NCBI GenBank assembly: GCA_965224085.1
Contig: CBDCYI010000005.1
Location: forward strand, 800,001 to 864,000
Direction of reading: 5' to 3'
Length of the DNA: 64,000 bases
From: Candidatus Marinacidobacterales bacterium
GTDB taxonomy: Bacteria > Acidobacteriota > Vicinamibacteria > Marinacidobacterales > SMYC01
The notes under the pieces are model-generated. The model ran no database searches. It was not told the origin of the DNA and was given only the letters and a program-made list of their open reading frames with translations. The position numbers were made by a program, and so were the translations under genes. Positions 1-64,000 of the stretch are shown here, one piece after another (the first letter of the stretch is position 1; each line of letters opens with the position of its first letter).

Positions 1-41
1 CGATCGGGTCCGGATTCACGTGGAGATAGAAGAAAAACGCG

Positions 42-458
42 ATGACGGTCCTGCGTCGGTTCGTGGGCGCCCTTTTTGCCGCCGGAGTGCTGGGAATCGG
101 CATCGAGCTTTGCCTCCTCGGCCATACAGAAGATCGCTGGCAGCTCGTTCCGCTGGTGCTGCTCGGGCTCGGGCTACTCGCGCAGATTTGGCTCGTTTGG
201 CGCACAAGCGCCGCGAGCGTTCGCGCGTTCCGATCCCTGATGCTTTTATTCGTGCTCAGTGGTTTCGTGGGCCTCTACTTGCACTACAGCGCCAATGTCG
301 AGTTCGAGCTCGAGATGTATCCGTCGCTCAGAGGACTGAACCTGGTTCGGGAAGCTTTGACCGGCGCGCTGCCGGCGCTCGCTCCCGCGACCATGATGCA
401 TCTCGGGTTCTTGGGATTGGCGTCTACTTACCGATATCCGAAAGGAGTTACACCATGA
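42..458 (+). CDS. Hypothetical integral membrane protein (about 4 TM helices)
   Basis: 138 aa ORF with four hydrophobic stretches; its stop overlaps the next ATG (ATGA at 455-458). Confidence 0.7.
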   Translation: MTVLRRFVGALFAAGVLGIGIELCLLGHTEDRWQLVPLVLLGLGLLAQIWLVWRTSAASVRAFRSLMLLFVLSGFVGLYLHYSANVEFELEMYPSLRGLNLVREALTGALPALAPATMMHLGFLGLASTYRYPKGVTP

Positions 459-1099
459 AAATAAAAGCTTCGCTTGGGTTCGCCATAGCGCTACTCGTCG
501 CCTTTACCGCCGTGCATGGCGTCGCCCAGGTCGGTAAGAACGACGATGTGGTTAATCCGAACCTCGCCGGGAAAGACGAGCTCCTTCGCCTGGTACATCT
601 CGACGAGACCCTGGTCGAGTCGATCCTCGAGCGACGTCCGTCCATCGGCATGCTCGATCTCCACGGACTTCTGAAGCAAACCTTGAGCGAGGAAGCGCTC
701 GAGCAGCTCTACGCGCAACTATTCGTCCCGATCGATCTCAACACGGCGAGCCGTGAAGAGATCCTTCTCGTCCCCGGTGTCGGCCCCCGAATGGCCCACG
801 AGTTCGAAGAATACCGCCCCTATCAGGCCATGGCGCAATTCCGGCGAGAGATGGGCAAATATGTCGACGACGACGAGGTCGCGCGAATGGAGCAGTACGT
901 TTTCGTCCCCATCGATCTCAACGCGGCCAGCGAGGAAGACATTCTCACCATTCCGGGTGTCGGGCAACGCATGCTTCATGAGTTCATGGAGTACCGTCCC
1001 TACCGCAGCATCGCACAATTCCGGCGCGAGATCGGCAAGTATGTCGACGACGACGAGCTGAACCGCCTCGCGCGCTATGTGACGCTTCGAACCGAGTGA
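455..1099 (+). CDS. Secreted helix-hairpin-helix repeat protein (ComEA/PsbU-like HhH)
   Basis: RBS AAGGAG before ATG 455; signal peptide; two 60 aa repeats FVPIDLNxASxExILxxPGVGxRM spaced 180 nt apart. Confidence 0.75.
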   Translation: MKIKASLGFAIALLVAFTAVHGVAQVGKNDDVVNPNLAGKDELLRLVHLDETLVESILERRPSIGMLDLHGLLKQTLSEEALEQLYAQLFVPIDLNTASREEILLVPGVGPRMAHEFEEYRPYQAMAQFRREMGKYVDDDEVARMEQYVFVPIDLNAASEEDILTIPGVGQRMLHEFMEYRPYRSIAQFRREIGKYVDDDELNRLARYVTLRTE

Positions 1100-1273
1100 C
1101 GGACTGTCGAAGGCGCTTTGTTAGATAGGCCTCGCGCGCCACAGCCCGAGCGGTTCTTCTCTCCGTCGTCTCAGTGACATTCCGGCGACGCCCTGTACGC
1201 TTGCCGAAGCATCAGTGCAGCGAAAGCGTGTGTTGCGGGAAGAGTCGGTAGGAAATGTCTGTGTACAAGGCCT

Positions 1274-1346
1274 CATCCCGCGCCTCTGGCGCGAGGCCAG
1301 CATCCTCTCGCGCCTTTGGCGCGAGTCAGTCAGATCGTCTCGCGCC
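1274..1346. repeat. Two full and one partial tandem palindromic units (cgcgcc-tNt-ggcgcg) in the IS110 left end
   Basis: catcccgcgcctctggcgcgaggccag, then catcctctcgcgcctttggcgcgagtcag, then partial gatcgtctcgcgcc. Confidence 0.6.
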
Positions 1347-1511
1347 GGCAAGAAGAGGGTGAACCTGCTGTGCGACAATAGTGAGCCCCAGCCGCTACAA
1401 ACGACCGGGGCTCTGATGTTTGGATGGCCCCCGGAGGAGGCGCTCCACTACAAGTTGAAGCTAGCCTCTCACATCCGGGCGGCCATCGTCCAGCACTTTG
1501 CTGAGTTCCGA

Positions 1512-1925
1512 ATGGCCACCAAACCTGTCGTTCTTCTCCGGCTTTTCTGCCGCAACAAAAGCTGTGGGATGCCTTTCTTCATCTGCAAGTCATGTTACCA
1601 GGGACAGTGCTACTGCGGTCCAACCTGCCGTGACGAAACCCGGCGAGAGAACCAGCGCGAAAATAACCGAAATTACCAGAAAGGTTTCAACTCACGAAAA
1701 CTCCACGCGGCTCGGCAACAGAATTATCGTCTACGCCAGGCGGCGAAAATAGTGACGGAGCAAGGGTTCATTCACCCCAGTAATTCTGGCAGTCTAGGAG
1801 TTCGTGAAATTCAAGCTAGTGGCCCGATGGCTCATTCAATGAAAACGAAGATTGACAGTATCAGATATGCCAAATGCTGTATCTGCGGCCGACGCGGGAG
1901 GCTAAAGGATGTCGAAGCTGGGTAA
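1512..1925 (+). CDS. Cys-rich, basic, putative Zn-binding protein (IS accessory ORF)
   Basis: CRNKSC..CKSC..CYCGPTC followed by an Arg/Gln-rich helix and C-terminal CCIC; ATG 1512 is in frame with ORF 1215..1925. Confidence 0.65.
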   Translation: MATKPVVLLRLFCRNKSCGMPFFICKSCYQGQCYCGPTCRDETRRENQRENNRNYQKGFNSRKLHAARQQNYRLRQAAKIVTEQGFIHPSNSGSLGVREIQASGPMAHSMKTKIDSIRYAKCCICGRRGRLKDVEAG

Positions 1926-2325
1926 TGAACCGCTCACGAGCGATGCTCTGACAGAAAACAATTACGTCCGGACGATTTTGGACCTCTATCTTTCCATTCC
2001 GAACACACCTGAGCGGCCACGGCGCGACGACCGCTTCATCGCGACGCAGCTCTACCGCCAAGGAGTCCCGTTACACGAATTCGAGTGTGCCCTACTTCTG
2101 GGTTGCGCTCGTAGGGAGCTACAAGAACATGAGGAGCCACTGCAGCCCATTCGCTCCCTTCGTTATTTTTCACCTGTGCTCCAGGAAGTGCAAAGTCAAT
2201 ATCTAGACCCGCCTTATGTTCTTTACATTCGAGAAAAACTCTCGGACGTGCTTCGCCCGAAACTACCGAGAAAAAACCGAGCACGAACTCGTGGCATCGC
2301 GCGACAACTCCGATTGCCATGGTAG
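1909..2325 (+). CDS. Hypothetical protein (IS accessory ORF)
   Basis: 138 aa, overlaps the previous ORF; YVRTILDLY...IRSLRYF pattern resembles mobile-element-associated hypotheticals. Confidence 0.65.
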   Translation: MSKLGNEPLTSDALTENNYVRTILDLYLSIPNTPERPRRDDRFIATQLYRQGVPLHEFECALLLGCARRELQEHEEPLQPIRSLRYFSPVLQEVQSQYLDPPYVLYIREKLSDVLRPKLPRKNRARTRGIARQLRLPW

Positions 2326-2372
2326 AGCAAATATCACGATGAGCTTGGACTATTTTCGATTTCGTCAGCAGC

Positions 2373-2507
2373 TTGCCGGCAACGCCATACGTCGCCCTGC
2401 GCTCCTAGCGCCAGGAATGGACATGCGTGCCGGCAATTCTTTTGTGATGGACATCCAGTGGGGAGTTGCGCTTCGAGCGCCAGTACAGGGGCCGATGAAA
2501 CATCACA
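2373..2507 (+). ncRNA. Putative bridge RNA (target-binding loop 2373-2436, donor-binding loop 2443-2507)
   Basis: Two stem/internal-loop/hairpin units, each capped by gcgct-NNN-agcgc-ca; loop strands match the element junction sequences. Confidence 0.8.
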
Positions 2508-2532
2508 TGCGCTGGCGGAAATGAGTTCTTCC

Positions 2533-3789
2533 ATGAATCAACTCAAATACGACTTCTTCGTCGGTATCGACCTGGGTCAATGGCTTCACTTGGCCAGTGT
2601 GGTCGATGCCAAAGGTAACTTCTTGGCGGAGAGAGGCTTCCCCCATAGCCGCGAAGGACTATCGGGAACCATCGACTGGCTTTTGGAAGAGACCTCGCAA
2701 GATACCGAGCGCATCGCGGTGGCGATCGAAAAACCTCATGGGGCCGTCGTCGAGCTCTTTCTTGACCACGGCATCGCCATTTTCTCCATCAATCCCAAGC
2801 AGGTCGACCGTTTCCGCGACCGGCATTCTATGAGCGGCGCCAAGGATGATCGGCGAGACGCCTTCGTTCTCGCCGATTCGCTCAGAACCGACGGCCACCG
2901 CTTTCAGCGCTTGCATCTCCCACCTACGGAGATCCTCGCTATGCGCGGGTTGCTGAGTACCCGCGACCAACTCGTCAAAAACCATGTGGCCCTCAGCTCG
3001 CAGATCCGAGAACTCCTTACTCGTTGCTGGCCTCACCTCGTCTCGCTCGCGCCAAAGGACAAGGCTCTCGACGCTTTTTTCTGCGAGCTCCTAAAACTCT
3101 TCTTCGAATCCAGCCCCAACCCTCTTAGCCGCCACTCCATTGAGACCCTCGCTCAAAAACACCGCATCCGACGTCTAAAACCCGAGAAGATCCTCGATAC
3201 CCTCAAACAAAAACCTCTCCGGGTCGCAACCGCAACCACTCAAGCTACCGCCGAGCATCTCCAACTACTACTCCAGCAGTTGCTCCTCGTTCGACAACAT
3301 CGTCGTGCCTCCGACCAGCATCTCGAGAAGTGGTTCAAGCGCGTGCAAGCACTAACCGACGAGCATTGCTCCGACCCTGCCATTCTTGCCTCTTTGCCCG
3401 GCGTCGGTGCTTACGTGCTCGCCTCCGTGCTCTGCTATGCCCACGACCCCATTCGGCTCCGTAATCTCAACGCCTTCAGGACTCTCGGCGGCATTGCTCC
3501 TGTCACAAAAAAGAGCGGCAAGCGCGGTCAGTTGCGACCAACGATCCTGATGAGGAGAGCTCGCTCTTTGCCCCTCAATAATGCTCTCCACCATTGGGCA
3601 CGCACTGCCGTTTTGCACGACCCCCACTTCAAAGAACACTACGACCGGCTTCGTGACAGAGGCCACAGCCATGCCAGAGCTCTCAGAGGCGTCATGGACC
3701 GCATTCTCCCCATCGCCATTGCGATGCTTCGACAAGGAACCCTTTACGACCCCTCCCGGTGGCCCACAAAAAAAGCGAATCGCGGATGA
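2533..3789 (+). CDS. IS110-family recombinase/transposase
   Basis: RuvC-like DEDD motifs (VGIDLG, IEKP, KDDRRDAF); C-terminal LPGVG and GIAPVTKKSGK with the conserved Ser. ATG 2521 is an alternative start. Confidence 0.93.
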   Translation: MNQLKYDFFVGIDLGQWLHLASVVDAKGNFLAERGFPHSREGLSGTIDWLLEETSQDTERIAVAIEKPHGAVVELFLDHGIAIFSINPKQVDRFRDRHSMSGAKDDRRDAFVLADSLRTDGHRFQRLHLPPTEILAMRGLLSTRDQLVKNHVALSSQIRELLTRCWPHLVSLAPKDKALDAFFCELLKLFFESSPNPLSRHSIETLAQKHRIRRLKPEKILDTLKQKPLRVATATTQATAEHLQLLLQQLLLVRQHRRASDQHLEKWFKRVQALTDEHCSDPAILASLPGVGAYVLASVLCYAHDPIRLRNLNAFRTLGGIAPVTKKSGKRGQLRPTILMRRARSLPLNNALHHWARTAVLHDPHFKEHYDRLRDRGHSHARALRGVMDRILPIAIAMLRQGTLYDPSRWPTKKANRG

Positions 3790-3846
3790 CTATTACGAAG
3801 AACGTTTTCTCTTGATCCGGCGTGGGGAGTCCATTCCCCCTAAAGG

Positions 3847-4179
3847 CTAGATTCCGAGCCGTCGCTTGTCTGGAAGCCGGGCCTCTTTTGGAATGGACTT
3901 CATCCACTTGGAGACGCGGGCGACTATCCGGTCTTTGGTTCTCTCTTTTTCAAGCGGGTCTGGCGACTCGTGCAGGTGGATGTCGAGCGCGATCCTGCCT
4001 GCAGCCTCATCTGCGTAGACACTTCTCTCTCGGGACCATTTACCCTTTACTCTCCACAGCCTGTCTCCACCCATCCATCCCTTTTCCTCAACCCATCTTA
4101 GGCTGTGGATTCTCATGAGGCTCACTTCAATTTCTCGCTCAAACAGCTCCCATCGTTCGGGGTCGTAGCTCGTCTTCAA
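3847..4179 (-). CDS. Hypothetical protein
   Basis: 110 aa ORF with protein-like composition and a GGAG upstream; no motif recognised. Confidence 0.45.
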   Translation of the reverse strand: MKTSYDPERWELFEREIEVSLMRIHSLRWVEEKGWMGGDRLWRVKGKWSRERSVYADEAAGRIALDIHLHESPDPLEKERTKDRIVARVSKWMKSIPKEARLPDKRRLGI

Positions 4180-4385
4180 AACGCCTCCTCGGGAAAACGA
4201 CTGGAGGAGAGCTCACACGCTTGCGCCTTGATCCGCTCAATGCGCCTCGGTCAGCTTGGTCCAGGCTAATTGATTCTCTGACACAACCCTGCAATTTAGC
4301 ATATCTTGTGGTTCTGGCGTTTGGCAAAGAAGTCTTGACAAGAACGTCTTTTTGAGGCACCTACAGCCGTTCCTCTGAGGACCGG

Positions 4386-4668
4386 ATGCAAGGATTCTCA
4401 CTTTTCGAAGCCCAGGCCGGCACCGCCGCACGGCGTTTTCTCTATTCCTCTATCTTTTGGCTGCTGCTTCCGGGGGCCTTTGGCTTGGTTCTCGCGTCGC
4501 TTCTCTATGTGCCCGAGCTTCACGACCGGCTACCCATGGCGGTCAAGCCCTATCTGAGCTTCGGCCGGCTTCGGCCAACCCATGTGAATTTGACGGTTTT
4601 CGGATGGCTTTCGATGGTTTATTGCGGGGCCATCCTTTATATCTTGCCTCGGCTCACGCGGGCGCCGA
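4386..4668 (+). pseudogene. N-terminal fragment of a cbb3-type/heme-copper oxidase subunit I-like protein
   Basis: LSFGRLRPTHVNLTVFGWLSM..ILYILPRLT matches the CcoN N-terminus; similarity stops after about 94 aa and the frame runs antisense into the next gene. Confidence 0.65.
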
Positions 4669-4709
4669 GGAAAAGCGCAACAGAGAAGAGCCGTTCGGCG
4701 GGCGCACCG

Positions 4710-6746
4710 CTAGTTCGTGCCGGCTGGAGCGTAAATCGTAAGGCGCTCTCCAGCTACGATGCGGTCGGAGCTCATCTGATTCCACCGGCGGATCTCTTCG
4801 ACGGTGACGCTGAAGCGGCGAGCAATCGTCGAGAGCGTATCGCCACGCCGAATGCGATAGCGCGTCGTTGTCGATGCGGAAACTTCGGCTATTGCCGTCG
4901 CTTCACGGACACGAAGCTTCTGGCCGGAAACTATCCGCGTCTGGCGGCTCGAGAAACCGTTCAAGCGCCGCAGCACCGAAAGACCGAGGCCGTGTGCTTC
5001 GGCGATGTGCCCGAGTGTGTCTCCGGGCTGCACGATATAGATGTCGGTGTCGCTCGGCACCAGCGACGAGGACGATGCCGAGCGCGTGTTGCGCGCGGCT
5101 CGCTCGATGACGACGAGCCTTTGACCGGGATAGATGCGGCTTGAGCGCGGCCGCAATCCGTTCAACTCACGCAGCAGTCGAAGTGACATGTTGAACGAGG
5201 TCGAGATCTCACCGAGCGTATCGCCCCGTTGCACGAGGTAGACCTCCTGACCGTTCTCGGCCACCGCTTCTCGCCTCTGCACGGCACGGATGCGCTGGGC
5301 GCCCGCGCCCGGAGGCACGGGAACGGTGAGCACTTGTCCAGGATGAATGAGGGAGCGCCGGCTGATGTCGTTGGCGGCGGTGAGCGCATTCACGGTCGTA
5401 CCATAGCGGCTCGCGATCTGGGACAGCGTGTCGCCGCGGCGGACGACATGCGTCCCGAAACGCACCCGCTCCGCCTCCGGAATCTCTGCGAGCGCGGCGC
5501 GAAACACTTCGGTGGTTCCTTTGGGGACACGCAGGGCGTAATTTTCGCTGTCGAGAGGAGTCACCCAACGGCGGAGCTCGGGGTTCAGAAACTTCATGTC
5601 GTCGACGCTCACGCCCGCGGACTTGGCCGCAGTCGCGAGATCCACGGGATATTCGACACGCACGACGTCATATTCGAGCGGCGCAGTCGTGGGAGGCTCG
5701 AAGCCATACTCCTCGGGGTTTTTGGCGACCACGATCGCGGCGAGAATGAGCGGCACATAGCTCCGCGTTTCGCGCGGGAGCACGCGGCGTTTCGCGTGAA
5801 CCCAGAAATCACGGCTCCCGGTGCGCCGGATCGCGCGCTCTACACGCCTAGACCCGGAGTTATAGGCAGCCATCACGAGATACCAATCGCCAAACTGTTC
5901 GTAGAGGTCCTTCAGGTGGCGTGCCGCCGCGCGCGTCGCTTTTTCCGGATTGAAGCGATCGTCGACCCAAAAATCTTGCCGAAGGTCGTAACGCTGTCCG
6001 GTGCCGCGGATGAACTGCCAGATGCCTCGCGCACCTGCTCGCGACATCGCGCGAGATTTGAAAGCACTCTCGACCATCGCGAGGTAGAGCAGATCCTGGG
6101 GCATGTCTTCTTCGGCAAAGATCTCTTCGATCATCGAGCGGTAATAACCGGAGCGGTCGAGGGCCTCTTGGAACCAATCGTGGCGGCGAAGCTGGTACAT
6201 CTCGATGATGGAGCGCACCCGCGCATTCAGCACGATCGGGATGTCGTAGGTCGCGGTGGGCAGATCGGCCTCCGCCGCGGCACCGACGTCTTCGGGAAAC
6301 TCCTCGAGCGCATCGCTCGTCAGCTCGTCGACGGCCGCGAACTCGAATTGCTCCTGCGCATCCGCATCAAGAGCGCTGCGTTCCGTTTCCTGGACGGTCG
6401 CGATGATCTCGTCATAGAGTTGCGCCGACTCCGGGTAAGCGGCGATGCCACCGGGAGCATCCAAAAGCAGGTCGACCGCGCGATCGAGAGCGAGCCGCGC
6501 TTCGCTCCAATTACCGCGATGCGCGAGCTCCTCGCCTTTGTCGAGCTCGATGCGCGCTTGGCGCACGGCTGCGCGCTGGAGCGATGCTGTGACTTCCGCG
6601 GTCGGCGGCGGTTCGGGTCCAGATGCGGGCTTCTTAGACGAGCAGGAAGCGGCCACCAGGCCAAAAGAACAAATCCATATCCATCGCCAAATCCATGGGT
6701 GGGAAAGCTCCAGCACGCGCAAACCTCCAAGTAGTCTTGCTTTCAC
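4710..6746 (-). CDS. mltD: Membrane-bound lytic murein transglycosylase, MltD-like (SLT domain plus 4 LysM), lipoprotein
   Basis: Lipobox VAASC; VESAF, GIWQF, AAYNSG and ETRSYV motifs; four GDTL LysM repeats. Confidence 0.85.
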   Translation of the reverse strand: MKARLLGGLRVLELSHPWIWRWIWICSFGLVAASCSSKKPASGPEPPPTAEVTASLQRAAVRQARIELDKGEELAHRGNWSEARLALDRAVDLLLDAPGGIAAYPESAQLYDEIIATVQETERSALDADAQEQFEFAAVDELTSDALEEFPEDVGAAAEADLPTATYDIPIVLNARVRSIIEMYQLRRHDWFQEALDRSGYYRSMIEEIFAEEDMPQDLLYLAMVESAFKSRAMSRAGARGIWQFIRGTGQRYDLRQDFWVDDRFNPEKATRAAARHLKDLYEQFGDWYLVMAAYNSGSRRVERAIRRTGSRDFWVHAKRRVLPRETRSYVPLILAAIVVAKNPEEYGFEPPTTAPLEYDVVRVEYPVDLATAAKSAGVSVDDMKFLNPELRRWVTPLDSENYALRVPKGTTEVFRAALAEIPEAERVRFGTHVVRRGDTLSQIASRYGTTVNALTAANDISRRSLIHPGQVLTVPVPPGAGAQRIRAVQRREAVAENGQEVYLVQRGDTLGEISTSFNMSLRLLRELNGLRPRSSRIYPGQRLVVIERAARNTRSASSSSLVPSDTDIYIVQPGDTLGHIAEAHGLGLSVLRRLNGFSSRQTRIVSGQKLRVREATAIAEVSASTTTRYRIRRGDTLSTIARRFSVTVEEIRRWNQMSSDRIVAGERLTIYAPAGTN

Positions 6747-8482
6747 ACCCGCACGAAAATATTGTGATCGTTGCCGAGCTCACGTGCCGATGGCGTGATG
6801 ACCGTCGCGGGACTGACGGGCAGCTTTCGACCGTCGCTCACGGCGCCCCGTACATCGTCCTCCGAAACGAACTCGAGTGCAACCACTGCCGGGGCGGGCC
6901 CTTCGCTCGACGAAGCGGTCGTCGCCTGGGAAGCCTCAGCTTCGAATGAAGCATCGGAGCCACGGCTCCGAGGCGACGTCACGCCGCGGCTTTCGAGAAA
7001 CGAGGAGACGCGAGATTCGAGCGGGACCTGTCGCGCGCCCGTAGCGGTCGAGGGCACGGCCCGAGGCGGCGGCGCGGTGATCTCCCCCGTATAGCCGTAA
7101 GCCTCGAGCGCTTTGGCGACGTCGACACCGCGAATCTCATAGGCGAGCCGCTTCACGTTGATGAGGTGAAGCGGCGTGATGTTGTCGGAGGTGATGTTCC
7201 CTCCGTAAGAGCCGCAGCCGAGAGTCATCGCGGGCGCGAGCCCTGTGCTGAAGCCCACCGCGCCATGAGTGGCCGACGAGTTGGCCACTATCCGCGAGGC
7301 GGGCTTTTGAAGCGCAAACTCGCGGATGATGTCGTTGTTTTTCGAGTGGATGGAAAGGGTGTGTCCCATGCCTCCGTAGCGGAGCACTTGCTTCGCGCGC
7401 TCGCAGCCCTCTTTCCAGTCCTTGACCACGTAGAAGGCCAAGATGGGCGAGAGCTTCTCGATCGAGAGCGGATAGTCGCGGCCCACTCCGTTGAGCTCGA
7501 CCACCAGGGCGCGCGTGCCTTCGGGCACTGAGGAAGAGAAGCCGACCTTTTCCGCGATGAAGCCCGCGCTCTTCCCGACGATTTCCGGATTGGCGAGCCT
7601 CGACGGCAAGACAGCGACCTGCGCGAGCGTCGCCGCCTGCTCACTCGAGAGAAAGTAGCCGCCTTCGTGTTGCACTTGCTCCCGCACCTCGCGCTCGATG
7701 GCGCGATCGCAGATCAACGCTTGCTCAGAACAGCACAGGGTTCCGTTGTCGTAGCTCTTGCCCGTAATGATGTCGCGCACTGCTTTGGGAACGTCGGCCG
7801 AGGACTCGATATATGCAGGCACGTTTCCCGGACCGACGCCGAATGCGGGTTTTCCCGAGCTATAAGCGGCGCGAACGAGCCCCATCCCGCCCGTCGCCAG
7901 GATCACGGACGTGCGGCGATGGCTCATCAGCTCTTGCGTTGCTTGCAGCGAAACCTCGCTCAAACAGGCCACAATCCCTTCCGGCGCCCCCGCAGCAATG
8001 GCAGCACGCTCCATGACCTCGGTCGTCTTTAGAATGCAGTTCTTGGCCGCTGGATGCGGCGAGAGCACGACGCCGTTGCGTGATTTGAGACAGATGAGGA
8101 TTTTGTAGATGGCGGTCGAGGTCGGGTTGGTCGAGGGGATGACGGCCGCAACAACGCCCACCGGCTCCGCAATCTCGTACACTTTGCGTTCAGGGTTCTC
8201 GCGAATGATTCCGACCGTCTTCATGTCGCGGATGAACGCGTAGAGGTCTTCGGCAGCGAATTTGTTCTTGATGAATTTGTGCTCGACGACACCGTAGCCT
8301 GTCTCTTCGACCGCGAGCTTCGCGAGCTCGTACGACGCGTCGGAGGCCGCGACAGCACTTGCGGCGACGATGCGGTCGACCTCCTCCTGGCTCGAATGCG
8401 CGTAGCTCTCCCAAGCTTCGCGGGCGGCGAGCACCAAGTCGCGCGCTTGTTGTATCGACCGGAGGTCCTTGTCGCTAGCCAT
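6743..8482 (-). CDS. CoA-acylating aldehyde dehydrogenase (EutE/PduP/AdhE-N type), BMC-associated, with C-terminal extension
   Basis: [26 protein letters not shown] and EKLSP motifs; start MASDKDL at 8482. Confidence 0.9.
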
Positions 8483-8493
8483 GTCCACTCGGA

Positions 8494-8784
8494 TTAGGGC
8501 TTGGGCAACACCGCTTCGACATCGCCATAAGGTCTTGGGATGACGTGCACCGCGATGAGCTCGCCCACGCGACGCTCGGCGGCGGCGCCTGCATCGGTGG
8601 CAGCCTTGACCGCAGCAATGTCTCCGCGCACCATGACTGTCACATAGCCGGCGTCGATCGTCTCGTAACCAACGCAATCGACGCCCGCCGCTTTGACCAT
8701 CGCATCCGAAGCCTCAATCGCGGATATGAGGCCGTGCGTTTCCACCATGCCTAGCGCTTTACCCTTTGCAAATGGATCGGCCAT
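8494..8784 (-). CDS. Bacterial microcompartment hexameric shell protein (BMC-H, EutM/PduA-like)
   Basis: [24 protein letters not shown] and HVIPRP motifs. Confidence 0.95.
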
Positions 8785-9014
8785 TAACTAGACGTGCTCG
8801 TCGCTAAGTTGTTCAAAATGTGGCCCCTTCGATTGGTGACGACTATAGCAAAGCGGTCGAAACCAGGTCAAGAAAAGGAGCGTCCGCGCCCCGTCGCCCT
8901 CAAGATATTGACGGAGGCGAGGCGCTATGACATACTCCCGAGTTTGCTTGCGGAGATGTTGGCGAAAGCCGCAACGGATTCGGGAGCGAACGCAAACGAG
9001 GAGGTTTGTAGGGC

Positions 9015-9927
9015 ATGAAAACGCAACAACCGAGATTCGAGATCTTCCGCGCGACGATCTTGGGCACTCAGCCTCGCCGGCCTAGCCATGGTCGCGTGCG
9101 GTGGAAACGAACCCACGGAGAGGCGGCCCATCACGGCGAGCTTCGAAGTCAACAAGCCCCGGGCGCCCATCGGAAGCCCCATCGAGATCACATATAGCTT
9201 CGACATCGCCGCCGACTCTGAGCCGATTTCGAAAGACTACACCGTGTTCGTCCATTTTCTGGACTCCCACAACGCCCAGCTTTTCACCGACGACCATCAG
9301 CCCGAAATACCTACGAGCGAGTGGAAGGCCGGATCCAAAGTCGAGTATATGCGGACGTTCTTTATCCCGCTATACCCTTATCTCGGCACGGCGACGGTGG
9401 AGCTCGGTCTCTACCTCCCCGGCGAAGGCGGAAGCCGTCTCGGTCTCGACGGCGCCGATAGCGGGCGCCTTTCCTACCGAGCCGGGCAGCTCGAGCTTTT
9501 GGACCAAAAGGAGAATATTTTTCTCGTCTACAAAGAAGGCTGGCACCAGCTCGAATCCGCTCCCGAGAACCCTAACTTGGAATGGCAGTGGACGAAAAAA
9601 GAAGCCGTCTGCTCGTTCCGGAACCCGAAAAAGGAAAGCGTTCTCTATCTCGAAGCCGACGCGAACGTCGAGGCTTTCGAGGAGCCCCTGAACGTTTCCG
9701 TATTGATTGGCGAGACCGAGATCGCCGCGTTCGGCGTGACTGGAAGGGACCCGTTCCTGCAGAAGCTCACCATCCCGGCCGACGCCCTTGGCGAGGAGGA
9801 TTGGGTCGACCTCCGAATCGTGAACAGTACTTCGTTCATCCCGTCGGATGCGGGCGTGGGAGACGACACGCGTGATCTAGGGCTTCGGGTTTATCACTTG
9901 TACATCGATACGTTCGCCGGGACCTAG
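9015..9927 (+). CDS. Hypothetical lipoprotein (apparent frameshift in the signal region near 9065)
   Basis: RBS GGAGG before ATG 9015; lipobox LAMVAC lies in the frame of ORF 9088..9927; beta-rich body. Confidence 0.6.
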
Positions 9928-9949
9928 TGCCCTGTATCAGCATCGGGAT

Positions 9950-11250
9950 TTAGCTGTCGTCCTCTGTCAGGTCGAGTTCTAGGCGTAGGCGTGTTTGGGT
10001 GCCTTTTTCTCGGGGCGGGAGCTCGACTCGAATCGCTTTCGAGACCGTGTAGTGCGTGTCGTCACCCACGAGCTTGAGGTTGACGACGACGCCCGACGCC
10101 TCTTCTAGAACTTTGGCAGGGATTTCGACAACGGCAGCGCCTTCGACCAAAACTTTCTCGTCTTCCTTAGGCCCTTTTTTCTTCTTTGCTTTTGCGGTAC
10201 CGAAGGCCATCTCGCGAAGATTCGACAGCTCTCGATCGATGTCGAGTTTCGACTGTGTCCGAACGCGCAAAGGCCGAAGCCCGGCTAATGTTTTAGAGGA
10301 GTCGATTGTCTCCCTCTCGGTCCTGTTCGCGGCGAACTCTATCTGGACCTCGGACGTGTCGCCTGGCGGAGTGGTTGCCGCGGGAAACGTTTTTTCCTCG
10401 ACACGGTCGGCCGCTTCGGGGTCGACATCGTCGAGCTCGGCAAAGGGGGCGTCCCGATAGACGCGCTCGTCGTCTCGTCGCTGGCCGGCTCCGCGACGTC
10501 GATGAGGGGCATCGGAGCGTCCGCCCCGCCAATGGCTTTGTCCGTCATCGTTTCGGGCGGCGACACATCGACCTTGACCGCCGTGGCCTCCACCGCCTCC
10601 GAGTCCTCGACTGCGGGCTCCCGGATGGAGGCGCCGACGAGCACGGGCTCTTCCTGGGTCCCAGAGATCTTTCGGTGCACCGCGGCCAGTGTTTTTTTCG
10701 AGATCGTCTTGAGCGTTTCGAAGACGCCAACGCTGTGGAGCGCGGCCCCTTCCAAAACATCGTAGCCATCGTGGTTCAAATGCCGGTCCAAGGCTTCGAC
10801 GGGCAAGATGTTTCGAAGATCGCGCTTGTTGTACTGGAATATGAACGGAATCTTGTCGAGAGGCTGGCTCAGCTCTTCGAGGTTCTGCTTCAGGTTGTGG
10901 AAGCTCTCGATGTTCGCGTCGAGCGCCACTTCCTGAGAATCCGCGACGAAGACGATCCCGTCGACGCCCTTGAGTACGAGCTTTCGTGTCGTGTTGTAGA
11001 ACACTTGGCCGGGAACGGTGTACAGCTGCAAGCGCACACGCATCCCTCCAATCGTACCTACCTCGAGCGGCAGAAGGTCGAAGAACAATGTTCGATCCGC
11101 CTCGGTCTCGAGGCTCACCATCTCCCCGCGTGAGTCCGGGTCCGTGCGCTTATGGATTTGGTGCAGATTGGTCGTCTTGCCGCAGAGTCCTGGGCCGTAA
11201 TACACGATCTTCGCAGACACCTGCATCGTCGTGTAGTTGAAGAAAACCAC
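9950..11250 (-). CDS. mglA: MglA-family small GTPase with long C-terminal extension (apparent frameshift near 10460)
   Basis: KIVYYGPGLCGKTTNL, RTLFFD, YTVPGQVFY and NKRD motifs; acidic linker continues into ORF 9950..10270. Confidence 0.8.
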
Positions 11251-11479
11251 GGGCTGGCTGTACCCTTATTCCTTTGAAACTCAGATAGATAGAGATATCC
11301 AAATCTTAACCGGAGCAACGTGAAGCGTCAAACAATACCCCCGAGCGCAGAGTCTCATCTAAGGGCCCGGAGAAGAATAACTACCGTTATATCTGGATAT
11401 TATTCGCTCCTCGCGCCTTGCCGTACGGGCGCCGTTTACTAGATTGGGCCAAGAATCGGCATTGATTCTTGCCCGGACA

Positions 11480-13210
11480 CTATGGCTTGAGGATCGCATA
11501 AACCGGAAGACCCACCCCTTCGAATCGTTTTATGACCTCACGAGCCGGTGAGGCCTCCGGGTCCTCAGCTCGAAATTTGATTTTCACGTAATCGTCGAGA
11601 CGTGCGAGCACGTCCGGGTCTTCGAACGTAGTTTTGTCCATCGTGAGACAGTTCTTGCACCACGAGGCCCAGATGTCGACGAGCACCATTTTGTTCTCGG
11701 CCTTGGCCTGTTGCAACCCCCCTTCGAGGGAAGGCACCCAACCCGAGTCGATCTTCGCCTGAACGCTCTCCGCGACGGCCGCCCCATCCACCCAGCGCTG
11801 GCTCACGATGTCATAGCCTAGATATCCGTAGTAAGAAGCGAGGCCCAGGATCAAAACGCCGAAAGCTTGTTTGACCCGAACCATCCAAGCACCCGGCTTC
11901 GGAAGCAGTGAGATACCCGCACCCGCGATCGGCCACGGGATAGCCATGCCGATGCCGAGAAGAAACGGCAGCGCAAGGGCAGCGACTTGGCCTTTCGCAT
12001 AGAGGTCGCTCGAGAAGATGACGACTTGAATGACGACGGGCGCCACACAAGCGCCCGCGAGAAGTGCCGCGACCGCACCCATGCCGAACGCCACGAACAA
12101 CTTTCCCGTGCCGGCGGAAAACTGGACCTTGGATTGAAAGCTCGAGAAATCGATTGTGATGACGTCGAACATAGCGAGCGCGAGCACCACGAAAAGGACG
12201 GCAATCCCAAAGTTGAACCATGGGGACGCATTGATCGTTCCAAAAGTTCCGGCAGTGAGGATGACGACGAGCCCGAGAGCGCCGTAGACAATGGCCATTG
12301 CCAAGCCATAGGCGCCGCCAAGCGCAAAACCGCGCGCTTTGCTGCCCGCGCGAGCGCCGGCCCCGATGATCCCGAGATTGATGGGGATCATGGGAAGGAC
12401 GCAGGGTGTCAAGTTGAGCGCGAGCCCACCGAAAAGCACGATGGTGACGATGGCGAGAGGCCCCCTGGCTTCGAACCATCCTTTCCGAGTGCGGCCCGCC
12501 TCGGCGTCATCGATGAACTCGATAAACGCATCCTTCCCGAGAAACCCGCCGGTAGTGCCGGAAAGGGTGAACGCGTCGAGAAGCTCGTGTGTGTTTCGGT
12601 CGCCGCTCCCCGTCGCAGCGACCACTTCATTCAAGTCGAGCGCAGGCAGTTCCTCTAGCATCTCGACAGGGCTCGTCTTCGAAAAGTCGATCGCATCGAA
12701 GACGCTCGCGTATTGGGGCGCGGCCAGCTCGTCCGGCGAAGAAACGCGAAGCGCAATCTCAACGGGTCGCTTATCCGGCCGATAGCAGACGTTGTCGTCG
12801 CAAGCTTGGTAGTTGAGCTGGCCCAAGAGCGCGTGGTCGCCGGGCGACACGCTCGCATCGATCGACATCAACACTCCGATCGCAAACTCTTTTTCGAACA
12901 CCGCAAGCGGCGTCTCGGATCCGCCAGTGACGAGGTGAAAGGCTTCAGGATAGGCGAGCGAATCGACGCTCACACCCTCGAGCGGTGCGAATTGCAGCGA
13001 AGTCGGGATGAGGTACTTCTCGAGCGGCTCGTTCGAGTTCACGTGAAAGCCGTCCTGCAACCGAACCTGAACCGCAGCCCGAACCGACTGTCCGGGATGA
13101 AGAACATCCGCCTCAACCACCGGCATCACATCCACTTGAATACGCCCCGGCTGCCCCCAGACACTCCCCGTCCACAGGACCAACAAAACCGCGCCCAACA
13201 CTTTCCGCAT
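11480..13210 (-). CDS. dsbD: Thiol:disulfide interchange protein, DsbD-like
   Basis: N-domain QACDDNVCY; membrane domain TPCVLPM and GACVAP; LPKPGAWM; thioredoxin WCKNC. Confidence 0.88.
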   Translation of the reverse strand: MRKVLGAVLLVLWTGSVWGQPGRIQVDVMPVVEADVLHPGQSVRAAVQVRLQDGFHVNSNEPLEKYLIPTSLQFAPLEGVSVDSLAYPEAFHLVTGGSETPLAVFEKEFAIGVLMSIDASVSPGDHALLGQLNYQACDDNVCYRPDKRPVEIALRVSSPDELAAPQYASVFDAIDFSKTSPVEMLEELPALDLNEVVAATGSGDRNTHELLDAFTLSGTTGGFLGKDAFIEFIDDAEAGRTRKGWFEARGPLAIVTIVLFGGLALNLTPCVLPMIPINLGIIGAGARAGSKARGFALGGAYGLAMAIVYGALGLVVILTAGTFGTINASPWFNFGIAVLFVVLALAMFDVITIDFSSFQSKVQFSAGTGKLFVAFGMGAVAALLAGACVAPVVIQVVIFSSDLYAKGQVAALALPFLLGIGMAIPWPIAGAGISLLPKPGAWMVRVKQAFGVLILGLASYYGYLGYDIVSQRWVDGAAVAESVQAKIDSGWVPSLEGGLQQAKAENKMVLVDIWASWCKNCLTMDKTTFEDPDVLARLDDYVKIKFRAEDPEASPAREVIKRFEGVGLPVYAILKP

Positions 13211-13367
13211 AACACTTCATTTTACTCCAAGCGCATGTGGCCCGCTGTGAAGATCCGCATTCCGGGTCTGCTGCCTGCTCCCTGCTACCGCATGTTTTTC
13301 GCCCCTGCTACCCGTCCGGTGGAGGAAGCTGCAGCGAAACACGGACCTGTGATATCTTCCGCCGCTC

Positions 13368-13853
13368 ATGCGGTTCGCCGTCACCATCGTTCTTGGGATT
13401 CTGGCGCTCTCCGTTAGCAGCTGTGGCGGGGATGCGGGCGCATCGCCAACTCAGCCGATCGCGTTTCCTCACAAGCTTCATGCGGACAACCAAATCGATT
13501 GCGCGTTTTGTCACGAGTTCTACGATCGACAGGCCGCGGCCGGTATCCCGCGAACCGAGCTCTGCGGCGCGTGCCACATGGCAATGCCTCAGGAAAGCGA
13601 GGCCACTCAGAAGCTCATGGAATATGTGGATGCCGAGGCGCCCATCCCGTGGGTCCGTCTTTACAAGCTTCCGCAATTCACCTATTTCCCTCATAAATGG
13701 CACGTACGGGCCGGGCTCAGCTGCGAGACGTGCCACTCGGATATCGGACAAAGCATGACAGCAGTCCGCCACCAGGTCCTCGAGATGGAGTGGTGCATCG
13801 AGTGTCACGAGCAGGAACAGGTTTCGGTGGACTGTGTTGTCTGCCACAAGTAG
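13368..13853 (+). CDS. Pentaheme cytochrome c (QrcA/ActA-like), lipoprotein
   Basis: Five CxxCH motifs (CAFCH, CGACH, CETCH, CIECH, CVVCH); QPIAFPHKLH. Confidence 0.88.
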   Translation: MRFAVTIVLGILALSVSSCGGDAGASPTQPIAFPHKLHADNQIDCAFCHEFYDRQAAAGIPRTELCGACHMAMPQESEATQKLMEYVDAEAPIPWVRLYKLPQFTYFPHKWHVRAGLSCETCHSDIGQSMTAVRHQVLEMEWCIECHEQEQVSVDCVVCHK

Positions 13854-13857
13854 ACCG

Positions 13858-15864
13858 ATGGATCGACGCGAATTTCTCAAAGGCAGCGTATTTGCCGCGA
13901 CCGCCGGGCTCGCTCTCGACGCATGCACCCCCGATTCTTCCCAGCTCATCCCGATTCTGATCCCGGAAGAGCCTTTCATCCCCGGTGAGGAGATTTGGAC
14001 GCGGTCGACTTGCTTCGAATGCAAGTCGGCTTGCGGCATCGAAGTTCGCAAAATCGACGGGCGGCTCGTCAAAGTCGAAGGCAATCCCGAACAACCGATG
14101 AGCCGGGGCGGGCTTTGCCCGCGCGGCCAGGCGGCGCCCCAAGCAATGTACCACCCGGATCGCATCCGCACGCCTATGGCGAAGCAAGCTGACGGCTCCT
14201 TCGACGAGCTGACGTGGGACGAGGCGCTCGAGCGCGTGGCTACCGCACTCGGCAGTTCCGATCGCACCGCTTTTGCCTTTCTCACTGGCACCCTCACGGG
14301 ACATCGGCGCACGATCGTCGAGCGATTCTTGAAGGCGTTCGGATCCTCGGACCATATCCTTCACGAACCCTTCTCGACCGCGACGCTCGAGCGTGCGGGC
14401 ACGCTTGCGACCGGCCACCACCGGCTCGCAGATCCTGATCTAGAGAACGCAGGCTACGTCGTATCTTTCGGCGCAGAGATATTGGAAGCAGATGTGTCGC
14501 CGGTGCGTTTTCACCGCGGGCTGGCCGAGCTGCGGCAGGGCCGTCCCGGACGCCGCGGCAAGTTCGTGATGGTGGGCCCACGCCTGTCCCTGACCGCGGC
14601 CAACGCGGACGAGTGGATCCCGGCGCGTGCCGGCGAAGCGATCGAGCTCGCTCTAGCCATCGCGCATGTGTTGATCCGGGATGGCCGGAAGGCCCCGTCG
14701 GGATCCGAGGGTTTCGAAGCATTCCGCACCCTCCTCGAGGAGGTCGAGCCGAGCGCAACCGCAGAGCGATTGGCGCAAGAGATGGCCGAGCACGGCCCAA
14801 CGATTTGCCTCACAGGAGGCTCGGCGGTGCGGTCGGGAGCAGGACTGGCCCTCGCTCTAGCGGTGTCCCACTTGAACGCGCTCTCAGGCGCGAACATAAA
14901 GCCAGCCGAAGCGCCACCTTTCGCTCCGTGGGCCGCGATCGAGGGACCCGAGATCAAGAAGCGTGCTCTGACCGAAGCGCTCGGCTCCGAGCCTCCGAAC
15001 GTTCTTTTCATCGCGGACACGAACCCGCTCTACAGCCTACCAGCCGCGTTCGAGGCCGAAACCTGGCTCTCCTCCGTCTCGCTCCGGGTGAGCTTTAGCG
15101 CGTTCATGGACGAGACGACCGCAGCAGCCGACCTCGTGCTCCCAGAGTCCATGTCGTTCGAGCGTTTCGAGGACGCCGTCCCCGACGGCGCTCCTGTTCC
15201 CATGGCCGCCCTCTCACAGCCGCTTCTCGTACGTACACTTTACGACACGCGGTCGATGCCGGATGCGCTACTCGCTATCGCAAAGAGCTCGGGTCGAGCT
15301 GACGCGTTTCCGTGGAGCTCCTACGAGGCGGCGCTTCGCGAAGCTTGGGCCGGCCTCGACACTTCCTGGAGCGATGCACTCGCTCGCGGAGGGTTTTGGA
15401 GCGCGAAAAGGGCGGGCGAGCCCGGACGCTACCGCTTCGACATCGCGGCTATCGCTGAGCGGTCTCCCCCGTCACCAGGGCTCGAGCTCCACGTCTACGC
15501 GTCGAATGCTCTAGGTGACGGGCGGAGCGCCCATCTCCCCTTTCTTCAAGAGCTGTCGGATCCGATCACAGGCATCCGTTGGGGGAGCGTGGTCGAGATC
15601 AACGCGGATCGGGCCGACGAGTTCGGTATAGGGAGCGGAGACCTCCTCGAGCTCCGATCCGAATCGGGAGCCATCGAGGCGCCCGCACACGTCACGCCAG
15701 GTCTTCATCCCGAAATCGTCGCGATCGCCGCCGGGCAAGGCCACACCAGCTACGGCCGCTACAGCGAAGGGCGCGGCGTGAATGCCCTCGCACTACTGGA
15801 CCCTGCATCGGATGCGGATGGGGCGCTGCTCGCGGGGACAAAAGTTACGGTACGCAAGCTATGA
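13858..15864 (+). CDS. Tat-exported molybdopterin-oxidoreductase-family subunit (QrcB/ActB1-like)
   Basis: MDRREFLK Tat signal; CFECKSAC...LCPRGQ Fe-S motif; ADLVLP; C-terminal dinucleotide-binding domain. Confidence 0.85.
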   Translation: MDRREFLKGSVFAATAGLALDACTPDSSQLIPILIPEEPFIPGEEIWTRSTCFECKSACGIEVRKIDGRLVKVEGNPEQPMSRGGLCPRGQAAPQAMYHPDRIRTPMAKQADGSFDELTWDEALERVATALGSSDRTAFAFLTGTLTGHRRTIVERFLKAFGSSDHILHEPFSTATLERAGTLATGHHRLADPDLENAGYVVSFGAEILEADVSPVRFHRGLAELRQGRPGRRGKFVMVGPRLSLTAANADEWIPARAGEAIELALAIAHVLIRDGRKAPSGSEGFEAFRTLLEEVEPSATAERLAQEMAEHGPTICLTGGSAVRSGAGLALALAVSHLNALSGANIKPAEAPPFAPWAAIEGPEIKKRALTEALGSEPPNVLFIADTNPLYSLPAAFEAETWLSSVSLRVSFSAFMDETTAAADLVLPESMSFERFEDAVPDGAPVPMAALSQPLLVRTLYDTRSMPDALLAIAKSSGRADAFPWSSYEAALREAWAGLDTSWSDALARGGFWSAKRAGEPGRYRFDIAAIAERSPPSPGLELHVYASNALGDGRSAHLPFLQELSDPITGIRWGSVVEINADRADEFGIGSGDLLELRSESGAIEAPAHVTPGLHPEIVAIAAGQGHTSYGRYSEGRGVNALALLDPASDADGALLAGTKVTVRKL

Positions 15865-16577
15865 CCGAATGGGGCATGGCCATCGACGTCGACCGCTGCA
15901 CCGGTTGCGAAGCGTGCGTTGTTGCGTGTCGCGGTGAGAACAACGTTTCTTTTGCGGGGCCGGTCGAATCTTCGCGCGGCCGTACGACCGAATGGCTCCG
16001 CATCGAACGATTCATCGAAGGCGCCTTTCCTGACGTCAGGATGCGGTTCAAACCCGTCCTCTGCGTTCAGTGCGACAACGCGCCTTGCGTCAAAGTGTGC
16101 CCCGTATCGGCGACCTACGAAACGCCCCAAGGTCTGAACGCGCAAATCCACCCGCGTTGCATCGGCACCCGGGCTTGCGCGCATGCTTGTCCCTACACCG
16201 TCCGTTTTTTCAATTGGTCCGAGCCGAGCTGGGAAGCACCGCTCGAGCAGACCATCAATCCTGACGTCGCCGTACGCTGGAAAGGCATCATGGAGAAATG
16301 CACGTTCTGCGTGCAGCGCATACGGCGCGCCGAGGACGCAGCCAAGGAGGAAGAGCGGTCGGTCAGGGACGGCGAAGTCGATCCCGCGTGCGCTCAATCC
16401 TGCCCGACCCGCGCCATCACGTTCGGGGATCTCGAAGATCCGGATTCGGTCGTAGCACAGCTGTTCAAGAGCCCGCGCGCAGAGCTTCCGCTCGCCGATT
16501 TGGGTACGGGCCCGCGCGTCGCCTATTTGAAGGAAGGAGAGTGGCGTGGAAGCGTCCGAGCGCGATCGCAAGATTGA
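15861..16577 (+). CDS. 4Fe-4S dicluster subunit (QrcC/NrfC/ActB2-like)
   Basis: CTGCEACVVAC, CVQCDNAPCVKVCP, CIGTRACAHACPY, EKCTFC and PACAQSCP motifs. Confidence 0.9.
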   Translation: MTEWGMAIDVDRCTGCEACVVACRGENNVSFAGPVESSRGRTTEWLRIERFIEGAFPDVRMRFKPVLCVQCDNAPCVKVCPVSATYETPQGLNAQIHPRCIGTRACAHACPYTVRFFNWSEPSWEAPLEQTINPDVAVRWKGIMEKCTFCVQRIRRAEDAAKEEERSVRDGEVDPACAQSCPTRAITFGDLEDPDSVVAQLFKSPRAELPLADLGTGPRVAYLKEGEWRGSVRARSQD

Positions 16578-17868
16578 GGACTCGCTTCTCCGTCACGTCT
16601 TCGAAACGGGGAGAGGCTTCTATCTCGTCGTCTTCGCCCTTTTGACGGTCATTGCCTTCGGTGGGCTCGCGTGGATGGGACAGCTCCGCGGCGGTCTCGG
16701 CGTCGCCGGCATGAACCAGCCCGTTTATTGGGGCCTCTACATCACGAACTACATCTTCTTCATCGGCATCAGCCACGCAGGTACGCTCATCTCCGCGATA
16801 CTGAGGCTCACCGGCGCCGAGTGGCGCCGTCCTATAACAAGGGTGGCCGAAGTCATCACCGTAGTCGCGCTCATCATGGGCTCGAGCAATATCCTCTGGC
16901 ATCTTGGACGGCCCGAGCTGATCTACTTACCGATGATCGAGCCACAGTTCTTGTCACCATTGATTTGGGACGTCGGTGCGATCTCGCTCTACATCACCGG
17001 CAGCATCGTGTATCTGTATCTGCCGCTCATCCCGGACCTCGCATTGCTGCGCGATCGGAGTCCACGATTGCGTGGGCTCTACAAGGTTTTAGCACTCGGA
17101 TGGACCGGCACCGAACGCCAACATGCGCGTCTCGAAAAGGCGATTTCTATGATGGCCGTCGCCATCATCCCGATCGCTGTGTCGGTGCACACCGTCGTGT
17201 CCTGGACTCTCGCGATGATGCTCGTTCCGATGTGGCACACCGCGATCTTCGGGCCGTACTTCGTCGTCGGTGCCATCTTCAGTGGCATTGCTGCTCTTAT
17301 GATCGCAATGGCTATCCTTCGCAAAGTCTTTCATCTCGAGAGATTTATTGGGGCCCTTCAATTCAACAACTTGAGCCTCCTCCTCGTCACGATGAGTTGT
17401 CTCTGGGCTTACTTCACGCTTGCCGAGCACCTCACAGCCTGGTATGGACACGAGCATGCCGAGATGGCGGTCTTGTCGAGCCGCCTCACAGGCGCGTTCG
17501 CACCTTATTTCTGGGGAATGGTGATCGCGTGTTTCGTCATGCCGCTCGCTATACTCGGGCCGAGCAAAACCCGGACGATTACAGGCTCCGTCGTGGCGTC
17601 GACATTCGTTTTGACCGGTATGTGGCTCGAGCGGTTCATCATCGTCATCAGCTCGGCCGGACGTCCTCGCTCGGAGCAGATGTGGGACGCCGGCACGTAT
17701 AGCCCATCGACGGTCGAGATCGCGATAACGGCGGCCGAGTTCGCCGCTTTTATCCTTTTCTACGTCGTCTTCGCCAAGCTCTTTCCGCTCGTCTCCATCT
17801 GGGAAGTGAAGGAGGCGCCCGACGGGACTTCCGATGTCGGAGCAAGCTCGGGAGGTGTCTTGGTATAA
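16546..17868 (+). CDS. NrfD/PsrC-family membrane anchor (QrcD/ActC-like)
   Basis: WGLYITNYIFFIGISHAGTLISAIL, SPLIWD, SVHTVVSW and WLERF motifs. Confidence 0.9.
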   Translation: MEASERDRKIEDSLLRHVFETGRGFYLVVFALLTVIAFGGLAWMGQLRGGLGVAGMNQPVYWGLYITNYIFFIGISHAGTLISAILRLTGAEWRRPITRVAEVITVVALIMGSSNILWHLGRPELIYLPMIEPQFLSPLIWDVGAISLYITGSIVYLYLPLIPDLALLRDRSPRLRGLYKVLALGWTGTERQHARLEKAISMMAVAIIPIAVSVHTVVSWTLAMMLVPMWHTAIFGPYFVVGAIFSGIAALMIAMAILRKVFHLERFIGALQFNNLSLLLVTMSCLWAYFTLAEHLTAWYGHEHAEMAVLSSRLTGAFAPYFWGMVIACFVMPLAILGPSKTRTITGSVVASTFVLTGMWLERFIIVISSAGRPRSEQMWDAGTYSPSTVEIAITAAEFAAFILFYVVFAKLFPLVSIWEVKEAPDGTSDVGASSGGVLV

Positions 17869-17896
17869 TGACGTTGTTGAAGGAGGCGAGAAACGG

Positions 17897-18292
17897 ATGC
17901 GCAACGTTCTGTTCACGGTTCTGCTGGCAAGCACCTGCGGCCTCGGGCTCGCAGTAGCGCAAGAAATCTGGGAAGTCCCCGACGAGGCCAAGGCCGTCGA
18001 GAACCCGGTCGAGGCGACGGCGGAAGCCGTCACCGCCGGTTCTGAGCTTTTCAAGACGCACTGCACGATGTGTCACGGCGAGACCGGAAAAGGTGACGGG
18101 CCCGCAACCCAGTTCATCAAACCCACCCCAGCGGACATCTCGACCGCCGAGGCGAAAGAGCGGATGTCGGACGGAGAGATCTTTTACAAGATCACGACCG
18201 GCAAGAGCCCCATGCCCTCCATGACACGGAAGATGAACGAGACCGAGCGCTGGCAAGTCGTGCTGTTCGTTCGGACGCTCCAACCAGAGTAG
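17897..18292 (+). CDS. Periplasmic monoheme cytochrome c
   Basis: RBS AGGAGG; signal peptide; CTMCHGETGKGDG; distal Met in MP. Confidence 0.88.
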   Translation: MRNVLFTVLLASTCGLGLAVAQEIWEVPDEAKAVENPVEATAEAVTAGSELFKTHCTMCHGETGKGDGPATQFIKPTPADISTAEAKERMSDGEIFYKITTGKSPMPSMTRKMNETERWQVVLFVRTLQPE

Positions 18293-18299
18293 CGTTTTT

Positions 18300-18896
18300 A
18301 TGGGCGGAAGGTGGGCATTCCTGATCCTTGCCTCGGTGGCCGCGCTCGGGTGTCAGGAGTCGGTCGCAGAGTCCGACTCGAGCGAGCCCGGCGAGCCCAG
18401 CGAGCCCGGCGAGCCCGGCGAGCCCAGCGAGCCCGGCGAGCCCAGCGAGCCCCGCAATCATGCCGCACCCGATCTCGTTCTGAGCAAGATCGATGGCAGC
18501 GGCACCGTCTCGCTCGTCGAGAACCGAGGCAAAGTCGTCCTCGTGGATCTGTGGGCCACCTGGTGCGTTCCGTGCATCGCGGAGCTCCCGCATCTCGAGG
18601 AGTTGTCCCAAACTTTTGGGGAAGACGATTTCTTGATGCTCGGGATCGTGCTCGAATCGGGCGAGCGCGAAGATGTCATGGAGTTCGTCGCGAAGCACAA
18701 CGTCACTTATACACAGGTCATGGGCGAACAGGACACAAGCGAAGCCTTCGGACCCTTTCTCGCCTACCCCACGAAGTACTTGATTGACCGTCGAGGTAAC
18801 GTCGTCAAACGTTACATCGGCAACGTGGGTAAAGAGCTCTCGGTTGACGTTCAGACCCTCATCGAGAACGGCGTTCTCGATGACGCCGACAACTGA
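18300..18896 (+). CDS. TlpA/ResA-family thioredoxin lipoprotein
   Basis: Lipobox ALGC; DLWATWCVPCIAELP. Confidence 0.88.
   Translation: MGGRWAFLILASVAALGCQESVAESDSSEPGEPSEPGEPGEPSEPGEPSEPRNHAAPDLVLSKIDGSGTVSLVENRGKVVLVDLWATWCVPCIAELPHLEELSQTFGEDDFLMLGIVLESGEREDVMEFVAKHNVTYTQVMGEQDTSEAFGPFLAYPTKYLIDRRGNVVKRYIGNVGKELSVDVQTLIENGVLDDADN
18381..18452 (+). repeat. In-frame 9 bp tandem repeat x8 (RGCGAGCCC) encoding an (S/G)EP linker
   Basis: Read directly from the sequence. Confidence 0.9.
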
Positions 18897-19056
18897 CCCG
18901 CTGGCACTTCCCTCGTTTGCAGGGTATATTTTTAAGTTAGGCCATCCACGATCGTCGATGGTGTCGTCGTCCTAATTTTGAAAAAATCCTAGTTCGAAGG
19001 CCTAACCTTCCGGAGCGCGGCCAATTCGCGCGAGTAAAGTCGAGGAGCTTATCAAC

Positions 19057-19407
19057 GTGGTAAACGAAGAGACGATCCTGGCGGCCAAAACGAGCTTCAA
19101 TGGCAAGCTCGATGGCGCCAATATTACCCTTCAAGGTGAATTCCGTGGCGATCTCAAGGCAACTGGAATCGTGCGCATCCTCGAAGGCTCGGACGTAAAC
19201 GCCAAAGTCGAAGCCAACGCCGTCGAGATCGGCGGCCGCTTCCGAGGCAACGTGCTCACAGAGTCGCTGCGGCTTCTCGGTCCAGCGCGAGCGACGGGCA
19301 CTTTTCGCGCGAAGAAGTTGACTGTCGAGGAGGGCGGCCAGCTCGACGGGGATTTCGAAATCGGTGAAGGCCCACCGCAGCGCTTAGCGCAGAAGGCACC
19401 CGTCTGA
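19057..19407 (+). CDS. Bactofilin (polymer-forming cytoskeletal protein)
   Basis: Beta-helix pattern: GEFRGDL, VEIGGRFRGNV, LTVEEGGQLDG. Confidence 0.85.
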   Translation: MVNEETILAAKTSFNGKLDGANITLQGEFRGDLKATGIVRILEGSDVNAKVEANAVEIGGRFRGNVLTESLRLLGPARATGTFRAKKLTVEEGGQLDGDFEIGEGPPQRLAQKAPV

Positions 19408-19440
19408 CGGGACAGGACCGCAATAAGGGACCTCGATCGA

Positions 19441-19839
19441 GTGTCAAAAACCAAAAAAAAGAAGAAAAAGGCGGCCACAAGAAAACGCGCCGCGGCGAAG
19501 CCCAAAGACAACTCCACCGAGATTGTCTTCTCTCACGGAGAGATCGATTTTCTGCGTAAGATCACTGGGAAGGATGCCGACGGCTCGACACCCAAGAACC
19601 GGCGCGCGCGTCTTTCGCTTCGCGACAAGCTTCTCGAGATCAATTTCGGCGCCCCCGAGGCCGGCGGCGGGCTCATCGTCCTAGAGCTCGTCCGGCCCGA
19701 AGTCGAGTTCCTCCAGCGGACGACGAAAGAAGTCTACAGCTTTATCACAGCGGAGGAGCGTCGCGCGCGGCTCATCCTCCGCGAAAAAATCCTCATCGCC
19801 GTTGAGAAAGTGACGGGCAGGAAGATCATTCCAGAGTAG
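19441..19839 (+). CDS. Hypothetical protein with Lys-rich N-terminus and internal duplication
   Basis: EIDFLRK...RRARLSLRDKLL recurs as EVEFLQR...RRARLILREKIL. Confidence 0.6.
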   Translation: MSKTKKKKKKAATRKRAAAKPKDNSTEIVFSHGEIDFLRKITGKDADGSTPKNRRARLSLRDKLLEINFGAPEAGGGLIVLELVRPEVEFLQRTTKEVYSFITAEERRARLILREKILIAVEKVTGRKIIPE

Positions 19840-19873
19840 CCCGCCTACGCCGTTTGAGCGTCCGACGGACGGT

Positions 19874-20345
19874 CTAGCGAGAGCGTTCGGTAAACCGGCA
19901 GCAGTCAGGCTCGTAATCGAACGTAACGGAGGTGGCGTCGTCGCTTTCCGCCTTCAGGACTTCGAGCTCGACCGCGCCCGCCGCCGACCCGCGAAAGATG
20001 GCCGCGAGGTCCACGTCACGAGACGAGAGCAAGGTCGAGTCGGTCGTGGCGGCAAGAATCAACACATCGAGCGAGTCTGCGAGCGTTTTCAGCTGGGAGA
20101 CAACAGCCTGAGACGACCGGCCGCCGCGCGCGACTTTGTCGAGTGAGTCGATCACCACGATGCAGCTTTCGTCGCCGCTATCCGCGAGCAGCTTCTCCAC
20201 GAGCTCTCCGGCAAACACGAGGTCCAGCTCTCCATCCACCTCGTAAACGAATACCTGCTTGAGCCAATCCGCGGCCCGGCGACCCTCCGCGTCGAGCCGC
20301 TGCCACTCGAGGGAGTCCTTCTTGAGCCGACCCCGCTCGAGGTTG
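19874..20345 (-). pseudogene. C-terminal fragment of a DnaB/RecA-like ATPase
   Basis: Walker B-like IVVIDSLD and LKTLADSLDVLILA; no Walker A; begins abruptly at a junction near 20345. Confidence 0.5.
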
Positions 20346-20636
20346 CTCGTAGCTCTCCGGATCGATATAGACGTTGTGAAACTCGGGAAAGGGTGCTTCG
20401 GGCGGGTTCAGTTCGTTGGGCGTCAACGGCGTCCCGACATAAATCCACTCTCGATACCCGGTCGGCCGTATCAAACGGCCCTGATCATCGTACTGGACGA
20501 TGGCACGTGACTGGGCCGTGCTCGCCGCGAAAAGCGCCTCTGGACGCGAGTCGATGAAGCCAACGAAAGCCACCGCGACGAGCATCCCGATGACGGCCAG
20601 CTTGACACCTCTTCTTGAGAAAACTTGGTCGTTCAT
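20346..20636 (-). pseudogene. N-terminal fragment of a cytochrome P460-family protein
   Basis: Signal peptide then LIRPTGYREWIYVGTPLTPNELN..PFPEFHNVYIDP; truncated before the CxxCH. Confidence 0.7.
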
Positions 20637-20999
20637 TTTTTTAGCTCCTTTGTCATGCAACGTGTGCGGCCGTCGAGGATGTTGCTCGTTCGGCCTGATC
20701 TTTCGTCGCGCGAGAAACGACTCGGTTACGTTGCAAGAAGTGTCAAGGGAGCGTCAGGAGACAAGAGTCGTCCGTCATGAAGGCACTTGAGAAGAAGCGG
20801 TGTAACGCTCGACGCCGAGGCGCGACTACTCCCGAGAGAGTCCGAAATGAAAACAAAGCCGTTCGTTGGCGTCGGAACCCGCTACAGGGTCGCCCCGGTC
20901 GAAGCCCCGAGGCTTCGCGAAATGAACTACCGGGAGCTGTCGCTTACACCGCAATCGCCCAGTGAGACCGGCGATTTCAAAGTCATAAGGAGACAGAGC

Positions 21000-21392
21000 A
21001 TGAACAAAACACTCTACGAGCGTCTTGGTGGCTACGACGGCATCTCTGCCGTAACCGCCGACTTGATGCAACGCATCAAAGCGGATTCGGAGCTGGGCCG
21101 CTTCTACCGATATCGAGGAGAGGACGGCATCGAACGTGAAGAGCAACTTCTCGTTGATTTTCTGTGCTACTGTGCCGGCGGTCCCATGTACTACACCGGA
21201 CGCGATATGAAGACTTTGCACAAAGGGATGAAACTCAGTGAAAGCGACTGGACGGTGTTGTTGCGGCACCTGAACGACACTCTAGAGGTTTTCGAGGTTC
21301 CTCGAGCTGAGCGTGACGACGTCGTCGCTTTCATACAAAGCACCAAATCAGAGATCGTCGAAATCCAGACGCCGACCGAGGCGACTCCTTGA
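21000..21392 (+). CDS. Group 1 truncated hemoglobin
   Basis: TLYERLGGYDGI, GGPMYYTGRDM and HKGM motifs; RBS AAGGAG. Confidence 0.9.
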   Translation: MNKTLYERLGGYDGISAVTADLMQRIKADSELGRFYRYRGEDGIEREEQLLVDFLCYCAGGPMYYTGRDMKTLHKGMKLSESDWTVLLRHLNDTLEVFEVPRAERDDVVAFIQSTKSEIVEIQTPTEATP

Positions 21393-21835
21393 AACGCGAG
21401 AAGCTCAAATTCGTTACCGGAAGCGCCGTCATTCTCGCCGCTGTTCTCGTCCTCGCCATCGCCGGAATGGAGGAGAGTACGGCCTACTACCACACCGTGC
21501 TCGAGCTCAAAGAAATGGGCGCCAAAGCGGAGGGTCGCCGTGTGCGAGTGGCCGGCAACGTCGTCGCCGACTCTATCGAGCGACGCGACGAGGGCGAAGT
21601 GACTTTCGTTATCGACGGTGAAGACGAGACGCTTCTGGTTCACTACGTCGGTCGAGGCCCTCTGCCCGACACACTCGTGGACCGTGCGCAAGCAGTAGCG
21701 GAAGGCAAGCTCAGGCCTGACGGGACGTTCGAAGCGACGAACGTCCAGGCGAAATGCGCGTCCAAGTACGAAGCCAACTATGAAGGCGAGTTAGTGAGTG
21801 AGGCCGCTGGCGGGCTCTTGGGGGCCGCCTCCTGA
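21389..21835 (+). CDS. ccmE: Heme chaperone CcmE, CxxxY variant
   Basis: N-terminal TM; RVRVAGNV, LPDT, AVAEG; AKCASKY heme-binding motif. Confidence 0.88.
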   Translation: MKREKLKFVTGSAVILAAVLVLAIAGMEESTAYYHTVLELKEMGAKAEGRRVRVAGNVVADSIERRDEGEVTFVIDGEDETLLVHYVGRGPLPDTLVDRAQAVAEGKLRPDGTFEATNVQAKCASKYEANYEGELVSEAAGGLLGAAS

Positions 21836-21944
21836 AAGCCTAGGCAGCCTAGGCGGAGACGCGAGCCTTCCACGAGCTTTTGAGCATTTGCAATCTTGCG
21901 CCGACCCTACGATAACGGACCCGCGATTCGGAATCGCTGCTTGG

Positions 21945-22080
21945 TGTAGGTAATTCCCCCAGCTTTCGACTCGGATTTCCCCACGACGAGGCCGCCGCGC
22001 TCAGTTCTAAACGGCCCAAGTCTTTCAAACGTGGTGGCTTACAACAATCACTGAGCGACCGTGTTGGCGCGTTCTTTGCA
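21945..22080 (+). promoter_or_regulatory. sigma54 promoter (22065-22080) with upstream TGTAGG box (21945)
   Basis: TGGCGC-gttct-TTGCA; TGTAGGTAATTCCCC starts 120 bp upstream; same layout at three other loci. Confidence 0.75.
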
Positions 22081-22216
22081 GAAAGACCAAAGACCTGACG
22101 ATGAGGGGATTCGACGTTCACGCTGCGACCACGCCACCACATGCCCAACGGACCGTAGGTCGGGGCGCTCGACAGCGTTGGGCAGGGTTTTTTCATCAAG
22201 AGCTGCCACACTAGGG

Positions 22217-25200
22217 ATGATCCTGGCTCTCGCTCATTCCGCTACGGCACAGAGCACCGGTACTTATTCAGGGAACGGAAATGACAACCGTGCCTTCACG
22301 GGATTGGGCTTCCAGCCCGTCGTGGTGATCATCAAAGGCGACTCGGGCGCCGAAGCCTACATCCGCACCTCGACCATGTCAGGCGCCAAGAGCCTTGGGT
22401 CGGGGTCTCCGATCGTCTCCAACCATATCCAATCGCTGGATGCGGATGGGTTCACCATAGGAGACGACAACAACGTCAACGAATGCAGCGTCGATTTTTA
22501 CTGGGTCGCCTTCCCGGCGTTGCCGTGGCCACAGATGCAGCGTGGGTCGTATGGAGGCAACGGCAGCAGCCAATCCATCACCGGGATGGCGTTTTCGCCG
22601 GAATACGTCATCGTGATGTCGGCCGCGGGCCACGAACCCGTCCATCGCTCGGCAAGCATGACGACAACCTACCAATTCAAAGGAGATGGGGGGAGTTCCG
22701 GTCGGGTCACGTCACTCGACGCGAACGGCTTTACCGTGGGGGGAATCCTGAGGTCAATGAAAGTGGCACAACCTACCATTACGTGGCCTGGAACAAAGTG
22801 CTCGGGAAAATGAACGAGGGCTCGTATCTGGGAAATGAGCTCGATAATCAGAACAAGACAGGGGTCGGCTTTCAACCCAAATATCTGATCATCAAGGACT
22901 CCGCCGGCGAACGGGGCGTCCATCGGACGGAATCCTTAACCGGGGATAGTACGCTTGACTTCGAAGGCAATGCCAACATTCCAAACGCCATACAGGCACT
23001 TCAAGCGGACGGCTTCCAGGTAGGCTCGGACGTCACCGTAAACAAAGACACTGCGACGGATTACTGGATCGCCTTCGCTAACGCGACGACGAAGGTCACC
23101 CTCGCTTCCTTTGAGCCCACCGGCTATGACGGTGAAGTCCTTCTGGAGTGGGAGACAGCGTCCGAGCTCAACAACCTGGGGTTTCAACTGTATCGCTCGA
23201 CGTCGCAAGACGGTCCCTATGAGCGGATCACCGCTCAAGCGATACCGGGGTTGGGCTCGTCCGTTGTGGGCGCGAAGTACAGCTACCGCGACACGGACGT
23301 TACGAACGGGACGACGTACTACTACCGATTAGAAGACATCGAAACGACGGGACAGACCGAGATGCACGGACCGGTCTCGGCGACGCCTCGGGCAGGTGGT
23401 TCGTCGAGTAGCCGGGATCGCCGTCGTAGGGCGCGTCCACCGTCAGACGAGACGCTGATCACCTATGGAGAGCCTTCCGCGAGCTCATGGAACGTGTTGC
23501 AGCGGGGTCGCGATCAGATACTCATCGAGCTACGGACGGGCGGTTTCTACGCAGCGCCGCAAGAAGATGGAACGGTACAGATTACGATCCCGGACTTTGT
23601 GGAGCTCCGCGAAGCGGGCGCGCCAGCGATTCCGGTCAAGCGAGCGAGGGTGGAGGCGATCGCGGGTCGCAAGGTGCGGCTGGTTTCCGTGAGGGCCCAT
23701 GACGTGGAGGCCTTCACGAGCTTGCGTCCCGCGCAAGCGGAGATGCCGGAGATCGTGGCGTCGCAAGACGGTACCGTGCGGGCCTCTCGTCGTCGAGCGC
23801 GGTCGGCGTTTCGAGGAGAGGAACTGAGCCCGTCGAGCGCGGCGCGGATCGTCGAAGTGGGATTCCAGGGCGACGTGAAAAAAGCTCTGGTGGAGCTGGC
23901 GCCCGTTCGTTGGGATGCGGCAAGGGGACAGCTTTTGCTCGCGCGTCGTCTCGTCGTCCGGCTGTCCTTCAGAGAGCGAGAGCCTTCGGAGACAACGACG
24001 CGGGGTAGACGTGGTCGCCGCTACCGAAAGCGGGATAGCCACGACGAGCGCAGCGTCGCCACGCGTCTCGCCACGACCGAGAGAGGCCTCTACGCTTTGC
24101 GTTACGAGGACGTGTTCCGTCTGCGCCGCGGCGTACGTGCGAGCGAGCTCCGTCTGAGTCGTCAAGGCGAATCGGTGGCGTACCATCTCGAGCCGAGCCC
24201 GACGCGCTTCAAGCCGGGATCGACACTCTACTTCATGAGCGAAGGCGCTGCGGTGAACCCTTACGGCAACGAGGCTGTCTACGAGCTCGAGGTGGGCCGG
24301 GCGGGAGCGATGATGCTCTCGAGCTCACAAGCGCCCTCCGGAGAAGACACGACGTTTTATATGAAACGGGTGGAGCAAGAGCAAAATCGCTATTACCAAG
24401 CTGCTCTCGTCGCAGCGCCGGATCGATGGCTATGGGACCTGTTGTTTGCACCCGTGACGAAGAGCTACCCGTTCGAGGTGAACGCTCTCGCGCCCACGAC
24501 GCAACCCTCGACACTCAGTGTATGGCTCCAAGGAGTGAGTGATTTTGACGCGGACCCGGACCACCACTTGCGCGCCTACGTGAATGGGACGTTTGTCGGC
24601 GAGGTGAGCTGGGACGGCAAAGCGTCGCGGCGCATCGATGTGGAGCTACTGCCGGGCGTTCTCTCCGAAGGGGAAAACACTCTGGAGCTCGAGAACGCGG
24701 GAGATACGGGCGCCTTGTACTCGATGGTCCTGCTCAACCGATTCGCTTTGAGCTATCCGCGCGTCGCGGTGGCCGAAGGCGGAACGCTCGAAGGTAGGTG
24801 GATGGAATCGGGAGTAGCGGAAGTCAGCGGGCTGAGCGGGGAAGCTCATGTGCTCGAGCTGAGCGGAGAGCACCCGCAGTGGCTGAGCGGAGCCCAGCTC
24901 CCCGAAGCGGGGACCGTGCGATTCCGAGCGGAAGCGGGTGGGAGCTACCTAGCGGTGAGCGCGGAAGCAGTGCGTCGTCCCGAACTGCGCCAGGTCTTCG
25001 CGAGCAGCCTTCAACACTTGAAGAACCGGCGCAACCGTGCGGACTACCTGCTCATTGGCCCTCGGAACTTCCTCGTGGCGGCGACGCCCTTGCTCGAGCA
25101 CCGGAAGCGCCAGGGTCTGAAGGTGAAGTCGATCGCCATCGAGGATGTGTACTCGGAGTTCGGCTATGGGGAGTCGGCGCCCGAAGCTCTTCGCGAGTTC

Positions 25201-26088
25201 TTGAGCTATGCGTACCACAACTGGCGTGAGCCTTCGCTGCGCTACGTGGTGCTTTTCGGGGACGCGACCTACGACTTCAAGGACTACCTAGAGACGGGAG
25301 TGCAGAATCAAGTGCCACCGCTCATCGTGAAGACCAGCTATATGTGGACGGCGTCGGATCCGGGCTATGCGGCGGTCAACGGTGAGGACCTCCTACCGGA
25401 CCTGCCGATCGGACGACTGGCGGCGAGCACGGTGGACGAAGCGCGGAGTATGGTGGAGAAAATCCTCACCTACGAGACGGGCGAAGCGACTCTCGCGGCG
25501 CCGGTGGTGTTGGTAGCGGACAACGCGGACGAGGCGGGAAACTTCGAAGCTGATGCCAAAGCACTTGCCGGGAGTGTTCTCGCTTCGAGGCATCCCGAGA
25601 AGATCTTCCTAAGTCAACTGGGGACCGCCGCGACGCGCGACGGGATCATCCAGAGCTTCGACGACGGCGCATCGATCGTGAGCTACATCGGCCACGGCGG
25701 CATCGTGGTTTGGGCGTCGGAGAATGTCTTCAACTACACGGACGTCGAGGCCTTGGCCCCTCAAGCGCAACAGCCGGTGCTTCTGACGATGAACTGCCTC
25801 AATGGCTTCTTCCACTTGCCACACATCAACGCGCTCAGCGAGGAGCTCGTCAAAGCGACGGACAAAGGAGCGATAGCGGCGTTCTCACCGAGCGGTCTGA
25901 GCTTGAACGATGCGGCGCATATTTATCATCAGGCGCTTCTGCGCGAGCTCGTCGATTTCAAAGGGCGTCACGAGCGTCTCGGAGATGCGGTGCTCGCAGC
26001 ACAGGCGGCCTACGCCGAGACGGGAGCCTTCCCTGAGCTTTTGAGCATATATCATCTATTCGGCGATCCCGCCTTGACCCTCCGGTAA
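22217..26088 (+). CDS. Large secreted protein: GxYxGNG repeats, Ig/FN3-like domain, C25 propeptide and gingipain-like C25 peptidase (frameshift near 22740)
   Basis: LEWETASELNNLGF; YVVLFGDA; catalytic SYIGHGG and MNCLNG; LFGDP; indel lies in a G run. Start position uncertain. Confidence 0.8.
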
Positions 26089-26090
26089 CC

Positions 26091-26174
26091 GGCGAGGACT
26101 TGTTGCCGGATGTGGCTCTCGGGCGCCTTCCCGCGGCGAGCGTCGAAGAAGTCCGAGCTCTGGCAGACAAGATC
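26091..26174 (+). pseudogene. 28-codon relic of another C25 paralogue
   Basis: Translates to GEDLLPDVALGRLPAASVEEVRALADKI versus GEDLLPDLPIGRLAASTVDEARSMVEKI in the upstream gene. Confidence 0.7.
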
Positions 26175-26210
26175 CCGTGCGATCTCGGCGAAGAGTCGAG
26201 TTTGTAGGAG

Positions 26211-28490
26211 CTACTGGACGTAGCCCAAAGCGCGCAGCCGTTCGAGCTCGGCGGCGTCGATCTGGCCGGTCGCCGCTTCGTCGTCGAGGCGCGCCGCTTC
26301 CGCGAAGCCGCGCCAGTTGTCGAGCATCTCGGTGAGGCGCTCGACGATCTCGGGGTGCTCACCGGCCACGTCGCTCTGGTCGAGCGGATCGTCGCGGTGC
26401 GCGTAGAACTCGAATCGCGGCTCGTCCCCGCCGTCGAACCGCACGAGCTTCCATCCGTCCGAGATGATGGACCGCGTTACTGTGGTGAGGCGCAAATTGG
26501 GTAGCATTTCCGTGATGGCGGGACGATTCCACCGCGCTTCGCCACTTTCTTCGAAGAGCGACGTGAGGCTTTGCCCTTGGGCCGCGTCGGACGCGGGGAG
26601 CCCGCTCAGCTCCAGCAGGGTGGCATCAAGTCGACGGTCTGGACCATCGTTCCGACGCGTCGTCCCGCGGGGACGAAGCTTGGGCGCCAAAGCATCATCG
26701 GTACGCGGTTCAGCTCTCCATAGACGCTGTGGCCGTGAAAGTGCGCGTCGTGCTCCAGGAGCTCCGTTCCGTGATCGGCCACGACGGCGACGAGCGCGCG
26801 CTCGGCGAGCCCGAGCTCGTCCAGCTTCGCGAAGACTTTGGCGAGGGCGGCGTCCATGCCCCGGATCGAGCCGTCCATGCCGTTCGTCTCGTGGCGCACG
26901 AAGAGATCGGGATCCACCTTGGCCTCCACGAGCTCGGATGTCGTCGGCATACCGAATGCCTTCATGAGCGGGTCCTGTATATGCGGCCGCACCTGTTCCG
27001 TCAGCGCGTCGAGCTCGTCCATGTCTCCGGGCTCGGCATAAGTCGTTTCATAATCTTCTGTAGGGCGAAACGGACTATGAGGATCGGCCACGTGGAGCAG
27101 CGCGAAAAACGGTGTGTCGCGGTGCGACTCGATCCACAGCAGCAGACGCGGCACGAGCTCAGGCGAGCTCTTCAGGTTCTCCCAATCCGGTAGAGAGCCC
27201 GACTCGTGCATCACCTCATAACCCTGGTGCAGATTCGTGAGCTGCCCGACGAAAGGGATAGATGTCAGGGCAAGCGTCGCGTAGCCGGCGGAGCGGTAGG
27301 CCTCGGCGATCGTCGCCGCCGATGCGGGCAGGCGATCCGGGATGTCTTCGACGGCGTGCGTCGTGGGGTAGAGTGATGTCTGGATGGTCGTGACCGAGAC
27401 TTTGGTCCACGTCGCCTGACTGATTGTATCCTCGAACCAGACACCTTCACCCGCGATGCGCGCGAGCGTTGGCGCCGTTTGCCGGCCGTAGCCGTAGAGT
27501 TCCAAGTGATCGGCGCGCAACGTGTCCGTGATGATGAGAATGACGGCTTGCGGCTGATTTTCGGGTGCCGCATTCGAGCGTATGGCGGGTGCGCCCCAAA
27601 ATCCGAGAGTTCCGGGATCAGCGGCATCGATGCTCAGCGTAACGTCGACGCGCTCTCCACCCATCCCCTCGAGGTCGAGCGAGGCGGCGTGCCAAGCGTC
27701 CGGTTCGTCGACGACGGTCTCGAGCACGCGGTCGCCGACTTCGACACGAAAAGTCACGGGCCCCGTTTCGATCGTGGCAACGCCTAGATCCAGAAACGGT
27801 TCGGCGGGAAGATCGACTTGATAGCGCACGCGTTCCGGCGCGCGGGTCACGATTGCCTCGTTGTAAATCTCGGACATGCCGTGCCAGCCCACGCCCGAGG
27901 CGATCGAGCGTAGATGCTCGCCTCGGAAAATGAGCCGTATCGTCTCGATCTCGAAATCGGCGTCGGCTTCGTTCGTCGGGACCAAGAGCACGTGCGCCAT
28001 CTCTTCCGGCGACCGCTTCGACGTGGCCCGGATCAGATAGGTCTGCATGTCGTCCCCCGGCCGGACGGGTGTCGTGAAGGCGCCGAGGGGATCGCCGAGC
28101 GTTACGCGGGAGCACGAGCTCGGGGCCGCTGAAACGCACCGTCATCTGTGTCCCCGCGCTGACGCGCGCACGGACCTCGACGGCGTAGAGCATCTCGGAC
28201 GCGGGCACATCTCCACCACGCGCGACGATTAGGACGGGTTGGTCCGAGCTCGAACGTCCGCGTAGGAGGCCGTCCTCGATACGCAGGCCTTCGATGCCCT
28301 GGACGGCGTCCCAACCGAGCCTGCCCTCGTCGAAGCTCCATACGGTGGGCGCGTAATCGGCGCCTACGGGCTCCGGCGAACCCTCGACGATGGCTTCGGA
28401 GAAGATGTCGACGAAACGAACCGGCGCGGAAGACGGCGGTGGTCCCCCGCATCCGGCAAACAACGCTACCACGACGAGTGTTTTACGCAT
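26211..28490 (-). CDS. Sulfatase-like hydrolase/transferase lipoprotein (two apparent frameshifts)
   Basis: Lipobox FAGC; DTLRADHL, ATWTKVS, DPHSP, ADHG; C-terminal RLRALGY; split over three ORFs. Confidence 0.8.
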
Positions 28491-28493
28491 GCG

Positions 28494-29378
28494 TTACCTC
28501 TCCTTGACGCCTTGAATGGCGCCTTTGATGAGATTGTAGGCCGCGAGACGCGAGAGTCCGCCGACATCCCGTGCGCCCCACGACGTCGACGCGATCCCGA
28601 GAGCCGCCGCTTTCTCGTAGCGGAACATCTCGGTGAGCGCTCCGGCGAGCTCCAAGCTCGTCGGACCGTTCGGCACCGTCAGCGGGTGGCCGGCGACTTC
28701 CTTCGGATCGAGCACGTCCATGTCGATATGGATGTAGATCTTGTCGACGAGCGAGGACAAGCGTTCCATCTGCGCGTGGATCTTCTCCGAGCGTTCGCGA
28801 ATGTCGTCGGTCGTTATGTGCTCGACCTCGCTGCGGTCGAGGAGCTCTTGCTCGAGCGGATCGGTGTCGCGTACCGTGGCCTCGACGATATAGCGCTCGG
28901 GGAGCGGAACGTCGAGGCCGGATTCGAGGCGCAAGTTCCGTAAGCACATGCCTACGGCCACCGCGACGGGCATCCCGCCGAGCATCCCGCTCAGCGTCGT
29001 CTCGGGAGCGTTGATGTCGCCATGGGCGTCGATGAAGACGAGGCTGATCTTGAGCGGCCGGCGCGATGAACCGGAGCTCTGGAGACCGCCGAGAACGCCG
29101 GAGAGCGAGCTGCAATTCGCAAGGAGGCCGACGGTCAAGTACCCCTCGCGCTCGTTATCGGCGACGATGTCCCCAAGATGAGCGTTGGCCATCCCGAGAC
29201 GATGCCACTCGCCGTAATCGTTCTCCTCTTCTTTGGTGAGCTTTACCGTGGGGATGGTCCTCACCGTGCCGCCGGATTCTTCGATTACCTGAACTACGCC
29301 GCCGTCGTCCGAGCTCTCGTATTTCTGCGCGGAGGCGAGCACCGGTGCCAGCAAGGCCAAAATGAGCCACTTCTTCAT
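28494..29378 (-). CDS. Arginase/ureohydrolase-family protein with signal peptide
   Basis: DAHGDIN, SGMLGGMP and HIDMDVLDP motifs. Confidence 0.82.
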   Translation of the reverse strand: MKKWLILALLAPVLASAQKYESSDDGGVVQVIEESGGTVRTIPTVKLTKEEENDYGEWHRLGMANAHLGDIVADNEREGYLTVGLLANCSSLSGVLGGLQSSGSSRRPLKISLVFIDAHGDINAPETTLSGMLGGMPVAVAVGMCLRNLRLESGLDVPLPERYIVEATVRDTDPLEQELLDRSEVEHITTDDIRERSEKIHAQMERLSSLVDKIYIHIDMDVLDPKEVAGHPLTVPNGPTSLELAGALTEMFRYEKAAALGIASTSWGARDVGGLSRLAAYNLIKGAIQGVKER

Positions 29379-30763
29379 TGGGGCTCTCCTTCGGTCAACA
29401 CCGCGTCAAGGATTTTGTCGGCGTCGTCCCATCCGTGCTCGTACTGGACCTCACGACAGCGTGCGAGTATAACGCCGAAAGACTTTCCCGGTTGCAAACC
29501 CTGGGCGATCAAATGCCGCCCGAAAACGACGTCTTTCGGCGCTGCTACTTCGAGCTCCAGTGCTTGCATCTGCTCGCGGAAGTGGTCCCCTGCGGGATAG
29601 GAGCGCGCGAGGGCGCCTTTCGTCGTTCGGCCGAAGTGATCGGCGGTTGCGACACGCAGGAGAAGCTCCATCGTGGCGCCGCCCGCTTCGAGATCACGCG
29701 CGAGGCGGCGGTAGCCTCTGGCGGTTGCGCCGTTTTTGAAATAGAGGCCCGGGGCGAGGTGGTGGCGTACGAGCACACGGACGCGGTCGACGAGCTCGGT
29801 TGAGGCGCGTAACCGCTCGAGAAACGCGGCCGCGATGGGGACACCTTCTGTGTCGTGTTTGTGCGAGCGGATCCGGCCGTCGACTTCCTCGGTCGTTGCG
29901 GGCTTCCCGAAGTCGTGACAAAGCGCGCCATACATGAGCGCGAGATCGTGCTCGTCGCTTTGACGCAGTCGAGCCGCTTCGTCGATCACCATCAGCGTGT
30001 GGACGAAGACGTTCCCTTCGGGATGCCACTCCGCGTCTTGCGGCGTTTCGATCATGGCTTCGATCTCAGAAAAAAAACTAAGCAGCCCCGTCTCGCGAAG
30101 AAACTCGAACGCGACGGAAGGCCGCTCCGCCATCAAGAGGATCTTGTTGAGTTCGGCAAAGACCCGCTCCGCCGGAAGCTCCGAAAGGTCGAGTGCCGCG
30201 CAAAGCCGCTTCAGCTCGTCATCCGGCGTCATCCCGAAACGCGCCGCGAACTGTGCCACACGGAGGCCGCGAAGCGGATCTTCCGAGAAATGTGACGGAT
30301 CGCTGGCCCGGAGGACTTTGGCCTCTAGATCGTCCTGTCCGCGGAAGGGGTCGACGAGAGCCCCAGTCCCGATGTCGTAGCCAACACTGTTGATAGTGAT
30401 GTCGCGTCGCCTCGCGGCCTCCTCGAAGCTCATGTCCGGGTCGTAGGTGACGTCGAACCCCGTATGTCCTACGGCGACCTTGCTGTCCTTGCGTGGCAGT
30501 GAGAAGTCGGCGTCGATGCCCTTCACGCGAAGGACCCCGAAGGCCCGCCCGACATGGGTGACGCTGCCGAAACGCGCGAGCACGTTTTCCACGCGCTCCA
30601 TGGACAGACCGAAGACTTCGATATCGACGTCTTTCGAAGGGATGTCGAGAAGGCGATCGCGCACGGTGCCGCCGACGAGAAAGGCCCGCCCGCCCGCCTC
30701 ACGAAACGCGGCCGCGATCTGGGGTAGCGGCTTTTCGAGATGGATATGGATATTGACGCGCAA
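29375..30763 (-). CDS. cca: CCA-adding/poly(A) polymerase-family tRNA nucleotidyltransferase with HD domain
   Basis: LVGGTVRD, DVDIE, RRDITIN, EDPLR, HPEG..HT and HDFGK motifs; TTG start inferred. Confidence 0.85.
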   Translation of the reverse strand: MRVNIHIHLEKPLPQIAAAFREAGGRAFLVGGTVRDRLLDIPSKDVDIEVFGLSMERVENVLARFGSVTHVGRAFGVLRVKGIDADFSLPRKDSKVAVGHTGFDVTYDPDMSFEEAARRRDITINSVGYDIGTGALVDPFRGQDDLEAKVLRASDPSHFSEDPLRGLRVAQFAARFGMTPDDELKRLCAALDLSELPAERVFAELNKILLMAERPSVAFEFLRETGLLSFFSEIEAMIETPQDAEWHPEGNVFVHTLMVIDEAARLRQSDEHDLALMYGALCHDFGKPATTEEVDGRIRSHKHDTEGVPIAAAFLERLRASTELVDRVRVLVRHHLAPGLYFKNGATARGYRRLARDLEAGGATMELLLRVATADHFGRTTKGALARSYPAGDHFREQMQALELEVAAPKDVVFGRHLIAQGLQPGKSFGVILARCREVQYEHGWDDADKILDAVLTEGEPQ

Positions 30764-30768
30764 CGTCC

Positions 30769-31215
30769 TCAGGGCTCGCGCCACTCTACGGGATCGCCTA
30801 GCGCAATCTTGCCGTCATCGAGGACCTCGCCAAAAGCGCCGCCTAACCATTCGGAGCGCATGGCGCTTCGGAGACCTTGATGCGCTTCGTCCATTCGCTC
30901 GCAGGGTCTCGTCTCCCCGTAAATGCGGATGCGTACGGCGCCGATGGCGAGAACGCGTCCGCCGGCGTCTTTCAAGTCGACGCCGCTCACCATGAGATTG
31001 GCGCGGCGCGACGACGGGTCGGCGTTGCCATTCGTCTGCTCCATCAGCTCTTTCCATGCTTCTTGGGAAAGGATGGTGACTTGGCGTTTGCCGCCCTGGT
31101 TGGCGTTGCCGTCGATGCCGCGGCCTTCGACCAAAGTGGCTTCCAATTTAGGATCCATGGGCCCGCGTTTGAAACGCTTGACCCAAATGGCTTCGAGACG
31201 TCCCTGATGTGTCAT
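30769..31215 (-). CDS. MOSC-domain protein
   Basis: RQVT, RRANL and RPCERM motifs. Confidence 0.85.
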   Translation of the reverse strand: MTHQGRLEAIWVKRFKRGPMDPKLEATLVEGRGIDGNANQGGKRQVTILSQEAWKELMEQTNGNADPSSRRANLMVSGVDLKDAGGRVLAIGAVRIRIYGETRPCERMDEAHQGLRSAMRSEWLGGAFGEVLDDGKIALGDPVEWREP

Positions 31216-31228
31216 GTCGGACACTATT

Positions 31229-31624
31229 TTAGACGAGATTCGCGATATTCTCTTGTGTGGCGGTTTGCGAGGGCCCGCTTGACGGGGGGTAGGTCGAAGC
31301 CGGGCTAGGCTCTTCATCGGTGATGACCACGACGGAGCTCGCGTCAGCGATGAGGGATTCGAAACTCTCCGGATCCGTCTGGATCATTTGCGGCGTGGCT
31401 GCTGCCGGACGCCCCGGCGGTGTTGGCGCAGGCACGACCGGAGGAGGAGGCGTGAGTTCGGGGGCAGTCTGATCGCTGTCTGCTGTCTGAGCGACGAGGA
31501 GAAGGGCTTGTGTCTCCTCGGGGCGGCCTGCCTTCGTGGTCGTGCTGAGAGAGAGTATTTCGTTCGCGAAGTATAGTCGCCTTTCGGCTGACCACGTCGT
31601 CGAGAGCAGGACCAGAAGCTGCAG
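31229..31624 (-). pseudogene. C-terminal remnant of a Pro-rich protein truncated at the IS junction
   Basis: Frame is open from about 31620 to the stop at 31229 (..ELTPPPPVVPAPTPPG..); 5' part replaced by IS sequence. Confidence 0.35.
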
Positions 31625-32014
31625 GCAAGCGGTCAGGCGCGATACTCACCCGGCCGGTACGCGGTGAGAGCGGGAAACGACCAGCGAGCGATTCTCTCGT
31701 CAGTTCTATCAGCTCGGGGTCCTCGAGGAGCGTGTCGACGGGTTCGAGTAGATCATCCTTGATGAGCGACGCCTGTTTGGAGAAGTTGACGTAGAAGAGG
31801 GCGGACTGCCTGGTAACGGTCCCTATAACGCCTAATAAATATCATCCCTTAGGCTACAAGTCAAGAAAAAAACGACCAAATACAAAATAGTTGGGAAAAT
31901 TCTTGCGGATCGATCCAGGCGCGTTTGGCGCCGGCAAATCACAGATCTGTCAGCTGCCCGATTGGACGCGGATTGAAACCAACGGTGAAAGCGGTTACGT
32001 TTTGCAACAGGCTC
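31625..32014 (-). mobile_element. Truncated copy (390 bp, 5' end) of IS element A
   Basis: Appears identical by eye to 33654-34043. Confidence 0.9.
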
Positions 32015-32101
32015 TAGCTAGAGGCTGTTGCAAAAGCCCGTTTAGCGTCAAGGCGTTCATTTGTTTGAGCACAGGAGTGAGGCCGTTGGTTGTACTGCTT
32101 G

Positions 32102-32447
32102 TTAGGAACGCGCCTGTCGGGCACGGTCGAGCGTATTTTGCTTGTTGATGTCCGCGAGTTCTCGCAGACAATCCTGCAAGCTCTGCCATGCGGCGACGCC
32201 TTCGCGGATACGCTTGTGTGCGGCTTGGGGCACATAGTAGCCGGTAGTCTTGCCGTGCTTGCCACGAAAATTGATATAGAGGTGAGGGCCATGCTTTGGC
32301 CCGGGCCCGTGGCACCGACAAGTGGGCGTACCGCAGGTACGATAGGTTTCGGAGGGTGTGCCGAAGATCGCCCTTCGCGCATATTGTTGAATCTGTTGTA
32401 GGAGCTGGTCCCGACGTTTACGTGGATCGGAATGAAGGGTTCGGCAT
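32102..32447 (-). CDS. DUF6788-like Cys/His accessory protein of element A (apparent frameshift near start)
   Basis: RTCGTPTCRC..KHGP motif; ATG 32447 is out of frame with the body. Confidence 0.6.
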
Positions 32448-33855
32448 TTTCGCTGTCCTTTCTTCGCCGCTTGACTCGAGCGATCGATATGAGGTTTTGG
32501 CTGATAACGCACCACCCGACGTAACGCTTGAATCCTCGGTCGCCCTTGTAGGTGGCGCGAAGCATAGCGAAGCGGTGCTTGAGGGTGCTGATGCGGGACT
32601 CGACGCCCCCGCGCCACTTGAGGGCTCGACGGAACCAGCGCTTTTTTTGAACCTTGGCTCGTTTTTTCGAGGGTCGTCCTCGAGCCGGCAACACCACTTT
32701 CTTTACACCGAGATCTATGGCCTTGCGTTCATTGTCTGCCGAAAAGAATCCGCGGTCAGCGGTCGCCATCTCCGGCGCACGAGCGAACTGTTTTTTGTGT
32801 TGCTCCAGCGCGGGCATCCACTGAGTTTGGTCCGCCGGATTGCCTGCGGCAACTTCGTAGTGGCTAACAATGCCGTTCTCCACCTCATCAATTCGCACGA
32901 GTCGTCCAAACTCGGTCGGCTTCCATGTTTTGCCTTTTCGGATCACGGCCGTATGCTCCTCGAACAGGCTGACGATCTTGTCCGGATGGTGACGATGGCC
33001 CCCTAAAACACGGGCCTTTGTCTGAGCTAACACCTTTTTGCACAGTGGCAGATAATGTTCGAGTTGGCTCTGATTGCTTATGATGCTCACCAGCGAACCC
33101 ACGACCGGAAGCTTTCCGCTCTTGAGCGACTGAATAACCTCGTCGGCTTGCCGGACCACGCTGCGCGCCGTGCCCATGAGCTTGCGATAACTTTGCTTGA
33201 ACTTGACTTGGCTCGATTCGGTGAACGACTTGCTGGCGCGGTCGATCTCAAGCTGCCTGTTTTTCGTTGATCGGCTGTGGTCCACCACCTTGAGCGCACC
33301 TTGAGCACAAGCCTTTGCAATACACTTCAGACTACGGGTGAGCACCCGGATGCCATCGGCAAGCAGTGAGCTATCTGTGGGGTAATGGATGTTGCTCTCC
33401 ACTACCGTCGTATCCGTGCGTAACTTGCGTCCCGTAGCCACCTTTTCGTCTCGAGCCTGAGCGACCACACGGGCATGGATTTTCTCTACGAACGCATCAC
33501 CGAGTAGGGAAAAGTTGCGACTGAATGTGGAGTAGTTGGGAATCGAATCGTCGTCGAAGCGAGTGAAGCGCCGATACACGAGGCTAGAACGGATCTCCCG
33601 CTCGAGGACTCGGAAGGACCATCCTTTGATGTGCTTGAGTACACAGCTGCGGAGCAAGCGGTCAGGCGCGATACTCACCCGGCCGGTACGCGGTGAGAGC
33701 GGGAAACGACCAGCGAGCGATTCTCTCGTCAGTTCTATCAGCTCGGGGTCCTCGAGGAGCGTGTCGACGGGTTCGAGTAGATCATCCTTGATGAGCGACG
33801 CCTGTTTGGAGAAGTTGACGTAGAAGAGGGCGGACTGCCTGGTAACGGTCCCTAT
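32440..33855 (-). CDS. DDE transposase of element A (start and end approximate)
   Basis: RTDTTVVESNIHYPTD, EFG, ADRGF and ESRISTLK motifs. Frame is open upstream of GTG 33678; as assembled it reads through to 32014. Confidence 0.8.
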
Positions 33856-34049
33856 AACGCCTAATAAATATCATCCCTTAGGCTACAAGTCAAGAAAAAA
33901 ACGACCAAATACAAAATAGTTGGGAAAATTCTTGCGGATCGATCCAGGCGCGTTTGGCGCCGGCAAATCACAGATCTGTCAGCTGCCCGATTGGACGCGG
34001 ATTGAAACCAACGGTGAAAGCGGTTACGTTTTGCAACAGGCTCTAGCTA

Positions 34050-35733
34050 GTTCCTGTCCAGAAACACCATAACTTGTGGTGTACGAGAGGCCTATCGAAG
34101 ATGTGGGTATTATACGTTTTCAGTCGGCACCTCGTAGGCTCGGAAGCGAATGAAAATCTTGGACGAAACGAGAGGCGAATCGTCAGCAATCCATGGCTAT
34201 AAACGCAGTAAGAGCAATCATTATTATCGTAATAGGTGCCTTGCCATTACCAACAGGTTGCAGGTGATGATGGAACTCCATACGTAGGATTTGAAAGAAG
34301 GCAATGAGCGCCATGTGCATCGGTCGAGACCAAAGACTCGTTTCAAGAACGAAATGACGCCTTCGATTCCGCAGCGAAATCGCCGTAGGCGTTGATAGAC
34401 CCAGGAACTCTTGACCATATCGGTCACCGCGAAGTGAGCCTTGGTAAAGGCAACATCTTCAACTCCCTTGCCTTTGATGGCTTCCAAGTTTGCCTTTGAA
34501 GAAAACGCGCCATCGTAGGCAACCTGGCGCGGGGCCCGTTCGTAGAGTTCGACTTGACGGTCGATCATGGTTTCCGCGAGAGTTGAATCGGACGGATTCC
34601 CATCCAAGATCACGCAATCCAAAATCATCGAGGACGAGCCACCAGTCAAACACACCTTGTGACCGTAGAGAGTCTCGCGCCGGTCTTTGCGAATAATGTC
34701 GGTGTGTTCTTCGAAGATCGAAACGACCTTTTCCTCCGCAGGCACACGCTCTTCATCAATCACTCTACGCCGAGTTTGGTTGATGACTTTTTCGGTGAGG
34801 ACGAGAAAGTGCTTAAAATCCGCGGCGATCTTCTCCGCACTCGCTCGCTTCACCGGCTCGGTCAAGCCGGACTCGTCCAACTGGTCTGCAACGCGTTGAG
34901 CGGAGCGATAGGTTTCTTCCGACACCTTCAGTAGATCTCGATAGACGCGACGCCTTTGTTCCTTATCCTTCGCGTTTAGAACTCCCAGTCGACGTCTCTT
35001 CGCTCGACGCGTTCGATTGCCGAAGACCACTACTGTACCCAGCAGTTCGCGAGTTCGGCACATGAGGCGAGTGAGAACTCGGACGCAGTCATAAAGAAGC
35101 TCGGAGTCCGTAGGAGAATGAATATTCGACTCCACTACCGTGCAGTCCACTCGTACTTTTCTTCCTTTTTCGATCGCGGTCTTCTCGGCAACACTCACCA
35201 ACTCTCGGTTGATTTTCTCCAGCGTTTCGAACTTCACGGCTTTGATGTTTGCTGCTAGGGTCGACTTCGACGGGCTCGGCTCTATGATGCCGAGCTGGCA
35301 AAACGTCCGATAGCTTCGAGAGTCTGCCAAGTGAAACGCCAGCTCCCGATAGGTGAACTGATTCAGCTGCTTGACCAACAACGCCCGGAGAACCTGCTCC
35401 GCGCTCATTCCCCCACGACCAACATCGCTCCCTGCCGATGGGGTGACCGACCTCAGGTCTTGCAGTACCAGCTCATTGAGCTTAGGATGGGCATCGAGCA
35501 GCGATGATATCGTTTCGAGCTCGCGTGCGTGCTCCAGCTCCAGCCAGGGCTCGCGAAGGCTTGGTTGTGGGTTGATCGTTTTTCGCATTTAGGGCTGGTC
35601 TCCTTTGGAGTTAAGTCGTTTAGAATCTGCGTTTTTGTCGACTCGATACTAAACGACACTCCCTCAGAAGGCTAGCCCTAAATTTGCGATTACCCCTTTT
35701 TTCTCAACCTCTTACACCTGTCAGGACGGGTAC
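34050..35733 (-). mobile_element. IS element B copy 1 (ISNCY-like), 1684 bp
   Basis: Ends GTACCCGTCCTGA and GTTCCTGTCCAGA; flanked by TAGCTA; near-identical to 46025-47708. Confidence 0.92.
34224..35588 (-). CDS. ISNCY-family DDE transposase
   Basis: RVDCTVVESNIHSPTD, YGHK, AYDGAF and FRCGIEGVISFLKR motifs. Confidence 0.9.
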   Translation of the reverse strand: MRKTINPQPSLREPWLELEHARELETISSLLDAHPKLNELVLQDLRSVTPSAGSDVGRGGMSAEQVLRALLVKQLNQFTYRELAFHLADSRSYRTFCQLGIIEPSPSKSTLAANIKAVKFETLEKINRELVSVAEKTAIEKGRKVRVDCTVVESNIHSPTDSELLYDCVRVLTRLMCRTRELLGTVVVFGNRTRRAKRRRLGVLNAKDKEQRRRVYRDLLKVSEETYRSAQRVADQLDESGLTEPVKRASAEKIAADFKHFLVLTEKVINQTRRRVIDEERVPAEEKVVSIFEEHTDIIRKDRRETLYGHKVCLTGGSSSMILDCVILDGNPSDSTLAETMIDRQVELYERAPRQVAYDGAFSSKANLEAIKGKGVEDVAFTKAHFAVTDMVKSSWVYQRLRRFRCGIEGVISFLKRVFGLDRCTWRSLPSFKSYVWSSIITCNLLVMARHLLR

Positions 35734-35746
35734 TAGCTAGTACCCG

Positions 35747-38700
35747 ATGCGGTCCACATATACGTCGTCTTTACGATCAAAGGCGGCACTTGGTTCGCGA
35801 TACCTGTCTTCAGGTAGTCCTTGAAGTCGTAGGTCGCGTCTCCCAAAAGCACCACGTAGCGCAGGGACGGCCGACGCCAGTTGTGGTACGCGTAGCGCAG
35901 GAACTCGCGAAGCGCTTCGGGCGATGTCTCTCCAAAGCCGAACTCCGCGTAAACGTCCTCGATCGCCACCGACTTCACTTTCAGTCCTTGTTGGCGGCGC
36001 TGCTTCAGAAGAGGCCTTGCGGCGCCGAGGAAAGCTCGCGGGCCGACCAACAGATATTCGGCGCGGTGGCTTCGGCTCTTCAAAGCACTCGAAGGCATCG
36101 CGCGCACTTCCGGTCGGCGGACGGACTCCGCGCTCACCGCGTAGTAGGTTTCTCCCGTTTCCGCTCGGAAGCGCACACGGCTCGCATCGTTCTGGACGCC
36201 GCTCAGCCAACGCGGGTGCACGCCGCTCAGCTCGAGCACGTGGGCATCGGGGCCCAAACCGCTCACTTCCGCGACACCCGACTCCTTCCACACGCCTTCG
36301 AGCTCACCGTTTTTGGCCACAGGCACGCGCGGGTAGCTCAGCGCGAAGCGGTCGAGCGGACCATCGAGTACGCAGCACCCGTGTCGCCCACGTTTTCGAC
36401 TTCCAGAGTGTTCGTCCCTTCTGTCAGAACACCAGGCAGCAACGCCACGTCGATGCGGCGCGACGCCTTGCCGTCCCAGCTCGACTCACCGAGCAAGCTT
36501 CCATTCACGTAGACGCGCACGTGGTGGTCCGGGTCCGCTTCGAAATCGCTCACGCCTTGGAGCCACACACTCAAACCCGCGCTCTCACTCGTCGACGCAA
36601 GCGCACTCACTTCGAACGGGTAGCTCTTCGTTACCGGGGCAAATAGCAGGTCCCATAGCCATAGATCGGGAGCGGCTTTCTCAGTGAGGGCGGCTTGGTA
36701 ATACCGGTTTTGCTCTTGCGCCACGCCCTCCATGTAAAACGTCGTCGGCTCTCCGGAGGGCGATGCCATGCTGCCCGCCATCATCGTCCCGCTTCGGCCT
36801 ACTTCGAGCTCATACACCGCTTCGTTGCCATACGGGTTCAACGAAGCGCCTTCGCTCATGAAATACAGCGTCGAGCCCGGTTGGAAGCGCGGTCGATCGG
36901 GCTCCAAGCGGAACGCCACAGCCTTACCTTGACGGCTCAAGCGCAGCGAGCGCGCGGAAACACTGCGGCTTCCGCTGAGCACGTTCTCGTAGCGCACCGC
37001 GTAGAGACCTCGCTCGGTTGTCGCGAAGCGTCTCACCACTCTTCGTTCGTCGTGGCTTCGTCGCCTTCGGTAGCGGCGGCCTCGTCGTCCGACGGTCGCT
37101 TCTTCCGTTGGATCCGGCGTACGGAACGAGACCCGCACCACGAGTCGACGTGCCAACAGGAGCTGGCCTCTCGTCCCGTCCCAGCGCAGCGGTGCGAGCT
37201 CCACCAGAGCTTTTTTTACCTCGCCTTGGAAGCCGACTTCCAAGAGCCGTGCCGCGCTCGACGGGCTCAGTCCTTCGCCGCGGAACGCCGTGCGCGCTCG
37301 GCGGTTCACCGCACGCACCGTGCCGTCGAACGACGCCACCAACTCCGGTATCGCTGCTTGCGACGGGCGCAAGCTCGTGAACGCTTCGACGTCGCGCGCC
37401 CAAACCGACACCATCTCGACTTTGCGGCCCGCGATCGCTTCGATCCATTGACGCTTGACCGGGAGCGCCGGGGCGCTCGCTTCTCCAAGCTCCACGAAGC
37501 CCGGGATGCTCAGCCGTACCGAGCCGTCTTCTTGGGGCAGCGCGTAGAAGCCGTTCGTCGTCAGCTCGATCTGGATTTGGTCGCGCCCGCGCGGCGTCAC
37601 ACGCCATGTGCTCGACGCCGGCTCGCCATACGTAATGAGTGCATCTTCGGACTCTGTTGACGGTGGCGGCCCGTTATTGGGCTCGCTAGGCTCGTCGCTC
37701 AACGACGTATCGCCCTCGCGCGGTACAGCGCTCACCGGTCCGTGTCTCTCGGTCCGCCCCGAGCTCGCGCCCACCACCGAGGAGCCGAGCCCCGGGATCG
37801 CGCTCGACGTGATCCGCTCGAACTGGCCCGCTTCGCTTTCGGAGCGATACAGGTGGAAGCCGAGGTTATCGAGCTCCGTCGCGGTCTCCCACTCGAGCTC
37901 CACCGCACCGTCGACCCCGTGCGCCGAGAACGACAGCAAATCGACTTCCGTCGTCTCGATGCCCTTGTTGTAGAACCCGCAGTTCGGGTTCGGGGTGGGG
38001 TCGGGCGACGGCGTCACCGTCGCGTCCGGCCAAATCTGGTTGTTGTACTGCGCCTTGATGTAGCACGCCGAGTGAGCGGCGTCGGCGAAGCGCACTTCGT
38101 CGAGGATGCCGTTGAACATCTCGCCGGGCGGGTTCGATGCTCTGAGATGGCGCCCCATCATCGCGAACTGTCCGGTCGTTTCCCATGTCCCGGTGGTGAG
38201 GTCCGCGATGGGGCCCCCGTCCAGCACGCCGTCGATGTAGATACTCTGTGTGTCCGCCCCGACGTCCCGCACGGCGACCACATAGTGCCAGGTGTTCAGA
38301 GTCACAGAGCCTGTCGAGGCAAGAGAGTTAGCCCCCGTGGATGGCCCGAAGCTAGACCTCACTCGGTTGGTACTGTCGATACGAAAATGATACAGCGTCC
38401 TTGGACTGATCTCGTCACCGTCGGCGCTGTCGTAATCGTCGTATCGGAGGATAACTTGATGATTCGCCGAGCCCCTCGTGTTGACCCAAGCGGAGAACGT
38501 CACGGACGTGCTCTCGGTCATATGAAGCGACGCATCGTCGCCCAAATTGAACCAATCGTTCGACCCGTCGAAATCCAAGCTGCCGTTCGCCTGGCCCGCT
38601 ACTTGATCGGTGGTGGTCATACCCCCGTTCATCGTGCCGTTGTTGCCGGTGCCGGTGCTGTCCGCGATCTGAGGTGCCGCGCCCGAGGGGTCTTCACTCA

Positions 38701-41554
38701 AATGCCACACGGCCTGGTAGCTCATCGGACTCCACACGTCGGCGGGTTTTTGGGTCTGGGTCGAGGAGGTGATGTCGGTGTTGCCGTAGACGATCTGGAT
38801 GACGGTGTTGGAGCCGGCCATGTTGGTGTTCACCGACGGGAGCCGCACCCATGCGACGAGGTGGCCCGTGGCCGCGTTCCAGCTCTCGACCTCGTGGTCG
38901 AGGATGCACGGGGCGAGGCCGGCGCCGCCGCACGTCGTCGCGTCCACCGCGGTGAAGATGATGTCGTCGCCTTGAGGATCGGTGACGTGATCCCGAAGGT
39001 TGGTGTCGACGGAGTTGAACAGCATCGGGAAGTTCGTGAGCGTCGTCCCGCAGCTCGGATCGTCGATCTTGGTGCGGTCGATGGTGATGTTCTTGAAGTA
39101 GCTGTAAGGGCCAATCGAGCGGAACTCGTCCGCCCCGATGTCAGGCGTCGTCGCGTGACGCGAGTGCTGGTCGAAGTCTTCGGTGACGGGAAGGTCGGCA
39201 TCTTCGTCGAGATCGGCGCCGACGGTACCGAAGAGCGCTTCGGTGGTGTCCACGAGGTGCAGGTTCTCGGTGCCGTTACCGATGTTGAGGAAGTACGACG
39301 CGTACGCCGTTTGGTTCGTCACGCTTCCCGCGCCAAACATAGCGGCCGTCCCATCCGACGAGACGTTGTTGCTGCTGTTGGCGAGGTCGAAGGTTCCGGT
39401 GAAATTGTCCGTAATTCCATCGGTCGCGCTCATATCGAGCACGAGGTTGTTCCTCGCGATGAGGGTGCCGTTGTTTTGCTTTATGCCGAAGGCTTGAGCA
39501 CCGCCGTTGCCGTCGATGTTGTCTAGGTTGAAGATCGTGTTGTTGTGGAGGAACACCGTACCTCCCGCGTCGTTCACTTGCACACCGATGACGTTGTTGC
39601 CGGTTGCTGAGTTCTCCGACATGTCGTAGACGACCGAGTTCGAGAGCTTGACGTTCCCGCCCTCGAGGGAGAAGCCCCGAACTGCGCCGACCCCCGCGGC
39701 TACGTCGTGGAGGTCGTGCACGATGATGCTGTCGAGCAGAACATCCGTCGCGACGGACTCAACTCGGACCCCATCGATGCCGGATGCATTCGTGAGACCC
39801 GAGCCGTCGATCTCAATACCTGTGACGCGCACGTGCTCGTCCGAAATGTTGATGATGTCCTCCTCGACGCCCGGGGACGCGAACGAGGGCGCGATGCGAC
39901 ATCCGGAGCCCGCCACTCCGTTGTGCCGCTGGGACGTCCCGACCTCGTTCGTGGCGCTCGGCGCGTAGAGGTGGATGTACGTGTCCGGGCCGGTGGTGTA
40001 GCCGTCGATGGTGACGCCCGCTGTCTCCACGATGGGGCCGTCGTCGTAGCACGTCCAGTTGAGCTGGAAGCCGTTCCCGGCGAGATCCGCGGTGCCCAGG
40101 TGGAGGGCGTCGGAGCTTTGCGCCTCGGCGTCGGAAACCAAGTTGAACGCGCGGTAGATGTCGACGCTTGCGAGGGGGCCGAAGTTGATGTTGGTGTCGC
40201 CCGGCGTGCCGCCGCCCGCCCCCGAGTCCTGGAGCCTGAACTGCGTGGACGAGATGCGCTCGGCGATGTAATACCGCCTGGCACCGACCTGGACCTCGTC
40301 GCCCACGCCGATCCGATCGGCGGCCGGGGTGTCGAGTGCCATCAGACCCGCGGTAGCTGAGCCCGTCGACGAGTACAACGGCCCCGGGGCGGTCCCGATC
40401 GAGTAGTACATCTTCCGCTGGAACGCGAGCACGGCCCAGCTTATGTCCGCGGAGGCGCCGGTGAAGGTTCGCTGGAGCTGCAGCTGGGTCGGACTGTTGA
40501 TGTTCTGGGTGAACCAGGAGACGCCGGGAATGTCGTTCGCGACGTAGGGCGACTTTCCCCCTCTTTGCCACGCTCCTCCCCCGGCGATCGACCAGGACGG
40601 GCTCACGGGCGGGGTGAGCGTCGCGTTCAGAGGACCAGCCTGGCCACCGGGGAAGTTCATGTCGCCGCTCCTGACCGTCGTCCCGTCGGTGAACTCGACC
40701 AGGTACCAGGTGAGGTCCATGGTTAACCCGCCCCCGGTGGCATCGCGGTCGAAGACGAGGGTCGTCGGGCTGGTGATCCGGCCTCGGACCAGGCCCCTCC
40801 CGATTTGCGGGGCGGTGACAGCTCCGATTTCGTAGGTGTAGAGGAGCCACGACTTCGAGGTGTCGACGGCAGCGATGGGCCCGGCGGTGGGTATCGTTCG
40901 GGTCGTGGCTGTCACGGACGAGGTGCCCGAGGCGAGGCTGAGGCTCCCGCTCTGGACGCTGGCGCCCGTGAACTGGATCACCTGCCACTGAACCTCGTTG
41001 TTCGGCCCACCGTTGCGCGCATCTAGCCGGAGGGTCGTGGGGTTCGTTAGCTCCGCCCGCAGCCATTCGTTGGCGTCGTAGCTACTGCCGCCACTCCGGT
41101 AGCTAATCAGGGGGAAGGAGCTCGCCAGGTCGACCGGCGTGCCGAGGTTGACGTCGATGGGGAGAGGGGGAATAAAAGGGTTGATCTGGCCGCGCTGCAC
41201 GTTCACGCCGGAGGAGAACTCGGCCACGTACCATTCGATCGTGACGCTGCCACTGGTTCCTGTTCGGCGGAAGTCGAGCGTCGCGCCGCCGCCGATGATC
41301 TGGCCCATCACCAGCCCGTTGGGTGGGGCTGCCTGGTTGTTGCGCATGTTGAAGACGAGAAAGGAGCGGTTGAGGGTCACCGGGTTGAATGCGGGCGCCG
41401 TGACCTGGACGAACGTGGAGCCGCCGGGGAGGACGACACTGCCGTTCTGGACCGACTGGATCGTCGCCGCCTGGACCGGCTGGACGAGAGCAACTGCGCC
41501 CACGAGCGACAGGCAGAGATAGCCGGCGACGCGCATCCAGTGCCTCGGAGTCAT
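35747..41554 (-). pseudogene. Second large secreted C25-module protein (beta-repeat region, beta-helix, DUF2341-like and LamG-like domains), 3'-truncated
   Basis: Signal peptide from 41554; in-frame deletion near 37764; 1-nt loss near 36358; ends at WTAS before the catalytic His/Cys at the IS junction. Confidence 0.78.
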
Positions 41555-41600
41555 CGTCCGTTCTTCAGCCCGCAAAATTCGCCCCCATCGTCGGGAATCT

Positions 41601-41735
41601 TGCAAAGAATACGCCAAGACCGTCGCTCGGGGACTCATGTAAACCGTTATGTTTGAGTAATTTGTACCGGCAAAACGTACACGCGGCAGTGTCTGTGTGG
41701 GGAGTATCGGGGCGGACGATGGGGATTCGCCTACA
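41601..41735 (-). promoter_or_regulatory. sigma54 promoter with upstream TGTAGG box
   Basis: Minus strand TGGCGT-attct-TTGCA (41616-41601); TGTAGGCGAATCCCC starts 119 bp upstream. Confidence 0.75.
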
Positions 41736-41774
41736 AACCACCGATGCCGCGTTCGTGAAAGTCTATTCTTGAAT

Positions 41775-41811
41775 ATCGAATGTTGAACATTCGATTTTCG
41801 TGATCTAGAAT
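41775..41811 (+). promoter_or_regulatory. sigma70-like promoter with a palindromic operator over the -35; probably leaderless
   Basis: TTGAAC-N17-TAGAAT with ATG 6 nt later; ATCGAATGTT-g-AACATTCGAT at 41775-41795. Confidence 0.6.
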
Positions 41812-41817
41812 GGCAGG

Positions 41818-43023
41818 ATGATTCTACGCCCAGAGCCAGTCTCGAGGATTCGCCGCGCACTCCGTCGAAGCCGGGTGGTGGCTTTGATAGGCCCACGCCA
41901 GTGCGGCAAGACCACGCTCGCTAGGCAAATCGTTCCGGAAGACTCGCTCAATTACTTCGACCTCGAACAACCCGAAAGTCTCGCGCGGCTGGACGAGCCG
42001 ATGACCGCGCTCCGGAAGCTCCGCGGTGTCGTCGTGATCGATGAGGTGCAACGGCGTCCCGAGCTCTTTCCGATCCTGCGGGCTCTCGCCGACAGGCGAC
42101 CGCTGCCAGCACGTTTTCTCGTTCTCGGTAGTGCTTCTCCCGGGCTGATGCGCCAATCTTCGGAATCTCTAGCGGGACGTGTCGAGACCATTACCTTGTC
42201 GGGTCTCAGCCTCGGGGAGGTCGGCGCGGACGCGGTGTCGCAGCACTGGCTACGCGGCGGGTATCCTCGTTCCTATCTTGCGGCGAGCCTTCCCGACAGC
42301 TATCGGTGGCGGCGCTCATTCGTTCAGACGTTTTTGGAGCGTGATTTGCCGCAGCTAGGTGTCACGATCCCGTCGGTAGCGCTCTTTCGATTCTGGACGA
42401 TGCTCGCTCACTATCACGGTCAGATCTGGAATGCGGCGGAGCCGGCTCGCTCACTGGGCGTGAGTGAACCGACGGTGCGTCGTTATCTCGATCTGTTGAC
42501 CGGGTTGTTCATGGTGAGGCAGTTGAAGCCATGGCGGGCGAATCTCGCGAAGCGTCAAGTGAAGGCGCCCAAGATATATCTCAGAGATAGCGGTCTCTTG
42601 CACCAATTGCTAGGCATTCGAACGCGCAAGGATTTGTTGTCCCATCCGAAGTCGGGCGCGTCATGGGAAGGCTACGCGCTCGAGGAGCTGCTGAAGATCG
42701 CGGATGTGGACGCGTACTACTTCTGGGCCACCCACGGTGGAGCCGAACTCGACCTGCTGCTCGTCGCCAACGGACGCAAGATCGGCGTCGAGTTCAAGCG
42801 TGTCGATGCCCCGAGGTTGACGCGCTCGATGCACATCGCGCTCGACGATCTCGGCCTCGACCACCTCGCTGTCATCTATCCGGGAGAAAAGGAGTATCCT
42901 CTCGGCGATCGCGTCACCGTCTTATCCGTCGCTACGCTCGGCTCCGTCGACGTGATGACGACTCTGATAACCGGCAAAAGGCGCTCCGCGGCGAGGGCGC
43001 TTCACGGTCGTCGCAAGAAGTAA
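41818..43023 (+). CDS. AAA_14 ATPase plus DUF4143 protein
   Basis: GPRQCGKT, IDEVQ, ESLAGR, GGYP, KIYLRDSG and ELDLL..VEFK motifs. Confidence 0.88.
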   Translation: MILRPEPVSRIRRALRRSRVVALIGPRQCGKTTLARQIVPEDSLNYFDLEQPESLARLDEPMTALRKLRGVVVIDEVQRRPELFPILRALADRRPLPARFLVLGSASPGLMRQSSESLAGRVETITLSGLSLGEVGADAVSQHWLRGGYPRSYLAASLPDSYRWRRSFVQTFLERDLPQLGVTIPSVALFRFWTMLAHYHGQIWNAAEPARSLGVSEPTVRRYLDLLTGLFMVRQLKPWRANLAKRQVKAPKIYLRDSGLLHQLLGIRTRKDLLSHPKSGASWEGYALEELLKIADVDAYYFWATHGGAELDLLLVANGRKIGVEFKRVDAPRLTRSMHIALDDLGLDHLAVIYPGEKEYPLGDRVTVLSVATLGSVDVMTTLITGKRRSAARALHGRRKK

Positions 43024-43081
43024 CAGTCGCGTCATCCCTTCAACGCTACTGCAGATACCTCCCGTGGGCGAAACGACCTAG

Positions 43082-45083
43082 CCCATGTTTCCCTTTTAGG
43101 TCTCTAAGTCATCATAAACAAAGGACTGAGATCCGCGGTTTGTCTCTACGCTGACAGCACCTCCTCGGAGAAGGCTGGCGGGTCGCGTTCAACGATTCCG
43201 AGTGCAGTCAGGATCGAGTTGGCGCGAGCGGTGCCGCGCGTGACGACGCGCTTGGTCCGCCCAGAACCCAGCTGTAAGTCGACGAGCCGGACCGAGCGTA
43301 GCGCTTGTAGTGCCTCGGTTGCGGACAGGTCGAGTTCGGCGACCTTGAGCTTTTTCTCAAGAGCCCGATGCACAAGGAAGGCCAGCGTAGCTACGAAAAG
43401 ATGTGCCTCCACACGCTCATCGGTCTGGTGGTAAACGGGACGCATCTCAATGACATCCTTAAGGCATGAGAAGGCTCGCTCGACCTCGTTTAGGTCCTTG
43501 TAAAGGCGCACGGCGTCGACCGGAGAGAGGTTTTGCTCCTCGGTTTGAATAACGTACTTACCCTCGTAGGCTTGCTCGCGCTTGAGGTTGACCGGGTGCT
43601 CGAAGAAGCGGAAGCGAGCGTTTTTGTACTCCCAGTCGTAGTAACGGTGACCGTGGTGGCGTGCCTGTATGCGCGCGGCGGCGGCACCGATTTTCTCGGG
43701 GGCTTTCAATCGTCCCTCGCGCACGCGGCGCTCGAGGGCCTCGAATGCCGCACGGGCACGTCCCATGGCCCGCAGCCTCTGCCCGCGCTCGTAGGCGAGC
43801 CTTTCGTCGCTGTGAACGACGAAGATGCGCACGCCAGACTGCTCGGAGCGGACTTCTTGCACACGAGTCTTAGGTGGCTCGGCTTTTTCGCTCACCGTGA
43901 TGCCACCAGGGCAGTCGATCCACTCTCCGCTGGCGCGCTCGATGTAACGATAGACCTCCTCGCGCCGTCGTCTTTGCAGCCCGACGAGATAGCCCTGCTT
44001 GCGCGAGCGCACCACCGCCAGGCTGTCGCTCGTTACCATCCCTCGGTCGCCGACAAAAACCACGCGGTGCAAACCGAATCGTTCGTTGAGATCGTTGAGC
44101 ACCTGCGGCACCGTTTTCGCGTCACGCCAGTTGCCGGCGAAAACATGGTGGGCGATCGGCCAACCGTCCACCATCACCAGACCGACAAGCACTTGCCGGT
44201 TACGCGGTCTGCGGTCGCGACTGTAGCCATGGGCGCCGAGCCCCGGAGGGCCTTGACCTTCGAAGTACGTCGACGTCAGGTCGTAAAACACCATGTCAAC
44301 CTCAAGCGAAAACAGATCCCGCAAGCGCAAAAACAGCTCTTTCTCGATCTGTTCTTTGCGGGCATGCAGCTGGTCGAGCGTTCGGTACCATTGCTTGAGT
44401 TGGCAAAACTCCACGCGAACCCGCGGGGAGCGACTCGCTCGCCGCTCCCCATCATCGCGCCACTGCGGCACCCACCGCCGCCCCTGCCGGTCGCAGACGA
44501 AGTCGGTCTCGAGCCAGCGCGCCAGACCGTGCTCGCTTGACGGAGCACATAGCCGGTTGGCGACCAGCACCAAAGCTCGCTCGCTTAGCGCCACTCCGTC
44601 GCGCTTGCCGCGGCCTCCGAGCCGGTCGAGAATCTGCTCCAGTCCGAGCTCGCGCCACAGCGTCGCCGTCACCACCATCGGACCCCAATCCCACGCGTCT
44701 GCCCCCGCGATCTGCTCGGCTGCTCGCTCGGTGTCGGCCGGTTCACCGGCCCCAAGCAACCGATTGAGGGAGTCGAGATTGGCAACTAGGAGATCCTTGC
44801 GCCCCAAGTTGCACACTACGCGTTGCTTCGGCTTGCCGTGCTCCCGATACGACTCGACCAGGCGGACATACTCATGTTGAACCCCTTTGCCGCCTGCGGC
44901 CCGAACGATGCGGAAGAACATAACCTGTCCTCACGCATACTACATATCATTGTCCACGATTACAACGTATTAATGGCGCTCAAAGCACAATATCTGTCTC
45001 TACGTTTTGGGCAAATTCAACCCCCGTTCCTTTGAATTCAGTCACTTACGAGCGTTAGGGTGCCCATAAAGGGTAAACATGGG
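43082..45083 (-). mobile_element. IS1634-family element
   Basis: Inverted ends CCCATGTTT(A)CCCTTT; CTAG flanks at 43078-43081 and 45084-45087. Confidence 0.82.
43146..44921 (-). CDS. IS1634-family transposase
   Basis: YDLTSTYFEG, GYSRD, VGDRGM, YKDLNEVERAF and RPVYH motifs. Confidence 0.92.
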   Translation of the reverse strand: MFFRIVRAAGGKGVQHEYVRLVESYREHGKPKQRVVCNLGRKDLLVANLDSLNRLLGAGEPADTERAAEQIAGADAWDWGPMVVTATLWRELGLEQILDRLGGRGKRDGVALSERALVLVANRLCAPSSEHGLARWLETDFVCDRQGRRWVPQWRDDGERRASRSPRVRVEFCQLKQWYRTLDQLHARKEQIEKELFLRLRDLFSLEVDMVFYDLTSTYFEGQGPPGLGAHGYSRDRRPRNRQVLVGLVMVDGWPIAHHVFAGNWRDAKTVPQVLNDLNERFGLHRVVFVGDRGMVTSDSLAVVRSRKQGYLVGLQRRRREEVYRYIERASGEWIDCPGGITVSEKAEPPKTRVQEVRSEQSGVRIFVVHSDERLAYERGQRLRAMGRARAAFEALERRVREGRLKAPEKIGAAAARIQARHHGHRYYDWEYKNARFRFFEHPVNLKREQAYEGKYVIQTEEQNLSPVDAVRLYKDLNEVERAFSCLKDVIEMRPVYHQTDERVEAHLFVATLAFLVHRALEKKLKVAELDLSATEALQALRSVRLVDLQLGSGRTKRVVTRGTARANSILTALGIVERDPPAFSEEVLSA

Positions 45084-46024
45084 CTAGCCTGTTGTGCGGC
45101 AACTGGCCAGCGGCCGAGTACTCTGGACGTGAGAAAGAATCCAGATTTTGTGCTGAGGGCGACGTCCAGGACTCGATGATGATCGCGCAAAGGCGGATTG
45201 GTCGGTGGCCTTGAGTTTCGATGGTGTGCAGTGAAACGTCCGGCTGGGTGGTCAATCGCCGATCAGTTGGCGCTTATGCCGGTGCGAGTTTCGATATGAA
45301 CTTCGGCCTCCATCTGAGGCGATTCCATTGCTGGATATTGTAAGTGAGGGCGGTCCACAGAGATTCGGTGCGCACTTTGGTGATTCCGCGCACGCTAAAC
45401 TGCCGCAGGCCGAACTTGGTTTTGATCCAGAGGTTCGGAAACTCGGCCACCTGCGAGCGTGTCTTGTAGATTTCCTTGGCCTCGTCGGTCTGCATCTTGC
45501 ATCGGAACTCGACGATGTCGGGCAAAGGTTCACTCCGCTCGATCGAGCGGCCGTGCCGCGTACGAGGACAACATTGATCTTTGGCCGGACAGCTCTGACA
45601 GTCTTGCTTCGACACCTTGTATCGATAGCGCATCGAGCTATGGCTTTCGAGCTTAGCGTCGTAGCGTAGGTGCTTGCCCTGCGGGCACACATACGTGTTC
45701 GTCCCCTTATCGAAGACAAACTTCGACGCCTCGTATTCCTCACTCACTCCGTGGTGCTTATACGACTTACCCCGATTGAGCACTGCTGCCTTGTTGTCGG
45801 ATTGGGGGCCGATAAGCTCGATGTCACGCTTCGTCATCTCCGTAATGTTGTTGTTACTGATGTAGCCCCCATCCACGACCATCTGCTCGGGTGCACGCTG
45901 CATGCTCTGTTCAATCCGCTCTATCGCTGGTGTCAGCTGCCGATAATCGCTGCCCGCCTGCGTGGCTTCGATGTCGACAATCAAGCCATGCGCGGCATCC
46001 GTTGAGACCTGCACGTTGTAGCTA

Positions 46025-47708
46025 GTACCCGTCCTGACAGGTGTAAGAGGTTGAGAAAAAAGGGGTAATCGCAAATTTAGGGCTAGCCTTCTGAGGGAGT
46101 GTCGTTTAGTATCGAGTCGACAAAAACGCAGATTCTAAACGACTTAACTCCAAAGGAGACCAGCCCTAAATGCGAAAAACGATCAACCCACAACCAAGCC
46201 TTCGCGAGCCCTGGCTGGAGCTGGAGCACGCACGCGAGCTCGAAACGATATCATCGCTGCTCGATGCCCATCCTAAGCTCAATGAGCTGGTACTGCAAGA
46301 CCTGAGGTCGGTCACCCCATCGGCAGGGAGCGATGTTGGTCGTGGGGGAATGAGCGCGGAGCAGGTTCTCCGGGCGTTGTTGGTCAAGCAGCTGAATCAG
46401 TTCACCTATCGGGAGCTGGCGTTTCACTTGGCAGACTCTCGAAGCTATCGGACGTTTTGCCAGCTCGGCATCATAGAGCCGAGCCCGTCGAAGTCGACCC
46501 TAGCAGCAAACATCAAAGCCGTGAAGTTCGAAACGCTGGAGAAAATCAACCGAGAGTTGGTGAGTGTTGCCGAGAAGACCGCGATCGAAAAAGGAAGAAA
46601 AGTACGAGTGGACTGCACGGTAGTGGAGTCGAATATTCATTCTCCTACGGACTCCGAGCTTCTTTATGACTGCGTCCGAGTTCTCACTCGCCTCATGTGC
46701 CGAACTCGCGAACTGCTGGGTACAGTAGTGGTCTTCGGCAATCGAACGCGTCGAGCGAAGAGACGTCGACTGGGAGTTCTAAACGCGAAGGATAAGGAAC
46801 AAAGGCGTCGCGTCTATCGAGATCTACTGAAGGTGTCGGAAGAAACCTATCGCTCCGCTCAACGCGTTGCAGACCAGTTGGACGAGTCCGGCTTGACCGA
46901 GCCGGTGAAGCGAGCGAGTGCGGAGAAGATCGCCGCGGATTTTAAGCACTTTCTCGTCCTCACCGAAAAAGTCATCAACCAAACTCGGCGTAGAGTGATT
47001 GATGAAGAGCGTGTGCCTGCGGAGGAAAAGGTCGTTTCGATCTTCGAAGAACACACCGACATTATTCGCAAAGACCGGCGCGAGACTCTCTACGGTCACA
47101 AGGTGTGTTTGACTGGTGGCTCGTCCTCGATGATTTTGGATTGCGTGATCTTGGATGGGAATCCGTCCGATTCAACTCTCGCGGAAACCATGATCGACCG
47201 TCAAGTCGAACTCTACGAACGGGCCCCGCGCCAGGTTGCCTACGATGGCGCGTTTTCTTCAAAGGCAAACTTGGAAGCCATCAAAGGCAAGGGAGTTGAA
47301 GATGTTGCCTTTACCAAGGCTCACTTCGCGGTGACCGATATGGTCAAGAGTTCCTGGGTCTATCAACGCCTACGGCGATTTCGCTGCGGAATCGAAGGCG
47401 TCATTTCGTTCTTGAAACGAGTCTTTGGTCTCGACCGATGCACATGGCGCTCATTGCCTTCTTTCAAATCCTACGTATGGAGTTCCATCATCACCTGCAA
47501 CCTGTTGGTAATGGCAAGGCACCTATTACGATAATAATGATTACTCTTACTGCGTTTATAGCCATGGATTGCTGACGATTCGCCTCTCGTTTCGTCCAAG
47601 ATTTTCATTCGCTTCCGAGCCTACGAGGTGCCGACTGAAAACGTATAATACCCACATCTTCGATAGGCCTCTCGTACACCACAAGTTATGGTGTTTCTGG
47701 ACAGGAAC
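46025..47708 (+). mobile_element. IS element B copy 2, 1684 bp
   Basis: Flanked by TAGCTA at 46019-46024 and 47709-47714. Confidence 0.93.
46170..47534 (+). CDS. ISNCY-family DDE transposase
   Basis: Protein identical to that of 34224..35588 in the ORF track. Confidence 0.92.
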   Translation: MRKTINPQPSLREPWLELEHARELETISSLLDAHPKLNELVLQDLRSVTPSAGSDVGRGGMSAEQVLRALLVKQLNQFTYRELAFHLADSRSYRTFCQLGIIEPSPSKSTLAANIKAVKFETLEKINRELVSVAEKTAIEKGRKVRVDCTVVESNIHSPTDSELLYDCVRVLTRLMCRTRELLGTVVVFGNRTRRAKRRRLGVLNAKDKEQRRRVYRDLLKVSEETYRSAQRVADQLDESGLTEPVKRASAEKIAADFKHFLVLTEKVINQTRRRVIDEERVPAEEKVVSIFEEHTDIIRKDRRETLYGHKVCLTGGSSSMILDCVILDGNPSDSTLAETMIDRQVELYERAPRQVAYDGAFSSKANLEAIKGKGVEDVAFTKAHFAVTDMVKSSWVYQRLRRFRCGIEGVISFLKRVFGLDRCTWRSLPSFKSYVWSSIITCNLLVMARHLLR

Positions 47709-48515
47709 TAGCTAGGGGCCGAGCCGCCCTCGGCTTGCTTCATCACACGCGCGTCCGGATCGGTCGTGCTTGCGCGGTCGACCCGGCTTTTCGCCGCTTT
47801 CAGCTTGTCGTATTCCTTCAACGCTGATTCCAGATGCTCCTTTCTCTCTCGCGCGGCGCGTTGATGTGCAGCTTGTCCCTGGCGCGTTGAATCTTCCTCC
47901 GTCTGCTTTTCAAGAGCCTCGACTGCCTTACGCGCATGCTCCAGATATTCCTCGACTCGACCCTTCGTGCGGAAACTATTCCCCGATGCGTTCGCCCGAA
48001 TCCGCGTCCCATCCAGCATGACTCGCTCGAGCGTGATCAATCCGTCCGCACTCAAAAGACCCAACGTTTGTACAAACAATTCGTGCAGCGCCTCGGCATG
48101 GGTCACCCGAAAGTCCGATAGCGTATGGGCACTGATGCTCTGCATTCCCGTCAGCCATTGATACGCCGGGTGATGCTCGCACAGCCGCTCAATCGCGCGC
48201 GCCGAACTCACCGACTGACTGTAGCTGTAGACCCAAAGGCTCACCAGTAGATGCGGATCGAATGCAGGCCGCCCTGCACCACCCTCGACCGAGTGGACCT
48301 GCTCCGTATACCCGCTGAGGTCCAGCCGACCCACGAACTCCCAGATCGCTCGCGCTGCGTGATCCTCTGGAATCAACTGCTCAACGTCCACCGTCCGCAA
48401 CAGCAGCTGCGCCCGATCCACAACCTTCAACCGAGCTTGTGTCGCGCGCGCTCCTTCATCACCGTCATCGCCACGTTTTCGCGGACTCGGCATACCAGGT
48501 AGCGATGCTTGCTTC

Positions 48516-48707
48516 TCACCCACGTTTACCACGCTTCACCCGCGGCGTCCGACGAACTATCAGTGTGTTCCGATCCTCGACGACCCACTCAAGCTCCTCG
48601 CCAGGCTCCATCTCCAGCGCCTGCGCCAAAGGCGACGGGCAAATCACATAGAACTGACGCGTATCGTTGGCTCGCTTTATCACCTGCAGCTTCGTCACGT
48701 ATCCCAT
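48516..48707 (-). CDS. AbrB/MazE/SpoVT-like small DNA-binding protein inside the IS1182 element
   Basis: 63 aa; YVICPSPLAQALEMEPGEELEW swapped-hairpin pattern; overlaps the transposase start. Confidence 0.65.
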   Translation of the reverse strand: MGYVTKLQVIKRANDTRQFYVICPSPLAQALEMEPGEELEWVVEDRNTLIVRRTPRVKRGKRG

Positions 48708-48858
48708 GATGGGCTTACGCTAAAGCATAGCGATAACACTAGTCAAGTATTAATTTTTTCTCACGTCCTCGGTCCGGACAGAGTAGCTTGAGAAACTACT
48801 TTAACTGTAGGCTCTGCGCTTCGATACAGCGCTAGCCAGCTCGTCTCGGCGTCGCACT

Positions 48859-51800
48859 TTACCTAAGCGTCATAGCGGGGTCGCCGAAGAGGTTGTAGAT
48901 GCTCAGAAGCTCGGGGAAAGCGCCCGTTTCGGCGTAGGCTTCTTGCGCGGCGAGCACCGCGTCGCCCAGACGCTCGTGGTTTCCATCGACCAGCTCACGT
49001 AGTAGCGCTTGGTGGAATCGGTGCGCGGGGTCGTTCACGCTCAGCCCGCTCGGCGAGAACGCGGCGATGGCGCCCTTGTCCGTCGCCTTCACCAGCTCTT
49101 CGCTCAGCGAGTCGAGCGTCGGGAGGTGGAAGAAGCCGTTCAAGCAGTTCATGGTCAGCAGAATCGGTTGCTGCGCCTGGCTCGAAAGCGAGGCGACATC
49201 GGTGTAGTTGAAGACGTTCTCCGATGCCCACACCACGATGCCTCCATGGCCGATGTAGCTCACGATCGAGGCCCCCCCGTCGAAGCTCTGTAGGATCGCT
49301 TCGCGCGTCGCTGCCGTTCCGAGCTCGCTCAACGCGATCGTCTCCGTGGGTCGCGAGGCGAGCACTCCCGTCGTTAACGTGCTCGCGTTCGCTTCAAAGT
49401 TACCCGCCGTGTCCGCATTGTCCGCGACCAGTACGACGCGACCCGATAGGGTCGCGTCGCCCCGCTCATAACCCAAAATCTTAGCGACCATCTCTTCCGC
49501 TTCGCCCACCGAGCTCGCCGCGAGCCGACCAAGCGCGATATCCGGCAGCAAATCCTCACCGTTGACCGCCGCGTAGGCCGGGTCCGACGCCGTCCACATG
49601 TACGTCGTCTTCACGATCAAAGGCGGCACTTGGTTCGCGATACCTGTCTCCAGGTAGTCCTTAAAGTCGTACGTCGCGTCTCCCAAGAGCACCACGTAGC
49701 GCAGCGACGGCCGGCGCCAGTTGTGATACGCGTAGCGCAGGAACTCGCGAAGCGCTTCGGGCGACGTCTCTCCAAAGCCGAACTCCGCGTAGACGTCCTC
49801 GAGCGCGACCGACTTCACTTTCAGTCCTTGTTGCCGGCGCTGCTTGAGAAGAGGCGTTGCCGCCCCTAGGAAAGCTCGCTGGCCGACCAAGAGATATTCA
49901 GCGCGGTTCCCTCGGCTCTTCAAACGCGTCGTGGGCATCGCCCGCACTTCGGGTCGGCGTACCGATGCCGCGCTCACCGCGTAGTAGGTTTCGCCGGACT
50001 CCGCTCGGAAGCGCACACGGCTCGCATCGTTTTGGACGCCGCTCAGCCAACGCGGGTGCGCACGGCTCAGCTCGAGCACGTGGGCTTCGGGGCCCAAACC
50101 GCTCACTTCCGCGGTGCCGGACTCCTTCCACACGCCTTCGAGCTCACCGTTGTCAGCAACAGGCACGCGCGGGTAGCTCAGCGCGAAGCGGTCGAGCAGG
50201 ACCATCGAGTACGCAGCACCCGTGTCGCCCACGTTCTCGACCTCGAGCGTGTTCTCTCCTTCAACGAGCACACCCGGCAGCAGCGCGACATCGAGACGCC
50301 GCGACGTTTTGCCGTCCCAGCTCGACTCACCCACCAAGCTTCCATTCACGTACACGCGCACGTGGTGGTCCGGGTCGGCCTCGAAGTCGGTTACGCCTTG
50401 AAGCCATACGGTCAAGCTCGAGCTGTCCGTCGTTGACGCGAGCGCGCTCACTTCGAACGGGTAGCTCTTCGTCACCGGTGCGAATAGAAGGTCCCATAGC
50501 CATAGATCGGGAGCGGCTTTCTCAGTGAGGGCGGCTTGGTAGTAGCGATTCTGCTCTTGCTCCACGCGCTTCATGTAAAACGTCGTTGGGCCGCCTGACG
50601 GCGCTGCCGATCGGCTCTGCATCCTCGCGCCCGTCCGGCCCATCTCGAGCTCGTAGACGGCCTCGTTGCCGTACGGATTCAACGAAGCGCCTTCGCTCAT
50701 AAAGTACAACGTCGAGCCCGGTTGGAAGCGCGGCCGGTTGGGCTCCAAGTGGAACGCCACCGCTTTTCCTTGACGGCTCAGTCTCAGCGAGCGGGCGGGC
50801 ACACTGCGGCTTCCGCTCATCACATCTTCGTAGCGCACCGCGTAGAGACCTGGCTCCACCGCTGCGAGCCGTTTCGCCACGCTTCTTTCGTCGTGGCTTC
50901 GTCGCCTTCGGTAGCGGCGGCCTCGTCGTCCGCGCGTGGCTTCTTCGGAAGGATCCGGCGTCCGGAACGACACGCGCACCACGAGTCGACGTGCCAACAG
51001 GAGCTGGCCTCGCGTCCCATCCCAGCGCAGCGGCGCCAGCTCCACCAGAGCTTTTTTCACTTCGCCTTGGAAACCCACTTCCAAAAGACGCGCCGCGCTC
51101 GAGGGGCTCAGTCCTTCGCCGCGGAACGCCGTGCGCGCTCGGCGATTCAACGCGCGTACCGTGCCGTCGCGCGACGCCACGAGCTCCGGCATCGCCGCTT
51201 GCGACGGGCGCAAGCTCGTGAACGCCTCCACATCGCGCGCCCTCACCGAGACCAGCTCGACTTTGCGGCCCGCGATCGCTTCCACCCACTGGCGCTTCAC
51301 TGGCAGCGCCGGAGCGCTCGCTTCGCCCAGCTCCGCGAAGCCCGGGATGCTCAGACGCACCGAAGGTCGTGCACGATGATGCTGTCGAACCGAACGTCCG
51401 TCGCGACCGTCTCGGCTCGGAACCCATCGATACCGCGCGCATTGGTGATGCCCGACCCATCGAGCTCGATCCCCGTGAAGCGTACGTGCTGGTCCGTAAT
51501 GTTGATGATGTCCACGTCGGCGCCGGGCGATGCGATCACGGGTGCGATGCGACATCCAATTCCCGCCACTCCCTCGTGCCGCTGGGGACTTCCGACCTCA
51601 CCGAGCGAGAACGGTGCATAGAGATGGATGTACGCGTCCGCGCCGGTGGTGTAGCCGTCGATGAGGACGCCCGCTGTTTCCTGGATGGGGCCGTCTTCGT
51701 AGCAGGGCCAGTTGAGCTGGTAGCCGTTGGTGGCGAGGTCCGCGGTGTTCAAGTGGAAGGCGTCGGAGCTCTCCGCCTCGGCCTCGGTGACCGAGTTGAA

Positions 51801-53213
51801 CGCACGGTAGATCTCGAGGTTCGAGCTAGCGAACGAGACGTTCGGGTCCGCCGGCGTGCCACCGCCCGCTGCCGAGTCCTGGATCCGAAACTGCGTCGAC
51901 GAGATGCGGCTCGAGATGTAATACCGCCTCGTCGAGGCGCCGACCCGAATTTCGTCGCCTACGCCGACCCGCTTCGCCGCGGGAGCGTCGAGCGTCAGCA
52001 AGCCCGCGGCCGCGGAGCCCGTCGACACGTGGAGCGCCGCGGTCTCCGTCCCGATCGAGTAGTACAACCTCGGCGTGAACGCGACCACGGCCCATCCGAA
52101 GTCCGCGGTGGTGCCCCCGGTCAATTGGCGTCTCAGCCTCACTTGGGTGGGGTTGATGACGTTCTGTTGGAACCAGGCGACCCCAGGAATGTCGTTCGAC
52201 TGGTAGGGCGACTTGCCCCCTATCTGCAGGTACCCGCCCGCGGCCATCGACCAGGCCGGGTCCACCTGGGGGGCGAACGTTGCGACCTTGTTCGTCTGGG
52301 TGTTGGTGAAGTTCATGTTGCCGTGCCGCACCGTCGTGCCGTCGGTGAACTCGACCAGGTACCACGTGAGGTTGATGGATACACTGCCCCCGGTGCGGTC
52401 CCGATCGAAGTTGAGGTTCGTCGGGCTCGTGATCCGGCCGCGGACCAGGCCCCTCCCGATCCTCGGGTTCGTTCCGCCACTACCCGTTTCGAGGCTGTAG
52501 AGGAGCCACGACTTCGTGGTGTCGACGGCGGGGGTGAGGGTCGCGTTCTGGGATGCGGAGCTCGCACCGAAGTTGACGTTCCCGCTCTGGACCCTGGCGC
52601 CGGTGTACTCGACCACCTGCCACGCGATCCGGGCCCCACCGCCGGTGTGATCCAGTCGGAGGTTCGTGGGGCTCGTCAGCTCCGCCCGAATGAAGTCGTC
52701 CCGGTCGAAGTCGCCGCCGGCTTCCCGGATCGTGACGATGGGGAAGGATTTCGACAGGTCGACCGCCGTTGTGAGGGTGACGTCGAAATTCGGCTGCGGA
52801 GCCGCATAGACCTCGCCGTGCTGGACGAACACGCCCGAGGAGAACTCGGCCACCTTCCAGTGGATCGTCATAGCGGTGCCGCCGCTCGCGCATTGGGCTC
52901 TTTCGAACCGGAGCGTCGTGCCACCGGGGAGGATCCGGCCCGTCGCCTTCGTTCTGCCTGCCCAGAGCCCGTTGTTGCGTTGGCTAAAGACGAGAAAGGA
53001 ACGGTCGCGGGTTACCGGGTTGAATTGAGGCGCGGTGACGTCGACGATGCAGGTCGTGTTGGCCATGGTGAAAGACCCTTTCTGCACCTTGTGGATCGTC
53101 GCCGCCTGAGCCGGCGGGGCGAGAGCAGCTGCGCCCACGAGCGCCAGGCAGAGGAGACCCGCTCCGCGAATGGCCTGCCCCGGAACCGTCCTCCGTTCAT
53201 CAGCGATCGTCAT
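48859..53213 (-). pseudogene. Third large secreted C25-module protein with an internal out-of-frame deletion near 51363
   Basis: N-terminus is paralogous to the 41554 gene; IIVHDL joins directly to SVRLSIPG; C25 with GHGG, MNCLNG and LFGDP is intact. Confidence 0.8.
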
Positions 53214-53233
53214 TGCTCCCCTTCGTCGCTATT

Positions 53234-53368
53234 TGCAATGAACGCGCCAACACCGAGGCTCGTCGATTCTTGTAAATGATTACGTTTGAACGTGTTGAGC
53301 TCGGAGAAAATCCATGGCGGCAGCGTGGTGTGGGAATTTCTGGGCAAAACGATGGTGATTTGCCTACA
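53234..53368 (-). promoter_or_regulatory. sigma54 promoter with upstream TGTAGG box
   Basis: Minus strand TGGCGC-gttca-TTGCA (53249-53234); TGTAGGCAAATCACC starts 119 bp upstream. Confidence 0.75.
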
Positions 53369-53498
53369 CCCGTCCGCGACAGGATGCTCGGCGTGGGACG
53401 GTACTCGAGAAGCTAAGCCGGCCCTACAGAGTGTAATGTGTTAGGGGCGGACACGATCCGCCGCGCGCCGATACCCGTCTATCTTTCGTACACGTGCT

Positions 53499-53536
53499 TT
53501 GAATCTAGCCAAAATATAGCTATAATATAGCCAGAA
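53499..53536 (+). promoter_or_regulatory. Toxin-antitoxin promoter with three 11 bp operator-like repeats
   Basis: TTGAAT-N16-TATAAT; repeats tctagccaaaa, tatagctataa, tatagccagaa. Confidence 0.6.
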
Positions 53537-53829
53537 TGCGGCACGAGGTAACCCTCGCTCCCGCGGCCGTGGAGGACTTGAGCAAGCTCAAAGCAACGAT
53601 GCGTGCGCGCGTCCGAGATGCGATTGAGACGCACTTGCGTCACGAGCCGGAAAAGGCGACGCGCAGTCGAATCAAACAGCTGCGCGGATGGTCTCACCCG
53701 CAGTACCGGCTCCGAGTCGACGAAGTCCGCATCTTTTACGACGTGTCCGACGGAGTCGTCGAGGTTCTAGCCATTGTTCCAAAGTCTCGGGCAGCGGCAT
53801 GGCTCGAACAGTTGGGGGATGAAGAATGA
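53536..53829 (+). CDS. RelE/ParE-superfamily toxin
   Basis: 97 aa; AVEDL..IKQLRG..YRLRVDEVRIFY. Confidence 0.85.
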   Translation: MRHEVTLAPAAVEDLSKLKATMRARVRDAIETHLRHEPEKATRSRIKQLRGWSHPQYRLRVDEVRIFYDVSDGVVEVLAIVPKSRAAAWLEQLGDEE

Positions 53830-54083
53830 AAAAAATAGCGCTCTCTGAAGTCAAAGACGACCTCTCCAGATATTTGCGGCTCGCTGAGAAAGAAGACGTG
53901 ATCATCACTCGACACGGAAAGCCCGCGGGAGTTCTTATCGGTTTCAAGTCGGAAGACGAATGGTTCGACTATCGGTTGGAGAACGACCCACGCTTTCTTG
54001 CAAGAATCGAGACGGCCCGCGCGAGCCTTCGAGCAGGGCGAGGCGTGAAACTCGAAGATGTCGAATTGGGCGACGAGTCGTAA
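53826..54083 (+). CDS. Phd/YefM-family antitoxin
   Basis: SEVKDDLSRYL..VIITRHGKPAGVL; ATGA overlap with the toxin. Confidence 0.88.
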   Translation: MKKIALSEVKDDLSRYLRLAEKEDVIITRHGKPAGVLIGFKSEDEWFDYRLENDPRFLARIETARASLRAGRGVKLEDVELGDES

Positions 54084-54264
54084 CACTCTCGCCACGAGCC
54101 ACCCCAGCAGCGGATGAATCGGTCCGGACATGTCCTCGACGGTTGAGTCGTCCGGAAGCCCATTGAGCACTTGGGTGACGAATTTCTTGCCCGATGACAT
54201 GCTTCGAGCCTCTCCAGATTGTATCGTGTAGCGCCAGGCCGAGTCCCGGAAACGAGGTCACAAG

Positions 54265-55755
54265 TTAGCGTGTACCCACGATCGCCTCGCCCGGGAACAC
54301 TCCCTCTCGGATTTCGCCGTCGGTGAGCACGTGGACGCCGTTCACAAAAACGTGAGCGATGCCCGCGGACGGGAGGTCGCCTTTTTCGAACGTCGACCGA
54401 TCGAGGATCGTGTCGGGGTCGAAGAGCGTCAAGTCTGCGTCCGCGCCGACTTGCACGCGGCCTTTGGTTTTCATTTGTGTGGTCGTCCCCTGAAGGCGCT
54501 GGGCGGGAAGCAGCGTCATCTTCGAAAGTGCATCCATCAAGCTGAGCGTTTGGCGGTCGCGCGCATAGTGGCCGAGAACGCGTGAGAAAGTGCCGGCGCC
54601 TCGCGGGTGGGCGGGGCCGTAAAGAAACGGGATGCCGTCGCTTGCGACCATGACGTCCGTTTGCGCGACGATCCACGCGTTGGTCTCCTCGTTGCGGCCG
54701 TGGCTGATGAGCCATCCGCCTTCGCTGCGGTAGCGCGCGAAGCTCTCTCGGGTCAACCGCTCGCCCGTCGCCGGCCATTGCAAGCGCGCGAAGCGCTCAT
54801 TGGGCCAGGACTCCCACGCGTCGTAGGACGCGGACTCGATCCGCGTGGAGCCGGCGGTGTACGGATAGGCTTCCGTCGTCACGTCGATCCCGCGTGCCAC
54901 GGCGCCGCGGATGAGATCGAGCACGACAGGGGCCAGCTCGCCCGCGCTCGAGTTCAAGTGCACGAAATGAAGGGTTGCGCCGGTCGACGCCGCGTTCGCC
55001 AAACATTCCTGAAACGCGCCGAGCGTGCCGCCATTCCCTCGCCCGCGGGTGTGAACGTAGATAGGGACGTCTTGCTCTTTCGCGAGCTTGAAGAGATCGA
55101 AGATCTCGGATCTCGACGCGCCCGGGGTGTAGGTGATACCGAGCCCAAAGCCGAGGCCTCCGTCCTCGAGCCCTTGCTTCATGAGCTCGCGGAGCCTTCG
55201 GCGTTCGGACTCGGTCGTGTCCTTCGACTCGAAGTCTTCGTAGTCGAGAAGATCGGTGCGCTCCGGTGAAAGGGTCGCCCAGCTCTCGAGGTCGGCGCCG
55301 TGGAACAACTTGAGACGAGCTCCAAGGTGGCCCACGGTAGCGCCGTAGTGGATGACGGATTGGCCCGCTTGTTTTTTGAGCCAGCTGTCCATCGGAAAAA
55401 TACCGAACTCCATTTCGAGCGCGGTCGTCACGCCGTCCGCGAGCTGCAGTTTGCGAGAGACGGGGTCCTGGCCGTGCGCATGAAGATCGATGAATCCCGG
55501 CGCGACCACGAGACCGGCCGCGTCGATCGTCCGGGCGCCCGTAAGCGGCTCTTCACGGATCGCGACGATCTTGCCGTCGGCGATACCAACGCTTCGGACA
55601 GCGTCGAGACCGGTCTCGGGATCCATGACGCGGCCGCCCGCAAGCACGATCTCGAAGTCCTGAGCATCGATGGACAGGGCGAGCGCGAGTGTCGCCGCGC
55701 AGACGAGCAAGAACCGAAAGCATTTCACGGGTGGCCTCCCGACGTGAGAGTCCAT
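54265..55755 (-). CDS. Secreted amidohydrolase (D-aminoacylase/dihydroorotase-like)
   Basis: PGFIDLHAH, ASDG, HPRGAGTF and KGRVQVGADAD motifs. Confidence 0.85.
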   Translation of the reverse strand: MDSHVGRPPVKCFRFLLVCAATLALALSIDAQDFEIVLAGGRVMDPETGLDAVRSVGIADGKIVAIREEPLTGARTIDAAGLVVAPGFIDLHAHGQDPVSRKLQLADGVTTALEMEFGIFPMDSWLKKQAGQSVIHYGATVGHLGARLKLFHGADLESWATLSPERTDLLDYEDFESKDTTESERRRLRELMKQGLEDGGLGFGLGITYTPGASRSEIFDLFKLAKEQDVPIYVHTRGRGNGGTLGAFQECLANAASTGATLHFVHLNSSAGELAPVVLDLIRGAVARGIDVTTEAYPYTAGSTRIESASYDAWESWPNERFARLQWPATGERLTRESFARYRSEGGWLISHGRNEETNAWIVAQTDVMVASDGIPFLYGPAHPRGAGTFSRVLGHYARDRQTLSLMDALSKMTLLPAQRLQGTTTQMKTKGRVQVGADADLTLFDPDTILDRSTFEKGDLPSAGIAHVFVNGVHVLTDGEIREGVFPGEAIVGTR

Positions 55756-55791
55756 TCGAAATCATACTATCACCGCAGTTCCGTAGACTTT

Positions 55792-56900
55792 CTAGACGGA
55801 AGAGTGGACTCGACGATCGGTAGATTTCTCCGCCCGCTCTATAAAGAGTCGAGGCCACATGAAGCGCGGCAGTCCCATGGCGAATCTCGCGGCTCGGGTA
55901 ACACCATGCGCGACTTGAAAAGGCAGACGGTAGAGCTCGTTGAAAGGCCCTCCGACGCCGACCGTGCCTTCGATCGCGTTCGGCCAGTGCTGACGAAGTT
56001 CTTTCAGAACACCCGCGGGGTGACGTAGGTAGCTTCCTATCGTCCCGCGCTGTTTGAAACCGGCTCCCCACTGACGGACTACGGTGGGAACGAGCCAGGA
56101 AGGAAGCTCCCGGGCGCGCTCTTTCACCGGGGTCCCGAGAAGGCGCGCCCCGAGTAGCTGATGAGCCAGTCCAAGCGTGCAGGCCACATAGTCCGTGCGC
56201 CGCCGGTCCCCGCTCATGAAATACTCCCAGTCGAAGTGCGCGGGTCGAGACTCGAGCGCCGCCCCGACATCACAAAGCCAAAGGGGACGCGCGACACCGT
56301 GGCGCAACAGGTGCAAGCAAAGCAAGCGAAGATGGTCCTCGGGGCCAGCAGGCGCACCTCGACGCCGCCGAGATTCAGCTGCCGCGCGCGGCCGAACACT
56401 TCTTCAAGGCGGCGATCGTCCAACTCGAGAAATCCTCGATGCAGATCGACCGGCCCCGGTATGGCCGCGTTCAAGGCCATCCGCGCCGTCCTGTGCTGCT
56501 CCGGCCGCACGTAGAGGTCGATGTCACCGTAGGGGCGCAGACCCTGCTCCGGGTACAACTGAGCCGCCGCAAAGCCTTTGGCGAGGAGGGGTTCCACTCC
56601 CGCCTCGCGAAGCACGGCGAGTGCTTTTTGAATTTGGGATTCGTGGATCGCTGTCTGAAGGGTGTGGAGGCGGTAGCCTTGTTTGAGCTCGATCGCAGCC
56701 GGGCAGCTCTGAAGTTTGGTGTCACGCACGCGCCACCAGCCCAAGGCCGCGGCCCCTGAGCCAAGAAGCAATGGTGTGATTTCCTTGAGCTCAGCCGGTG
56801 AGAGATCTAGAGGAAGCTGTTTGCGGCGCCACGCGCCATCGAGCACGGCAGCCACGAGCTTGCCGCGTCGCGCCCACTCCGCGGTCTGAGAGCTGTCCAT
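55792..56900 (-). CDS. Nucleotidyltransferase family 5-like protein (apparent frameshift near 56340)
   Basis: LAKG, RPYGDIDL, VDLH, LCLHLLRHG and WLCDV motifs. Confidence 0.8.
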
Positions 56901-56937
56901 CAAAGGTGAACCACAGACCGCTAGCTTTGGCGAGATC

Positions 56938-57453
56938 TCACAAGCAGCCACCAAGTCCGTCGCAGACGCCGGTGATGCAGTCAAACGGAGGACATGAGAG
57001 ACTCGGTGTGCCGGCGTCCTCACCGCCGCAACTGGTAACGCAGGTTGCTGAGGCTTCTGCTGGCGTCGGCGCCACAATCGAAGTGACCAAGGGTAGGAGG
57101 ACCGTGAGTCCCCCTACCAGGCCCAATCTCCGTACCAATTCCCGACGTCCAAAGCGTGCGACCTCCGGCGGTCCGCTTATCCGCTCCTGCAGCAAGCGGG
57201 CCTTGGCTAGCTTGTCGAGCGCCAACCACACCACCGTCTCATCCATCTTGCCAGGCGGTGCCTTCAACTCTTTCTGCAAAAGCGTGGACATTCTTTTGAC
57301 GCTCGTTCGGCCGTCGCAGTGCTTGAAGACGAAGGCAGCGGTCTGATTCAGGCAGTGGGCTCGGTGACGGTCCAAGTCGTAGACCAACGTCTCCTCGGGC
57401 AATTCTTTGATCACCAGCCCATCTTCGCGAACCCGTGGCTTCTTCGATTTCAT
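56938..57453 (-). CDS. PqqD-family RRE fused to a twin-Arg signal-like segment and a 6-Cys peptide
   Basis: ETLVYD..AHCLNQTAAFVFKHCDG; GRRELVRRLG, hydrophobic stretch and PAEA; 37 aa Cys-rich tail. Confidence 0.82.
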   Translation of the reverse strand: MKSKKPRVREDGLVIKELPEETLVYDLDRHRAHCLNQTAAFVFKHCDGRTSVKRMSTLLQKELKAPPGKMDETVVWLALDKLAKARLLQERISGPPEVARFGRRELVRRLGLVGGLTVLLPLVTSIVAPTPAEASATCVTSCGGEDAGTPSLSCPPFDCITGVCDGLGGCL

Positions 57454-57481
57454 CCGTTCGTCTCTTTCTCCGGTCTTTGCT

Positions 57482-58309
57482 TTAGTGACGGCTCACGCAA
57501 CTCGTCAATAGAGATTCGGCCATCTCGCTGGCCTCGCCCCTCACGCCCTTCAGGACCAACGTGTCCGAGACGATCTGCTGCAGCGTGGCGAGCGAGGCCT
57601 CGGGTCTTCGCCGAACGGGCACCGTGTTGGCCATCAGCTCGAGCATGGCCCTGCCAGGGCTCAGTCGGGTGGGGCGCCAGCGCGCCCCGGGCCGGTATTG
57701 GGGCAGCACGACGAGGTCCACGGGAAGGGGTTTCTTGCCTTGAAGGCTACCCAGGGCTTCGGCCGGTAGATTTCTCGCTCGGGTGCCGTTGTTTTCACGC
57801 ATCGAAAGCGGCTTGGGATACGGATGCACGCGCCCTCGATCATCGAACACCGCAAATTCATCGGAATAGTACGTCGCTCCAGCTCGCAACAGCTCCGCCA
57901 CCAAGGTCGTTTTGCCGCTGAAACTGCGCCCTGGGATAACAATGGCCCGTCCGCGCCAACCTACGACGCCCGCGTGCACAAAGACTCTGCGACGCGCCGC
58001 CGAAGCTACGTCGAGCCGTAAGTCGGATTCGAGAACTTCGAGGACCTTGTCGAGATCCATGGTGCGCGCCCGCCTTGCCACTCCCGAGTACAGCAAGTTG
58101 TACCGTCGAACGTGCGGTCGCACGCGGCCGCCAACCCTAAGCGAGTACATCGTGTCGACGACCGGGGTCCGGGAGGCCTTCCACCCAGGTGGAAGGTGCT
58201 CGGGAAGCCGCTCCAAAACCTCCGGCTTGCTGACTCGGATCCCGATGCGCACTTCGTACGAAACGAAGCATGTACCGGCCGCCCACCCGAGGCGGTCTAA
58301 CTTCGCCAT
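57482..58309 (-). CDS. HPr-kinase-related P-loop kinase
   Basis: FVHAGVV, GRSFSGKTT and YYSDE motifs. Confidence 0.82.
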   Translation of the reverse strand: MAKLDRLGWAAGTCFVSYEVRIGIRVSKPEVLERLPEHLPPGWKASRTPVVDTMYSLRVGGRVRPHVRRYNLLYSGVARRARTMDLDKVLEVLESDLRLDVASAARRRVFVHAGVVGWRGRAIVIPGRSFSGKTTLVAELLRAGATYYSDEFAVFDDRGRVHPYPKPLSMRENNGTRARNLPAEALGSLQGKKPLPVDLVVLPQYRPGARWRPTRLSPGRAMLELMANTVPVRRRPEASLATLQQIVSDTLVLKGVRGEASEMAESLLTSCVSRH

Positions 58310-58443
58310 TCACGTGGAGCGTTTCTTGAACCGGGGCATCAAGTTTGGCAGCGTGGGCATATGGGTTCTCTGTTTCCTCCGATGCGCGTATGAGCGTCAT
58401 CAACGCGGGTCCATCGAATGGAGTTCTCTGAACACGTTGGACA

Positions 58444-58571
58444 TGCAAGCTCCGCGCCAATCTTTGGAAGCTGGCGAGCTCAGCCCTAAACAACTCACCA
58501 TCAACAGCTTCGCGGCGTGATCCCGCACGACAAAGGGAAGGAGGTACTAGTGAAGCGGGGATATCCCTACA
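58444..58571 (-). promoter_or_regulatory. sigma54 promoter with upstream TGTAGG box driving the kinase-RRE-NTase operon
   Basis: Minus strand TGGCGC-ggagc-TTGCA (58459-58444); TGTAGGGATATCCCC starts 112 bp upstream. Confidence 0.7.
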
Positions 58572-58674
58572 GCAGCGCGCCAAATTTGGGAACGAACTTC
58601 GTTTCCCGGTTTCTCGGTCCGCCCCGGGCAAGGGAGCGCGGAGCGACCGAGCACATAGTGCTAGAATCCCCTCC

Positions 58675-59895
58675 GTGCGACCGTGGTCTCTACTAGCCTT
58701 GGCTCTAGCGCTGGCCCAGTGTGCGGGCCCACAGGACGACGGGAACGAGTCGGTGCCCATGTTCACTTTCGGAGACGATCTCGAGTTTCTGCGACAGCGT
58801 AACGACGTGATCCTGCTCGCGTCAGGCGACGCGCAAGTCGCCGTCGTCGCCGCGTACCAGGGACGCGTCATGACGAGCACGTCGGGAGGCCTCGGCGGCC
58901 CAAGCTTCGGCTGGCTCAACCGCGAGCACATCGCGGCCGCCAAGCGCGTCCCCCATATCAACGTGTTCGGGGGCGAAGACCGCTTCTGGCTCGGCCCGGA
59001 AGGCGGTCAGTTCTCGATCTTTTTCAAGGAAGGCGATAGCTTCGACCTTGAGCATTGGCAAACGCCCGAGCCTATCGACTGGGGCGCGTGGGAGGTGACC
59101 GAGGAAGGTCCGTCGCATGCGCGCTTCCAAAAAACCATCGAGCTCGTGAACTATTCTGGAACGACGCTGGCGCTCATCGCCGATCGCACTGTTCGCTTGC
59201 TCGACGAAGCCGACCGGCGCCTCGATATCGAGCTCGGCGAGCAAACGATATACGTCGCTTTCGAGTCGGAGAACACGATTACGAATAGCGGCGACCAAGC
59301 ATGGAGCAAAAAGACCGGGCTCGTTTCCATTTGGATTCTCGGCATGTTCAAGCCGTCGCCTTCGACGACGATCGTCATCCCTTTCGTCGAGGGCGCGGAC
59401 GCGACCCATGGTCCCATCGTCAACGACGCCTATTTCGGGAAAGTGCCGGGCGACCGGCTCCGACAAGAGCCCGGGGTGATGTTGTTTCGTGGCGATGGCG
59501 CGTACCGGAGCAAGATCGGCGTGTCCCGCCGTCGCGCGGTCCCCATCGTCGGGAGCTACGACGCCGAAAACGGCGTTCTCACACTCGTACATTACTCGCT
59601 CCTAGAGGCCGCGACGGATTACGTCAACAGCATGTGGGAGATTCAAGACGAGCCCTTTGCGGGGGACGTCGTGAACAGCTACAACGACGGTCCGCCCGAG
59701 CCGGGCGCTAAGCCGCTCGGGCCGTTCTACGAGCTCGAGACCTCGTCCGCTGCCGCAGAGCTCGCACCGGGCGAGAGCCTCACCCACGTGCATCAAACGT
59801 TTCACTTCCAAGGGCCGGTACAAGAGCTCGACGCGATCGCGCAAACGACACTCAACGTCTCGCTCGGGCAAATCACCGCCGCGTTCTCGCCGTGA
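58675..59895 (+). CDS. Secreted DUF6786-like protein
   Basis: Signal/lipobox; QGRVMTS, GGEDRFWLGPEGGQF and FYELETSS motifs. Confidence 0.7.
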   Translation: MRPWSLLALALALAQCAGPQDDGNESVPMFTFGDDLEFLRQRNDVILLASGDAQVAVVAAYQGRVMTSTSGGLGGPSFGWLNREHIAAAKRVPHINVFGGEDRFWLGPEGGQFSIFFKEGDSFDLEHWQTPEPIDWGAWEVTEEGPSHARFQKTIELVNYSGTTLALIADRTVRLLDEADRRLDIELGEQTIYVAFESENTITNSGDQAWSKKTGLVSIWILGMFKPSPSTTIVIPFVEGADATHGPIVNDAYFGKVPGDRLRQEPGVMLFRGDGAYRSKIGVSRRRAVPIVGSYDAENGVLTLVHYSLLEAATDYVNSMWEIQDEPFAGDVVNSYNDGPPEPGAKPLGPFYELETSSAAAELAPGESLTHVHQTFHFQGPVQELDAIAQTTLNVSLGQITAAFSP

Positions 59896-60845
59896 ACCCA
59901 TTCGAGACCGCAGAGATCGGGCACACGAACTTGCTCGTCAGCCGGCTGGGTCTCGGCGGCGCACCGCTCGGCGGTCTGTTCACGAGCGTCGGTGAAACCA
60001 CCGCACAAGACACGGTTCTCGCAGCCTACGACGCGGGGCTGCGCTACTTCGACACAGCACCGTTCTACGGGCACGGTATGTCCGAAACGCGGCTCGGGAG
60101 CGTCCTCTGCCACTACCCTCGCGATGACTTCACCCTCTCGACCAAAGTGGGGCGCGTGCTCGTGCCGCCGGATGCCGGCGGCATAGAGGACCACCAATAT
60201 AAGGATGTGTTGCCCTTGAACCCAGAATTCGACTTCAGCGCGGACGGCATCCGGCGCTCGTTCGAATCGAGCTTGGAGCGGCTCGGCCTCGACCGCATCG
60301 ACATCGCGCTCATCCACGATCCGGACGATCACTACGAGCAAGCGCTTTGTGAAGCCTTCCCCGCCCTCGCCCGCATGCGGGAGGAAGGCATCGTAAGCGC
60401 CGTCGGTGCGGGTATGAATCAGTGGGAGATGCTCTACGACTTCGCGCGCGAGGCGGACTTCGACTGCTTTTCGCTCGCGGGCCGCTACACGCTTCTCGAC
60501 CAGAGTGCGGATGCCAAGCTTCTGCCGGAATGCGAGAATCGCGGCATCTCGATCATTCTCGGCGGTCCGTACAATAGCGGTGTCCTCGCCGGCGGCGAGC
60601 ACTACAATTACGAGACGGCGCCGCCCGCGATTGTCGCAGGGAAAAAGAAGCTCGAAACGCTTTGCGCCGAGCACGACGTACCGTTGAAAGCGGCCGCGCT
60701 TCAGTTCCCGCTGCGACACCCCGCCATCGTTTGTGTCCTCGCGGGGGCGCGCACCGCGTCCGAAGTGCGCGAGAATGTCGAGATGATGGCCCACCCTATC
60801 CCACGCCGTTTCTGGGACGCTTTGACGGAGGAGCTCCATGTCTAG
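59892..60845 (+). CDS. Aldo/keto reductase (L-fucose/D-threo-aldose dehydrogenase-like)
   Basis: FDTAPFYG, STKVGR, IHDPD and AGRYTLL motifs. Confidence 0.88.
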   Translation: MNPFETAEIGHTNLLVSRLGLGGAPLGGLFTSVGETTAQDTVLAAYDAGLRYFDTAPFYGHGMSETRLGSVLCHYPRDDFTLSTKVGRVLVPPDAGGIEDHQYKDVLPLNPEFDFSADGIRRSFESSLERLGLDRIDIALIHDPDDHYEQALCEAFPALARMREEGIVSAVGAGMNQWEMLYDFAREADFDCFSLAGRYTLLDQSADAKLLPECENRGISIILGGPYNSGVLAGGEHYNYETAPPAIVAGKKKLETLCAEHDVPLKAAALQFPLRHPAIVCVLAGARTASEVRENVEMMAHPIPRRFWDALTEELHV

Positions 60846-61761
60846 ATTTTTTGGCTTTTTTTTCTATGCGGGTCTCGTGGCTTGTGCATCCGAGAAGAAG
60901 GAGGAGACGGTCCTGGCCGGCTTCGACACGGGTATGATCGGACGGTGGGATGTTACCGTCCAAGGAGAGGACAGCTACCCGCTCTGGTTCGAGCTGCTGG
61001 ATCACGGAAGCGAGCTTGCCGGGCGTCTTCAACCTCGCGGCGGACATGCGCTCCCCTTCGACGCCGTCCAGGCATCCGGCAGCTCGCTGACCTTGCAAGT
61101 CGGCAAGACGATCTACGTGGGCACTTTCAACGTCAATCGATGGCGCGGTACGGGAACGCGCGACGAGACGACCTTCACGTGGACGGCCGTCCGAGCGCCC
61201 GAGCTCCCCGCTCCGGACAATCCTACGTGGGGTGATCCTACCGAGCTTTTCAACGGAAAGGACTTGACCGGTTGGGTGCCGCAGCTCGGCGACCGTCCGA
61301 ATGAATGGCGAGCGGAAGACGGCGTTCTCTTGAACGAAGAATCGGGCGACAATCTCATGACGGCCGCGAAGTTCATGAACTTCAAGCTCCACATCGAAGT
61401 CAACGTCCCCCCCGAAAGCAATAGCGGGATCTACCTACGGGGACGGCACGAGGTCCAAGTTCAAGACGACCACGGGAAGGAGCCCCACAGCCAGAACATG
61501 GGGGGCATCTATGGACAAGTCACGCCGACGTCCAATGCTGCACTCCCGGCAAATGAGTGGCAGGTCTTCGATATCACGCTCCTCGGCCGTTGGGTTACCG
61601 TCGCGTTGAACGGCGAGACCATCATCGACCATCAGGAGATCCCCGGGATCACGGGCGGTGCTCTCGACGCGAATGAAGGCGAGCCGGGGCCGATCCTCCT
61701 ACAGGGCGATCACGGCCGCGTGCTCTACCGAAACATCGTTCTCACGCCGACAACATCATGA
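60838..61761 (+). CDS. DUF1080 (3-keto-disaccharide hydrolase-like) lipoprotein
   Basis: LFNGKDLTGW, NSGIYLRG..EVQV and LQGDHG motifs. Confidence 0.88.
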   Translation: MSRFFGFFFYAGLVACASEKKEETVLAGFDTGMIGRWDVTVQGEDSYPLWFELLDHGSELAGRLQPRGGHALPFDAVQASGSSLTLQVGKTIYVGTFNVNRWRGTGTRDETTFTWTAVRAPELPAPDNPTWGDPTELFNGKDLTGWVPQLGDRPNEWRAEDGVLLNEESGDNLMTAAKFMNFKLHIEVNVPPESNSGIYLRGRHEVQVQDDHGKEPHSQNMGGIYGQVTPTSNAALPANEWQVFDITLLGRWVTVALNGETIIDHQEIPGITGGALDANEGEPGPILLQGDHGRVLYRNIVLTPTTS

Positions 61762-62759
61762 TTGCTCTCGCTCTGGCCACATCGTTCGTCTTGACGCCCC
61801 AGCCGTCGGGAACGAAGGTGCGGCTCCAAGCGGTAAGCGTTTCAGGCGAAGCTGTTATTTGGGCAAGTGGCCTCGAAGGCACTTTTGTGCGTTCCATCGA
61901 CGGCGGGGCGAGCTGGAGTTCCGGCGTCGTCAACGGCGCGGAAGAGCTCCAATTCCGAGACGTCCACGCGGTCGACGCCGACACCGCCTATTTGATGAGC
62001 GCCGGCCCCGGCGAAGCCTCGCGCATTTACAAAACGGAGGACGGCGGCGCGACTTGGGCAACACAGTTCGTGAACGGCGTGCCGGAAGCGTTTTTCGACG
62101 GCATGGATTTTTGGGATGCTGAGAGCGGGCTCGCCTATAGTGATTCCGTCGGAGGCGAGATGGTCTTGATCCGCACGCGCGACGGCGCAACGTGGGAGCG
62201 GATCGACCCGGCGGGCCTCCCGCACCCGCTCCCCGGAGAAGGCGCCTTCGCCGCAAGTGGCACGTGCGTCACCGTGCTCGGCGAGCAGACGGCCTTCGTC
62301 GCCATGGGCGTCGGCGGGGCGCGCGTTCTAAAGACCACGGATCGTGGCGACAGCTGGGAGGTCATCGAAACCCCGGTGCCGCACGGCAACGAGACATCGG
62401 GGCTGACCTCGATCACGTTCCTCGCGAACGGAAGCGGCGTCGCGGCCGGCGGTGACATTTCGGCGCCCGAGAACTACGCCGACAACGTGGCGATCTCGGA
62501 GGATTTCGGCGATAGCTGGTGGCTCGTGGCGGGCCCGACCTTCCCGGGGCCCGTTTACGGAATCGCCTATGTCCCCGGAGCCCCAACCCTCACGATCGTA
62601 GCTGTCGGCCCCGGTGGCGCCAGCTACTCGACCGACGATGGCGGAAGCTGGGCGTCGATTGCGGACGAAAGCTACTGGAGCCTCGCTTTCACGGACGGGG
62701 GCGTTGGCTTTCTCGTCGGTCCCGACGGGCGCCTGACGCGCATCGATTTCGAGCTCTGA
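61758..62759 (+). CDS. Secreted BNR/Asp-box beta-propeller (Ycf48-like)
   Basis: Repeated S/T-x-DGG-x-W boxes; AFAASGT. Confidence 0.82.
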   Translation: MIALALATSFVLTPQPSGTKVRLQAVSVSGEAVIWASGLEGTFVRSIDGGASWSSGVVNGAEELQFRDVHAVDADTAYLMSAGPGEASRIYKTEDGGATWATQFVNGVPEAFFDGMDFWDAESGLAYSDSVGGEMVLIRTRDGATWERIDPAGLPHPLPGEGAFAASGTCVTVLGEQTAFVAMGVGGARVLKTTDRGDSWEVIETPVPHGNETSGLTSITFLANGSGVAAGGDISAPENYADNVAISEDFGDSWWLVAGPTFPGPVYGIAYVPGAPTLTIVAVGPGGASYSTDDGGSWASIADESYWSLAFTDGGVGFLVGPDGRLTRIDFEL

Positions 62760-62850
62760 TCGAACCCATTGCAATTCCACGAGGGGCCTGCCAAGCTAGC
62801 GCGGTTTAGGATTCCGCGTTGTCCTTTCGAAACTCAGACCAAGAGTCGTC

Positions 62851-64000
62851 ATGAATATTGATTTGATCCTGGAAATGGTTTTTCACCTCGTCGGTGGATT
62901 GGGCATTTTCTTGCTCGGCATGAAGTACATGCAGCAGGGCCTTCAAGTGATTGCCGGCTCTCGAATCCGACGCGCGATCAGCTTCGTCACGTCCAACCGG
63001 TTCCTCGCGGTCGGAATCGGGGTTTTCGTCACGACCCTCGTTCAGTCGAGCTCCGTTACTTCGGTCATGGTGATCGGTCTCGTCAATAGTGAGCTGATGG
63101 CGCTCACGGAAGCCATCGGCGTCATCATCGGCGCCAATATCGGCACGACGATCACGGGATGGATATTGGCGCTGAAGATCGGGAAATACGGTCTTCCGAT
63201 ACTTGGACTGGCTGCCTTCGGGTGGCTGTTCCTCAAACCCGAAAAGCTGCGTTACACCGCGCTCTCGACTCTCGGAATCGGGATGGTCTTTTTTGGTCTC
63301 GAGCTCATGAAGGACGGCTTCACCCCGGTTCGCGATCTTCCGGATTTCGCGGCCTTGTTCCATTTGTTTGAGGCGACGGATTACTTCGGTGTTCTGAAAT
63401 CCGCCCTCGTAGGATGCCTGGTGACGCTCATCGTTCAGTCTTCGTCCGCCACGTTGGGGATAACGATCGCCCTCGCCAATACTGGCGTGATCGATTTTCA
63501 AACGGCCGGCGCACTGGTGCTCGGCGAAAATATCGGGACGACGATCACGGCTTTCTTGGCGTCTCTCGGCGCGGACGACATCAACGCGAAACGTACGGCC
63601 TATTTTCACGTCGTCTTCAACGTTTCGGGCGTGGCTGTCATCACGGCCCTCTTTCTTCCCGTCTACTTGCCTTTCATCCGAAACGTCGTCTTGGCGGGGG
63701 TGGACCCGAACATGGTGAACGCCGATGGGAACTATCCCTATATGACGGCGGCGATCGCCACCGTACACTCCACCTTCAATGTGATCACTGCCCTCCTGTT
63801 CGTTTCTTTGATCACACCTATCGCGAACATTCTGAAGAGGCTCGTGAAAGACAAGGTCCAACCGACGAGAACGCATCTCACCCATCTGGATTTTCAGTTG
63901 GTCAGCTCGCCATTGACGGCGATCGAGCAATCGCGCTATGAGATCCAGCGAACGGATGAACACGTCAGAAACATGATGAACGATTTGCGTCTCGTGATTA
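62851..64000 (+). CDS. Na+/Pi cotransporter family protein (runs off the window; absent from the ORF track)
   Basis: Translated by hand from ATG 62851: GGLGIFLLGM, VQSSSVT, GANIGTT, VQSSSAT, GENIGTT. Confidence 0.9.
   Translation, partial: MNIDLILEMVFHLVGGLGIFLLGMKYMQQGLQVIAGSRIRRAISFVTSNRFLAVGIGVFVTTLVQSSSVTSVMVIGLVNSELMALTEAIGVIIGANIGTTITGWILALKIGKYGLPILGLAAFGWLFLKPEKLRYTALSTLGIGMVFFGLELMKDGFTPVRDLPDFAALFHLFEATDYFGVLKSALVGCLVTLIVQSSSATLGITIALANTGVIDFQTAGALVLGENIGTTITAFLASLGADDINAKRTAYFHVVFNVSGVAVITALFLPVYLPFIRNVVLAGVDPNMVNADGNYPYMTAAIATVHSTFNVITALLFVSLITPIANILKRLVKDKVQPTRTHLTHLDFQLVSSPLTAIEQSRYEIQRTDEHVRNMMNDLRLVI

Follow-up and report, generated by a model that had tools for sequence, protein, structure and literature searches.

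The segment at 1192-3832 of the window (the whole 64,000-nucleotide stretch of DNA analysed here) very probably belongs to a set of recent copies of an IS110-group element that moves by bridge-RNA-guided recombination. This identity, which had been proposed in an earlier note on the same DNA, holds on the combined evidence of a recombinase recognised by both Pfam and NCBIfam, ends shared by multiple copies, covariation in the predicted bridge RNA and matches between its guides and the flanking DNA; the strings quoted in that note are all present in the window where it had placed them. The element measures 2,639 bp with a CC core on both sides, and its features, all on the forward (+) strand, comprise a left end with a structured leader, two small genes, the bridge RNA domain, the recombinase gene and a right end.

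The named ends proved to be the true ends, as the same termini are found at other genomic copies and an uninterrupted site is preserved in relatives. The left end and leader (1194-1415) start with TGTACGCTTGC and carry a nearly identical pair of CGCGCC-TNT-GGCGCG hairpins at 1279-1293 and 1309-1323, with a leader fold at z = -2.33 that 1 of 200 shuffles equals, while the right end (3790-3832) features TTGATC at 3812-3817, followed by GTGGGGAGT and the core CC at 3831-3832. A BLAST comparison of window positions 1100-3900 with the 6.87-Mb genome returned 15 segments, including three loci at 100% identity over 2,647-2,801 nt (the latter figure being the window copy against itself), two near-full copies of the same subfamily (A), a second subfamily (B, 85-91%) and fragments. 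Across the 11 genomic places covered by the end comparison, CC followed by TGTACGCTTGC occurs in 8/8 places with a left end and GTGGGGAGT followed by CC in 10/10 with a right end, so that one or other terminus recurs at ten further places, independently of the first reading; CC is present at both ends of each complete copy. For copy C4:1682506-1685158, on which the empty site was tested in place of the window copy, the same-genus genomes G001 and G002 preserve an uninterrupted counterpart in which the two flanks meet at one CC. An exact empty site is lacking for the window copy, about 100 nt around it being missing from the same-genus genome G002, and both its computed circle junction and its computed empty site are absent from the assembly and from every fetched locus. 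The CC core reported in place of the CT of IS621 was indeed seen, but it is common to the whole sampled subfamily rather than peculiar to the window copy.

The gene at 2533-3789 encodes an IS110-family DEDD/Ser recombinase of 418 aa (an in-frame ATG is also found at 2521), 100% identical over residues 1-418 in three genomic copies. Pfam assigns PF01548 (DEDD_Tnp_IS110, 2.8e-31) to residues 10-167 over the full profile length and PF02371 (Transposase_20) at 1.1e-11, and the NCBIfam model NF033542, 'IS110 family RNA-guided transposase', matches at 162.9 bits (cut-off 140). The only PDB matches are IS621 and ISCro4. In the IS621 match (chain 8wt6_A, E = 2.2e-7) the GID, DxxD and SG motifs are aligned and KKSGK of the recombinase faces YESGS with the catalytic Ser, the DEDD Glu position being two residues off in this weak alignment.

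Upstream of the recombinase, positions 2362-2518 are predicted to form a bridge RNA domain composed of a closing stem, a target-binding loop and a donor-binding loop. The two-loop fold with symmetric caps described in the earlier note finds strong covariation support across 28 homologues, which extends to the outer stems of the target-binding loop (2374-2385 with 2425-2435) and of the donor-binding loop (2444-2449 with 2501-2506), while the closing stem is taken from the single-sequence fold only. The caps, of the form GCGCT-NNN-AGCGC-CA, lie at 2399-2413 and 2468-2482. In the covariation analysis (RNAalifold plus pair counts, 28 pairs by 28 sequences), 94.3% of cells are paired and 24/28 base pairs change on both sides among the homologues; none of 500 shuffles reached this level, and slid controls pair at 24.6-44.7%. 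The single-sequence fold of 2330-2530 is unexceptional (z = -1.48, with 16/200 shuffles folding as well), and the structure is therefore supported by covariation rather than by folding energy. No Rfam 15 family matches the region. It seems highly improbable that the internal copies of the end sequences are DNA sites, for example protein-binding subterminal repeats, rather than parts of a guide RNA: although at the DNA level they are merely recurring short strings, the compensatory stem changes are a signature of RNA structure, and the recombinase family has solved bridge-RNA complexes. The target-side strings, moreover, change along with the flanking host DNA across relatives, and as that DNA lies outside the element, DNA-site repeats would not explain the co-change.

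Read as a guide RNA, the donor-binding loop matches the element's own ends as had been claimed. The left donor guide GTGGGGAGT (2458-2466) is identical over 9 nt to the right end at 3822-3830, and the right donor guide GTACAGG (2483-2489) is the exact reverse complement over 7 nt, core included, of CCTGTAC at 1192-1198; with its handshake GG it spans 2483-2491, of which 2483-2490 is the reverse complement of 1191-1198. After the left donor guide comes TG rather than CC, which makes it the only one of the four guides without the core. Dinucleotide shuffles of the 64-kb window yield 0.40 expected occurrences of GTGGGGAGT against three found, and 0.61 of GTACAGGG against two found, exactly both named sites. 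The third GTGGGGAGT site, at 41697, is unrelated and has no CC after it. As to the handshake, conservation among the 28 homologues reaches at least 90% for AC at 2421-2422, and the donor GT at 2465-2466 is invariant in them. AC is complementary to this GT, as had been noted, and its conservation agrees with the rule given in Hiraizumi 2024 (PMC11208158), which fits a role in which the AC bases would pair with the donor GT after strand exchange. For the GG of the donor loop, the first G alone is complementary to the target base that immediately precedes the core.

The target guides fit the insertion sites of the window element and of its relatives, distant ones included, on both sides. The left target guide CGTCGCCC (2390-2397, core CC included) matches CGACGCCC at 1186-1193, i.e. 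the left half-site CGACGC plus the core CC at 1192-1193, at 7/8 positions as previously described, and the left-flank consensus read from the flanks of the other copies, CGTCGC-CC, is identical to the guide. The right target guide GGAATGG is the exact reverse complement of the right half-site at 3831-3837 (core CC plus ATTCC), again in line with the earlier reading; the handshake AC, which extends the feature to 2414-2422, lengthens the match to 9 nt, pairing it with GTCCATTCC at 3829-3837. In the 64-kb window GGAATGGAC occurs three times, against 0.51 expected from dinucleotide shuffles. Over 22 unique loci, the best cognate match of the 9-nt left flank to the left target guide region averages 7.05/9, compared with 4.87 for non-cognate pairings, and matches of at least 8/9 are reached in 36% of cognate pairings versus 1.7% of 416 non-cognate ones. 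On the right side, among the 21 loci with a called right end, 10 show no mismatch over 7 nt, with 7 distinct guides represented, and the remaining 11 show 1-3 mismatches; in 10 of these 11, the called right end lies 2.2-4.8 kb from the left end. Within the genome, the subfamilies carry different right target guides: A has GGAATGG, with T at the variable base in 4/7 right flanks, and B has GGTATGG, with CCATACC in 2/3. Each of the six A-family sites with both flanks (read by eye) deviates from the 13-nt motif by 1-4 mismatches, and a perfect match was found at none of the occupied A-family sites.

These matches could in principle be only a record of past activity, all genomic copies now being inactive relics, an explanation we consider unlikely. 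It would account for the damaged copies in the genome, among which are two A copies with a split recombinase frame, one copy with an internal deletion of about 1 kb and other copies that are half elements, and it would sit well with the missing circle junction and with a genome scan that found no perfect A target left. The same scan nevertheless found a B target without mismatch in one place and A targets with a single mismatch in 24. Moreover, the copies at three different loci show 100% identity to one another across 2,647 nt or more, and ORF1, ORF2, the RNA and the 418-aa recombinase are all intact in them, which argues for very recent movement of the element.

Judged from the flanks, the element is directed to the glycine-rich loop (GxGGMGxVY) encoded in genes for Hanks-type Ser/Thr kinases, its target being the antisense strand of the codons G-G-M-G-(D/E)-V. 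Four of the seven reconstructed sites in the element's own genome encode GxGG/MGxVY, and each glycine-loop insertion splits a kinase gene; the window copy is not in a kinase ORF. In loci L002 and L023 the Pfam Pkinase match starts at profile position 13, right at the junction, and in the metagenome clade G[GSA]M is found in 16/16 right flanks and GxV[YFWL] in 16/18 left flanks. The variable guide positions coincide with codon wobble positions, where cognate matches in the metagenome clade amount to 33-44% versus 30-40% for non-cognate ones (n = 16-18): there, a guide does not follow the individual site of its element. A full-text literature search retrieved no paper on a kinase-motif landing site with wobble-facing guide variability. 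The element is an example of mobile DNA for which a conserved protein-coding motif with dozens of paralogues per genome serves as a renewable landing pad.

Joining 3812-3832 to 1194-1201 recreates the proposed promoter TTGATC-17 nt-TACGCT, with the -35 half at 3812-3817, a hexamer kept at a fixed distance in relatives, and the -10 half at 1196-1201 inside the left end. The combined sequence matches 7/12 consensus bases, and the geometry is maintained in relatives, TTG being found by eye 17-18 nt upstream of TACNNT in 20/21 junctions (TTTACA in the remaining one). No sigma-70-like promoter was found in a scan of the linear element. Hexamers and spacing agree with the IS621-type junction-promoter logic put forward earlier; the promoter-to-RNA layout is unlike that of IS621, since about 1.2 kb separate the putative promoter from the bridge RNA downstream, a stretch occupied by ORF1 and ORF2, which the earlier note does not mention. 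Together, these features suggest a cycle in which the element would leave as a circle joined at the CC core, and the RE-LE joint would form a promoter reading into the element. An RNA of about 155 nt from 2362-2518, presumably released from a transcript that first crosses two genes, would fold into two internal loops, of which the donor loop would pair with the joined ends GTGGGGAGT / CC / TGTAC and the target loop with sites following the pattern CGTCGC-CC-ATTCC. The DEDD/Ser recombinase would then exchange strands at the core, with the AC beside the right target guide pairing with the incoming donor GT, and changes to the loops would be expected to redirect the element.

Between the leader and the bridge RNA lie ORF1 (1416-1925, 169 aa, Cys-rich, its frame also open from a GTG at 1215) and ORF2 (1909-2325, 138 aa, helical), which overlaps the end of ORF1 by 17 nt. 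Neither has a Pfam match, nor do their AF2 models (pLDDT 79.8 for ORF1; five helices and pLDDT 78.5 for ORF2) match a PDB fold. ORF1 has 11 close homologues, with nine Cys invariant in 10 close sequences and eight of these across 60, and its profile search retrieved 3,091 representatives at E <= 1e-3; ORF2 has 72 homologues with 18 invariant columns. Selection on both genes is purifying and similar to that on the recombinase (dN/dS 0.33 versus L039 for ORF1, 0.30-0.34 for ORF2). Because their position is conserved through a clade whose recombinases are 65-93% identical, the two genes are, on comparative sequence grounds, most likely accessory genes of the element and not random cargo.

Their contribution is less clear-cut. 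They may quite possibly be mere passengers, picked up once by a genuine IS110 element and involved neither in transposition nor in its regulation. The full B-subfamily copy has a frameshift in ORF1, the other B copies showing the same split match, yet B is present in three copies, which makes ORF1 dispensable in cis; L023 has ORF1 without ORF2, and most compact relatives lack both genes while the guide logic is still present. Against a passenger role, the order ORF1-ORF2-bridge RNA-recombinase is kept in 26/36 metagenome loci (L129-L164), with recombinases down to 65% identity, and the selection on both genes resembles that on the recombinase. Both families also accompany another type of transposase, which is unexpected for random cargo: IS21-type units are arranged as ORF1-like, IstA, IstB, ORF2-like, as confirmed by Pfam for L180 and L169, and in L101 and L104 an ORF1-like gene precedes IstA. 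More tentatively, ORF1 and ORF2 might form a portable accessory module taken up by both a bridge-RNA IS110 clade and IS21-type elements. Located between the circle-junction promoter and the bridge RNA, such a module would in IS110 be expressed mainly from the excised circle and could control a step of the cycle, possibly copy number, the decision to insert or to excise, or the freeing of the bridge RNA from a long transcript. If so, bridge recombination would have natural, so far undescribed protein co-factors.

Bridge recombinases are under development as programmable genome-writing tools, and natural systems that differ in core and guide layout, and that may have protein helpers, broaden the known rules. 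The CC-core clade, with a core left unpaired by the left donor guide, offers a series of related guide sets for comparison with hundreds of kinase sites, and the ORF1 and ORF2 families, common to IS110- and IS21-type elements, are a concrete lead to new transposition factors.

Compared with IS621 of Escherichia coli, the element has the same DEDD plus Ser type of recombinase. IS621 targets REP sequences, in contrast to the coding motif of kinase genes recognised here. The likeness extends to an RNA encoded upstream of the recombinase with the target loop before the donor loop, left guides equal to the top strand and right guides to its complement, a pair of handshake bases, complementary to the donor, on the 3' side of the right target guide, a flanking 2-nt core and a promoter, putative here, across the circle joint. 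The core is CT there and CC here and, whereas the core is included in all four IS621 guides according to Durrant 2024, the left donor guide here lacks the core pairing described there. The IS621 recombinase has about 326 aa versus 418 here, with significant alignment (E = 2.2e-7) confined to the Tnp domain; the element described here is 2.64 kb long and has two genes between left end and RNA. The istA-istB elements of the IS21 family share relatives of ORF1 and ORF2 flanking their genes, but they use an unrelated DDE transposase with an AAA+ helper, their loci have no bridge RNA strings, and the examined flanks are not kinase genes. With 2,639 bp and genes at 1416-2325, the element departs from the canonical compact IS110 format (about 1.0-1.6 kb, recombinase and RNA only), as do the cargo-bearing IS110 elements of Hu et al. 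(bioRxiv 10.64898/2026.08.14.744561), which likewise exceed this size and have extra genes inside their ends. The cargo in that study is described as varied, progressive and in many cases derived from plasmids; in the present clade, which is deep, the same two small genes always occupy one place, between junction promoter and RNA, although the supplements of Hu et al. may list such elements. The subfamily also has compact members (loci L024-L078), found in Acidobacteriota, Gemmatimonadota, Alphaproteobacteria, Planctomycetota and others, which share the donor strings GTGGGGAGT / CC / TGTAC, the two-loop RNA, whose target loop bears GGAC on its 3' side, and the junction promoter spacing. Their recombinases are only 33-43% identical, no more than 20-140 nt separate their left end from the target loop downstream, mostly without ORF1 and ORF2, and they are directed to other targets, such as C-runs or CCGCAACGCC.

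The element belongs to a known kind, the bridge-RNA IS110 elements. Its 418-aa recombinase ORF (2533-3789) matches the Pfam families DEDD_Tnp_IS110 and Transposase_20 and exceeds the cut-off of the NCBIfam model 'IS110 family RNA-guided transposase'; its GID, DxxD and SG motifs align with those of IS621, which together with ISCro4 represents its only relatives with solved structures. Searching the 6.87-Mb source assembly of 12 contigs, in which the window is C5:800001-864000, by BLAST with window 1100-3900 as query returned 15 matching segments, which include two subfamilies, A and B. The window copy (1192-3832, 2,639 bp core to core) is 100% identical to A copies at C4:1682506-1685158 and C11:289307-291953; near-full A copies lie at C11:626414-629060 (longer by 2 nt) and C9:115774-118250 (2,466 bp), and the subfamily further includes a copy that has lost about 1 kb (C5:333078-334701), one left half (C5:1945120-1946508) and a fragment of the right end (C4:1703792-1704405). 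The B copies, 85-91% identical, comprise a full one of 2,602 bp (C5:1762835-1765452) and two further, 5'-truncated ones; a left fragment on C9 is 75% identical. At every place with a left end the core CC is followed by TGTACGCTTGC, and at every place with a right end GTGGGGAGT is followed by CC. A 35-nt right-end fragment (C11:766918-766952), 100% identical to window 3803-3837, is inverted with respect to the truncated 5' side of the B copy at C11:764568-766918, a head-to-head arrangement that may record recombination between elements.

In two same-genus genomes, the homologue of the kinase gene that carries the C4 copy is uninterrupted: the sequences that flank the insertion adjoin there at a single CC, a classical empty site. 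No exact empty site was found for the window copy, whose flank is unique in the source genome: the nearest relative, the same-genus genome G002, is without about 100 nt there (window 1101-1193 plus 3833-3841), the rest of the region being collinear. The computed circle junction and computed empty site occur neither in the assembly nor in any of the loci, an outcome to be expected of an assembly and of little weight. In the surroundings, the DNA to the right of the element (3841-4317) has two to three matches in each of several related genomes (G002, G003 and G012) at 83-93% identity, and a minus-strand ORF adjoining that side (3847-4179), which encodes 110 aa and matches nothing in Pfam, may itself belong to a repeated or mobile unit. 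Upstream, a gene at 440-1099 codes for a protein that contains a pair of helix-hairpin-helix repeats (HHH_3, E = 2.2e-18); its two halves are similar in DNA too, with internal matches of 76-77%.

The guide strings proposed in the earlier note lie where they were placed. In the donor loop, GTGGGGAGT (2458-2466) equals the right end (3822-3830) and GTACAGG (2483-2489) complements the left end (1192-1198); in the target loop, CGTCGCCC (2390-2397) matches the left flank at seven of eight positions and GGAATGG (2414-2420) complements the right flank exactly, the match reaching nine bases when the following AC is added. Each 8-9-mer string is expected 0.4-0.6 times in shuffles of the window; a third occurrence of GTGGGGAGT, at 41697, is unrelated to the element. 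Subfamily B differs in its target loop, with CTTCGCCC as left and GGTATGG as right target guide, and CCATACC is found in two of three B right flanks; A flanks favour CCATTCC. Across the 21 loci with a callable right end, the reverse complement of the right target guide matches the right flank of the same locus perfectly in 10, spanning seven guide sequences, and differs by one mismatch in 2, two in 7 and three in 2; in 10 of the 11 mismatched loci the called right end lies 2.2-4.8 kb from the left end, and either cargo is carried or the right-end call is wrong. For the left target guide, a fixed-column comparison failed on a one-base register shift in one subgroup and was replaced by a register-free scan, in which cognate pairs match at a mean of 7.05 of 9 positions (22 unique loci) versus 4.87 for non-cognate pairs (n = 416), with at least 8 of 9 matching in 36% and 1.7%, respectively. 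The element anatomy read in the earlier note is correct, and this cross-species guide matching backs it together with the independent copies, the one empty site and the covariation described below.

Homologues of the recombinase, sampled at one genome per species, yielded 60 loci, of which the closest are from a Candidatus Marinacidobacterales MAG (90% identity) and an uncultured Acidobacteria MAG (L023, 62%), the remainder being 32-69% identical, mostly 33-43%, and drawn from several phyla. The donor strings and the two-loop layout recur upstream of the recombinase in most loci. Folded as a single sequence, 2330-2530 is not distinguishable from shuffles (z = -1.48), and a permissive Rfam scan of window 1-6000 gave nothing relevant, with one miRNA match elsewhere (E = 0.41). 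From an alignment of 28 homologues, RNAalifold recovered four stems, in which 94.3% of cells are paired and 24 of 28 pairs have both-side changes; none of 500 shuffles reaches any of these measures, and in slid controls pairing falls to 25-45%. A further helix that RNAalifold placed within the left donor guide (columns 108-123) shows no both-side change and was dropped before the pair count, and a CATC/GATG donor-loop helix was left unscored, its position being shifted between rows by MAFFT. The guide segments remain single-stranded and are conserved where the facing DNA is conserved.

Translated opposite to the element strand, the reconstructed empty sites of the source genome read GxGG/MGxVY, the glycine loop of protein kinases, in four of seven cases; the others, namely the site of the window copy, one in a TolB/amidohydrolase-like ORF and one further site, do not lie in kinase genes. 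At the C4 locus (L002) and at L023, where the insertion splits an 872-aa kinase-TPR gene, the junction coincides with the start of the Pfam Pkinase match, at profile position 13. In L002:4150-5649, downstream of the insertion of the A copy, 4 stops fall in 500 codons of the kinase frame, and the disrupted gene seems to be decaying, although two further copies match the inserted one exactly. Among the metagenome relatives, right flanks encode G[GSA]M in 16 of 16 cases and left flanks GxV[YFWL] in 16 of 18, with a stop at the aromatic position in the other two.

In 31 metagenome elements, counted without dereplication, the guides vary at a few positions only, namely position 3 of the right target guide and positions 6, 9 and 3 of the left-guide region (the last just outside the 8-nt guide); these stand opposite the third base of codons for Gly, Gly, Asp/Glu and Val. 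One idea is that the guide wobble bases track each insertion site. It is not supported in the metagenome clade, where cognate pairs match at the wobble positions in 33-44% of cases versus 30-40% for non-cognate pairs, and it draws weak support from a manual count in the source genome (6 of 10 cognate versus 1 of 10 non-cognate). Because cognate pairs match no better than non-cognate ones, we read the pattern as a relaxation of constraint where the facing target bases vary, mismatches being tolerated there, rather than as site-by-site tracking. A 13-nt site scan found no perfect A target left in the genome, with 24 near-matches at one mismatch and 276 at two, and a single perfect B target (C5:176698, plus strand index), unoccupied and encoding the kinase glycine loop GKGGMGEVW, which would be an obvious spot in which to look for new insertions. 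The genome holds 28 intact loops that fit the kinase-loop motif. Kinase loops are far commoner among occupied sites than in the near-match pool, an excess that could reflect either recognition of a longer stretch or selection that removes insertions from single-copy genes.

Two extra genes lie upstream of the bridge RNA. ORF1 (1416-1925) is Cys-rich, with nine cysteines invariant in its close family, eight of which stay invariant across 60 sequences further removed. Pfam gives no match; the gene has 11 close homologues and 3,091 representative relatives by profile search. An Atlas search returned unnamed clusters only, and weak NinG-like matches, below any threshold, were not relied on. In single examples among the ten profile relatives scanned, the called protein also includes an IS110 DEDD domain, IS21-type domains or a phage integrase domain. 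ORF2 (1909-2325), helical, has 72 homologues, none named. Both evolve at dN/dS near 0.3, like the recombinase, and their AF2 models, which are confident (pLDDT 79.8 for ORF1 and 78.5 for ORF2), resemble no PDB fold (no match with E below 4); the predicted ORF1-ORF2 complex, run without controls, scored 0.00 against a mark of 0.32 and speaks neither for nor against binding.

Scanning metagenomes with the ORF2 alignment gave 66 loci. In 26 of 36 (L129-L164) the order is ORF1, ORF2 and a recombinase 65-93% identical, almost all with bridge-RNA strings between ORF2 and the recombinase; eight of the rest run off the contig end and two have ORF2 alone. Among L165-L194, nine carry an ORF1-like gene 2.3-2.7 kb upstream of an ORF2-like gene, and the two loci inspected (L180:816-3809 and L169:641-3865) are of IS21 type, with ORF1-like, IstA (rve and Mu-transpos_C_2), IstB and ORF2-like genes. 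An ORF1-like gene directly precedes IstA in two further genomes (L101:1501-3441 and L104:1372-3394), in one of which, G045, the ORF1-like/IstA unit is present 10 times; the examined flanks of the IS21-type units are not kinase genes. L023 has ORF1 and is without ORF2, and ORF1 is frameshifted in the full B copy of the source genome, the other B copies giving the same split match. We conclude that ORF1 and ORF2 are real genes travelling with transposases. Between the left end and ORF1, the leader (fold z = -2.33) contains, within 1269-1329, two near-identical hairpins CGCGCC-TNT-GGCGCG at 1279-1293 and 1309-1323, whose number seems to vary among homologues, as seen in the N-terminal region of the ORF1 protein alignment.

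Once strands have been exchanged, according to Hiraizumi et al. (2024), the dinucleotide on the 3' side of each right guide pairs with positions 6-7 of the other DNA, and its pairing with cognate DNA blocks the reaction. The target-loop AC does complement the donor GT, as had been proposed, and pairs with just one base of its cognate target dinucleotide (GC); across the 28 sequences, AC and GT show at least 90% conservation or are invariant. Of the donor-loop GG, the first base alone is complementary to the target. Of 21 circle joints compared by eye, 20 have a TTG-type hexamer placed 17-18 nt upstream of TACNNT and one has TTTACA, and the hexamers of the window copy match just 7 of 12 consensus bases; a promoter scan inside the linear element found no promoter-like site. 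This conserved spacing supports the idea that the joint would form a promoter, as Durrant 2024 describes for IS110.

What makes this variant worth attention is the combination of a coding-motif target, wobble-patterned guide variation and a conserved accessory gene pair shared with IS21-type elements. It also departs from IS621 in three respects. Its core is CC, as the earlier note had it, a feature that is not special to this copy and holds across the subfamily sampled. After the left donor guide comes TG rather than the core, which in IS621, by the description in Durrant 2024, is included in all four guides. Finally, the predicted RNA (2362-2518) lies away from the 5' end of the element, separated from the left end by two genes.

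Follow-up and report, generated by a model that had tools for sequence, protein, structure and literature searches.

Positions 1191-3832 of the window (the whole 64,000-nt stretch of DNA that was analyzed) form a single mobile unit, which belongs to the IS110 group of the IS110 family and comprises three ORFs and a bridge RNA within 2642 bp (2.64 kb). From left to right, the element consists of a core dinucleotide CC, a leader, ORF A, ORF B, the bridge RNA, a DEDD recombinase, a 43-nt right end, and a second core CC (Table 1). The three-gene segment was recognized as the mobile unit because the donor guides of its bridge RNA match both ends and co-vary with them in relatives. Both ORF A and ORF B are located between the left terminus and the RNA and therefore move with the element. 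Compact IS110 elements possess a single gene and an RNA directly behind the left terminus within about 1.2-1.6 kb, and the element in the window differs in its length, its three ORFs, and an RNA located 1170 nt from the terminus. An initial annotation had proposed a multi-gene IS110 subtype with a ~310 nt leader, a Cys-rich basic ORF and an overlapping ORF of 138 aa, all inside the mobile unit and in front of a deeply buried bridge RNA and the recombinase. This layout was borne out by the guide co-variation, by identical copies of the element, and by an empty site in a relative; the leader measures 319 nt and the RNA starts about 1.17 kb from the left end.

Table 1 Features of the three-gene IS110 element (positions refer to the window).
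Feature	Position	Strand	Remarks
Left core dinucleotide CC	1191..1192	+	Flanks of 8 own-genome copies diverge directly before CC; junction of left target flank and element
Right-donor half-site CTGTAC (start of left end)	1193..1198	+	Reverse complement of 2483-2488; read by the 3' guide of the donor loop
Non-coding leader, 319 nt	1193..1511	+	Conserved palindromes/hairpins (1279-1293, 1307-1325, 1383-1413)
ORF A, 137 aa, Cys-rich basic protein	1512..1925	+	Predicted zinc ribbon and long basic helix
ORF B, 138 aa	1909..2325	+	Predicted five-helix bundle; overlaps ORF A by 17 nt
Bridge RNA, ~150 nt	2363..2510 (approx.)	+	Target-binding loop, then donor-binding loop; alignment of 18 distinct sequences
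Left target guide, consensus ..ACNTCNCC	2387..2396	+	Same sense as left flank and core
Right target guide GGAATGG	2414..2420	+	Reverse complement of core and ATTCC
Left donor guide GTGGGGAGT	2458..2466	+	Identical to 3822-3830, the last 9 nt of the right end, same sense
Right donor guide GTACAGGGG	2483..2491	+	Reverse complement of core and CTGTAC (1191-1198), one extra G
IS110-family DEDD/serine recombinase, 422 aa	2521..3789	+	Pfam and NCBIfam profiles
Outward-facing -35-like hexamer TTGATC	3812..3817	+	Ends 14 nt before core CC; putative promoter role
Left-donor half-site (terminus of right end) and right core CC	3822..3832	+	

The left boundary was placed where the own-genome copies cease to match, at 1190/1191, and the conserved part opens with CC followed by CTGTAC (1193-1198). 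On the right, the element closes with ...GTGGGGAGT and CC, the last position being 3832, and the core CC is present at both junctions (1191-1192 and 3831-3832). The boundary expected at 1194 in the initial annotation was real, although its position was 1-3 nt off. When the two termini were compared by inspection for terminal inverted repeats, they were not inverted copies of each other. The genome carrying the window contains 16 BLAST matches to the element, some of which are diverged or deleted derivatives. Three copies are 100% identical (window, L002, and L003), all at different places, and a further full-length copy at a separate place is 99.85% identical (L004). The ends of the identical and 99.85% copies are sharp (CC/CTGTAC and GGGGAGT/CC). 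In a genome of the same genus (G002) the element, and with it the ORF pair, is absent and the two flanks are only 25 bp apart; in G003 the gap between the flanks is 37 bp, as derived from coordinates alone.

The recombinase, with an N-terminal DEDD (RuvC-like) domain and a C-terminal Tnp domain, matched PF01548 at 2.9e-31 (residues 14-171) and PF02371 at 1.1e-11 (residues 288-374), and scored 162.8 bits against the NCBIfam profile NF033542 “IS110 family RNA-guided transposase” (cut-off 140). Its dN/dS ratios were 0.20-0.28. In the alignment of bridge RNAs, 98.8% of cells were paired in 33 pairs, 4 of them with compensatory changes. This degree of pairing was reached by none of 500 shuffles, and slid controls gave 22-44% paired. 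A single-sequence fold of 2322-2525 yielded z = -1.6, and 13 of 200 shuffles folded as well, i.e., its stability was not unusual. An Rfam search of positions 1-8000 (E ≤ 1) returned no family for the bridge RNA, the sole match being an unrelated miRNA model at 5262.

All four guides include or abut CC/GG. The right donor guide agreed with the left end in 21 of the 21 loci showing both (16 with CTGTAC/GTACAG and 5 with CTATAC/GTATAG). The distance from the left end to the RNA in these relatives ranged from 1165 to 1258 nt. Likewise, the left donor guide agreed with the right end in all 16 loci that showed both (15 with GTGGGGAGT, 1 with GTGGGAAGT), among them L043 with its G-to-A variant. The co-variation of guides and ends corresponds to about two evolutionary events among related sequences and not to 21 independent ones. 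The left target guide showed 1-2 mismatches per locus to the left-flank consensus, and the right target guide matches CC-AT-N-CC. As far as the available text of Durrant et al. 2024 (PMC11208160) describes it, the strand convention of the target-loop guides is that of IS621. Judged by these guide sequences, the bridge RNA follows the IS621 logic, with a target loop reading ..ACGTCG-CC / CC-ATTCC and a donor loop reading GTGGGGAGT-CC and CC-CTGTAC.

These matches also bear on a different delimitation of the element, according to which only the compact part (about 2320-3832) would be the true IS110 element. The segment with ORF A and ORF B would then represent a non-autonomous IS21 remnant in its own right, either nested or adjacent, whose place beside the element is accidental. 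Such an arrangement would agree with an own-genome copy (L010) that shares sequence only from window position ~2320 onward, and with the probable derivation of A, B, and the leader from IS21-type elements (see below). However, both the match and the co-variation of the donor guide involve the terminus at 1193-1198 and nothing near 2320, and the boundary at 1191 is common to the identical copies and to 21 metagenome or genome loci. Moreover, no IS21-type terminal repeat was detected on either side of the A/B segment, and the pair has no ends of its own here, which speaks to the question raised at the outset of whether it belongs to a separate insertion. L010 is recognizable as a rearranged copy, since the kinase genes on its two sides are different and oppositely oriented. 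A nested IS21 remnant is already largely refuted by the donor guide match at 1193-1198 and the common 1191 boundary, and we regard it as highly improbable.

The left-flank consensus is the antisense of the kinase codons G-E-V-Y and is matched by the left target guide, which varies between loci at codon third positions. As read from guides and flanks, the target of the element is the set of glycine-rich loop codons (G-x-G-G-M-G-E-V-Y) of Ser/Thr kinase genes. The window's own copy sits outside any kinase gene, and of the 8 own-genome copies scored, 4 to 5 lie outside clear kinase motifs. We found no report of kinase-loop targeting by IS110 in the open-access literature searched. The element exemplifies an RNA-guided element whose multi-copy landing site is a conserved motif shared by the proteins of a large paralogous gene family.

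ORF A contains 8 invariant Cys. Relative to the window, dN/dS was 0.28-0.58 for ORF A in 13 loci and 0.13-0.54 for ORF B in the 12 of the 13 loci with an intact ORF B, and both ORFs were intact in 12 of 13 loci. According to these ratios, both ORFs are conserved genes on which purifying selection acts. In one relative (L031), ORF A is mosaic, with 52% identity compared with 89% for B and 93% for the recombinase, and such mosaicism is a product of recombination. ORF A had no above-threshold family in Pfam, NCBIfam, PHROGs, or PADLOC (the sub-threshold matches were 0.054 in Pfam and 16.9 bits against a cut-off of 117 in NCBIfam), and no family was found for ORF B in the same four collections. 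The ORF B family itself comprises 1420 representatives at 50% identity (E ≤ 1e-3). Profile searches against the PDB retrieved nothing for ORF A and only designed repeat proteins for ORF B (E 0.086 or worse), neither protein had a PDB match with Foldseek at E ≤ 0.001, and in the ESM Atlas only unnamed clusters were matched. No paper on the A/B family was found in the open-access literature searched. The structure predictions had a mean pLDDT of 69.8 for ORF A and 78.3 for ORF B. A prediction of the A and B complex gave no answer (score 0.00, mark 0.32) and counts for neither side. With VIA-align, ORF B was matched to AAA+ lid domains (Z 5-7.2) and DnaD-like domains (Z 5.2), where values under about 13 for helical bundles may reflect a common arrangement; these matches are at best a lead.

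The survey of homologues and their neighbors that the initial annotation had suggested revealed a wider distribution of the pair. Among 63 loci with a relative of ORF B from other genomes or metagenomes (neighbor table, E ≤ 1e-5), 29 share the layout A-B(-IS110). IstA and/or IstB followed by B occurred in 27 loci, 12 of which contain the complete series A-IstA-IstB-B. The remaining loci comprised two with A-B-IS256, one with B beside a DDE_Tnp_1 transposase, one after an AAA_22 ATPase, and three in which no transposase was found. Pfam confirmed the neighbors as IstB_IS21 (3e-59) and Transposase_mut (9.1e-58). Beside IS256/Mutator transposases, A and B occur as one fused protein; 6 of 8 long family members inspected were such fusions, and a search for longer homologues retrieved one protein, also an A-B fusion. 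In three loci (L025, L028, and L029) the B domain is fused to a winged-helix HTH. In the IS21-type locus L030, A overlaps istA and B begins 4 nt after istB. A and B form a conserved uncharacterized pair common to IS110-, IS21-, and IS256-type elements, which is new here. The presence of this pair in unrelated mobile-element families points to a common helper function.

The pair was probably not an original part of the IS110 lineage. Gene callers extend ORF A upstream into the leader, although distant homologues start at ATG 1512 and homologues switch frame in this region, which identifies the leader as non-coding. The leader is homologous to the left non-coding regions of IS21-type elements (nhmmer, best E 2.2e-10; E ≤ 1.4e-3 in 8 of 11 type-1 targets), and a capture of the module by this IS110 lineage is probable because of this homology. 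An ancestor of the lineage likely acquired the leader-A...B cassette from an IS21-type element, and the cassette, placed between the terminal ~85 nt and the bridge RNA of the recipient, was retained from then on. Compact elements of 1.66-1.87 kb that lack A/B are the nearest IS110 relatives sampled (41-44% identity). The direction of transfer, from IS21 to IS110, was inferred solely from the IS21 form being more widespread and more deeply diverged. Homology to this element was detectable neither in the IS21-type left end over its terminal ~60 nt nor in the IS21-type right end, whose profile retrieved nothing better than E 1.6 from type-1 elements.

The position of the bridge RNA behind two genes raises the question of how the RNA is expressed. 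The outward-facing -35-like hexamer, for which relatives have TTGACA or TTGACC, was found in 16 of 16 loci with a visible right end. Its spacing from the junction suits a promoter, and the -10 of the proposed RE-LE junction promoter is weak (TGTACG or TATACG at the left end). A scan of 1100-3900 for one promoter type, internal sigma-70-like promoters, found 0 versus 0.9 expected. After excision, the RE-LE junction would join the right-end -35 to the weak left-end -10, and transcription would then proceed through the leader, A, B, the bridge RNA, and the recombinase. The bridge RNA would be cut out of this long transcript, or might also be made from an unrecognized internal start. We give an even chance to such a junction-promoter polycistron with an RNA that is processed out or internally started. 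Contigs from four metatranscriptome-labeled runs (one of them only guessed to be RNA) hold relatives, at least 90% alike, of parts of the leader, A, B, the RNA, and the recombinase, and some extend from the kinase flank into the element; such contigs show neither transcript starts, strand, nor level, and may stem from DNA carry-over. No contig joining 3832 to 1193, as expected of the circular double-stranded intermediate of IS110-group elements, was present in these four runs, although rare forms would escape notice in assembled contigs.

Two instances of the palindrome CGCGCC-N3-GGCGCG are present in the window, where 0.11 were expected, and the motif is also found in type-1 leaders and in the IS21-type locus L078. 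The zinc ribbon and basic helix of A could be the binding part of a regulator and B its helical partner domain, and this regulator might act on its own leader through the palindromes and gate expression. That A and B together form one such nucleic-acid-binding regulator is a guess, which we put forward tentatively. A regulator role would be independent of the transposition chemistry, which would account for the association of the pair with three transposase families that are unrelated to each other. In a broader version, which we consider doubtful, A and B would be two halves, split or fused, of a transposase-independent accessory factor that IS21, IS256, IS110, and possibly IS4-like elements each took up on their own. 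This factor would control a step common to all of them, such as gating of expression by the excised or junction form or contact to a host replication or nucleoid protein. In this lineage it would also have displaced the bridge RNA by 1.2 kb from the junction promoter, and the guide would have to be processed from a precursor resembling an mRNA.

Alternatively, A and B could be directly part of bridge recombination, for example as an aid in excision or directionality, in circle protection or segregation, or in opening a target within a transcribed gene. Their location inside the unit and their retention in all type-1 loci that show this region would fit, as would a faint likeness of the predicted B fold to AAA+ lid, DnaD-like, helicase-loader, and TnsC domains. 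In addition, the part of PMC13626964 that is available describes the excision of IS621 as inefficient and its control as an open question. Yet a chemistry-specific role is unlikely because the carriers IS21 (DDE and AAA+), IS256 (DDE), and IS110 (DEDD/serine, RNA-guided) share no common chemistry. Compact relatives also manage without A/B, and an own-genome derivative (L005) has a 174-nt deletion across the A/B junction and retains a 99% match to the recombinase, only from residue 39 on. A direct role in recombination thus appears improbable to us. A further possibility is that A and B ride along as passengers whose own function is unrelated to the carrier, such as a hitch-hiking selfish module, an anti-defense factor, or a host-modulating factor. 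Their association with at least three transposase families and the purifying selection, which shows that a function is kept, would be expected of passengers, and cargo in IS110 loci is documented (10.64898/2026.08.14.744561, in the text available). In contrast, the operon-like packing (in L030 and in the A/B overlap here) and the co-inherited leader look like an integration into the expression of the element, and A/B lack any match in PADLOC or PHROGs. We consider this explanation rather unlikely. Taken as a whole, a mobile three-gene unit with a captured module is in our view the probable explanation of the data, with the junction-driven transcript and the regulator as its less certain parts.

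Bridge recombinases are under development as two-component genome editors. In this natural lineage, two additional proteins have persisted while the recombinase diverged by at least 30%, which suggests a possible importance of auxiliary factors in the natural cycle, be it for expression control, excision, or interplay with the host, and this lineage offers a ready set of natural variants for testing such factors. The occurrence of one protein pair across three unrelated transposition chemistries is unusual and defines a sizeable unannotated protein family. The displaced bridge RNA also poses the concrete question of whether a functional guide matures from a long polycistronic transcript.

Among known systems, IS21-family elements with the order A-IstA-IstB-B (L030, L026, L068-L078, and others) resemble the element described here in that ORF A, ORF B, and the leader all have homologues in them. 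They differ in possessing IstA (rve, Mu-transpos_C_2), IstB (IstB_IS21), and TGT...-type terminal repeats, in lacking a bridge RNA and an IS110 recombinase, and in that A and B are separated by istAB. Conversely, the element in the window carries neither IstA nor IstB, and no IS21-type terminus was detected, which places it outside the IS21 family. We know of no name for the IS21-family elements with this gene order, and no paper on IS21 elements with these flanking ORFs was found in the open-access literature searched. By analogy only, IS66-type elements carry small accessory ORFs beside the transposase, which encode conserved proteins of unclear function.

IS621, as far as the available text of PMC11208160 describes it, resembles the element in its recombinase with DEDD and Tnp domains, in an RNA that lies in the left end upstream of the recombinase and presents the target loop before the donor loop, in a right-end -35 facing the junction, and in the absence of terminal inverted repeats. 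In contrast to IS621, the left end measures 1330 nt instead of about 200, two protein genes are located between the terminus and the RNA, and the RNA starts ~1170 nt from the junction, whereas the RNA of IS621 is located at the junction promoter. Furthermore, the core is CC here and CT in IS621, and the target is a coding motif of the kinase glycine-rich loop instead of a REP element.

The view taken at the outset that IS621-type elements are compact has become incomplete. Hu, Xie, Yang, and Rubin (bioRxiv, 10.64898/2026.08.14.744561) describe, in the part of their preprint that is available, cargo-bearing IS110 loci of up to ~100 kb and 2,999 elements larger than 2 kb. Their expanded loci carry mostly plasmid-derived adaptive cargo and have grown downstream of the recombinase module, with one-sided half-match boundaries and a mobility that falls with size. 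The element in the window shares with these loci a length above 2 kb, extra genes within the donor boundaries, and identical bodies relocated to different contexts. It differs in that a fixed, lineage-wide pair lies upstream of the RNA, that both donor half-sites match, and that this pair is a transposon-associated module and not adaptive cargo. Cargo in IS110 elements is thus already known from that source, and the element described here is a variant of this theme rather than a separate kind.

All left junctions of the element break at one point, before CC-CTGTACGC (window 1191), and all right junctions break after GTGGGGAGT-CC (window 3832), which is followed by AT-N-CC-N-CC. A search of the own genome with window positions 1000-4500 returned 16 matches. 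Upon re-alignment, three copies (the window copy, L002 and L003) were 100% identical across the element, and two more loci, L004 (99.85%) and L006 (85%), held full-length copies. In G002, a genome of the same genus, 25 bp separate the two flanking sequences of the window copy; in G003, a second genome used for flank comparison, the separation is 37 bp by coordinates. As neither genome carries the element or ORFs A and B between these flanks, both comparisons proposed in the initial annotation, namely a search for the ORF pair at the empty locus of relatives and for a separately inserted element containing it, favour the pair being part of the element.

Table. Coordinates of the IS110-family element and of its target-site flanks.
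Feature	Window position	Strand	Size or sequence	Basis or relationship
Target-site flanks	1170-1192, 3831-3842			also at own-genome copies L002, L003, L006 and at loci L012, L031-L055
ORF A	1215-1925 (longest open frame); conserved start ATG 1512	+		ORF listing; Cys-rich
ORF B	1909-2325	+	138 aa; 17-nt overlap with ORF A	ORF listing
ORF B-recombinase gap		+	195 nt	ORF listing
First loop, 5' guide	2387-2396	+	ATACGTCGCC	same sense as left flank plus core, consensus ACGTCG-CC
First loop, 3' guide	2414-2420	+	GGAATGG	reverse complement of right-flank CC-ATTCC
Second loop, 5' guide	2458-2466	+	GTGGGGAGT	identical to the final nine right-end bases, 3822-3830
Second loop, 3' guide	2483-2491	+	GTACAGGGG	reverse complement of CC-CTGTAC, 1191-1198
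IS110-family recombinase	2521-3789	+	422 aa	Pfam, NCBIfam

The interval between ORF B and the recombinase gene was strongly conserved across 18 distinct sequences from the own genome, one relative and metagenome contigs. Their alignment supports a two-loop structure of 33 pairs, with 98.8% of cells paired and four pairs changed on both sides. Across 500 column shuffles these values were never matched, and slid controls were 22-44% paired. Folded alone, the window sequence was not unusually stable (z = -1.6), and the region matched no Rfam model. The strand convention of the guides is exactly that described for IS621 by Durrant et al. (PMC11208160). At all 21 loci showing both features, the left terminus agreed with the donor loop (16 CTGTAC/GTACAG, five CTATAC/GTATAG), from which it lies 1165-1258 nt upstream. 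The right end agreed with the 5' donor guide at 16 of 16 visible loci, including the lone G-to-A variant (L043). These loci are related to each other and represent approximately two independent compensatory events rather than 21, but both events indicate a terminus at 1191 and neither a site near 2320. Because the donor guides co-vary with the terminus at 1191, the bridge RNA is located ~1.17 kb inside the element, and ORFs A and B belong to the mobile unit. The observation of a bridge RNA 1.2 kb inside the element, behind two accessory ORFs, is thereby confirmed, and the multi-gene architecture read from it is supported.

The remaining own-genome copies are altered or incomplete. L007 (86%) lacks the first ~290 nt; a 35-nt piece identical to the right-end terminus, but inverted, at its left breakpoint suggests that two copies recombined with each other. 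L005 is an internally deleted copy in which window 1840-2013, spanning the A/B junction, is gone, and its recombinase matches at 99% only from residue 39 on. In L009, which is otherwise 100% identical, window 2525-3552 and thus nearly the entire recombinase is lost while the leader, A, B, bridge RNA and both ends are kept, making it a possible non-autonomous form. L010 (91%), on another contig, is homologous only from window ~2320 (the last ORF B codons) onward. Upstream of it, a plus-strand Ser/Thr kinase is interrupted at the motif M-E-L-V-E-G-E-S, and its right flank is the N-terminus of a different kinase in opposite orientation. L010 looks like the product of a rearrangement rather than a compact element. 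All other matches were further fragments.

The recombinase matched DEDD_Tnp_IS110 (2.9e-31) and Transposase_20 (1.1e-11) in Pfam, and 'IS110 family RNA-guided transposase' in NCBIfam (162.8 bits; cut-off 140). ORFs A and B had no family match at library thresholds in Pfam, NCBIfam, PHROG or PADLOC. A word-indexed search recovered 14 homologues of ORF A and, from 97 candidates, 72 of ORF B at E ≤ 1e-3; an exhaustive profile search extended the ORF B family to 1420 representatives when clustered at 50% identity, of which 662 reached E ≤ 1e-10. When 13 loci were each compared with the window copy, dN/dS was 0.28-0.58 for ORF A and 0.20-0.28 for the recombinase, and 0.13-0.54 for ORF B in 12 of them; the locus left out, L012, has an in-frame stop in B and a frameshifted recombinase. 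Judged by their sequences, ORFs A and B are real genes. The N-terminal extension of ORF A from 1215 was ruled out as coding, since homologues shift frame there and distant ones start at the equivalent of 1512. Between L031 and the window copy, ORF A was 52% identical, B 89% and the recombinase 93%, and dS of A was also raised. The middle of ORF A (window 1560-1800) showed raised synonymous divergence from L006, L031 and L033, with identities of 52-57% for A, 83-89% for B and 89-94% for the recombinase. ORF A is therefore mosaic, a pattern which points to swapping of the A segment between lineages.

The neighbours of an ORF B relative were scored (E ≤ 1e-5) at 63 loci, two of which are duplicates (7 from related genomes, 8 from the genome collection, 48 from metagenomes). 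The order A-B-IS110 occurred at 22 loci; two contigs beginning within B showed B-IS110, and five showed A-B but ended before any recombinase could appear. Twelve loci had the IS21-type order A-IstA-IstB-B, one with an extra transposase behind, nine had IstA-IstB-B on contigs beginning inside, five had IstB-B, and one had IstA and IstB in a different order. Fused A-B preceded an IS256/Mutator transposase at two loci, whereas the B domain adjoined a DDE_Tnp_1/DUF4372 transposase at one (L025) and followed an AAA_22 ATPase at another (L064). No transposase was detected at the remaining three. Pfam upheld these labels in the examples tested: IstB (IstB_IS21, 3e-59 and 4.3e-53, and 2.5e-38 in L057), IstA (rve, Mu-transpos_C_2) and IS256/Mutator (Transposase_mut, 9.1e-58). 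The homologue search and neighbour table proposed in the initial annotation thus identify A/B as a module common to IS21- and IS256-type elements. In the open-access literature searched, we found neither the A/B family, nor IS21 elements with such flanking genes, nor kinase-loop targeting.

In the IS21-type element L030, packing is operon-like, with A (342-773) overlapping istA (from 707) and B beginning 4 nt past the end of istB. L015 encodes a single fused A-B protein, as does L014 (a locus of the unpublished genome G027, on which the claim does not depend), and six of eight long family members inspected are A-B fusions. In L025, L028 and L029, from Bryobacterales MAG records, the fusion partner ahead of B is instead a winged-helix HTH (assigned to HTH_36 or Crp-like HTH, at sub-cut-off scores). 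Going by these A-B and HTH-B fusions, B is regularly coupled to a predicted DNA-binding part, whether A or an HTH, and A would function with B as a single unit. The ORF-B-like domain may ride with still more element types, as in these three loci and L064. The AlphaFold model of ORF B is a five-helix bundle (mean pLDDT 78.3); that of ORF A (mean pLDDT 69.8) brings N- and C-terminal Cys clusters together in a zinc-ribbon-like sheet, with a 45-residue basic helix. Among candidate roles for A/B, a self-regulatory nucleic-acid-binding pair ranks first, as a guess of less than even probability. That the two proteins serve an autonomous passenger function appears rather unlikely, and that they take a direct part in recombination is distinctly improbable.

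The profile of the IS21-type left non-coding region matched the IS110-type leader (nhmmer) in 8 of 11 targets (E 2.2e-10 to 1.4e-3). The match begins ~60 nt in from the IS21 terminus, extends as far as the ORF A start and takes in a GC-rich hairpin before A. The window leader has two instances of the palindrome CGCGCC-N3-GGCGCG (0.11 expected by chance), which is also present in type-1 (A-B(-IS110)) leaders and in a single leader of IS21 type (L078); IS21 termini and an IS21 right end were not detectable in the window element. Outside the lineage, the most similar IS110 recombinases in a sample of 301 genomes from the phylum (41-44% identical) belong to compact elements of 1.66-1.87 kb without A or B. 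Given the leader homology, the palindromes and these compact relatives, the simplest explanation would be that the ancestor of this lineage of IS110 elements took up the leader-A...B cassette from an IS21-type element. The cassette would have been inserted between the ancestor's terminal ~85 nt and the bridge RNA, and would then have diverged together with the recombinase; where the recombinase drops from 94% to 72% identity, B drops from 89% to 56%. We infer the direction of transfer, IS21 to IS110, from the IS21 form being more deeply diverged and more widely spread among taxa. Genome-collection record titles for B relatives include Acidimicrobiia, Gemmatimonadota and Acidobacteria. At the bridge-RNA 5' edge of L041-L054 (aligned to window ~2363-2375), one subgroup reads TGTCAGCGAT, the first 10 nt of the L030 left terminal repeat in the same orientation, a match that could be coincidental or could be left over from the capture event.

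All 16 visible right ends carry an outward-facing TTGAC(A/C) or TTGATC ending 14 nt before the core CC. Circularisation would place this hexamer 17 nt from T(G/A)TAC(G/T), a weak -10 at the start of the left end. A simple scan found no sigma-70-like promoter inside 1100-3900 (0.9 expected). Transcription of leader, A, B, RNA and recombinase from a junction promoter, as suggested in the initial annotation, would fit these signals, which are not proof of it. Metatranscriptome contigs hold relatives of every element part, but starts, strand and level are not readable from them and DNA may be included.

Read antisense from the core, 23 of 30 recognisable left flanks encode G-x-V-Y/F followed by VAIK-type kinase sequence, and one matched Pkinase (3.3e-32, Pfam); two further flanks start G-E-V-Y on contigs too short for scoring. 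Right flanks are the antisense of G-x-G-G-M. From these flanks, the element family lands, always antisense, in the stretch of Ser/Thr kinase genes that encodes the Gly-rich ATP-binding loop (G-x-G-G-M-G-E-V-Y). Target guides vary mainly at positions matching codon third positions (ACNTCNCC, GGNATGG). Three of eight scored own-genome copies (L002, L003, L006) lie in clear kinase genes and the L005 flank has a kinase-like start; the window copy, L004, L008 and L009 occupy non-kinase sites with a partial match. The 25-bp orthologous intergenic spacer in G002 (L096) also lacks ~85 nt left (window ~1106-1190) and 8 nt right (3835-3842) of the element, so the window copy occupies a short non-kinase stretch that is absent from G002. 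We found no report, in the literature searched, of an IS110 landing site in a protein-coding motif of a paralogous family.

Elsewhere, the window contains a 1697-nt perfect inverted repeat (34043-35739 and 46019-47715, 10.3 kb apart) and a 300-nt perfect direct repeat (31625-31924 and 33654-33953, 2 kb apart), probably other mobile elements. Long repeats of 70-85% linking 23.4-25.9 kb, 35.7-41.6 kb and 49-53.3 kb suggest clusters of paralogous genes. Beside the element, an ORF at 4386-5144 resembles the cytochrome oxidase subunit I profile (2e-11) over no more than the profile's first ~77 positions before continuing into unrelated sequence, and may be a cox gene with a frameshift or truncation.

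The element should interest workers on bridge recombinases and IS biology. With IS110-group bridge elements it shares the recombinase domains, a two-loop RNA upstream of the gene, a core dinucleotide, the lack of inverted termini and guide/half-site complementarity in the IS621 convention, but it departs from their description as 'compact, single-gene'. Cargo-bearing IS110 loci were described in a preprint of August 2026 (10.64898/2026.08.14.744561), with emphasis on adaptive cargo of plasmid origin, expansion downstream of the recombinase, boundaries matched on one side and whole-unit mobility lost with size. In contrast to the loci as portrayed there, the extra genes here are a conserved transposon-associated pair between left terminus and RNA, both donor half-sites match, and identical whole units have moved.

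Follow-up and report, generated by a model that had tools for sequence, protein, structure and literature searches.

Whether one regulator controls both surface-protein genes and a peptide-modification operon is the question raised by the window, the whole 64-kb stretch of DNA analysed here. It carries three genes for C25 proteins (A, B and C) and an HprK–RRE-peptide operon (D), each of which had been proposed to lie behind a sigma54-like promoter and a TGTAGG box. Exact TGGCRY-N5-TTGCW sequences are indeed found at all four loci, at 22065–22080 on the plus strand (A) and at 41601–41616 (B), 53234–53249 (C) and 58444–58459 (D) on the minus strand; these sites satisfy the −24 GG/−12 GC consensus, are intergenic and face genes. 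The TGTAGG boxes, at 21945, 41735, 53368 and 58571, lie 120, 119, 119 and 112 bp upstream of the respective sigma54 sites. The boxes are real, but had been drawn too short: TGTAGG makes up only the left side of the palindrome TGTRGG-N6-CCYACR, which is 18 bp long. The complete boxes are at 21945–21962 (A, plus strand; TGTAGG TAATTC CCCCAG, 12.7 bits), 41718–41735 (B, minus), 53351–53368 (C, minus) and 58554–58571 (D, minus; TGTAGG GATATC CCCGCT).

Four box–promoter pairs were observed in the window against none in 300 dinucleotide shuffles, and four exact sigma54 sites against a shuffle mean of 0.13 (maximum 2), a post hoc comparison because the pattern came from the finding itself. With mismatches allowed, neither the sigma54 motif alone nor the box alone is above chance in the window. 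Promoters A, B and C and that of a fourth C25 paralogue (C5:124226) align end to end with 62–71% identity, whereas promoter D aligns with none of these. The C25 promoters are thus duplicated copies, which reduces the number of independent cases in the window from four to two. For the same reason, the shared GCCGC and TCAAAC..TTACA stretches, previously listed as common elements, are inherited sequence and not independent evidence. The TCCC(C)AC element is also shared, but is the right half of a weaker second box copy (21968–21985, plus strand, 5.8 bits in A; 53329–53346, minus strand, 6.7 bits in C), which scores about 6 bits in these two promoters and negatively in B. Reading the TCAAAC..TTACA stretch as an IHF site gives no excess over chance in the window: the best IHF match in the window promoters has two mismatches and is equalled by 32% of random windows. 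Among 22 promoters of relatives, an IHF match with at most one mismatch occurs in 5 within the proximal 90 bp versus 1 further upstream.

The pair extends far beyond the window. In the genome to which the window belongs (G000; 95% complete), a matrix trained on that genome finds boxes of at least 13 bits at 20 of 244 intergenic sigma54 sites versus 26 of 3336 gene-upstream windows. With a matrix built from 23 sites of relatives, only partly independent because the pattern that collected those sites came from G000, a box of at least 10 bits is found on the upstream side of 23 among the 247 intergenic sigma54 sites and on the downstream side of 4 (18 versus 0 at 12 bits or more), while column-shuffled matrices give a mean of 2.8 and a maximum of 11. 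Promoters A, B, C and D rank 17, 18, 25 and 15 among these 247 sites. Half-sites are spaced by N6 at 15/247 sites and by any other spacing at 0–3. Overall, about 20–25 promoters in G000 carry the box–sigma54 pair, which two families of the order have conserved; the shared regulon is very probably genuine. Beyond C25 genes, its targets include DUF4388, FHA, PilZ, GGDEF, PilX and kinase genes, with names that are provisional except where Pfam-scanned, gene calls that come from a crude in-house caller (it overlooked the RRE gene) and sigma54 matrix frequencies that are approximations. A common sigma54 activator site for the C25 and RRE-peptide genes is supported, but the regulon is so much larger, and consists so largely of signalling genes, that it is no special pairing of the two, as originally envisaged. 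The box-to-promoter distance ranges from 57 to about 290 bp, 44 of the 65 boxes of at least 13 bits in G000 have no nearby sigma54 site, and two of its six C25 genes have a sigma54 site with no box found within 220 bp.

Genomes of relatives, which as kin are not independent samples, point the same way. The box, with at most two mismatches, precedes 19 of 22 C25 sigma54 promoters of relatives, although these are nearly all mutually unalignable (1 of 231 pairs aligns); with at most one mismatch, the N6 spacing is found in 11/22 versus 0–1 for other spacings. A sigma54 site lies within 30–220 bp of 23/68 exact boxes in relatives but of only 12/936 control positions. Exact boxes occur in 18/18 genomes of family f1, 8/8 of f2 and 3/14 of f3. 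No sigma54 site of at least 12 bits was found in 18 of 40 C25 regions of relatives, and a strict combined box-and-promoter pattern proved too narrow, with 3 matches in 41 genomes. At the HprK/RRE operon, the pair is present in only 2 of 9 relatives' operons (G002 and G006); a box–sigma54 promoter near the HprK operon of G029 faces a divergent C25 gene and was not counted.

The original prediction placed no activator gene in the window, which is correct. The sigma54 gene itself is present in G000 (one rpoN match), as are about 21 strong Sigma54_activat matches. The activator is likely to be a GlrR-like enhancer-binding protein (bEBP) encoded at C5:1142389–1143768, outside the window, which we infer to bind the box. 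It has a receiver–AAA+–HTH architecture with a GlrR-type HTH: GlrR is the best match of the HTH (E 5.9e-12; next family 2.2e-5), and among six bEBP C-termini scanned GlrR is the best match only for this one. The whole protein scores 439.8 bits against the GlrR model NF011695, below the cut-off of 763, and carries GTYTDA where GAFTGA is expected. It is 85–98% identical in 13 relatives from two families. Its C-terminal 79 residues are found in 15/18 genomes of f1, 8/8 of f2 and 0/14 of f3, a profile that resembles that of the exact box but discriminates little because f3 also lacks every C25 gene and the majority of bEBPs, through loss. In a phylum sample of 200 genomes, no close orthologue of the C-terminus was found, only seven weak matches (41–48%).

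The candidate gene is itself associated with the box. At 18 of the 24 loci its 5' end is overlaid by a box, TGTATAATTTTCCCYACR, which changes only as the consensus allows, while the codon is invariant at only 4 of the 54 invariant residues of the gene. The score of this auto-box is low, at 10.7 bits, and conservation of its left half could instead reflect a −10 element or the codons of the N terminus. Upstream of the gene, 13 of 22 relatives have a strong sigma54 site that is itself preceded, at about 250–290 bp, by a box of at least 11 bits; in relatives the gene is the last of this box-plus-sigma54 operon. Among 19 called bEBP genes in G000, an upstream box of at least 10 bits is present only at the candidate (10.7) and at a GGDEF-GAF bEBP (15.2). 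Around the candidate lie S24/S26-like, NTP_transf_5 and 2-oxoacid:ferredoxin oxidoreductase-like genes; glrK, qseG and glmY were not found beside it. At locus L178, no sRNA family was found with Rfam, only a tRNA in the four sources scanned. Four genomes (G004, G010, G021 and G023) have only C-terminal parts of the candidate and G012 keeps only residues 1–159. The candidate is absent from G016 (99% complete), which keeps box and sigma54 site at two of the three C25 regions examined; its boxes reflect either recent loss or another activator.

Persistence of boxes in G016 and G012 without an intact candidate gene would also be expected if another bEBP read the box, for example the GGDEF-GAF-AAA+ protein at C5:144176 or another conserved NtrC-type protein, and the GlrR-like gene were merely a target. 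Two boxes (15.2 and 11.4 bits) accompany the sigma54 promoter of the GGDEF-GAF bEBP itself, and the profiling of bEBPs across relatives covered part of the 21. However, the C-terminus of the GGDEF-GAF bEBP was detected in no more than 8 of the 40 relatives and was not found in the box-bearing G002, G006, G010, G025 and G033, a profile on which it was rejected as the activator; with GlrR the best match of the candidate's HTH alone among the six scanned, a different reader of the box seems unlikely. A regulator outside the bEBP family, of the LuxR/NarL type with GacA-like spacing, might instead bind the box and only modulate promoters that different bEBPs open. G000 has four GerE-domain matches, and both the variable distance and the many boxes without a sigma54 site would suit such a factor; the strong, upstream-only coupling of box to sigma54 site and the invariant box at a bEBP gene make it improbable.

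Equation of the regulon with the PEP-CTERM box regulon under PrsK/PrsR is very improbable. G000 does encode PrsR (621 bits, cut-off 502.6), PrsK, EpsB2 and 10 PEP-CTERM matches, and the TTACA of the C25 promoters recalls the TTTACA that ends the 17-bp motif 1 of that regulon, located 32–92 nt before the promoter (PMC1569441). In promoter B, however, TTTACA ends 21 nt before TGG, under the published minimum spacer of 32 (PMC1569441). Of four PEP-CTERM promoters examined, none exceeds 5.7 bits on the 18-bp matrix, and three have another motif, the 17-mer YGTCRR-N5-YTWACR; PrsR exceeds its cut-off in 9/41 genomes, but in no member of f2, a family with a strong box, and the C25 proteins have no PEP-CTERM tail. 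PrsR was therefore rejected as the activator on its profile and the separate 17-bp box. Equally remote is an artefact in which the C25 promoters are alike by duplication and the RRE match arose by chance: the C25 promoters are paralogous and 7/9 HprK operons of relatives lack the pair, but box D is retained in G002 and G006, and this reading is largely refuted already by the box–sigma54 coupling in relatives, the boxes at unalignable C25 promoters and the scan with the relatives' matrix.

The best overall explanation, to which we assign a probability of roughly 0.65, is a GlrR-like bEBP that would read the palindrome and drive a sigma54-dependent surface-contact regulon. One NtrC-type enhancer-binding protein would bind the 18-bp palindrome as a dimer, its receiver would be phosphorylated by an unlinked kinase, and the protein would oligomerise, loop to the sigma54-polymerase and open the promoter. 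The activator would also be subject to autoregulation: it would switch on the sigma54 operon in which it is encoded (S24/S26-like peptidase, NTP_transf_5, activator) and repress a basal TATAAT promoter that the invariant box overlaps. The regulon may represent a surface-contact or sessility programme. It would bring together multidomain C25 proteins that are secreted, a PilX pilin operon, c-di-GMP enzymes with PilZ effectors, and signalling through DUF4388, FHA and Ser-Thr kinase proteins, to which some lineages add the HprK–RRE-peptide operon. In G000 the programme appears to be decaying. A more tentative extension makes the near-invariant activator the master switch of a surface-attachment programme throughout an order of uncultured Vicinamibacteria. 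It would link secreted C25 protease/adhesin proteins, of which a genome can have as many as 19, with pilins, with c-di-GMP and DUF4388/FHA signalling and with peptide-modifying enzymes of the RRE and NTP_transf_5 types; several lineages would be losing the module independently, and the family with small genomes would have lost it altogether. If so, RRE/NTP_transf_5 enzymes may modify exported surface proteins rather than make antibiotics.

Coordination of surface and matrix genes by a single bEBP-family regulator, with links to c-di-GMP, is a feature of the FleQ and VpsR biofilm regulons, whose sites and targets are unrelated to those here. In Enterobacteriaceae, GlrR (QseF) and sigma54 control glmY and glmZ through TGTC-N10-GACA sites (PMC3045617). 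The candidate, whose homologues are labelled GlrR by JGI, shares the receiver–AAA+–HTH architecture, the sigma54 promoters and the 18-bp TGT..ACA palindrome frame, but the site is TGTRGG-N6-CCYACR, the targets are about 20–25 protein genes instead of one or two sRNAs, and there is usually one strong box per promoter instead of three. The 18-bp TyrR and GcsR boxes (TGTAAA-N6-TTTACA and TGTAACG-N4-CGTTCCG; PMC4894688) are likewise TGTA-type palindromes read by an enhancer-binding-family HTH, as would be the case here, but have other half-sites and serve amino-acid metabolism. The suggested analogy with PrsR applies to layout only: dispersed exported-protein genes share an enhancer and a sigma54 promoter, as at PEP-CTERM/exosortase genes, whereas the 18-bp box, targets without PEP-CTERM and the activator differ, the PEP-CTERM regulon of G000 is separate, and exosortase PF09721 has no match in that genome. 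An earlier description of the motif or regulon was not found in the literature searched (supplements and subscription journals lay outside the search); the main text of PMC12316311 contains no Acidobacteria, C25 or GlrR, and PMC4641369 no TGTAGG.

The window genes themselves are damaged. C25 gene A (22217–26088, plus strand) encodes a signal-peptide-like start, Propeptide_C25 and Peptidase_C25 and is apparently split into two frames near 22750–22800. Gene B (35733–41554, minus) encodes DUF2341, LamG and Propeptide_C25, has a frameshift near 36340, and its C25 domain is truncated by an IS after about 97 residues. Gene C (48859–53213, minus) has an internal deletion and frame change near 51363 relative to the paralogue at C5:124185, a break also present in short-read contigs of other runs. 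PF01364, the gingipain/PorU-like peptidase C25 domain, scores 249 and 257 bits in A and C, and GHG and MNC, the catalytic His and Cys motifs, are present; the PorU sortase model NF033707 gives 208 and 203, below its cut-off of 420. The proteins end at the catalytic domain, with no PEP-CTERM or other anchor found, and are not among the 10 PEP-CTERM matches of G000. They have signal-peptide-like starts, as judged by eye, and the surface location proposed for them earlier is putative.

The HprK–RRE-peptide operon, on the minus strand, consists of an HprK-related kinase (57482–58309; TIGR04352, 69 bits, below the cut-off of 200), an RRE (PqqD-like) domain in fusion with a hydrophobic, twin-arginine-like leader and a Cys-rich tail (56938–57453), and an NTP_transf_5 nucleotidyltransferase (55792–56900), frameshifted near 56343 in the dominant strain. 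The features of a RiPP cluster seen here are the RRE fusion and the gene order; the RRE-Cys product is a putative modified peptide. HprK-like kinase, RRE and nucleotidyltransferase also share an operon in HPr-rel-A systems (TIGR04352/04353) and in kinase/nucleotidyltransferase-bearing lasso clusters such as bsf (PMC10368454), but the window operon scores below the TIGR cut-offs, has no lasso cyclase or B2 protease and, unlike bsf, has its RRE fused to the Tat-like leader and Cys-rich tail. No C25 gene of the window is intact, nor is the nucleotidyltransferase gene, and the two breaks tested (gene C and the nucleotidyltransferase) are real. As the copies are frameshifted, deleted or IS-truncated, co-induction from the window promoters would yield few intact products.

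Taken across the genome, a single activator in uncultured Acidobacteriota probably turns on genes for secreted protease-like proteins together with a peptide-modification operon and numerous genes of surface signalling. Control by a bEBP with sigma54 is a textbook class of mechanism and the surprise accordingly moderate, but for a lineage without a cultured model there is now a defined DNA site with its list of targets and a named candidate for the activator. Families of unknown function are placed in one co-regulated programme (DUF4388, NTP_transf_5, RRE-Cys-peptide fusions, non-Bacteroidota C25 proteins and a 113-aa orphan), a grouping that provides a testable clue to their role. For the orphan, a fold model (pLDDT 68) gives its best VIA Z, 8.6, to RsgI (rmsd 2.9, 97 aligned).

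The original prediction, that one activator of sigma54 promoters is shared by three C25 genes (A, B and C) and the RRE-peptide operon (genes for HprK, RRE and NTP_transf_5) in a PrsR-like layout, had located its elements correctly: all four -24/-12 sites and all four TGTAGG boxes are present in the window, at separations of 120, 119, 119 and 112 bp. The box-promoter pair has four occurrences in the window versus none in 300 shuffles in a post hoc test. The window corresponds to C5:800001-864000 of the source genome G000 (6.87 Mb, 95% complete), and the names of homologues indicate Vicinamibacteria, Acidobacteriota. G000 contains rpoN and encodes about 21 enhancer-binding proteins (bEBPs). The four window promoters are not four independent cases, because the C25 promoters align as paralogues: promoters A, B and C and that of a fourth C25 paralogue (contig C5:124226) give positively scoring alignments at 62-71%, and none of these four aligns with the promoter of the RRE operon or with that of an FHA gene (C5:23464). 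The further words common to the C25 promoters are thus present, but as inherited sequence. As an IHF site, the TCAAAC..TTACA stretch matches no better than chance. A second TGTAGG lies 179 bp upstream of C25 promoter C.

Iteration from three non-paralogous seeds gave an 18-bp palindrome with the consensus TGTAGGGAATTCCCTACA. In G000, 20 of 244 intergenic sigma54 sites have a match of at least 13 bits to its matrix, versus 26 of 3336 gene-upstream windows, and the spacer length is fixed at 6 (15 of 247 sigma54 sites versus 0-3 for other spacers); a point against is that 44 of the 65 boxes of at least 13 bits in this genome have no sigma54 site nearby. Across 40 relatives in families f1, f2 and f3, the exact pattern occurs in 18/18, 8/8 and 3/14 genomes, respectively, with summed forward counts of 60, 32 and 3 versus 30, 8 and 23 for reversed-pattern controls. 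In a subset of 68 of these boxes, 23 have a sigma54 site at 30-220 bp, versus 12 of 936 control positions. A matrix from these 23 relative boxes matches upstream of 23 of 247 G000 promoters versus 4 downstream, the window promoters ranking 15, 17, 18 and 25, in a test that is only partly independent because the collecting pattern came from G000. The sigma54 regulon is real and conserved; a literature search found no description of its enhancer site.

Of 40 relative C25 5' regions, selected from C25 matches for long open frames, 22 contain a sense sigma54 site. The N6 box is found in 19 of these 22 promoters with at most two mismatches (11 with at most one), and only 1 of 231 promoter pairs is alignable; the C25 link is therefore family-wide. 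This part of the predicted common site stands, but the HprK/RRE link is weaker, with the box pair at 2/9 operons in relatives (G002 and G006); in G029, the pair is directed at a divergent C25 gene, not at the HprK operon. In G000, the box is carried by 4 of 6 C25 genes, the HprK operon, genes for two FHA proteins, several DUF4388 proteins, PilZ, a Ser/Thr kinase, a receiver-GGDEF protein and a 113-aa orphan, a PilX-headed operon, and a GGDEF-GAF bEBP gene heading a GGDEF/EAL/PilZ cluster. DUF4388, PilZ, EAL, LamG/DUF2341, kinase and orphan targets recur in relatives, where sugar-transfer enzymes are additional targets. The orphan (C5:82083-82424), with 55 homologues and a box spacing of 134-145 bp in both families, is among the best conserved box targets, and the RsgI-like fold of its structure model (Z 8.6) is tentative. 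In relative G025, at least six C25 genes lie within about 75 kb (C1:593000-668000), with open frames up to 6188 aa. In eight RRE-peptide homologues, the RRE is combined with a hydrophobic leader that contains RR and ends in AxA and with a variable tail carrying about 6-8 Cys; the start of the G002 copy is broken. Putative export as a disulfide-rich peptide and RiPP-type modification would be equally plausible for the product.

As for the activator, G000 has a true PrsK/PrsR pair, in a complete PrsK/PrsR/EpsB2 locus (C5:40800-46700), and 10 PEP-CTERM matches, all dispersed genes; PF09721 exosortase has no match in this 95% complete genome. However, PrsR is very unlikely to be the activator of this regulon: 3 of 4 PEP-CTERM promoters examined carry a different 17-mer, YGTCRR-N5-YTWACR, which fits the length published for the PEP-CTERM motif (PMC1569441), the scores of all four against the 18-bp matrix are low, and PrsR exceeds the cut-off in 9/41 genomes, none in f2. 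The GGDEF-GAF-AAA+ bEBP (C5:144176-147172; 998 aa, with two HTH-like stretches by eye), which heads the GGDEF/EAL/DUF4388-PilZ cluster, has boxes at its own promoter; it is found in just 8/40 relatives and is thus better read as a target than as the activator.

Two relative boxes lie about 2 kb from one bEBP, the orthologue of a GlrR-like protein encoded at C5:1142389-1143768, outside the window. This protein is 85-98% identical among 13 relatives compared, its C-terminus is present in 15/18 f1, 8/8 f2 and 0/14 f3 genomes, and the best match of its HTH is GlrR, whose site TGTC-N10-GACA (PMC3045617) has the same 18-bp frame as the box. Upstream of the candidate gene, 13/22 relatives have a strong sigma54 site with a box about 250-290 bp in front of it; genes of the S24/S26-like and NTP_transf_5 types often intervene, the latter family also supplying the gene that closes the RRE operon in the window. 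TGTATAATTTTCCCYACR lies over the 5' end of the candidate gene in 18/24 loci, the others being five without a 5' end and one truncated G012 copy. It overlaps TATAAT, and its changes stay within the box consensus; invariant codons are kept at 4/54 invariant residues of the gene. The protein would exert positive feedback via its sigma54 operon and repress the basal promoter under the box at its own 5' end. No kinase gene adjoins it. Several points stand against this candidate. Most bEBPs and every C25 gene are lost from family f3, with rpoN kept in 3/3 tested, so the presence profile points to no particular bEBP. The candidate is absent from G016 and fragmentary in G012, G004, G010, G021 and G023, with boxes still present; the G016 flank, 98.8% identical to that of G013, is consistent with a recent loss without proving it. 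At 10.7 bits, the auto-box is weak, and the protein has GTYTDA as its sigma54-contact loop. The GlrR-like protein is a good but unproven candidate for the activator of the regulon, and the system belongs with the GlrR/NtrC kind, as a variant. In relatives, the region ahead of the activator operon (loci L165-L177 and L244) has two divergent sigma54 promoters with one box in common, which lead to genes for a FecR-domain protein and for a large exported protein.

In G000, the module is decaying. The three C25 genes of the window all read as split or IS-truncated, the nucleotidyltransferase gene is frameshifted, transposases at the activator locus have taken the place of its sigma54 promoter and of the beginning of the S24/S26 gene, and the NTP_transf_5 gene is missing from the activator operon. 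The check in read contigs covered the breaks near 51363 (C25 gene C) and 56343 (nucleotidyltransferase gene); contigs of the dominant strain, in runs from more than one study, span both gap-free, and two runs contain a minor variant that differs at the break in the nucleotidyltransferase gene. Over window 49000 to 55792, low-depth contigs in 4/4 runs link the nucleotidyltransferase end to a C25 3' end through 521 other letters; these represent a related strain in which this region is arranged differently. A dense IS cluster occupies 32014-35588 and 43146-48532, in which 34224-35588 and 46170-47534 score identically in Pfam and look like copies of a single transposase; one of them truncates C25 gene B. 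A RelE/StbE and Phd toxin-antitoxin pair (53536-54083) is inserted directly upstream of C25 promoter C. The window also contains a Ras/Arf-like small GTPase gene (10339-11250), and a pair that is MglB/MglA-like by eye (C5:117377-118483) adjoins the fourth C25 paralogue.
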